The notes: generated by a model not told the origin, from the sequence alone. Positions 1 through 32,000 are shown, counted from the stretch's first letter. The stretch is DNA of 32,000 bases from Sorangiineae bacterium NIC37A_2 (GCA_002085155.1 NASX01000020.1:29518-61517), one strand, 5' to 3'. Program-made: numbers and translations.

Positions 1-2420
1 ACACCATCGATGAAAGCAGTGATCTGGTTCTCGTCGACCTCGAGAGCCAGCTTGTGCCACTTGCCGGGAGTTCCGTCGAAGCCGGCGATAGTGCCGCTCG
101 CGACGTTCTGATTCATGCGGTTCAAATACCAGCCGCCGTCTTGCCAGAGACGGAGCGTGAAGGCGGTGCCCGCGTAGCCGTGGCTGTTTCCGCCGCCTTG
201 CTGACGCGCGCCGATGCCCGCGTAGTTTCGGTCGCCTCCGACCGTTTCGAAGGTCACGTCGACGCTCGCTCGATAGTTCAGCCAGGACTTGTCGCCGATG
301 GCTGTGACGGGTTCGCCAGCGTTCCAAGCCGTGCCCATGTTGCCCTGCTGGCGGAGGACGTAGTTCTCTGAGCCGTCCGGGAGGAAGACCTCGAAGGCGC
401 CGTTTCGATCCCAGGAATAGCGGGCAATCGTGCTCTTCGGGCCTCCGCGCGTAGCGATGAACGCTTCGGTGCCCGAGAGCACACCGCCGTCGCCGATGCG
501 CCCGACCGTCAGCTTCGAATAGTCAAAGTCGTCAGCGTAGAGGATGTTGTCTTTGGTGTCGCGCTCATGTCCACTCTCGTCGGTGTCGAGGACCTGGCGT
601 TCACCTTCGACCGGGAGCGGCTGGTGAAAGGCTTCGATTTCGCGATTCGCGAGGGTCGTCACGGTGACCGCTGACCAGGGTTTGACCTCGAGAGTATAGG
701 CGCCGTCGTCCCGAGCGAGGTCGCATTGGTAGCGCATATAGTTCTCATTGAACGGGCCGTCATCCGCGGCTCGTGTCTCCCAGACCTCGAGGTGCGCCGA
801 TTCGGGGACCTTCAGGTTCGCGGTCCGGATCCGGTAATATTTGGTCTGGCTGCTGTCGTTGACCATGACCACGGAGAAGTCTGCTTTGTCCGGAGAGGCG
901 AGGGTCATGTAGCTCGGCGTACCGTTGCGCCCGTCGACGGGGTTCGTGCCCGTGGCGCCGGTGTCGCTCGCCTGAGGCACAGCGCGCCAGATCCCCGCGC
1001 TGTTGTCTTCGTTTTCCCAGCCTGTCTTGGCGAACCACGAGAAATGGCGGAGCACCTGAATTCCGGCGTCATAGTGGATCCAGCCGGACCAGGGATCGCG
1101 GGCGCTGATCAGCTCTTTGTGAGAGTATTGGCCCCCTTCGTAGAAGGAGCCGATCGCGGGCTGGTAGATGAAGAGGGTGCGCCGGGAGCGGTCGAAGCCC
1201 TTGATGATCGTATTGCCCATCTCGAGGGGCCCGCCCGCGCCGCCGATGCCGCTCTTTGAGCTCGCGTTCGGCCGGAACGAGGTGTTGCTGAAGGTGGCCT
1301 GGGCTTCGCTGTTCCAGATTTGGTGGTCGAACTGTTCGGCGAGGCGCGTGAAGTTACCGCTCCCGTCGTCGTCGGTGTTGTAGTGGAAGCCGGAAGCGCC
1401 CACGGCGGCCCGGAGCGCTGCGTCCGAGATCATCTGACCGCCAAAAGAGCCCGTGCCGACCTCGTCAGAGATGACGACCTGAATGCGGTTGTAGAGCTCG
1501 CGCTCGGCTGCGCTCTCGAAGCCTTCGGAGTCTGTGCGGACGCGACTGGCGTACTCTTTGGTCCAGGTCAGGTTCGCGGCGTGCTCGTTTTCTCCCGGAT
1601 TGACGTAGTCGACCATGTAGCCGTACTCGCGGTAAGCGGCGAGGATGGTCTCTTTGAACCAGGTGTAGAGACGATCGTTATTCGTGCCGACCCAGGCGGG
1701 CGAGTGCCAGCGCAAGATGCTGACTTTGATGTCCGGGTTGAGCTTTTTGGCGTCAGCGGCGAACTGGAACCCGGGGGCGCGGCCGACGTTCGCGGGCTCA
1801 GACGCCGAGCGTTTCGTCGCCGGATCGGGGCCCGTCGAGGTGTTGCTATCATTGCCCATCTCGAACTTGATGTGGTTCATGATGGGCCTGGGGCCGCCGA
1901 AGAGGACACGCAGGAGCTCGGCGTACTTTTCGGGGTGCCGATACTTGTAATCGAGGAGTACGGCGCTCGTGCTGTTCGCGCTCAGCACACCGAAGCCCTT
2001 GAAGGTCAGGCCATTTTTATTCTCGGAGGCGACGTCGTCGCCGTCGACGGTGATGACTGTGGGGTGATCGGCCTGGACGGGCTCACAAGCGACGGCGTCG
2101 GGGATCTTGACGGGAGGCGCGCCACCGCTTCCGTCTCCTCCTCCCTGGGCGCCGCCGGCGCCAGCTCCTCCGCTGGTCCCGCTGCCTCCGGAAGAAGCGC
2201 CGCCCGTCGCCTTCGCGCCGCCATCGGAAGTCTCTGCGTCGCCGCCGGTTCCACCGGAGCTCGGTGCGCTGCCGCTGCCGCTGCCGCTGCGTCCGCCTGT
2301 CGCTTTGGTGCCGCCGCTCGTCTCTGAGGAATCGTGTCCGGTGCCCGGGCCGTCTCTGCCGCTGCAGGCGAGGGGCGCTGTGAGGCTGAAGGCGAGCAAG
2401 AGGGCGACGTTGTGCTTCAT
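1..2420 (-). CDS. Secreted glycoside-hydrolase-like (GH59/GH30-like) lipoprotein with a Gly/Ser-rich linker and a C-terminal concanavalin/LamG-like region. The C-terminus runs off the left edge of the window.
   Basis: Not in the ORF track (no stop in window). The reverse complement from ATG 2420..2418 reads MKHNVALLLAFSLTAPLACSG (signal peptide plus Cys). Next comes a G/S/T-rich linker, then ...NGLTFKGFGVLSANSTSAVLLDYKYRHPEKYAELLRVLFGG...IKFEMGNDSNTSTG..., which is galactocerebrosidase/GH59-like. I found no stop while reading this frame down to position 1, and G/C third positions persist throughout. The + ORFs 726..1259 and 1320..2327 are antisense shadows. Confidence 0.75.
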   Translation of the reverse strand, partial: MKHNVALLLAFSLTAPLACSGRDGPGTGHDSSETSGGTKATGGRSGSGSGSAPSSGGTGGDAETSDGGAKATGGASSGGSGTSGGAGAGGAQGGGDGSGGAPPVKIPDAVACEPVQADHPTVITVDGDDVASENKNGLTFKGFGVLSANSTSAVLLDYKYRHPEKYAELLRVLFGGPRPIMNHIKFEMGNDSNTSTGPDPATKRSASEPANVGRAPGFQFAADAKKLNPDIKVSILRWHSPAWVGTNNDRLYTWFKETILAAYREYGYMVDYVNPGENEHAANLTWTKEYASRVRTDSEGFESAAERELYNRIQVVISDEVGTGSFGGQMISDAALRAAVGASGFHYNTDDDGSGNFTRLAEQFDHQIWNSEAQATFSNTSFRPNASSKSGIGGAGGPLEMGNTIIKGFDRSRRTLFIYQPAIGSFYEGGQYSHKELISARDPWSGWIHYDAGIQVLRHFSWFAKTGWENEDNSAGIWRAVPQASDTGATGTNPVDGRNGTPSYMTLASPDKADFSVVMVNDSSQTKYYRIRTANLKVPESAHLEVWETRAADDGPFNENYMRYQCDLARDDGAYTLEVKPWSAVTVTTLANREIEAFHQPLPVEGERQVLDTDESGHERDTKDNILYADDFDYSKLTVGRIGDGGVLSGTEAFIATRGGPKSTIARYSWDRNGAFEVFLPDGSENYVLRQQGNMGTAWNAGEPVTAIGDKSWLNYRASVDVTFETVGGDRNYAGIGARQQGGGNSHGYAGTAFTLRLWQDGGWYLNRMNQNVASGTIAGFDGTPGKWHKLALEVDENQITAFIDG

Positions 2421-2607
2421 CGGAGAGGATTCAAGCGACGCTGCGGGCGCGCAGGGAGAGGAAATTTATCTCACGTCTCTCGCTTTTCCGGCAGCCGAAA
2501 GGGCCGCTGATCTGCTCTGTGAACGCACACATTCAGCACTCCCCCGGAACGTTTGCGGTCAGCACGGACGATTCCGCGCTGACGCGAGGTGCTCGGGGCG
2601 AAAGCTG

Positions 2608-2637
2608 TTTACATCTTAAAGGGGACACTTTGATACT
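2608..2637 (+). promoter_or_regulatory. Putative sigma70-like promoter for the CAP-domain gene; would give a near-leaderless mRNA
   Basis: TTTACA (2608-2613), 18-nt spacer, GATACT (2632-2637). This sits in the only AT-rich patch of the divergent intergenic region, with ATG at 2647. Hexamer match only. Confidence 0.3.
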
Positions 2638-2646
2638 GAAGGGACG

Positions 2647-3468
2647 ATGCGGGCTTGGTGGATGAGTTGGGTGGCGCTCGTGGTGGCCTGTAGTGCGACG
2701 CCGGATCCGGAAGCGGACGACGCGAGCTCGGGCGGCTCGCCGGGGGCGGAGAGCGGTGGTCAGGGGGCCACCGGTGGGGCGCCTTTGAGCGGAAGCGGGG
2801 GCGCTGGTGGCGGAGCGAGCGGAGGTGAGACCGCGAGCGGAGGGCAAGTGACGAGTGGAGGCGCCTCCGCGAGCGATGGTGGTTCAGGGAACCCCGCGGG
2901 CGGGCGCGACGGCAGCGGCGGAAGAGGACCGTCGATCGGCGGCGGTCCGCCAGGCGGGAGCGGAGGAATGCCTGGGAACGGTGGCGCACAAGGCAGCGGC
3001 GGAGACTCGGGCGACTGCGTCCCGAACATCGCGTGTAAGCTCGACCCTCCACCGAGCACCGGCGACCTCTATCAGGACTGCGTCGATCGCATCAATCAGT
3101 TCCGGACCGAGTGCGCGTGCTTGCCCCCGCTCGAGCGGCGTATGGACGGCGAAGCCTGCGCCGATCAGATGGCGGAATATGATGCGGGCGTGAACCAGGC
3201 CCACGCCGGAGCCATAGCCAAAATCTGTCAGCCCGGCGGAGCTCAAAATGAGTGTCCGGGGTATTCTTCAAACGCTCAGGTGATCGGCCTCTGTCTGCAG
3301 CAGATGTGGGACGAAGGACCGCCGCCCGTCGAGCCCTGTGAGGGGGAGTGTTTCCAAACATACGGCCACTTCATCAACATGACGGATCTGTCGATGAAGC
3401 GCGTCGCTTGCGGCTTCTACACGACGGCGTCGGGCAAGGTCTGGGCCGTGCAGAACTTCACGCGGTGA
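2647..3468 (+). CDS. CAP/SCP (cysteine-rich secretory protein family) domain lipoprotein with a Gly/Ser-rich linker
   Basis: N-terminus WVALVVAC is lipobox-like. It is followed by a long GGS/GGA linker. The Cys-rich C-terminal domain has RINQFRTECACLPPLER ... YGHFINMTDLSMKRVACGFYT...VWAVQNF, typical of SCP/CAP domains. Confidence 0.75.
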   Translation: MRAWWMSWVALVVACSATPDPEADDASSGGSPGAESGGQGATGGAPLSGSGGAGGGASGGETASGGQVTSGGASASDGGSGNPAGGRDGSGGRGPSIGGGPPGGSGGMPGNGGAQGSGGDSGDCVPNIACKLDPPPSTGDLYQDCVDRINQFRTECACLPPLERRMDGEACADQMAEYDAGVNQAHAGAIAKICQPGGAQNECPGYSSNAQVIGLCLQQMWDEGPPPVEPCEGECFQTYGHFINMTDLSMKRVACGFYTTASGKVWAVQNFTR

Positions 3469-3626
3469 GAGGCGCGGAAGTTGGAGCGCTGACCGCGTTC
3501 GTGAAGGTAGAGGGAGCTGCCAAGATGGGATGCACCAGGTCGCCCAAGGAAACGGCTGGTTGTGGACCCCGACCAGGACCTGCTGGAAAGACAGATTGTG
3601 CGGGCTACCGAGGTTCGATCCGAGAC

Positions 3627-3655
3627 AAGGCCGCCCCGTGGGACGGAGCGGCCTT
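3627..3655. terminator. GC-rich hairpin between convergent genes; candidate bidirectional terminator
   Basis: AAGGCCGC-c-CCGT-ggg-ACGG-a-GCGGCCTT: 12 bp of stem with one 1x1 mismatch. It lies 14 nt beyond the stop of the minus-strand gene ending at 3669. No U-tract. Confidence 0.4.
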
Positions 3656-3668
3656 CGGCACGACGCTC

Positions 3669-5519
3669 TTATGTGTCGCTACCCGTGAGGAACTGCGTGG
3701 CACGTTCGCGGAGCGTCGGATCGGGGTCGTTGTTCGCGACCCAGTCGACGATGGGGTAAGCGGGCGAGTCGGGGTCGAACCCACCTTGAGTTATCGCGGT
3801 GAGGGCGGCGTCTCTGACTGCTGCTTCCGGTTCGACTTGGACCGCCTTGAGGATACCATCGGCGAGGGGCGCGTTGAGCTCACGGTAGCTAATCGCGCTG
3901 CTGGCGGCCATGCGCACCTCTGGTTGAGGATCGCTCGTCATGACCGAAACGATACGGCCGTCGACCTCCGCGCCGGGTACCTCGCGTAAAGCGAAGACGG
4001 CTGAATGGCGGACCATGGGATCGGTCGAAGTGAGGCCCTCTACAATCGCCGGGAAAGCTTTCAGGCTGGCGGTGTTTCCGAGAGCTAGCATCGAGTTGGC
4101 CTTGTCGATGGGAGTCGAGGCCGTCTTGGAGAGCTCGATGAGCTGCTCGAAGGCTTGAGTCTGCGTCTCGCTTCCCCCCGACTCTGCACCGCGACGCAGG
4201 GCGTTCCCGAGCGAGGTGATCGATTGAGGCCGGAGGGGGCCGGACGTCTCATCGGAACTCAAGGCAGCAAGCGTCGAGATGACGTCGTCGCTCGGGGACT
4301 CGACGGAGCCCAGGTGAGTAATGGAGTATTCGCGGGTTTCGGGGTCGAGGCCCTGGTCGTTCACGAGCTCAATGAGCTGGGACTCGGCTTCCGGACCGCT
4401 CGCCATGCTCATAGCACCCATGAGCGGCTCCGCCTTGTTCACAGGCAGACCTCTTTGGATCTCGGCGCGAGCGAGTCGGAGCGCCTCAGGGTTGGTTCTG
4501 AATAAGATTGTCAGCAAGGTGACGGCCTCCCGCGCTCCATCGACATCCTGGTTGTCGATGGCAGTGGACAGGGCATTCAGAAGCTCCGGGTAGGTGCGTC
4601 CTCCGAGTCGCTCACGATCGTCGTCGCTCACCTCGCGCGAGGCCTTGGCTTTAAGCGTGGTCAAATGACTTCCGTCGAGGGGGAAGAGTTTCCAGTCTTG
4701 GTACTTTTTGATCGGGTTCTTTGCGGTCCCCTCGCGGATGCGCTTGAGGTCCGTCGTTACCGTTACTATCAGAGCACCTTCGCTGAAGTTTGTCTCTTCC
4801 ACGTAATGGCTGGCCACGATGCGCTCGGCGGCGTCGAGTGTGAGTTCGCCGTGAAGACCAAAGGTCGCGAGACCTACCTCGACCTGCGCACCTTGCGCGG
4901 TAGCGTAGCGGCACCGCGTGGACTTTTTGCTCAAGACGGTGGGCTTGGTTTGGGTGTAGTTGACCTGGCAGGGGCCGACAGTGCTGGGTTCACCGGTGCG
5001 ATCGGGCGCCGCGCTGTTCACCTGGAGAGCTGCGAGGGTCGAGCGAAGGTGCGCCCATGAGCCATCCTGCTCGATTTCAGGGAAGCCGGCGAGAGTGATG
5101 CTTCCGTCCGCGCCGGTTTTAAAGCGGAAGGGACTTTCAGCGCGCTGCCGAAGGCGGAGGATCGCCGGGGCCATGTCTTCAGGGGTGCCTTGGAGGAGGC
5201 GGACCTCGGCAGAGTGCGTGCGACCGACGGTGTCACCAGCCGGAGCAGGGGCGAGTTGATAGAGGTCGAGCTCGCCCTTGAGCTCGATGCTCCACATGAC
5301 GACGCCGCGAGCTTTTGCGACGGCGACCTGCCTCCATTGGTAGGTGAGGTGAGGGACCTCAATCGCGAGTCTGTCCTCCTCGGCGTCCCTGTCTTGAGCC
5401 GACTCCGCAGGGGCGTTTGGCGCGAGCCAAAATGCTCCGGACGGTACTGTGCGAGCTAGGAAAAACGTCGAGACGCCACCGGCAACTAGCAGCCACGGAA
5501 GAACTTGTTTCGTTTTCAT
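3669..5519 (-). CDS. Signal-anchored protein with C-terminal HEAT/PBS-lyase-like repeats; N-terminal half of unknown, beta-rich fold
   Basis: ATG at 5519. N-terminal hydrophobic segment LPWLLVAGGVSTFFLA. C-terminal repeats DPMVRHSAVFALREV, DPQPEVRMAASSAI, EAAVRDAALTAI and DPDPTLRERATQFL. Confidence 0.75.
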   Translation of the reverse strand: MKTKQVLPWLLVAGGVSTFFLARTVPSGAFWLAPNAPAESAQDRDAEEDRLAIEVPHLTYQWRQVAVAKARGVVMWSIELKGELDLYQLAPAPAGDTVGRTHSAEVRLLQGTPEDMAPAILRLRQRAESPFRFKTGADGSITLAGFPEIEQDGSWAHLRSTLAALQVNSAAPDRTGEPSTVGPCQVNYTQTKPTVLSKKSTRCRYATAQGAQVEVGLATFGLHGELTLDAAERIVASHYVEETNFSEGALIVTVTTDLKRIREGTAKNPIKKYQDWKLFPLDGSHLTTLKAKASREVSDDDRERLGGRTYPELLNALSTAIDNQDVDGAREAVTLLTILFRTNPEALRLARAEIQRGLPVNKAEPLMGAMSMASGPEAESQLIELVNDQGLDPETREYSITHLGSVESPSDDVISTLAALSSDETSGPLRPQSITSLGNALRRGAESGGSETQTQAFEQLIELSKTASTPIDKANSMLALGNTASLKAFPAIVEGLTSTDPMVRHSAVFALREVPGAEVDGRIVSVMTSDPQPEVRMAASSAISYRELNAPLADGILKAVQVEPEAAVRDAALTAITQGGFDPDSPAYPIVDWVANNDPDPTLRERATQFLTGSDT

Positions 5520-5546
5520 GATATGTCCCTCACCACACTTCTCAGA

Positions 5547-6521
5547 TCACCAGGCGTCCCCCGCATCGGACATGACCAGGATGCCGTAGTCGGCCCACTT
5601 CTTCTGGTAGGATGCGAGCGAGGGCCAGCTCGCGAGCGTCTTGGCGCCTTTTAGGCCACCAAAAAGCCATTCGACTAGCTGGTAGCTGGCTATGATCTGT
5701 CCTGACCCGGAGCCGACCGAGTATGCTCCTGTAAGGGTATACCCTCGTCGTACATCCTTGCCGCTGTTGTGGGCGAGGTGAGTGCTTCCGTCGACCGACG
5801 CGGTGAGCGAAACGATGGTGAACTGAGCTGTGAATGAAGCTGCGGCGACGTTGGGATGGCCGACCGAAAGCTGGCCGTAGAGCGACAGACCACCGCTCGT
5901 CTTCAGAGTTGTTCTGCTCAGGTAGTTGCTCTTCTCCACGCTGCCCTTCGTTACGGCGGCGCTTCCGAAGGCCTCACTTGATGCGGTCCCGGTGGCCCCG
6001 ACGGAGAACTCGATCGGGTATACGCCCAGGACCAGAAAAGGGACACTGAGGAATCGATAGCCTTGGGTGAGTTGTTTGACCTGTCTGACCTCGTGGATGA
6101 GGTTGGACGCGTTGCTCTTGTCGACGCTTACTTGCAGCGGAAGCGATTGGCCGAAGAAGGTGTGAACAACGTTGGCTGTGGCGGAGGGGACGCGGTTCTG
6201 TCCTTTGTTCCAGCTTGATTGTGAGTAGGCGAGGACTTGCGAATGGATGACAGGTTTGGTGGTTGAGTTGTATCCGACGTTGACAGCCCGCGTGGAGATG
6301 TTCAGTGCGACCGCGCTCGAGGCATTGTCTACAATGGTTTCGCTGTTTGATTCGGTGTACGACGTTGAATAGTCGCTGACTTTCCGCACCTGGCTGGGTG
6401 CGTTCGTAGTTGTGGACCTCTGGACCGCCGCCCACGCCGACGAGGACGACAAAAGGACCGCCACGGCGAGGGTGGACGCTTTGAGCAGGCCGCGCTTGGC
6501 CCTCAAAGAATATTGAGACAT
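5547..6521 (-). CDS. Ser/Thr-rich secreted hypothetical protein
   Basis: I prefer the internal ATG 6521..6519, which is preceded by GGAGAATCAC (SD GGAG). It is followed by a signal peptide KRGLLKASTLAVAVLLSSSSAWA|AV. The gene ends 27 nt upstream of the HEAT-repeat gene on the same strand. It is visibly less GC-rich than its neighbours. No family recognised. Confidence 0.65.
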   Translation of the reverse strand: MSQYSLRAKRGLLKASTLAVAVLLSSSSAWAAVQRSTTTNAPSQVRKVSDYSTSYTESNSETIVDNASSAVALNISTRAVNVGYNSTTKPVIHSQVLAYSQSSWNKGQNRVPSATANVVHTFFGQSLPLQVSVDKSNASNLIHEVRQVKQLTQGYRFLSVPFLVLGVYPIEFSVGATGTASSEAFGSAAVTKGSVEKSNYLSRTTLKTSGGLSLYGQLSVGHPNVAAASFTAQFTIVSLTASVDGSTHLAHNSGKDVRRGYTLTGAYSVGSGSGQIIASYQLVEWLFGGLKGAKTLASWPSLASYQKKWADYGILVMSDAGDAW

Positions 6522-6784
6522 GTGATTCTCCCTGTTGTTGGTTGGTGGAGCAGTTCTTTCGCCAACGCTCAAAGGAGCGAGCGGCTAACTGCTGTTGCTT
6601 GTGTAAGAGCGCCCGAGAAATCTCGCAAGCACCTCTCGCACAAATTGCCTTGAGAAACCGGGGCGCGCTGTGTGTGGTCGAAAATGGTGTGCGGTATGGG
6701 TTTGTTGGGAGAATCATGGGTTGTGGAGGTGTTGTGAGCGGCGCGCTCTGTGTTGCCGGGGCGCGGTGGCACGACTAAGAGATT

Positions 6785-9700
6785 GCTTCGACGGGGCTCT
6801 CGTGAGTTCACGAGAGAAGGGCGATCAAGCTTGCGACGGCGAACGCCGAGGCCGAAAAAGCTTCAATGGGGCTCTCGTGAGTTCACGAGAGAAGGTGGTG
6901 GAGGCGAACGCACTCGTCGAAGCGAGAATGCTCATCGCTTCAATGGGGCTCTCGTGAGTTCACGAGAGAAGGTCGGCACCGGACGCTTACTATCAAGCAG
7001 TTTGGCTGGCTTCAATGGGGCTCTCGTGAGTTCACGAGAGAAGGACAACACGCAATCGGAAAACTCGTCATGGCCATCGGAGCGCTTCAATGGGGCTCTC
7101 GTGAGTTCACGAGAGAAGGAGCCCGAAATCTCCGTCTGGCAGGAACGCGTTGGTCTGCTTCAATGGGGCTCTCGTGAGTTCACGAGAGAAGGGCGAAAGA
7201 CGCGAAAGAGCCTGCCGAGCCGTCGTCTCCCGCTTCAATGGGGCTCTCGTGAGTTCACGAGAGAAGGCTCGAGTACTCCATCGAGGAGGAGGACGGACGG
7301 TCCATCGGGCTTCAATGGGGCTCTCGTGAGTTCACGAGAGAAGGATCGGCAGCGGCGGCTTCTTGTTCCGAGATCGTGAGCACGCTTCAATGGGGCTCTC
7401 GTGAGTTCACGAGAGAAGGGAGCTCGAGTTCAGCGCTCTCGACGGGTCCGGCGCCAGCTTCAATGGGGCTCTCGTGAGTTCACGAGAGAAGGGGAAGGGA
7501 GCACCGCGCAATAACGCGCGACACCACATAAGCTTCAATGGGGCTCTCGTGAGTTCACGAGAGAAGGGTTAACCCGATCGATAACACTCGGCCCTTTTGC
7601 GATAGGCTTCAATGGGGCTCTCGTGAGTTCACGAGAGAAGGCATCTCCTTCATGCGCGCACTCTCAAGGCAAACGTAGCTTCAATGGGGCTCTCGTGAGT
7701 TCACGAGAGAAGGGCGGGTCGGCGCTGGTGGTCAGGGATGGCGGTGAGGGGCTTCAATGGGGCTCTCGTGAGTTCACGAGAGAAGGTCGCGCGGTATGTC
7801 TCGGGGCGTGAGTCGGATCGACGCTTCAATGGGGCTCTCGTGAGTTCACGAGAGAAGGTACAGCATCGACGCGGCCGCGCGAGAAGTCAGCAGGCTTCAA
7901 TGGGGCTCTCGTGAGTTCACGAGAGAAGGTTTTGCGCGTGTCAGCATGCGGACCGATGGCAACAGCTTCAATGGGGCTCTCGTGAGTTCACGAGAGAAGG
8001 CAATTGTCAGCACTGGAGTTGATTGACAGGATGATCGCTTCAATGGGGCTCTCGTGAGTTCACGAGAGAAGGTAGCAGACCTGGGCTCCCTTCTTGACCG
8101 CGACTTCGCGCTTCAATGGGGCTCTCGTGAGTTCACGAGAGAAGGCTTTTCGAGGAGGTGGCGCCGCAGTACAAAAACCTCGCTTCAATGGGGCTCTCGT
8201 GAGTTCACGAGAGAAGGAGAGCTCATCGAGGCGCGCGCGTGCGCCCGTGAGCAGGCTTCAATGGGGCTCTCGTGAGTTCACGAGAGAAGGCTAGCCGACA
8301 GTGCCCCCGTTTCGGCGGGGGCGCGCTTGCTTCAATGGGGCTCTCGTGAGTTCACGAGAGAAGGAACTTGAGGAACACCTCCGAGCCGCCGCGGTTTTTC
8401 CAGCTTCAATGGGGCTCTCGTGAGTTCACGAGAGAAGGATTCACGCCAACGCGCTCACGCTCAACCCCGGCGTGCTTCAATGGGGCTCTCGTGAGTTCAC
8501 GAGAGAAGGGTGGAGGTTCCCGTAGGAGCTGGCGACGATCTCAGCGAGGCGCTTCAATGGGGCTCTCGTGAGTTCACGAGAGAAGGACGCGCCCCCATCC
8601 TCCGCGCCCACCGACGAGGTGGCTTCAATGGGGCTCTCGTGAGTTCACGAGAGAAGGACCTCACTCCCTCTCACCTCCGGCAATCGCCAACTCCTCGCTT
8701 CAATGGGGCTCTCGTGAGTTCACGAGAGAAGGGATGACAAGCAGCTGGAGCACGAAGAGCAGCAGAACGGGCTTCAATGGGGCTCTCGTGAGTTCACGAG
8801 AGAAGGACCGCCTCGCCCGTCTCTGGGCGCTCTCCCTCACCTGGACCGCTTCAATGGGGCTCTCGTGAGTTCACGAGAGAAGGGCCCAGAGGACCTCAGG
8901 CCGCGCCCTACGTCATTCCCGCTTCAATGGGGCTCTCGTGAGTTCACGAGAGAAGGTTCGAGCGAGCGCCCTGGTATTCAGGGCGCTCGACGAGCTTCAA
9001 TGGGGCTCTCGTGAGTTCACGAGAGAAGGAGGGAGGAATCGTTCGCCCGCGTCAGCGAGCGCGTAATGCTTCAATGGGGCTCTCGTGAGTTCACGAGAGA
9101 AGGTCGACGTGTCCCATTCCCGAAGTCACCGGAGCAGCGCTTCAATGGGGCTCTCGTGAGTTCACGAGAGAAGGTTGCGATCTCGCGGCCGTCGATAACG
9201 TCCACGACAAGCTTCAATGGGGCTCTCGTGAGTTCACGAGAGAAGGCTACGCCCACGCAAGCCCACGTAAGCCCAAAGCGCGCAGCTTCAATGGGGCTCT
9301 CGTGAGTTCACGAGAGAAGGTCGCGGCATAGACGATGTCATCCCAGAGGCGACCGAGGCTTCAATGGGGCTCTCGTGAGTTCACGAGAGAAGGACCTGGA
9401 TCGCGCGATTTCAGGGCTCGTTCAACACGGTCGCTTCAATGGGGCTCTCGTGAGTTCACGAGAGAAGGCGCCATGGCGGCGCCGCGCGCCTCGATACCCA
9501 CGGCCTTGCTTCAATGGGGCTCTCGTGAGTTCACGAGAGAAGGTTCTGCGGTCTTCGCGTGCGAGCATTGTGGCGCGCACAGCTTCAATGGGGCTCTCGT
9601 GAGTTCACGAGAGAAGGTCACGAAGTGCTGTCATGCTTGCTCAGCTCGCGCGCTTGCTTCAATGGGGCTCTCGTGAGTTCACGAGAGAAGGATCACGGTG

Positions 9701-10062
9701 CTGTAGTCGCTCGCCGTCCCAGACTTCTAGGCTTCAATGGGGCTCTCGTGAGTTCACGAGAGAAGGATCTCCAATGCGGGCTCGTCACTCTGCTCGACGA
9801 GCCGCTTCAATGGGGCTCTCGTGAGTTCACGAGAGAAGGAAGGGCCGGGGGGTTCGCTTTGTCCTCGACCGCTCAGCTTCAATGGGGCTCTCGTGAGTTC
9901 ACGAGAGAAGGGGGCGAGCGGCGCGGCTGCTTGAGCTCGCCGAAGCCATCGCTTCAATGGGGCTCTCGTGAGTTCACGAGAGAAGGTAGTGAGAGAGGGG
10001 GGCGCCCCCTCCGCCCAAACGCCCAAGCTTCAATGGGGCTCTCGTGAGTTCACGAGAGAAGG
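6785..10062 (-). CRISPR. CRISPR array with 45 repeats of 36 nt and 44 spacers of 35-41 nt, transcribed on the minus strand
   Basis: The + strand repeat is GCTTCAATGGGGCTCTCGTGAGTTCACGAGAGAAGG. I hand-located starts at 6785, 6860, 6937, 7009 ... 9876, 9951, 10027, with a period of 71-77 nt. It contains an internal 9-bp inverted repeat CTCTCGTGA/TCACGAGAG. In minus orientation the repeat ends ...CCCCATTGAAGC, close to the ATTGAAAC/G-type 8-nt tag. The repeat farthest from cas2 (6785-6820) has two mismatches (GCTTCgAcGGGG), as expected for a trailer-end repeat. Confidence 0.97.
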
Positions 10063-10379
10063 AGCCCTCGGAGGAGCTTCGGAATTTCCGAAGAGTGCGA
10101 GGGGGAATGCGAGCGGTTCGAGAGAGGGGCACATTGGGAGGAAGGTGGATGCCTGGTTGACGGTGGATTTTGCCGAAAGAGCATTAGCTAAAGTGTTGAT
10201 TTTTCAAGGACCGGGGCGGAGTGCGAGCGGGTCCAGGGGGCTTGGCATCACCGGACCTCTCGCGATCCGCAGGACGGTGGAACGTCGGGATAGAGAAGAG
10301 AGTATAACTCGCCGTGGGGCCGTTGGGTAGACGATCTCCAGGGGCAGCGTGGAGCTTGGGCGCGAACACTGGCGCGCGA
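10063..10379 (-). promoter_or_regulatory. CRISPR leader between cas2 and the first repeat
   Basis: 317-nt non-coding stretch between the cas2 stop (10382..10380) and the intact leader-proximal repeat. It holds an AT-rich block at 10181-10207. On the minus strand this block reads TTGAAA, then 15 nt, then TAATGC, which is sub-optimal spacing. A perfect palindrome sits at 10077-10093. Confidence 0.6.
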
Positions 10380-10670
10380 TCACACGACGACAGCTAGGCG
10401 CTCGGGATCGATGTACGGCTTCCCTATAGCCTGGATCGCGCTGCCACCGCGGCCTTCGACTCGCCCGAGGGAAGCGAACAAAACTTGATCCTCAGTTGTC
10501 AGGATGATTCCGCTTAGCTTGGTGCGGAGCTCGACCAGCTCCCGATGATTCAACTCACAGCGAAAGACGGAGAGCTGGAGGTGGTCGCCGTATCCCAGCA
10601 TGAGCTTGTAGACCTGCCGCAGGCGTTTCGGGTCGCAGACGTCGTAAGTGACTAGGTACGAGTGGCGCAT
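10380..10670 (-). CDS. cas2: Cas2 adaptation protein
   Basis: 96 aa. MRHSYLVTYDVCDPKRLRQVYKLMLGYGDHLQLSVFRCEL matches the Cas2 N-terminal beta-strand and Asp. AAGGAAA SD lies between the cas1 stop and ATG 10670. Confidence 0.93.
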   Translation of the reverse strand: MRHSYLVTYDVCDPKRLRQVYKLMLGYGDHLQLSVFRCELNHRELVELRTKLSGIILTTEDQVLFASLGRVEGRGGSAIQAIGKPYIDPERLAVVV

Positions 10671-10681
10671 CGTGTTTCCTT

Positions 10682-12547
10682 TCAGCGGACCCGGAATCCC
10701 GGATAGGAAGGTAACTCTCCCAGCAGAGTTCGGGACAGAAGGCGCGCTTGGATCTCAAGGACGCGCCGATAGCTCAGCTTGTAGTCAAAGACGGGATGGG
10801 TCACGAGCTGGTCCATCCGGCGCTCGAAGGCTTGAATGACCTTTTTTCGCGCTGCCTCTTTGAGTGCCACGGCGCCCTGTCCCTGGACGAAGTCCTCGGG
10901 CGAGACGACGCCGGTGTTGATCACCGAAAGGACCGTCGAATCGGCGATGATCGGCCTGAACTCCTCCATGAGGTCGAGGGCGAGGGAAGCCCGCCCGAAG
11001 CGAGGCTGATGGTAGAAGCCGAGTAGAGGGTCAAGCCCGACTGCGTGCGCGGCCATCGTCGTTTCGCGGACGAGGAGGCCGTAGCAGAACGAGAGGAGCG
11101 CATTCACAGGATCCCTCGGAGGGCGACGGTTGCGCGAGTCGAAAGAGAAGGTCGATTCGAGATCGGCCTTGAGCATCCCCGAGAAGGCCTGGAAATAGAC
11201 GCGGGCGGCGGCCCCTTCGATCCCAAGGAGGGAGTCGATGGAGGACGCTTCCTCGGCTTTTCGTGAAAGCTGCTTGAGCTCGCCGAGCGTTACGTTCGAC
11301 GGTTCACGGTGGTTGCGGCGGAGGAGGGTCCTCGAGTTCAGGATCTTGGTCTTCACGACGGATCGCGCAAAGCGAAGGCAGGTGGCAAGATCGCGCGTCG
11401 CGGCGAACTGAGCGCTCTTGAGTTCGACATTCTTTGGCTCGTTGCCGATCGCTCGCCCGAAGACCCATCCACCCGATGTCGCGAATAGGATCGGAATTCC
11501 TTCCTCCATCAGCCGGCGCTGAGCCTGTGCGGTCATTTGGACCGTGCCGAGGAGAGTGACGCTCGAAGTGTTGGTGATGCGGACTTCGGTCGCCTTTTCG
11601 CCGGGGATCGTTACGACGATGCGCTCGCCTACGAGACGGAGCTGCGCTCCGCGGCCGCGGACGTAGAGGGGGATCTTGTCATCTCGGGCGGGAAAGAGCC
11701 GGCGAACAGGACGGTCGAAGTCGGGGCTCGGTTCAGGGCCTGCGAGCCCCCAAGGATCGTCGCCGACATCGAAAGGATTCGGACCCTCTTCGGGCTCTTC
11801 TTCATCACGGAGATCCTTCAAGACGTTCACTTCGTCTGGGAGGCAAATTCCTGAGAGGGAACACCCGAAGCACTTCGGATCGTCGTCGAGAGGAGGGGGA
11901 CATTGACCTCGCAGGGAAAGCTCGCGTGCGCGGGCGACGGCCCGTCGGACGGTCGCTTCGAGATCGGCGGTTTGCTCGACAGGGACTCGACGACGTTCCG
12001 CGGCGAAGTAGAGATCGCCGCCCTCACATTCATAGCCGTGCTCGCGCAGAAGGAGGACTTGCGCCGCGACCTGGGCTCGCTCCGGAAGATAGGGACCGCG
12101 CGGTGGTTCCTTGCCGCGCTTGTATTCGACCGGACGGACCCTGTTCCCGTCGACTTCGACGATGTCGATCTTGGCGGTGATGCCTAGTTTTTCGGAGGAG
12201 AGCCAGACAGAACGCGCGGAATAGGGACGCTCTTCCTCCTCCTTCGGCTCCTCATCTCCGCTTGCCCGAGCTTTCAGCACCTGCGCCTTGGCATCCACGC
12301 GACGATGCACCGCCTTGCCATCGATCGTGTACCGATTGTCGGCCCATTCGCCCTGGACCCATTCGAGATACATGAGCCGCTCACAATAGAGCACTTCGTT
12401 GATCATCCTCGCCGGGACGAGGTCGGGTACGGAGTCTTCTCGCGGAGGAGCAAGAGGTAGGCTCTTCGCTCGCCCGATCGCGATCTCCCCTGAGATCTCT
12501 TCACTCTCATCCGCGCGTCGCGCCGTGCTGTCCTTGGCTTCGCTCAT
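10682..12547 (-). CDS. cas1: Cas4-Cas1 fusion protein (type I-G/I-U style adaptation module)
   Basis: The N-terminal Cas4/RecB part has YCERLMYLEW, DIVEVD...VEYKRGK and CPPPLDDDPKCFGCSLSGIC (4-Cys cluster). The C-terminal Cas1 part has SRNRRPPRDPVNALLSFCYGLL and GFYHQPRFGRASLALDLMEEFRP. Confidence 0.93.
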   Translation of the reverse strand: MSEAKDSTARRADESEEISGEIAIGRAKSLPLAPPREDSVPDLVPARMINEVLYCERLMYLEWVQGEWADNRYTIDGKAVHRRVDAKAQVLKARASGDEEPKEEEERPYSARSVWLSSEKLGITAKIDIVEVDGNRVRPVEYKRGKEPPRGPYLPERAQVAAQVLLLREHGYECEGGDLYFAAERRRVPVEQTADLEATVRRAVARARELSLRGQCPPPLDDDPKCFGCSLSGICLPDEVNVLKDLRDEEEPEEGPNPFDVGDDPWGLAGPEPSPDFDRPVRRLFPARDDKIPLYVRGRGAQLRLVGERIVVTIPGEKATEVRITNTSSVTLLGTVQMTAQAQRRLMEEGIPILFATSGGWVFGRAIGNEPKNVELKSAQFAATRDLATCLRFARSVVKTKILNSRTLLRRNHREPSNVTLGELKQLSRKAEEASSIDSLLGIEGAAARVYFQAFSGMLKADLESTFSFDSRNRRPPRDPVNALLSFCYGLLVRETTMAAHAVGLDPLLGFYHQPRFGRASLALDLMEEFRPIIADSTVLSVINTGVVSPEDFVQGQGAVALKEAARKKVIQAFERRMDQLVTHPVFDYKLSYRRVLEIQARLLSRTLLGELPSYPGFRVR

Positions 12548-12707
12548 TTACCGAAGGGGCTCCTTTCCCCCCTGTGCTCCCAAGAGAGCTCCGGGCTCTG
12601 CTTGGGCAGTGTGAGAAGCTTAGGGGACCAGGGTGACGCGCGAAACTGAACGGATGAGTGTGAGGGGTTCGGATTTCGACCCAAAGCGGAGGAGGGAGCT
12701 TGGGTCC

Positions 12708-13706
12708 CTAGACGGGCCGCGCAGGGGAGAACGTTCCCGTGTAGCCGTCTGCTTTCTTCGTCAGACCTGCCTGGAGGAGAGTCGAGATGCCGAGGGCGCG
12801 ACGCTCTTCGGCTTTGAGCCGTGTGAGGCGGGGGTAGGCGATGAGCGAGCGCACTGCATCGAGGGAGGCAGGGCGATCCCAAAGGGGCCATGTGAAGTCT
12901 CCGTCGAGGCGACGACCGGTGCACCCGGTCATGACGGGGCGGGAGCCCGCGTTCGAAAGAGGAAAGACGCGGAGGGCGCGGAAACCCAGCCATTCGTGAA
13001 CAGGGAGAAAGCCTCGTTGGTAGCCCGTGTAGATAGCTCCGGGCGTGTCAGAGGCGGGGTCCCAATCGAGGGTGCGCGGAGCCGCATAGTCGACTGCTCC
13101 CAGACGAAGTGCTTGTTCGATGCCGCCTGGGGTCAAATGAGCTCGAATGAGTTCGACTTGCTCCAAAAACTGCGCATTGCGCGCGGTGAGGTCGAAGAAG
13201 GAGCGTTCGACGGTGAGAGCCATGGCGACATCCGGGTCGACGGGGATACCGAGCGAGACGTGGTCCGCCGCTGTAGCGGGCTTCTTGTTGACCTCCGTGA
13301 CGCCGTCGCAGAACAGCGCGGCGGCATAGGCGAGTGATTCTTCGTCCTCTGCGCTCCGACGAGCGTTCGACCAAGCGCGCACGACCGCGAGCGGTGCTTT
13401 TAGCCCTCCGACAGCCTTCGGCCCTTGCTTCTCTTGCTTGACGTACCGGAAGCTGAGCAGAGGAGACTCACTCCAGCGCTTGCAATCCTCGTGGATCGCC
13501 TGAGCCAAACCCTCGAACGACTCGGCGCCATGGAGCACAGGGCGCCAGGCATCAAGCTGCTTCCACGACAGGCGCGGAGGCGGGCCGCCTTGAAGGTGCG
13601 CGTCGTCGAGAACCTGCAAGAGTCCGAGCGCAGCCAAGAAGCCGAGTGGGGTGCCACCGTCGATTCCGGGTATCGTGAGATCTGCGTCCTTGTTGTTGTC
13701 GCTCAT
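12708..13706 (-). CDS. cas8u: Candidate type I-G/I-U large subunit (Cas8u, Csb3/GSU0052-like or Csx17-like), 332 aa
   Basis: I chose ATG 13706..13704, which overlaps the cas3 stop TGA 13705..13703 (ATGA). The longer track ORF from 13988 lies inside cas3. The position directly after cas3 matches I-G/I-U. N-terminus GIDGGTPLGFLAALGLLQVL and C-terminus FTWPLWDRPASLDAVRSLI resemble what I recall of the Cas8u families. The family call comes from memory and gene position only. Confidence 0.55.
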   Translation of the reverse strand: MSDNNKDADLTIPGIDGGTPLGFLAALGLLQVLDDAHLQGGPPPRLSWKQLDAWRPVLHGAESFEGLAQAIHEDCKRWSESPLLSFRYVKQEKQGPKAVGGLKAPLAVVRAWSNARRSAEDEESLAYAAALFCDGVTEVNKKPATAADHVSLGIPVDPDVAMALTVERSFFDLTARNAQFLEQVELIRAHLTPGGIEQALRLGAVDYAAPRTLDWDPASDTPGAIYTGYQRGFLPVHEWLGFRALRVFPLSNAGSRPVMTGCTGRRLDGDFTWPLWDRPASLDAVRSLIAYPRLTRLKAEERRALGISTLLQAGLTKKADGYTGTFSPARPV

Positions 13707-16700
13707 GGCTCCTCCTTCGGGGACTCTTTTTCGCTCTCTCGATGGTCGGCGAGCCGCAAAATGGCTTCGAGCCAGGCCAGGCCAAAGTGCCCGTACTTTC
13801 GCGTGAGCAGCCAGAAACGTTCGGCAATGCCCGAGTCGAAGCGTTCGAGACCATGAGCTGAGGAGCTGCTGAGGGTCATGCCGTCGAGCTCCATGGACAC
13901 CGTTTGTGGTTCCGGATCGAGGACCGGAGGTGCAAACGGTCGACACCATCCATGATGCGAAGCTACGAGATGCAACACGAGATCCCAATCATGGGCCTGG
14001 TCTCGGAGCGAGATGTTGTTTTGAGCGAGGGCAACGGACAAGAGCTCATGGCGCATGCCCTTCGGGTATCCGGAGCGCTGGTAAGCGCGATCTCTTGTGG
14101 CCTGATCGGTCGCCTGAACGGCTGACTTCGCCAAGAGTACTGGCGCGGCGGCCTCTTTCACCTCGTCCCCTCCGTGAAGGAGCAACTGGAAGCGCCGATC
14201 GGCTTTGCCGAGATCGTGAATATATCCGGCAAGCGCGAGATCTTCGGTGAGCTCTTGGGGAAGGCTCAAGGCAAGCGCGAAACGGCGAGCGAAACCGCGG
14301 ACTCCCTCGAGGTGAGTCGTGAGAGAAACGGCCTCACCGAGGAAGCTGCCTTCGTCGTCTTCTGTGGACGAGTCGGCAGCGTCGCTCACAATGGGCGCAT
14401 GTCGGAGCTCGGGCAAGCCGAGAAGTTCCCGGAGTGCTGATGGTGGCACAGGGCGCTTGTGCGCTTGGGCGCGCCAGGCAAGGTCTTGGCCGGCATCCTT
14501 GTCTGTGGGGGCGCGGAACAGCCCGACGCATTGTGTATGGCTTCCGCGCACGAGATGACCAAGGGCAACGCGAGCCCAGGCTGGCGCATTCGGTTGGGCA
14601 AGCACCTGTTCCCGCCATTCGCGGAAAGCTGCTCGCTCCGCGGCAGTTCCGCTTTCATCTAAGTCTCCGGTGAGGACTCGGGGCCCGCTCGGTGCTGCTG
14701 CGTCCCGGATCCAACCCTTCACGACGTCCGGGTGCCAGCGGAGTACGGCGCGGCCCTTTTGTAGGAGTTGCGCCTCATCACCGCGATCGACTACGGGGGT
14801 AGTGCCTGCAGGGTCCCACGAAGCGAACTTCGCATCCAATCCGCCGTATCGGCTCGGCACGACGAGCGTGAGCCCTGGCTTCAAGTCATCTGCATCTGTG
14901 AGCAGCCGCACCTCGCCGCCGCGCCACACGAGAGCAGGGGCGAGAGGAGATTCTTCGAGGTCTGGAGCGCTTGCTCCTTCGACATCGGCGAGTGAGACTT
15001 CAGCGCCAGTCACAATGGCATCACTGCGACCTCGGGCAGCTACCACGCCGAGCCATTGTTTCGCCGCCCAGAGCGGCACGCTGAGGGCTTCGAGCGAGCT
15101 CGGACGGACGAGTTCGAGCACGTCCCGGAGCTTCGGGAGGTTCTCTTGAATCAGGTCGGCGGCGGAGATGTCTGCCCTCCAGACAATCTGGACCTCGGCG
15201 GTGGTCCGGCCGATTCCATGGAGAAAGGGCGCGACGGGAGGGTCGGCATGGGGAGCGGGGGACGTTTGCGCCCAGCGCTCGAGGTGGCTCGAAGTGAGCA
15301 CGGGAGCCACGGAGCGCGGCGCAACAAGGGCGGTCTTCTCGTTCGGTTCGAGCCCTTGCAGCAAGGTGTTCATCGTGTCGATGCCAAAGTCGACCACGGA
15401 ACCGTCTTGTTCATTCGACTTCGTGGCGACTCGGTTCAGGAAGTTCCAAGTATTGAGGAGGGCAGTGCCGTAAATGGGGTCGGGTTCGGCTTTCTCGTCG
15501 ACGCTCCCGGAGCCGGCCAAGATGACCGCCTCCGTTGAGCCCAGGTCACCCAGGCGATCTAGGCGACCAAACCGCTGCCGAAGAGCATCGAGGCTTGCGC
15601 ACTCGGTGATGAGCGCGTCGAAGTCAAAGTCGGCGCCCGCCTCGATGGCTTGCGTCGAAACGACAAGCAGGCGAGGGGAGTCGCTCCTTCTGGTGCGGCC
15701 CGCCATGACCTGCTCGAGTAAGGCGCTCTGCTTCTCGAGCCGGTCCAAAGGACGCATGCGCCCGGTCAGCAGACGCACCGTCCAGTCTTGATTCATCGCG
15801 TCTTCAGCCTGCGAAGCGATCTTTCGAGCTGTTTCGACGCGATTGACGATGATGGCGATGGCCCGAGCGCTGCCTTTGCCGAGGCGCTCCGCTTCGCGCA
15901 CCGCCGCCTTAGCCAGGGCCTCTCCGGCTTTCACCGGGTCGCGGGGCGTATTCACCTGGCGGAGCAGGGCCGTTTTCTTCCCGATGAGTCGGGCGTTCAG
16001 ATGTGGGTTTTCACGGTCCTTCGCGATGAGCCCGAAGGTGTCGTCCGAAGGGCTGGCGACCGTCGCCGACATGCGCACGAACTGGAGAGGACGGGAGAGA
16101 GAAGCGCTCGCTCCCTTCGTGTACCATTTGGTGAGCGCACCGAGAGTCTCCTCAAAGGGGCGTGCGAGATGCACCTCATCGAGCAGGAGCAACGTGTCAG
16201 ATCCGAGGAGCCCTGCGTGCACCGAGCGCATGCGGTCGGAGACGCCATAACCGCGGAACAAGAGACGTGAACCCACCTGGTCGACCGTGGAGGTGAGAAT
16301 GACGGGTTGGCTCGGAGACTTGGCCCACTCCGATTCGCGCGGCATGCCTCCGCGCAAGATCGCGGGCAAAAGCGGGAGCCCATCGCGGTTGCCCGACAGG
16401 TCGCGCAGGGCCTTGGCCGCGTCCCGGAGGATGCCGTCCTTGGCCTCATTGAGCTTCTTCGCGATAGCCGCGGCACGCTCGAAAGCCTGATCGACAACAA
16501 CCCGCCTGTCCACGACAAGCACGATGCGCCGCGATTGCTTTCGTTCCGCGGGGGGACGCGCAGCATCTAGCGCGAGCGCAAACACGGCGATATCGAGCGT
16601 GGCCGTCTTTCCCGCGCCTGTCGGCAAGTCGAGAGTCGAAGGCCAACCAGTCGCGTGAACACGTTCGAGCAGCCGCGTCTGCCAGTCGAAGGGCTCACGG

Positions 16701-16744
16701 CCCCAAAGGGCTTGGAAGAAGGCGGGGAAGGAGGAGGGAGTCAT
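13703..16744 (-). CDS. cas3: Cas3 helicase-nuclease of I-G/I-U architecture (N-terminal SF2 helicase, C-terminal HD domain)
   Basis: Walker A LDLPTGAGKTAT and DEAH box LLLLDEVH. The C-terminal HD motifs are LAGYIHDLGKADRRFQ and HLVASHHG. N-terminus FFQALWGREPFDWQ. Confidence 0.92.
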   Translation of the reverse strand: MTPSSFPAFFQALWGREPFDWQTRLLERVHATGWPSTLDLPTGAGKTATLDIAVFALALDAARPPAERKQSRRIVLVVDRRVVVDQAFERAAAIAKKLNEAKDGILRDAAKALRDLSGNRDGLPLLPAILRGGMPRESEWAKSPSQPVILTSTVDQVGSRLLFRGYGVSDRMRSVHAGLLGSDTLLLLDEVHLARPFEETLGALTKWYTKGASASLSRPLQFVRMSATVASPSDDTFGLIAKDRENPHLNARLIGKKTALLRQVNTPRDPVKAGEALAKAAVREAERLGKGSARAIAIIVNRVETARKIASQAEDAMNQDWTVRLLTGRMRPLDRLEKQSALLEQVMAGRTRRSDSPRLLVVSTQAIEAGADFDFDALITECASLDALRQRFGRLDRLGDLGSTEAVILAGSGSVDEKAEPDPIYGTALLNTWNFLNRVATKSNEQDGSVVDFGIDTMNTLLQGLEPNEKTALVAPRSVAPVLTSSHLERWAQTSPAPHADPPVAPFLHGIGRTTAEVQIVWRADISAADLIQENLPKLRDVLELVRPSSLEALSVPLWAAKQWLGVVAARGRSDAIVTGAEVSLADVEGASAPDLEESPLAPALVWRGGEVRLLTDADDLKPGLTLVVPSRYGGLDAKFASWDPAGTTPVVDRGDEAQLLQKGRAVLRWHPDVVKGWIRDAAAPSGPRVLTGDLDESGTAAERAAFREWREQVLAQPNAPAWARVALGHLVRGSHTQCVGLFRAPTDKDAGQDLAWRAQAHKRPVPPSALRELLGLPELRHAPIVSDAADSSTEDDEGSFLGEAVSLTTHLEGVRGFARRFALALSLPQELTEDLALAGYIHDLGKADRRFQLLLHGGDEVKEAAAPVLLAKSAVQATDQATRDRAYQRSGYPKGMRHELLSVALAQNNISLRDQAHDWDLVLHLVASHHGWCRPFAPPVLDPEPQTVSMELDGMTLSSSSAHGLERFDSGIAERFWLLTRKYGHFGLAWLEAILRLADHRESEKESPKEEP

Positions 16745-16867
16745 TTCTTGGTTGCCTTTCGTGCGCGAGGCGCCTCACGCGCGCGGTGCTCAGTACTTCT
16801 GGAGCGCGACTGTGCGGTTGGTCGGGGCTCGTCCAGTGCCGCTGCCTTCTCTTCCCCTTGTCGAACT

Positions 16868-16893
16868 CAATTCCCTCGAATTCGAGGAAGTTG
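16868..16893. promoter_or_regulatory. Imperfect 26-bp palindrome (perfect 14-bp core CCTCGAATTCGAGG) in the orf106-cas3 gap; candidate operator
   Basis: CAATTCCCTCGAA|TTCGAGGAAGTTG. The arms pair at 11 of 13 positions, the first 7 perfectly. It lies about 125-150 nt upstream of the cas3 ATG (16744). This is one of only two sizeable intergenic gaps in the cas cluster. Confidence 0.3.
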
Positions 16894-16986
16894 AACCGGG
16901 GTTGTGGCTGCGGTTGGGGCAATAGAGGCTCGGCATGTGATCCTTCACTCTGAGCCACTTCCAGACGAGTAGGGCATGACGAATAG

Positions 16987-17307
16987 TCATAGATGGCCAG
17001 CCAGATAGTCGAACACGAAATCTCCGCCGTCTTCGTAATGCCCTAATAGCCGCCCCGTGGCACCGTCGCTCCATGCGTACAGTTCGTGCGTGCTGCCAGG
17101 TACCGGATCACCTTTTAGCTTCTTGAACGTACGCGATTTCGGAAGCGGGCGCCGGAGGTCAACGTGTGCGTCCTCGTCAAGAGAAGCTAGGCGCGAAGGA
17201 TCCGACTCCTCGTTCGTTACCTTCGGTGACCAAGCGAGGTCGCTCATGCCCGCGCCGTTTGTGAGCAGGCTAGTACCCTGGGCGGAGTGCAGGCATCGAT
17301 TCGTCAT
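16987..17307 (-). CDS. Hypothetical 106-aa protein, no recognised family
   Basis: ATG 17307..17305 overlaps the CARF-HEPN stop 17306..17304 (ATGA). By my hand count 38 of 106 codons end in A/T, visibly more than in flanking cas genes, so coding status is uncertain. Confidence 0.4.
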   Translation of the reverse strand: MTNRCLHSAQGTSLLTNGAGMSDLAWSPKVTNEESDPSRLASLDEDAHVDLRRPLPKSRTFKKLKGDPVPGSTHELYAWSDGATGRLLGHYEDGGDFVFDYLAGHL

Positions 17308-18572
17308 GGTTTGCCCAAAGCCAGCTCAGGGAAGAACGGCAGGCTCGCTTCGTCGACGTTCGCGAGGGAGAGCGCGTCGCCCCACAGTCTTTCGAAGACG
17401 GGGCCTGCCACGGGCACGAAGCCATGGGCGAGGATGGAGCGGTTGCGGGCGACGAGACGTGACTTCGGACCGCTCAGCCCGGCGGTCCGGAACTTCTGAC
17501 CAAGAGGATCACCCAGGGCTTCAAGCAGAGCGTAATCGTCCTGGAGGCCAAGCGAGACAACGCCATCGTTCGCGCGCGCTGCCCACATCGTTCGCAGGGA
17601 TTCAGGGACCTTCTCCAGTGGGACTTCCTCGGTGCTCTCGATGCCATGCCCTTCCTTGAGCGCGACCTGTGCGATGGCCTCGAGAGCGCGATAAAGGCGC
17701 GCGGTAGCGTCGTCGAATCGCCCTTCGTCCTTGCGTCGCTTCGCGTTGGCCAGGAGATCGAGAACATGATGACTGCTCGGAGGCTGCGCCTCTAGCAATT
17801 GCCCGAGATGCGTCATTAGCTGAGCAGCGCCCGCGAGCACCCGTTCGCTTCTGGTCGGGCCGAGCACGGCACGCAGATCGTTCGCTGACTTGCTAACGCT
17901 CTCGAGCCGGTTCTTGCTGGTCGTGTGATCGAAGCGGTCCCACGCATCGAGCGCCTTCGCGAGCTGCTCGAGGGATGACAGCTCGCGCTTTCGGTCGGGG
18001 CGGCTCACGCGCTTCATCGTCACGGCGGCGATGTTCGCCGCCGCGAGGTAGGCGTGCTGGTCGAACAGCACGACGAAGTCGTCCACGGCTTGGTGGCCGA
18101 GTGCGTCCCACGGGTTCTGTGCGTGACGGACAATCTCCGAGCCGGAGACCACGACGCCCACGCCGTCCTTGGTGCGCTCATTGCCGCCCACGTACGAGAA
18201 CACGCAGGGCCAGCGACTCGCCTGGATACCGATCGCCGCCGACATGCACTTGGTGCCGCCCGTAAGATCGACCACGACCTGGAAGGATTCGCCACGCGCT
18301 GCCCACTCAGCAACGACGGGCGTCAACTGCCGCAGGTGGTCGAGGCAGCTCGCGAGATCCTGCCCCTCGGGGAGCTCGAACAGGTCGTACCTGCCCGCAT
18401 CGAGATCCACGCCCTCTGCGCGCGCCATCGGAACGACCTTCGACGCGACATCGTCCTTCGTTTGTGGCGTGTGAACGAACCTGACGCGCACGGGGCGCCA
18501 CTGCTTGAGCGCCGCGACGATCGGCTCGTGGCTGCTTCCGACGGTGCAGATCAACAGGGTTGAGCTGCTCAC
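17304..18572 (-). CDS. CARF-HEPN ancillary protein (Csx1/Csm6-like, resembles the TIGR02710 family); predicted cOA-activated RNase
   Basis: CARF-like N-terminus LLICTVGSS ... VVDLTGGTKCMSAA. C-terminal HEPN motif ARNRSILAHGF (R-x4-H). I chose GTG 18572..18570. It is preceded by AGGAGG (18584..18579) with a 6-nt spacer and overlaps the cmr6 stop (GTGA). The track start at 18605 is also a GTG and adds 11 aa. Confidence 0.8.
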   Translation of the reverse strand: MSSSTLLICTVGSSHEPIVAALKQWRPVRVRFVHTPQTKDDVASKVVPMARAEGVDLDAGRYDLFELPEGQDLASCLDHLRQLTPVVAEWAARGESFQVVVDLTGGTKCMSAAIGIQASRWPCVFSYVGGNERTKDGVGVVVSGSEIVRHAQNPWDALGHQAVDDFVVLFDQHAYLAAANIAAVTMKRVSRPDRKRELSSLEQLAKALDAWDRFDHTTSKNRLESVSKSANDLRAVLGPTRSERVLAGAAQLMTHLGQLLEAQPPSSHHVLDLLANAKRRKDEGRFDDATARLYRALEAIAQVALKEGHGIESTEEVPLEKVPESLRTMWAARANDGVVSLGLQDDYALLEALGDPLGQKFRTAGLSGPKSRLVARNRSILAHGFVPVAGPVFERLWGDALSLANVDEASLPFFPELALGKP

Positions 18573-19768
18573 GTACGCCCTCCTGCGGGGAACAGCTTGT
18601 CCCACGCCTCGATGAGGGCACGCGCTCGGGCCTTCTTTTGCTCGTCGGCCTTCTTGTTCGTGAGACGGTTGCTCCAGCCGGCGCGCAGGTCGAACTTCAC
18701 GCCGAGCGCTTGAACGACGTCGAGGTGCTCCTTGGTCGCGGCACTGGGGGCAGCGGAGAGCAGCTCACGCATGGGCCCCGTGACCGCCTCGCCCCGCAGC
18801 CACTTCTCGATGTCGCCGCTCAGCGCGTCCTTGCTGTGCTTCTCCATGTCGGCGATGGCCTGCTCGGTCTTCGATCGTCGCGGCTCCGGGGCTTTCCACT
18901 CACCCACCGTGCCGATGCCGTAGCCAGCCGCAGTCTTGCCGCCCACGCCCCAGTTCATGAGCGCGTCGGCGAGGAGCTGCGCGGCGAGCTCCGTCCACTC
19001 GGTGGGCCCGCTCAGGGCGAGCAACAGGCGGCATTTCGGACGCACCGTCAGGAACGCCACCGGGTTCGGGCTGTCGTAGTCGCTGGGCGCGCTCTGACCG
19101 GACGAGTCGTAGTAGCCCTTCTGATGCACCGTGAGGACGTCGGCCGCGAAGGGCTTGTTGTCGGCGAAGCTGCCCGGCACGTAGAGCGCGTCGTGGAAGG
19201 TCACCAGCCCCGCCGTCGCGCCCGCCTCGAAGCCGTGCTCGCGCATCGTGGCGTCGTCACGGGCGTCAGGCGCTCCGAAGAGCGCGCGATAGACGGCGCC
19301 AGGACCTCGCTCGATGCGCCGACGGTTCCAGGTCACGCCTTGGTAGTCGGCTCGGACTCGCTCGTCGCCTTGCTGTTCCCAGGGCTTCTTGCCGGGCTCG
19401 GTGGGGCCGTAGGTCGCATCGACGTAGTGCGCGACGAGGCCCTTCAGCGCGGAACCGGGGATGACCGGGACGCCCCAGGTGTGATGCACCGTGAGGCCGA
19501 CGTCGATCGCGCTCGCGTTGCCGTGTCCGATGAGCAGGCGGCTCGCGAGGGTGAGCTCGGCGAGGCGATCTCCGGCGTTCGAGAAGCTCGCCTTCCACCG
19601 CTCGAAGCTTCGCGCGTAGTCGGCCGCGACGCTGATGCCCGTGAGCTCGGTGAGCCACTGCGCGCGCTGGGCGTCGGGCACTTTGCCGTCGTCGCCGACC
19701 GGCCCCCACGCGTCGTAGGCGAGCGCCACATGGTCGGGAGTGCCGACGTTGTGAAGGGCCTGGCGCAT
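18569..19768 (-). CDS. cmr6: Cmr6 (type III-B RAMP subunit)
   Basis: SRLLIGHGNASAIDVGLTVHHTWGVPVIPGSALKGLV and the G-rich loop GVGGKTAAGYGIG. It is last in the canonical cmr1-cas10-cmr3-cmr4-cmr5-cmr6 order. Confidence 0.88.
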   Translation of the reverse strand: MRQALHNVGTPDHVALAYDAWGPVGDDGKVPDAQRAQWLTELTGISVAADYARSFERWKASFSNAGDRLAELTLASRLLIGHGNASAIDVGLTVHHTWGVPVIPGSALKGLVAHYVDATYGPTEPGKKPWEQQGDERVRADYQGVTWNRRRIERGPGAVYRALFGAPDARDDATMREHGFEAGATAGLVTFHDALYVPGSFADNKPFAADVLTVHQKGYYDSSGQSAPSDYDSPNPVAFLTVRPKCRLLLALSGPTEWTELAAQLLADALMNWGVGGKTAAGYGIGTVGEWKAPEPRRSKTEQAIADMEKHSKDALSGDIEKWLRGEAVTGPMRELLSAAPSAATKEHLDVVQALGVKFDLRAGWSNRLTNKKADEQKKARARALIEAWDKLFPAGGRT

Positions 19769-19770
19769 CG

Positions 19771-20157
19771 TCAGGTCTCCTCGAAGGTCGCCTGGACGGC
19801 ACGCTTGAGCCAGGTCGCGACCTGCAGCAGCTCGCGCGTGGCCATCATGTAGCTGTCGGCGTCGAGCCCGCGAACACGCTGGGCGAGGTTCTGTGCCGTT
19901 GCGTCCTCGAGGCCAGGGACGCCCGCCGACGCGAGATGCCCGAGGAGGACGTCTCCACGGTTGCCGAGGCGCTGCACTGAGGCGATGGCCGCGCAGAGGC
20001 CGCTCCGCAGAATATTGGCGCCGAGATCGTTGACCGCGATCTTGTAGTTCTCACGAGATTGCTTGTCGGAAGGCACGCTGTCGACCGCGCTGTAGGCGTG
20101 CAACGCGCGTTGCTGATCGCGCAGCAGCGGCTTCTTTGGAGCTTCAGCCTTGGCCAT
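19771..20157 (-). CDS. cmr5: Cmr5 (type III-B small subunit)
   Basis: I chose ATG 20157..20155 (128 aa). The track ORF from 20271 runs into cmr4. Alpha-helical, with LGANILRSGLCAAIASV ... ELLQVATWLKRAVQA, typical of Cmr5. Confidence 0.8.
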   Translation of the reverse strand: MAKAEAPKKPLLRDQQRALHAYSAVDSVPSDKQSRENYKIAVNDLGANILRSGLCAAIASVQRLGNRGDVLLGHLASAGVPGLEDATAQNLAQRVRGLDADSYMMATRELLQVATWLKRAVQATFEET

Positions 20158-21007
20158 GAGTAGCTCCGTTCTTCGTGAAGGGGATGATGCGGCAGCGACC
20201 ACGCCCGGTCGTCGCCTTCCCACCAAGTTGGTGAACCTCTTCGCCCGAGAGCGCGAAGCCCAACACCTCATCGGGCGTCATGGTCACGTTGCGGCGACGG
20301 CTTCGGTCCGCCGCGACGAGCCCGATGAGCAGGGTCTCGGGAGGCAGGCTCTCTTCGAGCCAGAGCTGGCCCTTGGCGACAGTGCGGGTATCCGCCGCGA
20401 TGCGAACGCGCGCGTCCACCTGCGTTGCCGTCTCCCAAAGGAACGTCATCGTGTCGTCGTCCACGATGGCGAAGCGCTTGGTGAAGATGTCATCGCCGGG
20501 GAAAGCGAGCGGCGCGAGGCGCTGCGCCCACGCGGTCGCCTCTGCGGCCACCGTCGCGGCCAGGTCAAGGTCTTCGAGGTAGAGCCTCTCGTTGAGGACG
20601 CAGACCGTCCCCTGAGCGAGTCGTGCGCCGCGTCCATCGATGCTCGGGATGGTGAGGCCCGTCTCTTCGAGGTCGCGCTTGGCGAGCGTCAGCAAGAGCG
20701 GCGACGTCACCCACGCGAACGTGCCCCGGAAGCTCCGCACCGGCAGCGCAAGCAGGCGGGCGTCGCCGACGACCAGCGCGCCGGCGTGCGCGGCGGGATC
20801 GTCCGACGGCCCGAACACGGCCTCCGTCTTCTCGTGATCGGTCGCGCGTCGCGCGTCGCGCAGCACGCCCTTGATCGATGAGCCCGGCAGGAACGGGATG
20901 CCCGTCGCCTTCATACGCGCCGTCGGCAGATCGATGATGTCCGGCGTGTGCCCGGTACCGGCGTGAAGGGGCGACAGCGCGTGCAGGAGGAAGGGTCTCG
21001 TGTTCAT
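20144..21007 (-). CDS. cmr4: Cmr4 (type III-B backbone RAMP, target-RNA cleaving subunit)
   Basis: LLHALSPLHAGTGHTPDIIDLPTARMKATGIPFLPGSSIKGVLRD, which includes the D in the DLP context that corresponds to the catalytic Asp. ATG 21007 overlaps the cmr3 stop (ATGA). Confidence 0.9.
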   Translation of the reverse strand: MNTRPFLLHALSPLHAGTGHTPDIIDLPTARMKATGIPFLPGSSIKGVLRDARRATDHEKTEAVFGPSDDPAAHAGALVVGDARLLALPVRSFRGTFAWVTSPLLLTLAKRDLEETGLTIPSIDGRGARLAQGTVCVLNERLYLEDLDLAATVAAEATAWAQRLAPLAFPGDDIFTKRFAIVDDDTMTFLWETATQVDARVRIAADTRTVAKGQLWLEESLPPETLLIGLVAADRSRRRNVTMTPDEVLGFALSGEEVHQLGGKATTGRGRCRIIPFTKNGATHGQG

Positions 21008-22161
21008 GGGGTGTTCCTTGTGGGGCGCCAGACGCCGGGGACGACGCGGCCGAAGCCCTCGTCGGTGCGAGTGCCGAGGGCGGCGAGCCAGAGCGACTTG
21101 GCCTCAGTTTCGCCGAAGGGCTTCCCGTCGACGCGCTCGAAGAAGTACACGGCGCCCGGGGGCACCATGCGCGAGGTGGGCTTGGGTTCGCCCTTCGCCA
21201 TGTCCCAGCCCGACACGTGGATCGGACGAAGTACGAACGCCGCGCGCAGGATGACGTTGAGCCCGGCGAGCTGACCTAGATACTCGCCGTTCGTGTTCAC
21301 GAAGCCGTCGGGCAGCCAGCCCTTCGCGAAGCAGAGCGGCGAGGCCGCAACGAGCCGCAGACCCGGGCTGGCCGCACGGAACGCCTCGATCACGCGCGCC
21401 GGAGGCTCGAACAGCGTCGTCGGCAGCGACTCGACAAGCGAAATCCGCGAGTCAGAGCCCAACGTCGCGACCTTGGGCAGCTCGCCGGCAGGCAACGCGA
21501 CCTCGACTCCGAGTGCCCACTCGCCACCAGAGTCGAGGGTCTCGACGACGTCGTGCGAGAAGAGGACGCCGTCGTCGGTGGTGAGTTCCTCCGGGCGGAC
21601 GCCAACGTGGACCTGAACGCGTCGCGTCGTGCCGAGCGCTTCATCGCGAACGCTCACAGGCTTGCCGGCGAGCCACGAGACGAACTCCTCGCTGCTCCAC
21701 CATCGAGGACTCGCCAGCGGCTTCTGCGCGTCGTCGGGCACCGGGCGCCAGAGCGCCTCTCGGGCATCGTCGTTGTCGCGTCCAATCGTCGGCGCGATGG
21801 GCTGCACGGGATCGAGTCGATGAACCTCGTTTCGACCTTCGAGCCAGAGCGCATCGAGAGGCACGGGCCAGGTCGCGTCCTCGACGCGCCAAGCGGCGCC
21901 ATGCTCGCGACGAAGCACCAGGGTTCGTCCGAGCTGAATGGGCTGCGTGCGGCTTCGCCAGTCGTCTGGCGTGAAGGTGGTGCCCGACCGGGTCTCTTCG
22001 CCGCGCCCCCACAGCGAGCGCAGCGCTCCGAGCACCGTCGAGGGCCAGGGCCAGTCGAGCCCGTGGCCGCGCCCCGAGGCGCTCGTGTGCCAGCCCCGAC
22101 CATCCTTGGCGAAGAAACCGTCTCGTGGGACCAGGGCCAGGTGCGTGGTGGTGGTCGTCAT
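21004..22161 (-). CDS. cmr3: Cmr3 (type III-B)
   Basis: I chose ATG 22161..22159, which overlaps the cas10 stop (ATGA). LALVPRDGFFAKDGRGW ... WPWPSTVLGALRSLWG is Cmr3-like. Confidence 0.85.
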   Translation of the reverse strand: MTTTTTHLALVPRDGFFAKDGRGWHTSASGRGHGLDWPWPSTVLGALRSLWGRGEETRSGTTFTPDDWRSRTQPIQLGRTLVLRREHGAAWRVEDATWPVPLDALWLEGRNEVHRLDPVQPIAPTIGRDNDDAREALWRPVPDDAQKPLASPRWWSSEEFVSWLAGKPVSVRDEALGTTRRVQVHVGVRPEELTTDDGVLFSHDVVETLDSGGEWALGVEVALPAGELPKVATLGSDSRISLVESLPTTLFEPPARVIEAFRAASPGLRLVAASPLCFAKGWLPDGFVNTNGEYLGQLAGLNVILRAAFVLRPIHVSGWDMAKGEPKPTSRMVPPGAVYFFERVDGKPFGETEAKSLWLAALGTRTDEGFGRVVPGVWRPTRNTP

Positions 22162-23939
22162 GCTGCCACCTCCTGGCTGCGGCGTTCGCGGATCGCAGCG
22201 CGATCGAAGGTGCGGGCGATGAGCAGCCTCGCGACCCACGCGTCAACTTGGGAATGAAGCGCCTTGTATTTAGCTATCGGATCGAGGGCGAGACCGACTT
22301 CGTCGGGACGCAAGCCAGAACCCTCGATGCCAGAGAGCGCGCGTTTCACCTCGAGCGCGAGCACTCGCGACCAGCCGTCGTCATGCGCCTCGTCGGGTTT
22401 GGGCAGGCGCCTGAGCATGTTGGCGATCTCGTAAACCTTGCGCGAAGGGATTCGGTCTCCCAGCATCGCGGTCGCATCGTTCAGCGCGCAAACCGGGTTG
22501 CTGTTCCACGGCGCGCACCACGTACGCGTTCCGCCGGAGCGTTTGTCGACGAGCACCGCGAGCGCGTTGCGATCGCGCTTCGCCTCGCGTTCGGCCTGAC
22601 GCCCGAGCGTGAGCAGGTCACCCATGCTCTCCATGACGTGGCCGATTCCGAGGCCCACCGACAAGGTCGGGCGCTTGTCGGCGGCGAGCGAGGCGCAGGC
22701 CGTGGCCATCGCGCTCTCGAAGGCAGTGCGCAGCGCATCGGCGCAGGCGAGCGCCTCGGGCAGCGACACGAAGGCAAGCACGTCGTCACCGCCCGCGTAG
22801 ACGAGCGCTCCACGATACTGCTGTTCGACAACGTTACGAGCCGCATCGGCGAAGCCTGCGAGGGCTTTCGAAAACGCACGGTGTGCAGCTGCGGAGTCAA
22901 GCTCGTTGATCGCGCGCCCCATGCGGTCGCCATCGGCGACGAGGCAGGCGACGTAGGGAAACGGCTCATCGAGCTTTCGGAAGAGCGGCCTGACGTGCTG
23001 ACGGCCCCACGCTTCCGGGTCACCCTGAAGTCCCTGTTCTTCGAAGACGGAGCGCCAGCGGCTTGGAAGCAAAACGCTGCCATCGAAGGCGAAGGGCGAC
23101 ACGCACGGGAGGTCCGTGCGAGCGACAGGCGACACGCCTGCCGTGTTGCACGCCGCCTTCAAGGCATCGAGCTCGGTCTTTGCCACCTGGCCCGCGCGTG
23201 CGAGCCAAGAGGCCAGCGCGACGTTCACCACGGGCACGAACTGGTCGGGCTCTCCACCGGCGCGCTTCACCAGCCCCACGGCGTCGAGCTGTTCGCCGTC
23301 GGCGATGCGGTAGCGACGAGCATTGTCACTCGCCCGCTGCCGAGGAGGCAGAAGGACCGACTCGCGCGCTCCGTCGAGACTCGACTTCGGCACGTTCCCG
23401 CGCCCCTGTGTCCAAGGGTCGAAGTCGCGCAGCAGCTTGCGACCGGCGATGGCTTGTTCGAGCTGACGGCGCGTCTCTGCGTAGTCGCCGAGAGGTAGCC
23501 AGCTCGCGGCGAACTCGAGGAAGCTGTCGATTTGCTCGGTCCATACCGCGTCGATGTTCTGCGCAAGCAGCCCGACGCATTTCGCCTTTACAGGTGCCGC
23601 GACCTGGTCGCGCCAGTAGTCGGCCACGGCCTTGCGCGCTGCTCTCGCGAGCTGCTGCGGGTCGACGCCCTCGGGCACCTCGGCAAGGAGCTTGTTCGCG
23701 ATGTTCTGCGGCGGTGTGTTGTCGGCGCGCAATGGCTTGAGGCACCCCTCCAGTTGAGGGTCTCCCTTCTCGAGTGACGGGAAGATGAGTTCGGCTCTAC
23801 CATCGATGAGAGCGCGTGCAGCAGCGCGTCCCAGCTCCGAGAGCAGATGGCTGCCGTACCAAAGATCGCGCGTTCGACGCGCCTGCGCGATGAAGTCCTG
23901 TACAGGGCCGAGCGTGATGAGGAGCAGATGCTCAGTCAT
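22158..23939 (-). CDS. cas10: Cas10/Cmr2 with no N-terminal HD domain and an intact GGDD cyclase motif
   Basis: I chose ATG 23939..23937, which overlaps the cmr1 stop (ATGA). The protein starts directly at MTEHLLLITLGPVQDFIAQARRTRDLWYGSHLLS. Palm motifs are CLVADGDRMG and ALVYAGGDDVLAF. At 593 aa it is too short to hold an HD domain. Confidence 0.92.
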   Translation of the reverse strand: MTEHLLLITLGPVQDFIAQARRTRDLWYGSHLLSELGRAAARALIDGRAELIFPSLEKGDPQLEGCLKPLRADNTPPQNIANKLLAEVPEGVDPQQLARAARKAVADYWRDQVAAPVKAKCVGLLAQNIDAVWTEQIDSFLEFAASWLPLGDYAETRRQLEQAIAGRKLLRDFDPWTQGRGNVPKSSLDGARESVLLPPRQRASDNARRYRIADGEQLDAVGLVKRAGGEPDQFVPVVNVALASWLARAGQVAKTELDALKAACNTAGVSPVARTDLPCVSPFAFDGSVLLPSRWRSVFEEQGLQGDPEAWGRQHVRPLFRKLDEPFPYVACLVADGDRMGRAINELDSAAAHRAFSKALAGFADAARNVVEQQYRGALVYAGGDDVLAFVSLPEALACADALRTAFESAMATACASLAADKRPTLSVGLGIGHVMESMGDLLTLGRQAEREAKRDRNALAVLVDKRSGGTRTWCAPWNSNPVCALNDATAMLGDRIPSRKVYEIANMLRRLPKPDEAHDDGWSRVLALEVKRALSGIEGSGLRPDEVGLALDPIAKYKALHSQVDAWVARLLIARTFDRAAIRERRSQEVAA

Positions 23940-25348
23940 GGAGCCACCACCGTCGTCTGCTTCGTGGCGTGGAGCCAATCGAGGAACGCCTGGCGCAGGC
24001 TGGCCTTGTTCGCGAGCACGGAGAAGCGCGCGGTGTCGCCCTGGGCAACAAGGCGTTCGAAGGGGGCCACGGTTGCCGGATCGACCTCCTTCTCGTTGGG
24101 TCGACCTTGCTTTGGTCGTGCGAGGCCAGCCTGCGCATCATTCGGGAGGCTGCGGTTCAGCCAGAGCGCGCACGGAGCGAAGGTGCCATCAGCGAGCGGC
24201 AGCGCCTTCACGATAAGCGGGCTCGCGAGGCGATCGTGTTCGACGTTGCCCGCACGCCAGCGCAGCTCGAAGGCACCAGGTTCGTCGTAGCGCTCGTTGT
24301 TTCGCCCCTTGGTCTGGAACTGCCCAATGATCGGAAGCCCGAACCCTGCGCGCGGCCATGCAGCCGTCGCGTTGTGCCTCGGCGCGTGGGCGCTCGTCTT
24401 GTTCTTGATGCGCCGGACCTTGTCCGCCTCGGGCCAGTTCGAGATCGAAGGGCGGTTTGGCTGCGCCTTGCCGGTTCCGGGCTCGCGGGCGCGGCTACCC
24501 TGCTGGCCCGTCGTGCCTTGGCGGAACTCCTTCAGCCAGTCGAGCGCCTTCGTCCATGCCGTCTGGGCGTTGCGATCCGCGCTGCCGACGTGGACGGACG
24601 CGCCGCCGAACCACGGCACGTCTTCTGGCGTCCTGGTGGGTGCCGCGAAGATGTCGAGGCCGAACAGGTTCGTGAGCCCTTCGCGAGTAGCGGTAGTCGG
24701 CAGCCAGCCGTTGACGTCACCGATGACCTTCAGGCTCCCGAGTCCGCGTCGCGTGCGCCCCCCGTAGCCGCCGAAGAGAATCCACGCGCGCAGGGCGTTC
24801 TTGAGCTCGACCTCGTCGTTGTCGGTACCCGCAACTTTCAGTGTGAGTACGAACTTCGTACCCGGCTTGCGACGCGGAGCCGGAGGCTTCACGACTTGAC
24901 CCTGCCGCTTTTCGGCTCGCGCGGGCCACAAGGCATACGCGCCGGGCGTTTGCTGAAGGTCGATGTCGCTCGTATCAGGCGAGCCGGGCGTACCCTCGAC
25001 GCTGACGCGGATCTCTACCGCCGAGCGCCCGCCATCATCGGTCGCCGCGCGCCCCCACAGGGCGCTCTCCCGCTTGTACAGCGCGTCGGCGTTCGCGTAC
25101 TGCGCGGCGTACAGGGCTCGCCACCAGAAGCGCAGGTGCCCACGCACCGACGGCGCGCGGATCACGTCGACGTCGTCGATCTCGCGGGTCTGGTGGCTGC
25201 CCCCGAGGATCGGCGTGACGACCTCCAAGTGTACAGAGATCACCCGGAACGCTGGGCCGCCCCGAACCTGATAGGGCCTGCTAGGAGGGAGGTCCTCAAT
25301 GCGGGGCGCGGGGAAAGTGGGACCGCTCATTGAATTGCCTTTGGCCAT
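23936..25348 (-). CDS. cmr1: Cmr1 (type III-B RAMP)
   Basis: VVTPILGGS...IRAPSVRGHLRFWWRALY and the G-rich loop GGYGGRTRRGLGSL. ATG 25348..25346 shares one base with the csb2 stop TGA 25350..25348 (TGATG). An alternative ATG lies at 25330. Confidence 0.85.
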   Translation of the reverse strand: MAKGNSMSGPTFPAPRIEDLPPSRPYQVRGGPAFRVISVHLEVVTPILGGSHQTREIDDVDVIRAPSVRGHLRFWWRALYAAQYANADALYKRESALWGRAATDDGGRSAVEIRVSVEGTPGSPDTSDIDLQQTPGAYALWPARAEKRQGQVVKPPAPRRKPGTKFVLTLKVAGTDNDEVELKNALRAWILFGGYGGRTRRGLGSLKVIGDVNGWLPTTATREGLTNLFGLDIFAAPTRTPEDVPWFGGASVHVGSADRNAQTAWTKALDWLKEFRQGTTGQQGSRAREPGTGKAQPNRPSISNWPEADKVRRIKNKTSAHAPRHNATAAWPRAGFGLPIIGQFQTKGRNNERYDEPGAFELRWRAGNVEHDRLASPLIVKALPLADGTFAPCALWLNRSLPNDAQAGLARPKQGRPNEKEVDPATVAPFERLVAQGDTARFSVLANKASLRQAFLDWLHATKQTTVVAP

Positions 25349-26994
25349 CACTCCCGCCCCCGACAAAGCCCGACCCCAAAATATCGCCCCGCCCCAATCA
25401 ACACCGGACCCTCTACAGGTTCCTCGAATCCCATCTCCACATGCACACAAACACGTGTGACTCCCTTTCCGCCCGCATTCTTCTGCGGAAAGGGCATGTA
25501 GTTTCGAGCCGGGGGAGCCGCGTCGAAGAGCGAGCGGCGAATAATTTCAACCCAGCGGGGCGCGGGGAGGCCGATGCGCTCGCACGCTTTCATCACAATC
25601 TCTTCCGCATTGCGGGCGGCGGCGGCCGCCTCCTTCGGGTCGCTCGAATGAAGGTTGCCCGGGTTCTTATCGAGGGCCACGGGTGTGACTGAACCCCAGC
25701 GGCGCGACCGCTCGGTCCAGTAGCGCGGGGTGAGAGCTTTGCGTGGATCGGTGTCGACTACGCGCTCGAGTCGGAGGGCTCCGACGCGGCCGAGGGTGAG
25801 GCGGAGGCCGCTTTGTTCCCAGCGGCCAATCGCGCGGAGGACGGCCCTTCGCTCTTTGCTCTCTATGTCACGCGGCAAGAGGACAGCGACGCCGAGCACG
25901 TTGCCGGAGGCGTAAGGGGAGGCGACGTCCGCGAGGGGGACGTAGGCGACGTGCGGGCGGTCGAGGGGCTTTCCGGTCGAGTCGTGCCCGCTGAGGACGG
26001 CGGGAATCGCGCCGTCGGCGTGGCTGAGGAGGGCGCCACGCAGCGCCCGGGTGATGTCCTCTGTTTTGGAAAGCTTGACGCCAACGCGGCGGCCGCTCTC
26101 GCCGGCTATTTCGCGGAAGACGACCCATTCGCCAAACACAGACGAGGCGGACTCGGAGGCCCTTTCAGCGCCTTCGAGCTCGTAGCTCTGGTGCACAGCA
26201 GGAAGAACTCGAGGTTCGAATCCCCGATGTCTTTCAAAGGCACCCTCGAGGCGACTGAGCTGTCCTTCACTCACAATACGCATAGAAACTCCTTGCTTCG
26301 CAGAGGGGCGCCAGCGCTTGAGCCCCGTGCGCTCGGGCGTCTTTCCTTCGATCACTCGACAGGACACGAACGACGACGAGTGTCCGAGTCGCACCATCTT
26401 CTGGCTGAGGGCCTGGAGTGACGTCTTCACGTCCTCGGGCGCTTCGGCGCCGGGCCAAACGTAACGAACCTGAGGCACATGCGGCGCCATCGCGGGCATC
26501 GTGCGCGCCTGACGCCCCCTTCGGTCCGGGAGCATCTTCTGCGCGCGGTCGGGATCGCCCTTGCCGTCGTCTGCGACGATCTTGGCGGTTTCGGCGAGGA
26601 AGGCCTTCTCTGCTTTGGCCAGGGCAGTTCCTGCCGATTTGATCGCCTTCTTGTCGCCTGAGGCTTCGGCCGTGGCGAGAGCTTGGCGCGCACGCTCGAG
26701 CTTCTCCTCGGCCGCGCCCCAGCCGTCTACGACGCCAGAGGAGTTTCCCGGGACGAACGTCGGGATCAGCGAACGCTGTTCCGCGTCGCTGGCTTCGATC
26801 TCGGGGGCGCCTTGTCGTTCGAGCCATTCGAGGGCCGGGCGTGCGGACGAGGTAAGCTCTTCGTGTTCATGAGCGGTCGCCACGAGCGCCGAGAACAGGC
26901 GCGCTGGGTGGGGGGGCCACTCGGGCGCGCTTCTGTCGTTGAAGCTCGTCGCCACGTAGCGGCCCGTGAGGAGCTCGACCTCGAGAGCAATCAC
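25348..26994 (-). CDS. csb2: Csb2 (type I-G/I-U Cas5-Cas6 fusion, GSU0054 family)
   Basis: MIALEVELLTGRYVATSFNDRSAPEWPPHPARLFSALVA is the characteristic Csb2 N-terminus. The start is GTG 26994..26992 and overlaps the csb1 stop (GTGA). Confidence 0.88.
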   Translation of the reverse strand: MIALEVELLTGRYVATSFNDRSAPEWPPHPARLFSALVATAHEHEELTSSARPALEWLERQGAPEIEASDAEQRSLIPTFVPGNSSGVVDGWGAAEEKLERARQALATAEASGDKKAIKSAGTALAKAEKAFLAETAKIVADDGKGDPDRAQKMLPDRRGRQARTMPAMAPHVPQVRYVWPGAEAPEDVKTSLQALSQKMVRLGHSSSFVSCRVIEGKTPERTGLKRWRPSAKQGVSMRIVSEGQLSRLEGAFERHRGFEPRVLPAVHQSYELEGAERASESASSVFGEWVVFREIAGESGRRVGVKLSKTEDITRALRGALLSHADGAIPAVLSGHDSTGKPLDRPHVAYVPLADVASPYASGNVLGVAVLLPRDIESKERRAVLRAIGRWEQSGLRLTLGRVGALRLERVVDTDPRKALTPRYWTERSRRWGSVTPVALDKNPGNLHSSDPKEAAAAARNAEEIVMKACERIGLPAPRWVEIIRRSLFDAAPPARNYMPFPQKNAGGKGVTRVCVHVEMGFEEPVEGPVLIGAGRYFGVGLCRGRE

Positions 26995-28325
26995 GACGCC
27001 GTGGGCTCCTCAACGACCGTGAGCTGCCGGCTCTTCCGAATCAGACCGACGAGCTTCGGTGCGGGTGTGAGAGTCAGAGGCTCTTCCAGCCAAGACATGC
27101 CGAGCGCCGCGGCGGCCTGTTTTGCCTGATCGAGGAGCTCCTTCGCCGTAACGCGGTCGAGGGAGAAAGACTTCGCTTCGCCGCCGTCACTCGGGAGGAG
27201 CTCGAGATTCAGCGGACCGAGGGCACGGAGGGCACAGCGGGAGCGGAGATCGTAACCGTTGTCTCGTTGGTAGGCGATGGCCGCGAGAGCAAGCGCGGCC
27301 AGGAGAGTTCGCGCGGCGTCTTCAGCTCTTCTACGATTTTCTCCCTCGAGCCGTTCACCGTCGGCAGTCGTGGCGAAGCGGAGGCGACGGAGCGCAGGGA
27401 GGGATAGAACAGTGAGTTGCTCGGCGTAGTCGACGGTGACGCCGCCGGTTTCGGCATCTTGCGAAGGCTTTACGTTGCCGTGGTTGATGACGGCGGGGGA
27501 ACCCGCCTTCTCGCCTCCCCTCTTCAGGAGCACGGGCTGCTTCTTATCGAGCTTCGCCTCGTTAGGATCCGTGGTCCAATCCTGAGACCCGCCTTCACCC
27601 GCCTGCTTTGCCTCATAGATGTCCGTCTTCTCGATGCCGGTCGGATCGATGCGGCTCGAGGTGCGCGTTCCGAGCTCCACCCCGACGCCGACGACTTCAC
27701 TCACAATGGCCCGCTGAAACTTCGAACCGAGGCCGCCTTTCGGACCGGTCGAGTCCCAGAGGCCAAAAACGAGCGAGGCCGGACACAAGGTGAAGAGAGG
27801 AGTCGCGTTCGACTGGGAAGCTTCAGTGAACCGCCGACCGGGATCGGTGTAACGGAAGGGCTTGCCGTCGAGGAGGCTGTCGCGAAGCAGCGCGTCGGCG
27901 AGACGATGGGGCGCTTCCAGCGTCGTGATGTAACCATCGCCTCCGAGGCTCGAGAGGTCGAGGGCGGGGTCATCGTGGGTTGCGCCCGTGAAGTCGACAC
28001 GAGCGAACGGAAAGCGGAGCTCGCCTCGGTCGTAGCCATCGAGGAGAGCCATCTCCATGCGGTTCGCTTGGGAGGCGACCGAATCGAGGACCACACAAAG
28101 CTTCGGGACGCCTTCGATTCGTCGCCATTCGAGGGCGTACTTCGAGCGGCGCCGCTCGTCGCGACTCTCGCCGACGGGCACGGGTACCTTTACCGCGTCC
28201 CCAAATGTGGGCGGGTAGAGCTTGTCATCGGGCCCGCCAAGCGGCTCGAGGCGAGTCACCGCGCGGAAGCCCGCGGCGGTTCCGGAGACGGCGTTTTTGA
28301 GATCTTCGTAGGTCAGCTTCGGCAT
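26991..28325 (-). CDS. csb1: Csb1 (type I-G/I-U Cas7 backbone, GSU0053 family)
   Basis: ASLVFGLWDSTGPKGGLGSKF, TRTSSRIDPTG and VINHGNVKPS are typical of Csb1/Cas7u. ATG 28325 is preceded by the purine-rich GAGAAGAGA. Confidence 0.88.
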   Translation of the reverse strand: MPKLTYEDLKNAVSGTAAGFRAVTRLEPLGGPDDKLYPPTFGDAVKVPVPVGESRDERRRSKYALEWRRIEGVPKLCVVLDSVASQANRMEMALLDGYDRGELRFPFARVDFTGATHDDPALDLSSLGGDGYITTLEAPHRLADALLRDSLLDGKPFRYTDPGRRFTEASQSNATPLFTLCPASLVFGLWDSTGPKGGLGSKFQRAIVSEVVGVGVELGTRTSSRIDPTGIEKTDIYEAKQAGEGGSQDWTTDPNEAKLDKKQPVLLKRGGEKAGSPAVINHGNVKPSQDAETGGVTVDYAEQLTVLSLPALRRLRFATTADGERLEGENRRRAEDAARTLLAALALAAIAYQRDNGYDLRSRCALRALGPLNLELLPSDGGEAKSFSLDRVTAKELLDQAKQAAAALGMSWLEEPLTLTPAPKLVGLIRKSRQLTVVEEPTAS

Positions 28326-28368
28326 CGGGTTCTCTTCTCGATTGGGCGAGGCTCAACGTCCGCAGCCC

Positions 28369-28397
28369 ATAGTGGATCGTAAATTAGATCAAATCAA
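28369..28397 (-). promoter_or_regulatory. Putative promoter of the csb1-led operon
   Basis: On the minus strand: TTGATT (28397..28392), 17 nt, CACTAT (28374..28369). This lies in the AT-richest patch upstream of csb1, about 40 nt before the ATG. The -10 match is weak. Confidence 0.25.
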
Positions 28398-28680
28398 CGT
28401 TATCTGTATTGGGCGGAAGGGTTTAAGGGAAACCCTGAAAACTAGTTGACGGCGCGTCGCATTCGGGACAAGTTCCTGTCCGTCCGAACAGTGTTCCTGC
28501 GCGGACCGAACCTGCCGGCCCTGGGGCTCTTTTGAGTCTCAGACACGCTTCCTCCTGCGCCCCCCCGGGTAGCTCGAGGCCCCATTGACGATCTGTGTTG
28601 GGTTGGAGGGTTCGCTCGGTGGTCTCGACCTTCCAGGCTGCTCGCAGCCTGGACCCCTTTGCTCCGAGACTCGACGATGA

Positions 28681-28893
28681 ATGTGCTACTTCCGAGTCGT
28701 GACGTTCCCCCGCATCACCGTCCGTCAGGACCAATTGGGTGGTGTTCCGTGTATCCGGGGCCTCCGAATCCCCGTGTCGGTGGTCATCGATATGGTCGCG
28801 GACGGCATGTCCGAGCAGGAGATTCTCGATCTCTTTCCGGATCTCGAGCGAGACGACCTCGAGGCGGTCATTCAATTCGCCTCCGGTGGCTAG
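28681..28893 (+). CDS. DUF433-like small protein (antitoxin/HTH-like family)
   Basis: PRITVRQDQLGGVPCIRGLRIPVSVVIDMVADGMSEQEILDLFPDLERDDLEAVIQFA fits the DUF433 pattern (I..dP....G.P.I.GTRIpV..v...l..G.s.eEIl..yP.L..eDi.aal.yA). G/C third-position bias is good. It is divergent from the cas operon. Confidence 0.65.
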   Translation: MCYFRVVTFPRITVRQDQLGGVPCIRGLRIPVSVVIDMVADGMSEQEILDLFPDLERDDLEAVIQFASGG

Positions 28894-29109
28894 TTCGCGC
28901 CCCGCCAGAGCTCGATCGCTTCCTTCCAGTCCATGGTCGACCCCCTCCATCTCTTCCCCCCGTTCGAAACGAATGGCCAACAGTACATCAGAGCCCGTCC
29001 GGATAAAATGACTATTTGGAGGTCGGGGGCATTTTCTGACAGAGGACCTCAAAATCGCGCGGCGGGGCGGCCTCTCGGTGACAGAAACCGATAACATCTC
29101 GCGTTCGTC

Positions 29110-29135
29110 GCCCTTCGGACCGTTGTCCGAAGGGC
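29110..29135. other. Perfect 11-bp GC-rich stem-loop in a non-coding stretch
   Basis: GCCCTTCGGAC-cgtt-GTCCGAAGGGC. There is no adjacent T/A tract on either strand. Confidence 0.3.
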
Positions 29136-29570
29136 AGGGCGTTGGGCCTTCGGGGACGAAAGGACGCGCGGGAGGAGGCGGGGCTCCGCCGCTACTTTGT
29201 CCGCGGCGCTCGAACTCGACGAGCCTCTGAGCGGCTTCACGAAGGCGGCCGAGGAAGCGGGCGCTCTTCGTTGGAACGCTGTGGCTGCTGAGCCATGTGT
29301 GAGCCTTTGCCATGCACCATGAATACGCGCACGAACCGTGAGCTTTCTACGAGGGGTTTGTTCAGCGGGACATATGTTGTCCGAGCAGTGATGCGTGGCG
29401 GCGATAGAGGGCCTTAGGTGGGGCAAATTATGTCCGCATCGGCCCCGCTGGGTGAAATTGGGCTTGACTTGGCTCGGGTCCTGCTCGACCGGTAGCACCC
29501 GGGAGCCTGGGGGACGCTCCGACTCGTCCGCTTGCGCCCGAGTGATGAGGCGCGATAGGCCGGGGGACGC

Positions 29571-32000
29571 ATGAGTGAGACACCGGCAGAAAGCGAGGCG
29601 AGGCCGACTTTGAGCTGGGATGAGCTCGGGCCCGTGGGGGAGGGAGTTCTCATGCTGGCCAGCCTGCTCGGGCCATTCGAAGGGAACGCCGCCGCCGGAA
29701 GGGCGATGGCCGAATGGTCAAGGGCCCTCGAAGGCACGAGGAAGCTGAGCAAGACGACGCTCATCAACGAATACCGAAGCCTTCGGGATCGCGGCTGGCT
29801 TCGTCCGGTCGGGACGCACGGCTCGAGGGTCGTGCCCGTGGCGGCGCACTTTGCGCTCGAGCGGGTGCCGATGCCCGTGCTCCACGAGCTCTTGGGATCG
29901 CTCGAACGAGGGCGTGGCATTTTCGAGAAAGCACATCTGGTGCCCCTGGCCGCCCTCTATGCGGGCAACCATCGCGCCTTCGAAACGGCCGTGCGGTACG
30001 TCGAATCGCCTCGCGCGAAAGAAGCTCTCTATCTGGAGGTGCTCGAACTGCACGAGATCAGCCAGCGGATCCGCCTGCTCCCTGAGAGACATCGTCCGGA
30101 GGCGACGCTCATCGCGTTCACGGCCGCGTCAGAGAATCTCGCGCCGGGTCGAGATGAGTGGCGAGAACTATTGCTCGCCCTCCCGCCGTCGGCGGACCGT
30201 TCGCGAGCTTTGCTTTCGCTCGGGACCCTCGACGCGCTCGCCTCCGACCGCATAGCGGCGGAGAAATTACGACTTGAACTCGGTCCCGACCTCTCGCACC
30301 TGCTCGGGGCAGCCCTGGCGTTCGCGGACTTCCGTGTCGAGGACGCTCGGTCCGAGCTCATCATGGCAACGGCGGCCTCTCGCGGCCCGAAGGGGAACAA
30401 GAAGGCGAAGCTCGAAGGCCTCCTCGTCGATATATTCTACGCCCTCCTCGCGACCGGCGACGCGGCGCACAAGCGGGCGGCGATTGAGCTGGAAGGAACT
30501 GTCTCGAAGCGGCGGAATTCCGCGGCGGACGTGGCCCGCGCGCTCGCCGCTTGGGCTGCACAGCAGCCCGTCGAGGTCTGGCGAGAGGACGCGCCCCCTG
30601 GGTTGTTCGGTCAGGCGTGCCTTGCCTTTCTGATCCTCTGGGGCTCGGAGGCCGGGATCCTCGAAATGAGGGCGCAAAGCGTCACAGCCATCGTGGACAT
30701 AGCGTCGCTCGCCGGGCGGCGTGGATACGGCGCGCTCGAGCAGATCCTCGTTCGAGGCGTCGATGCGCTCGGCACGAAGACTCCATCGTGGCTCATGGCC
30801 TCGGTGCAACGCTCCGAGCCCTGGGAAGTCGCCCTCCAAGAGCTCGAGGGCCTGGCGACCCGCACCGAAGGCAAGAGGCAGGAAGTCGACGAACAGGGAG
30901 GAGGGGAGCAGCTTTATTGGAAGATTGAAGAACTCAGAGGCGGTTACGCCGAAGTGAGCCCGCGCCTGCGCAAGACTTCGAAGAAGGGAGAACAGAAGGG
31001 CCGAGCCGTCGCCCTGAAGCGGCTCGCTTCTCTCGACCGATCGATCATCGACGAACACGATGTTCCGGCGATCGGCTGTGTCCGCGCGTCTCCTGGATTT
31101 TACGGCAGTGAGTATTTCTTGAGCGAAAAGATCGTCCTCGCCCTCGTGGGGCACCCCCGAGTGCTCGACGAAAAGGATCGACCATTACGCGTCGTGGGGA
31201 AGTCGCTCGAACTGTCCGTCGAGAGCGGCCCGTCGGGCTACCGAATCCGGGCTGAGCCTCGAGACTGCCATCGAGCTGGCCCGTTTGCGGTCAGAAGCGG
31301 CGGAGAGCTCCGCGTCTACTCGATCTCTGAGGAAGATCTCTCGCTCCTGAAGCGCTTCGCCGATCCGAAGGTCGTATTCCCTGAGACGGCGCGAGAGCGT
31401 CTGGGCGGGCTCCTCGCGCGTCTCGCGGGTACGCTCGAGGTCCATTCCGAGCTCGACGAGGGCGAGGTGACCGAAGTTGGTGACGCTCGACCGACGGTCG
31501 TGCTCGACCGCGAACATCCAGGATTGCGCGTCACGATGGGCGTTCGCCCGCTCGGCCCTTCCGGGCCGCTCTTGGTCCCGGGGGTCGGCGCGTCGGTGGT
31601 GCGGCATGGCGCTCTAGGAGAGACGCTCCGGGTTCGGCGGGACCTGGAACAGGAGAAGCGCCTCCTCGGCGAGGTCTTGGAGCGCTCGCCGATCCTGGCG
31701 TCCTTCGGTATCGTAGGGGAGGCGGAGAAGCTCTCGGATCTCGACCAGTGTTATGAGCTGATCCTGAGTCTCACTGAGCTTGGAGAGGCCCTGCGGGTCG
31801 AATGGCGCGAGGGCAGTCCGCTCAAGGTTCCGACCAGCGTGCGGGCGGAGATGGTCAAGGTTCATATCGGGGCGTCGCCGGATTGGCTCTCGGCCACTCT
31901 GAACATCGAACCGAGTCCGGGGGAGCTCATCCTGATGCAGGAGCTCCTCTCCTCCTTCGCGGAGACGAAAGGGCGCTTCATCGAGCTCTCGAACGGTGAG
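29571..32000 (+). CDS. Large protein (at least 810 aa in window) running off the right edge. It resembles the N-terminal SNF2-associated region of bacterial SNF2-family helicases.
   Basis: Not in the ORF track (no stop in window). I read the frame starting at ATG 29571 (MSETPAESEARPTLSWDELGPVGEG...) and found no stop through 32000, with sustained G/C third-position bias. The end of the window reads ...SPDWLSATLNIEPSPGELILMQELLSSFAETKGRFIELSNGE, resembling the DWF...v.v.g..v.l..ll.a...g.ryv.L.dG element upstream of SNF2 ATPase cores. The minus ORFs 30267..31154, 31185..31607 and 31614..31865 are antisense shadows. The product call has low confidence. Confidence 0.7.
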   Translation, partial: MSETPAESEARPTLSWDELGPVGEGVLMLASLLGPFEGNAAAGRAMAEWSRALEGTRKLSKTTLINEYRSLRDRGWLRPVGTHGSRVVPVAAHFALERVPMPVLHELLGSLERGRGIFEKAHLVPLAALYAGNHRAFETAVRYVESPRAKEALYLEVLELHEISQRIRLLPERHRPEATLIAFTAASENLAPGRDEWRELLLALPPSADRSRALLSLGTLDALASDRIAAEKLRLELGPDLSHLLGAALAFADFRVEDARSELIMATAASRGPKGNKKAKLEGLLVDIFYALLATGDAAHKRAAIELEGTVSKRRNSAADVARALAAWAAQQPVEVWREDAPPGLFGQACLAFLILWGSEAGILEMRAQSVTAIVDIASLAGRRGYGALEQILVRGVDALGTKTPSWLMASVQRSEPWEVALQELEGLATRTEGKRQEVDEQGGGEQLYWKIEELRGGYAEVSPRLRKTSKKGEQKGRAVALKRLASLDRSIIDEHDVPAIGCVRASPGFYGSEYFLSEKIVLALVGHPRVLDEKDRPLRVVGKSLELSVESGPSGYRIRAEPRDCHRAGPFAVRSGGELRVYSISEEDLSLLKRFADPKVVFPETARERLGGLLARLAGTLEVHSELDEGEVTEVGDARPTVVLDREHPGLRVTMGVRPLGPSGPLLVPGVGASVVRHGALGETLRVRRDLEQEKRLLGEVLERSPILASFGIVGEAEKLSDLDQCYELILSLTELGEALRVEWREGSPLKVPTSVRAEMVKVHIGASPDWLSATLNIEPSPGELILMQELLSSFAETKGRFIELSNGE

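Follow-up and report, generated by a model that had tools for sequence, protein, structure and literature searches.

How does a type III-B Cmr module come to lie inside a type I-G operon, and how would it obtain crRNA there? Both questions are raised by the window analysed here, a 32,000-nt stretch of Sorangiineae bacterium NIC37A_2 (GCA_002085155.1, NASX01000020.1:29518-61517). The initial annotation of this DNA described cmr genes nested in a rearranged I-G operon with a single array, an arrangement that it could not place.

Organization of the locus

Gene families were assigned by NCBIfam and Pfam profile matches, with bit scores given against the curated cut-off. The 14 genes of the initial annotation and a small additional gene, orf106, span 10380-28325 on the minus strand. 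They are arranged in the order csb1-csb2, cmr1-cas10-cmr3-cmr4-cmr5-cmr6-csm6 (CARF-HEPN)-orf106 and cas3-cas8u1-cas4/1-cas2, followed on the same strand by the leader and a 45-repeat array. The original family calls hold except for the subtype of the gene called 'cas8u', which is of the small Cas8u1 type (NF049934), not Csx17. Reading frames are intact for all families, the sole exception being the APE2256 gene, now a decayed remnant of 106 aa.

From csb1 to orf106 the genes are packed with overlaps of 4-14 nt or gaps of 2-17 nt: csb1 and csb2 overlap by 4 nt, and cmr1 starts 17 nt past the csb2 stop codon. A 242-nt gap precedes cas3, which is overlapped by cas8u1 by 4 nt. The gene positions bear out the placement of the Cmr block between csb2 and cas3, and the figure of ~8.6 kb for the type III DNA separating them is correct, as the block occupies 25330 to 16987, with cas3 beginning at 16744.

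The I-G genes

The first gene of the operon, csb1 (Cas7g, 444 aa; 26991..28325), matches TIGR02570 with 57.9 bits (cut-off 38) and PF09617 with E=8.7e-46. The adjacent csb2 (548 aa; 25348..26994) encodes the Cas5-Cas6 fusion that is the I-G pre-crRNA endonuclease, and scores 271 bits with TIGR02165 (cut-off 45), residues 1-545 covering model positions 1-490 of 492. An alignment of 15 sequences shows an invariant His518 close to the C-terminus. Both proteins score as full-length I-G equivalogs, which speaks against their being type III accessory RAMPs.

Beyond the Cmr block, cas3g (1013 aa; 13703..16744; TIGR02621, 747 bits, cut-off 400) encodes a helicase-nuclease whose HD domain is C-terminal, the cas3_HD model matching aa 808-938. 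The only profile match of the 332-aa gene that follows (12708..13706) is NF049934, 'type I-G, Cas3-extension family' (186.8 bits, cut-off 65), and the protein has no Csx17 match and no Pfam or PDB match. Literature gene lists name the gene in this position cas8u1 (PMC11237760, PMC5529391), and from position and naming we infer that it encodes the large subunit. With the cas4/cas1 fusion (Cas4g/Cas1g, 621 aa; 10682..12547; NF049935, 727 bits, cut-off 560) and cas2 (96 aa; 10380..10670; TIGR01573, 32.4 bits, cut-off 24.5), the set of six I-G gene families is complete.

Gene order was surveyed in 80 species-representative Csb2 loci. In 75 of them cas3 comes directly after csb2, and in 73 a small cas8u1-type gene follows cas3. 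Published layouts are the same, csb1-csb2 followed by cas3-cas8u1 being a standard myxobacterial I-G arrangement (PMC11237760) and cas7-csb2-cas3-cas8U1 being listed for Thermus (PMC5529391). The operon is therefore not rearranged, as had been proposed, but has the standard Cas8u1-variant order, and the window is best described as a normal operon of this kind with a single insertion. On the Csb2 tree, the Csb2 of the window groups with the I-G-only loci L003-L007; in its close relatives L004-L007 (59-74% identity) csb2 is followed by cas3, and cmr genes are absent.

The Cmr genes and CARF proteins

The cassette carries a complete set of Cmr1, Cmr3, Cmr4, Cmr5 and Cmr6 together with Cas10. Cmr1 (464 aa; 23936..25330) matches TIGR01894 with 47.8 bits (cut-off 28.65), and its homologues share 62-100% identity among the 120 matches listed of 1175. 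Cas10/Cmr2 (593 aa; 22158..23939; TIGR02577, 190.6 bits, cut-off 79.4) has the GGDD cyclase motif, in YAGGDDVLAF, and is devoid of an HD nuclease domain: its Pfam matches are Cmr2_N and palm2 only, and on alignment with P. furiosus Cmr2 (4w8y) its residue 5 corresponds to residue 238, beyond the HD domain of the P. furiosus protein. For Cmr3 (385 aa; 21004..22161), the Cas5-like subunit that binds the 5' tag, the TIGR01888 score of 44 bits is under the cut-off of 100.4; PF09700 is recorded for the exact protein, and in related loci the corresponding position is taken by Cmr3 homologues. Cmr4 (287 aa; 20144..21007), the Cas7 backbone and target-RNA nuclease, matches TIGR02580 over its full length (205 bits, cut-off 87), and its conserved Asp region was read by eye in the sequence. 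The small subunit Cmr5 (Cas11, 128 aa; 19771..20157) is matched by TIGR01881 (32.8 bits, cut-off 27.9) and PF09701, and Cmr6 (399 aa; 18569..19768) by TIGR01898 (127.9 bits, cut-off 51.1).

The next gene (17304..18572) encodes a 422-aa CARF-HEPN effector of the TIGR02710/Csm6 family (TIGR02710, 216 bits, cut-off 83.9; PF09670, Csm6 HEPN; PF22205). Its R-x4-H motif is RSILAH, within RNRSILAHG, and the gene accompanies the cmr genes in most related loci. Between it and cas3 lies orf106 (106 aa; 16987..17307), whose product aligns to residues 1-45 and 292-357 of the protein encoded at L095:18063-19139, with the CARF core absent. Since the L095 product (~358 aa) matches PF09651/TIGR02619 (Cas_APE2256 CARF), orf106 is, judged by this alignment, an in-frame deletion remnant of a ~358-aa Cas_APE2256 CARF accessory protein. 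The junction beside cas3 is variable among loci, with a PemK toxin in L008 and L155-157 and the orf106 remnant in the window.

In every layout seen, in the window and in related loci, the Cmr cassette comes without a cas6, array, cas1 or cas2. Myxobacterial III-B clusters are mostly without cas6 and adaptation genes (PMC11237760).

Probable insertion and recurrence of the cassette

GC3 is 0.70-0.74 in csb1 (0.737), csb2, cas3, cas8u1, cas4/1 and cas2, and 0.77-0.88 in cmr1-6 and csm6. The step occurs at both borders, suggesting an inserted cassette, although part of the difference may stem from protein composition or expression level instead of foreign origin. The lowest value of the locus is that of orf106 (0.636).

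The same csb2/cas3 junction holds the cassette in L008, L155-157 (L157 is GCA_027493655.1) and L116, and also in many metagenome assemblies. Elsewhere, it is found between cas8 and csb1 (L159, GCA_053501875.1), between cas3 and csb1 (L101), after csb2 (L158, L085 and L137) or after cas8u1 (L149), and by the Csb2 tree Cmr genes are linked to I-G genes in at least five Csb2 lineages. We also surveyed 49 related loci anchored on Cmr1, each with at least 1.5 kb upstream of cmr1; a Csb2 C-terminal domain is encoded at most 700 nt upstream of cmr1 in 12, and in six of these 12 it is the C-terminal half of Csb2 only, i.e. a Cas6-like stand-alone gene. A 'Hybrid(I-G,III-B)' cluster from a Nannocystis MAG is catalogued in Data Set S2 of PMC11237760. 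The nesting can thus be placed after all: csb2 followed by cmr1 already exists in public genomes, including GCA_027493655.1, L008 and L116, other junctions are used as well, and a hybrid has been listed.

Four related contigs (L096, L108, L134/L154 and L135) carry cmr1-cas10-cmr3 only, without cmr4-6 and with GGDD intact. These three-gene sets join complete I-G operons by tiny gaps or 4-nt overlaps; the loci are short metagenome contigs, and cmr4-6 may be elsewhere in those genomes.

The array and the supply of crRNA

The leader (10063..10379) is assigned by its position between cas2 and the first repeat, with a degenerate repeat at the other end of the array. The array itself (6785..10062) comprises 45 repeats of 36 nt, of which 44 are identical and the leader-distal one is degenerate, and 44 spacers of 35-41 nt. 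As transcribed, the repeat CCTTCTCTCGTGAACTCACGAGAGCCCCATTGAAGC folds into an 8-bp stem with a 4-nt loop, followed by a 12-nt tail of CCCC and AUUGAAGC. The 8-nt 5' tag expected from this geometry, with cleavage as predicted, is AUUGAAGC, in support of the tag proposed earlier. Csb2 has been found to leave an 8-nt handle by cleaving 4 nt 3' of the hairpin, and to stay on the 3' hairpin (PMC9638904), and the repeat geometry of the window agrees with this cleavage. The repeat also matches the 'G-type' repeat of myxobacterial I-G arrays, which is 36 bp long with the tail TTGAAGC (PMC11237760).

Within the 32-kb window there is no second array or other Cas6-like gene, and at this scale the description of one array and no stand-alone cas6 holds. 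The window thus combines a single array with a single Cas6-type domain, that of Csb2, and a single cas4/1-cas2 set, the features of a composite locus.

How Cmr would receive crRNA from such an enzyme had been regarded as a puzzle, and Csb2 is reported to stay on the 3' hairpin within Cascade (PMC9638904). The puzzle is largely answered, as Haliangium ochraceum cmr1-6, csb2 and an array have been reconstituted in E. coli and work there (Steens et al., bioRxiv 10.1101/2023.06.23.546230), and as relatives of the window carry Csb2-C-terminal (Cas6-like) genes beside cmr1. A biochemical demonstration of the hand-off from Csb2 to Cmr was not found in the literature for any I-G system. The Cmr cassette probably shares the processing enzyme, the spacer-acquisition genes and the single array of the I-G system.

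Proposed model and alternatives

The locus is most likely a composite of I-G and III-B, in which a mobile cassette (cmr1-6, the csm6-family CARF-HEPN gene and the APE2256-CARF gene) has been inserted at the csb2/cas3 junction and shares the I-G Csb2, array and adaptation genes. The array would be transcribed from the cas2-proximal leader, and Csb2 would cleave the repeats 4 nt downstream of the hairpin, producing crRNAs with the 8-nt 5' tag AUUGAAGC. Part of these would be kept by Csb2 and enter a DNA-targeting Cascade with Csb1 and Cas8u1 (and Cas3), and others would pass to Cmr through recognition of the tag by Cmr3/Cas10, their 3' hairpin being trimmed by host nucleases. On a target transcript, Cmr4 would cleave the RNA, and cyclic oligoadenylate from the HD-less Cas10 would activate the CARF-HEPN RNase. 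Cas4/1-Cas2 would be the source of spacers for both effectors. Type III would probably serve as a back-up when phages evade type I through mutations in the PAM or protospacer, as shown for Marinomonas, in which I-F/III-B sharing is documented (PMC5576922).

The two systems could also be mere neighbours, the Cmr cassette residing in a defence island and either using a cas6 and an array elsewhere or being inactive, and Csb2 serving the I-G Cascade only. The sequence read amounts to about 40 kb of a 380-450 kb contig, so that a second array or a separate cas6 may lie outside it. The 37 of 49 loci without a Csb2-type gene immediately upstream of cmr1 indicate that Cmr modules of this clade also occur away from I-G genes, and a variable cas3-side junction with toxin-antitoxin or decayed genes (PemK, orf106) fits this reading. 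However, we consider it improbable, as the absence of cas6, array, cas1 and cas2 from the cassette extends to every layout seen, I-G linkage recurs in at least five Csb2 lineages, csb1 to orf106 are tightly coupled translationally, and Csb2 served as the processing enzyme for Haliangium Cmr. That csb1 and csb2 encode auxiliary RAMPs taken over by the type III module rather than I-G effector subunits, with cas3-cas8u1 as a remnant, is barely credible: csb1-csb2 are indeed co-transcribed with and coupled to cmr1-6 and lie 8.6 kb away from cas3, and some relatives retain only the C-terminal half of Csb2 beside cmr1, but both score as full-length I-G equivalogs with GC3 like that of cas3 to cas2 and unlike the cmr genes, their nearest relatives are in plain I-G operons, and cas3, cas8u1, cas4/1 and cas2 are intact.

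A directly interacting or chimeric machine in place of two independent effectors, for example with Csb2 docked on Cmr to load crRNA or with Cas10-Cmr3 capping a backbone of Csb1, would fit the four contigs in which only cmr1-cas10-cmr3 are joined to complete I-G operons, and a Cas5-type subunit reportedly does not hold the 5' handle in the I-G structure (PMC9638904). We regard it as very unlikely here, since the window has complete cmr1-6 and a complete I-G set and a chimera is unnecessary, and the three-gene loci are on short metagenome contigs whose cmr4-6 could be elsewhere. A more far-reaching and unlikely possibility is that this Cmr clade, rather than being a casual neighbour, has long been a satellite of I-G and has evolved together with the Cas6 domain of Csb2. 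Co-translation from one csb1-csb2-cmr operon could then allow direct physical hand-off of Csb2-bound crRNA to Cmr3/Cas10, and the three-gene relatives could be a later stage, a chimeric effector in which Cas10-Cmr3 caps a backbone of Csb1. Such an effector would lead towards a type I complex that bears Cas10, as type I-D does.

As a composite of I-G and III-B, the locus is a clean and fully intact example of an established category, III-B systems that depend on type I Cas6, array and adaptation genes. As Cmr has been reconstituted with Csb2 before, the locus alone raises no new question. Of some value is the survey, in which one widespread Cmr cassette (cmr1-6, csm6 and the APE2256 CARF gene) recurs inside I-G operons at several different junctions and across several Csb2 lineages, with Csb2 reduced to a stand-alone Cas6-like half in some relatives. 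I-G/III-B is therefore a handy system for how a product-bound Cas6 can feed a second effector, and further study would most likely pay off on the contigs limited to cmr1-cas10-cmr3.

Comparison with known systems

The I-G part is closest to the Cas8u1-variant systems of Sorangium, other myxobacteria and Thermus thermophilus, with which it shares the six families, their relative order, the 36-nt hairpin repeat ending in TTGAAGC, the C-terminal HD on Cas3 and the Cas4-Cas1 fusion; unlike these, it has ~8.6 kb (cmr1-6, csm6 and the CARF remnant) between csb2 and cas3. For the III-B part, the H. ochraceum system is alike in gene content: it too is a Cmr module without array or cas6 in a myxobacterium with I-G, Csb2 acts as the pre-crRNA processor, and the I-G repeat ends in ATTGAAGC, as does that of the window. 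In Haliangium, however, the array-less III-B lies ~5 Mb from the I-G locus and uses SAVED-CHAT/PCaspase effectors, whereas in the window the cassette is inside the I-G operon and encodes a CARF-HEPN RNase.

The same junction is seen in GCA_027493655.1 (csb1-csb2-cmr1-6-csm6-…-cas3), whose Csb2 is only ~53% identical to that of the window; it differs in having a further stand-alone gene for the C-terminal part of Csb2 upstream and in a PemK toxin replacing the CARF remnant. In GCA_053501875.1 the same cassette lies between cas8 and csb1 and its APE2256 gene is full-length, and the Nannocystis MAG 'Hybrid(I-G,III-B)' (PMC11237760) is comparable by its catalogue listing. The reliance proposed for III-B here on a type I Cas6, array and adaptation genes is shared with P. 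furiosus, where Cst and Cmr occur in one locus (PMC4666368), with Marinomonas I-F/III-B (PMC5576922) and with Myxococcus MxI-B/III-B. In contrast to these three, the partner in the window is I-G, with Cas6 activity fused to a Cas5-like domain, and the Cmr genes split the operon of the type I effector rather than flanking it.

Gene content of the locus

Read from 28325 to 10380 on the minus strand, the locus consists of csb1, csb2, cmr1, cas10/cmr2, cmr3, cmr4, cmr5, cmr6, a CARF–HEPN (csm6-family) gene, a 106-aa open reading frame (orf106), cas3, a small cas8u1-type gene, cas4/1, and cas2. NCBIfam and Pfam models bore out all gene families named in the initial annotation, nearly all with scores above the curated cut-offs, and the size given there for the type III block (∼8.6 kb) was also correct. 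The exception is Cmr3, which scores below its NCBIfam cut-off; a Pfam Cmr3 domain is recorded for the exact same protein. The name cas8u held in part: the gene is the I-G gene that follows cas3 but it is not Csx17, and its sole match is NF049934 (‘type I-G CRISPR-associated protein, Cas3-extension family’). Published gene lists call this small gene after cas3 cas8u1 (PMC11237760; PMC5529391). Cas10 has the GGDD cyclase motif and no HD domain, its N-terminus aligning with residue 238 of Pyrococcus furiosus Cmr2, i.e. past the HD domain of the latter. PDB sequence searches with Csb2, Csb1, Cas8u1, and the CARF–HEPN protein returned nothing useful.

Apart from the APE2256 CARF gene, every gene of the locus is intact. 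orf106 (16987–17307, minus strand) aligns with residues 1–45 and 292–357 of the 358-aa Cas_APE2256 CARF protein, and a full-length APE2256 CARF gene follows csm6 in relatives (L095, 18063–19139; L159, GCA_053501875.1, 18024–19106). As judged from this alignment, orf106 is a remnant of such a gene, its CARF core removed by an in-frame deletion. It keeps the conserved C-terminal ∼65 residues, at 76% identity, and could be either inert or a deregulated effector domain.

The genes from csb1 through orf106 are translationally coupled, with intergenic gaps of 242 nt before cas3, which may contain an internal promoter, and 160 nt before cas4/1. A promoter and terminator scan of 10000–29600 was uninformative: it found one promoter-like site (1.2 expected) and 22 terminator-like sites (14.3 ± 3.9 expected), with no such sites in the orf106–cas3 or cas8u1–cas4/1 gaps. 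Beyond a 317-nt leader after cas2 lies the CRISPR array (6785–10062), with 45 repeats of 36 nt, of which 44 are identical and one, at the cas2-distal end, is degenerate, and spacers of 35–41 nt. In the transcribed repeat, CCCC-AUUGAAGC comes after an 8-bp hairpin; a length of 36 bp and the tail TTGAAGC are reported for myxobacterial I-G repeats (PMC11237760).

On the array-distal side, the minus strand encodes a GH59 glycoside hydrolase (3–2465, running off the window), a HEAT-repeat protein (3669–5519), and a 341-aa product without a family match (5547–6572); family searches with the last and with the other flanking open reading frames found no Cas-related family. Upstream of csb1, a DUF433 small protein (28681–28893) and a 1312-aa SNF2-family helicase (29559–32000) are encoded on the plus strand, with HicA/HicB toxin–antitoxin genes farther out (883–1774 in locus L001). 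The CRISPR locus thus appears to lie in a neighbourhood rich in defence and toxin–antitoxin genes.

Order of the I-G operon and origin of the cmr block

The initial annotation regarded the I-G operon as rearranged. From a genome collection we took 80 loci that encode relatives of Csb2, each from a different species, and annotated them using tblastn and HMMs derived from the window proteins. cas3 directly follows csb2 in 75 loci, the contig ends past csb2 in three, and in the other two csb2 is followed by unrelated genes (L003) or by cmr1 (L008). A small cas8u1-type homologue was found in 73/80 loci and, where detected, is always immediately downstream of cas3. A Thermus comparison likewise lists cas7-csb2-cas3-cas8U1 (PMC5529391). 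Passage from csb2 to cas3 is therefore the usual order. The initial annotation took cas3-cas8u-csb1-csb2 as canonical, which is the order of the Csx17 variant; the I-G operon of the window is an ordinary one of the Cas8u1 variant, interrupted by a single insertion.

Several lines of evidence suggest that the cmr block was inserted into this operon. GC3 is 0.70–0.74 in csb1, csb2, cas3, cas8u1, cas4/1, and cas2 and 0.77–0.88 in cmr1–6 and csm6, with a step at both cassette borders. The window Csb2 is nearest to those of five relatives (L003–L007, 59–94% identity), and in L004–L007 cas3 lies directly past csb2. In a neighbour-joining tree of 93 Csb2 sequences, the cmr-adjacent Csb2s are spread over at least five separate lineages, and Cmr proteins 80–90% identical to those of the window occur in quite different contexts.

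The same nesting was expected in the closest relative, L003 (JAEYYX010000127.1, 344–12091; csb1 96% and csb2 94% identical to those of the window), and was ruled out, as csb2 there precedes KilA-N and Fic genes. Past these is a second, divergent csb1-csb2-cas3-cas8u1 set (csb1 44%, csb2 38%, and cas3 39% identity), suggesting either that genes turn over rapidly downstream of csb2 or that the MAG assembly is chimeric.

Recurrence of the cassette in I-G operons

The initial annotation had asked for a survey of csb2 followed by cmr1, and such nesting is rare among I-G loci, with one case (L008) in the 77 resolvable loci of the Csb2-anchored survey. A survey anchored on Cmr1 covered 70 metagenome loci, 49 of them with at least 1.5 kb of sequence upstream of cmr1. 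The C-terminal (Cas6) domain of Csb2 lies within 700 nt upstream of cmr1 in 12 of these 49, as a full-length csb2 in six and as a stand-alone C-terminal half (Csb2 model ∼250–492) in six, and some I-G gene is present in 20/70 loci. By these gene neighbourhoods, I-G nesting is common for this Cmr clade.

The junction of the window recurs in the NCBI genome GCA_027493655.1 (csb2CTD-csb1-csb2-cmr1-6-csm6-PemK-cas3), and public assemblies contain a Cmr1 identical to that of this genome in 195 indexed blocks; locus L116 also has the layout of the window. Other junctions are used in GCA_053501875.1 (cas3-cas8-[cmr1-6-csm6-APE2256]-csb1-csb2), in a Logan contig (L158; cas3-cas8-csb1-csb2-X-cmr1-6-csm6-HepT-cas2), and in L149, where the cassette lies past cas8u1. 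A 21.6-kb ‘Hybrid(I-G,III-B)’ cluster of a Nannocystis MAG is listed in Data Set S2 (PMC11237760). With the same nesting in public genomes and one hybrid cluster catalogued, the arrangement has precedents, contrary to what had been supposed.

Four related metagenome contigs carry cmr1-cas10-cmr3 only, with GGDD intact: L154 (=L134, FWPU01004673.1, 10001–21428), L096 (268–8622), L135 (1–10894), and L108 (4100–9808). These genes abut complete I-G operons of either gene order with 4-nt overlaps or very short gaps, as in L154 (cmr1-cas10-cmr3-cas3-(295 aa)-csb1-csb2). cmr4, cmr5, and cmr6 are absent from all four contigs, in L154 across 10 kb upstream. In the Cas10 tree, the four do not form one clade and are interspersed with full cmr1–6 modules; they may encode chimeric I-G/type III effectors, or cmr4–6 may lie elsewhere in those genomes. 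In L108, a WYL/WCX/HTH regulator gene (2638–3657) lies between divergent cas4/1-cas2 and Csb2-CTD-cmr1 genes; its product may control transcription of that composite locus. The window has no equivalent.

Proposed supply of crRNA to the Cmr complex

How Cmr would receive crRNA from Csb2 was raised as a puzzle in the initial annotation and has largely been answered by experiment, with Haliangium ochraceum cmr1–6, csb2, and an array in E. coli (Steens et al., bioRxiv 10.1101/2023.06.23.546230); in that organism the III-B locus is array-less and ∼5 Mb away from the I-G locus (Data Set S2, PMC11237760). In T. sulfidiphilus Csb2, the C-terminal domain is the processing nuclease, cutting 4 nt 3′ of the hairpin to leave an 8-nt handle, and the protein remains bound on the 3′ hairpin (PMC9638904). 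The geometry of the window repeat is that of the T. sulfidiphilus I-G repeat.

Stand-alone genes for the C-terminal half of Csb2 (TIGR02165 ∼250–492) adjoin cmr1 or lie upstream of csb1. They occur in L108 (4280–5092), L143 (7759–8517), L087 (2–1168, tandem), L008 (7670–8641), and L155 (5989–6909), and on the divergent strand in L141, L146, and L150. Their products resemble dedicated ‘Cas6g’ enzymes that would have arisen from Csb2. Given such genes in related Cmr loci, it is simplest to suppose that this Cmr clade normally obtains its crRNA through the Cas6 domain of Csb2. By analogy with other type I/III pairs, we infer that crRNA would be handed from Csb2 to Cmr and trimmed at the 3′ end.

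Interpretation and comparison with known systems

The locus is probably a composite of I-G and III-B with a common Csb2, one array, and Cas4/1-Cas2, formed when a mobile Cmr cassette entered an I-G operon between csb2 and cas3. In such a locus, Cascade–Cas3 would target DNA, and the HD-less Cmr complex, activated by transcripts, would produce a cOA signal for the CARF–HEPN RNase. That the two systems are mere neighbours with nothing in common use is unlikely, and it is quite improbable that the modules form a physically interacting or chimeric machine. A mis-call of csb1 and csb2, which would in fact be type III RAMPs, was ruled out by HMM scores, composition, and phylogeny. The same three lines, together with an intact cas3…cas2, contradict the idea that csb1 and csb2 are accessories recruited by the type III module while the I-G remainder decays, which we consider highly improbable.

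In the literature searched, we found no description of the recurrent embedding of one Cmr cassette at several I-G junctions, and it is in this recurrence that the remaining interest of the composite locus lies. According to the account in PMC4666368, P. furiosus offers a comparable case, in which a Cst type I system and an associated Cmr module occupy one locus.
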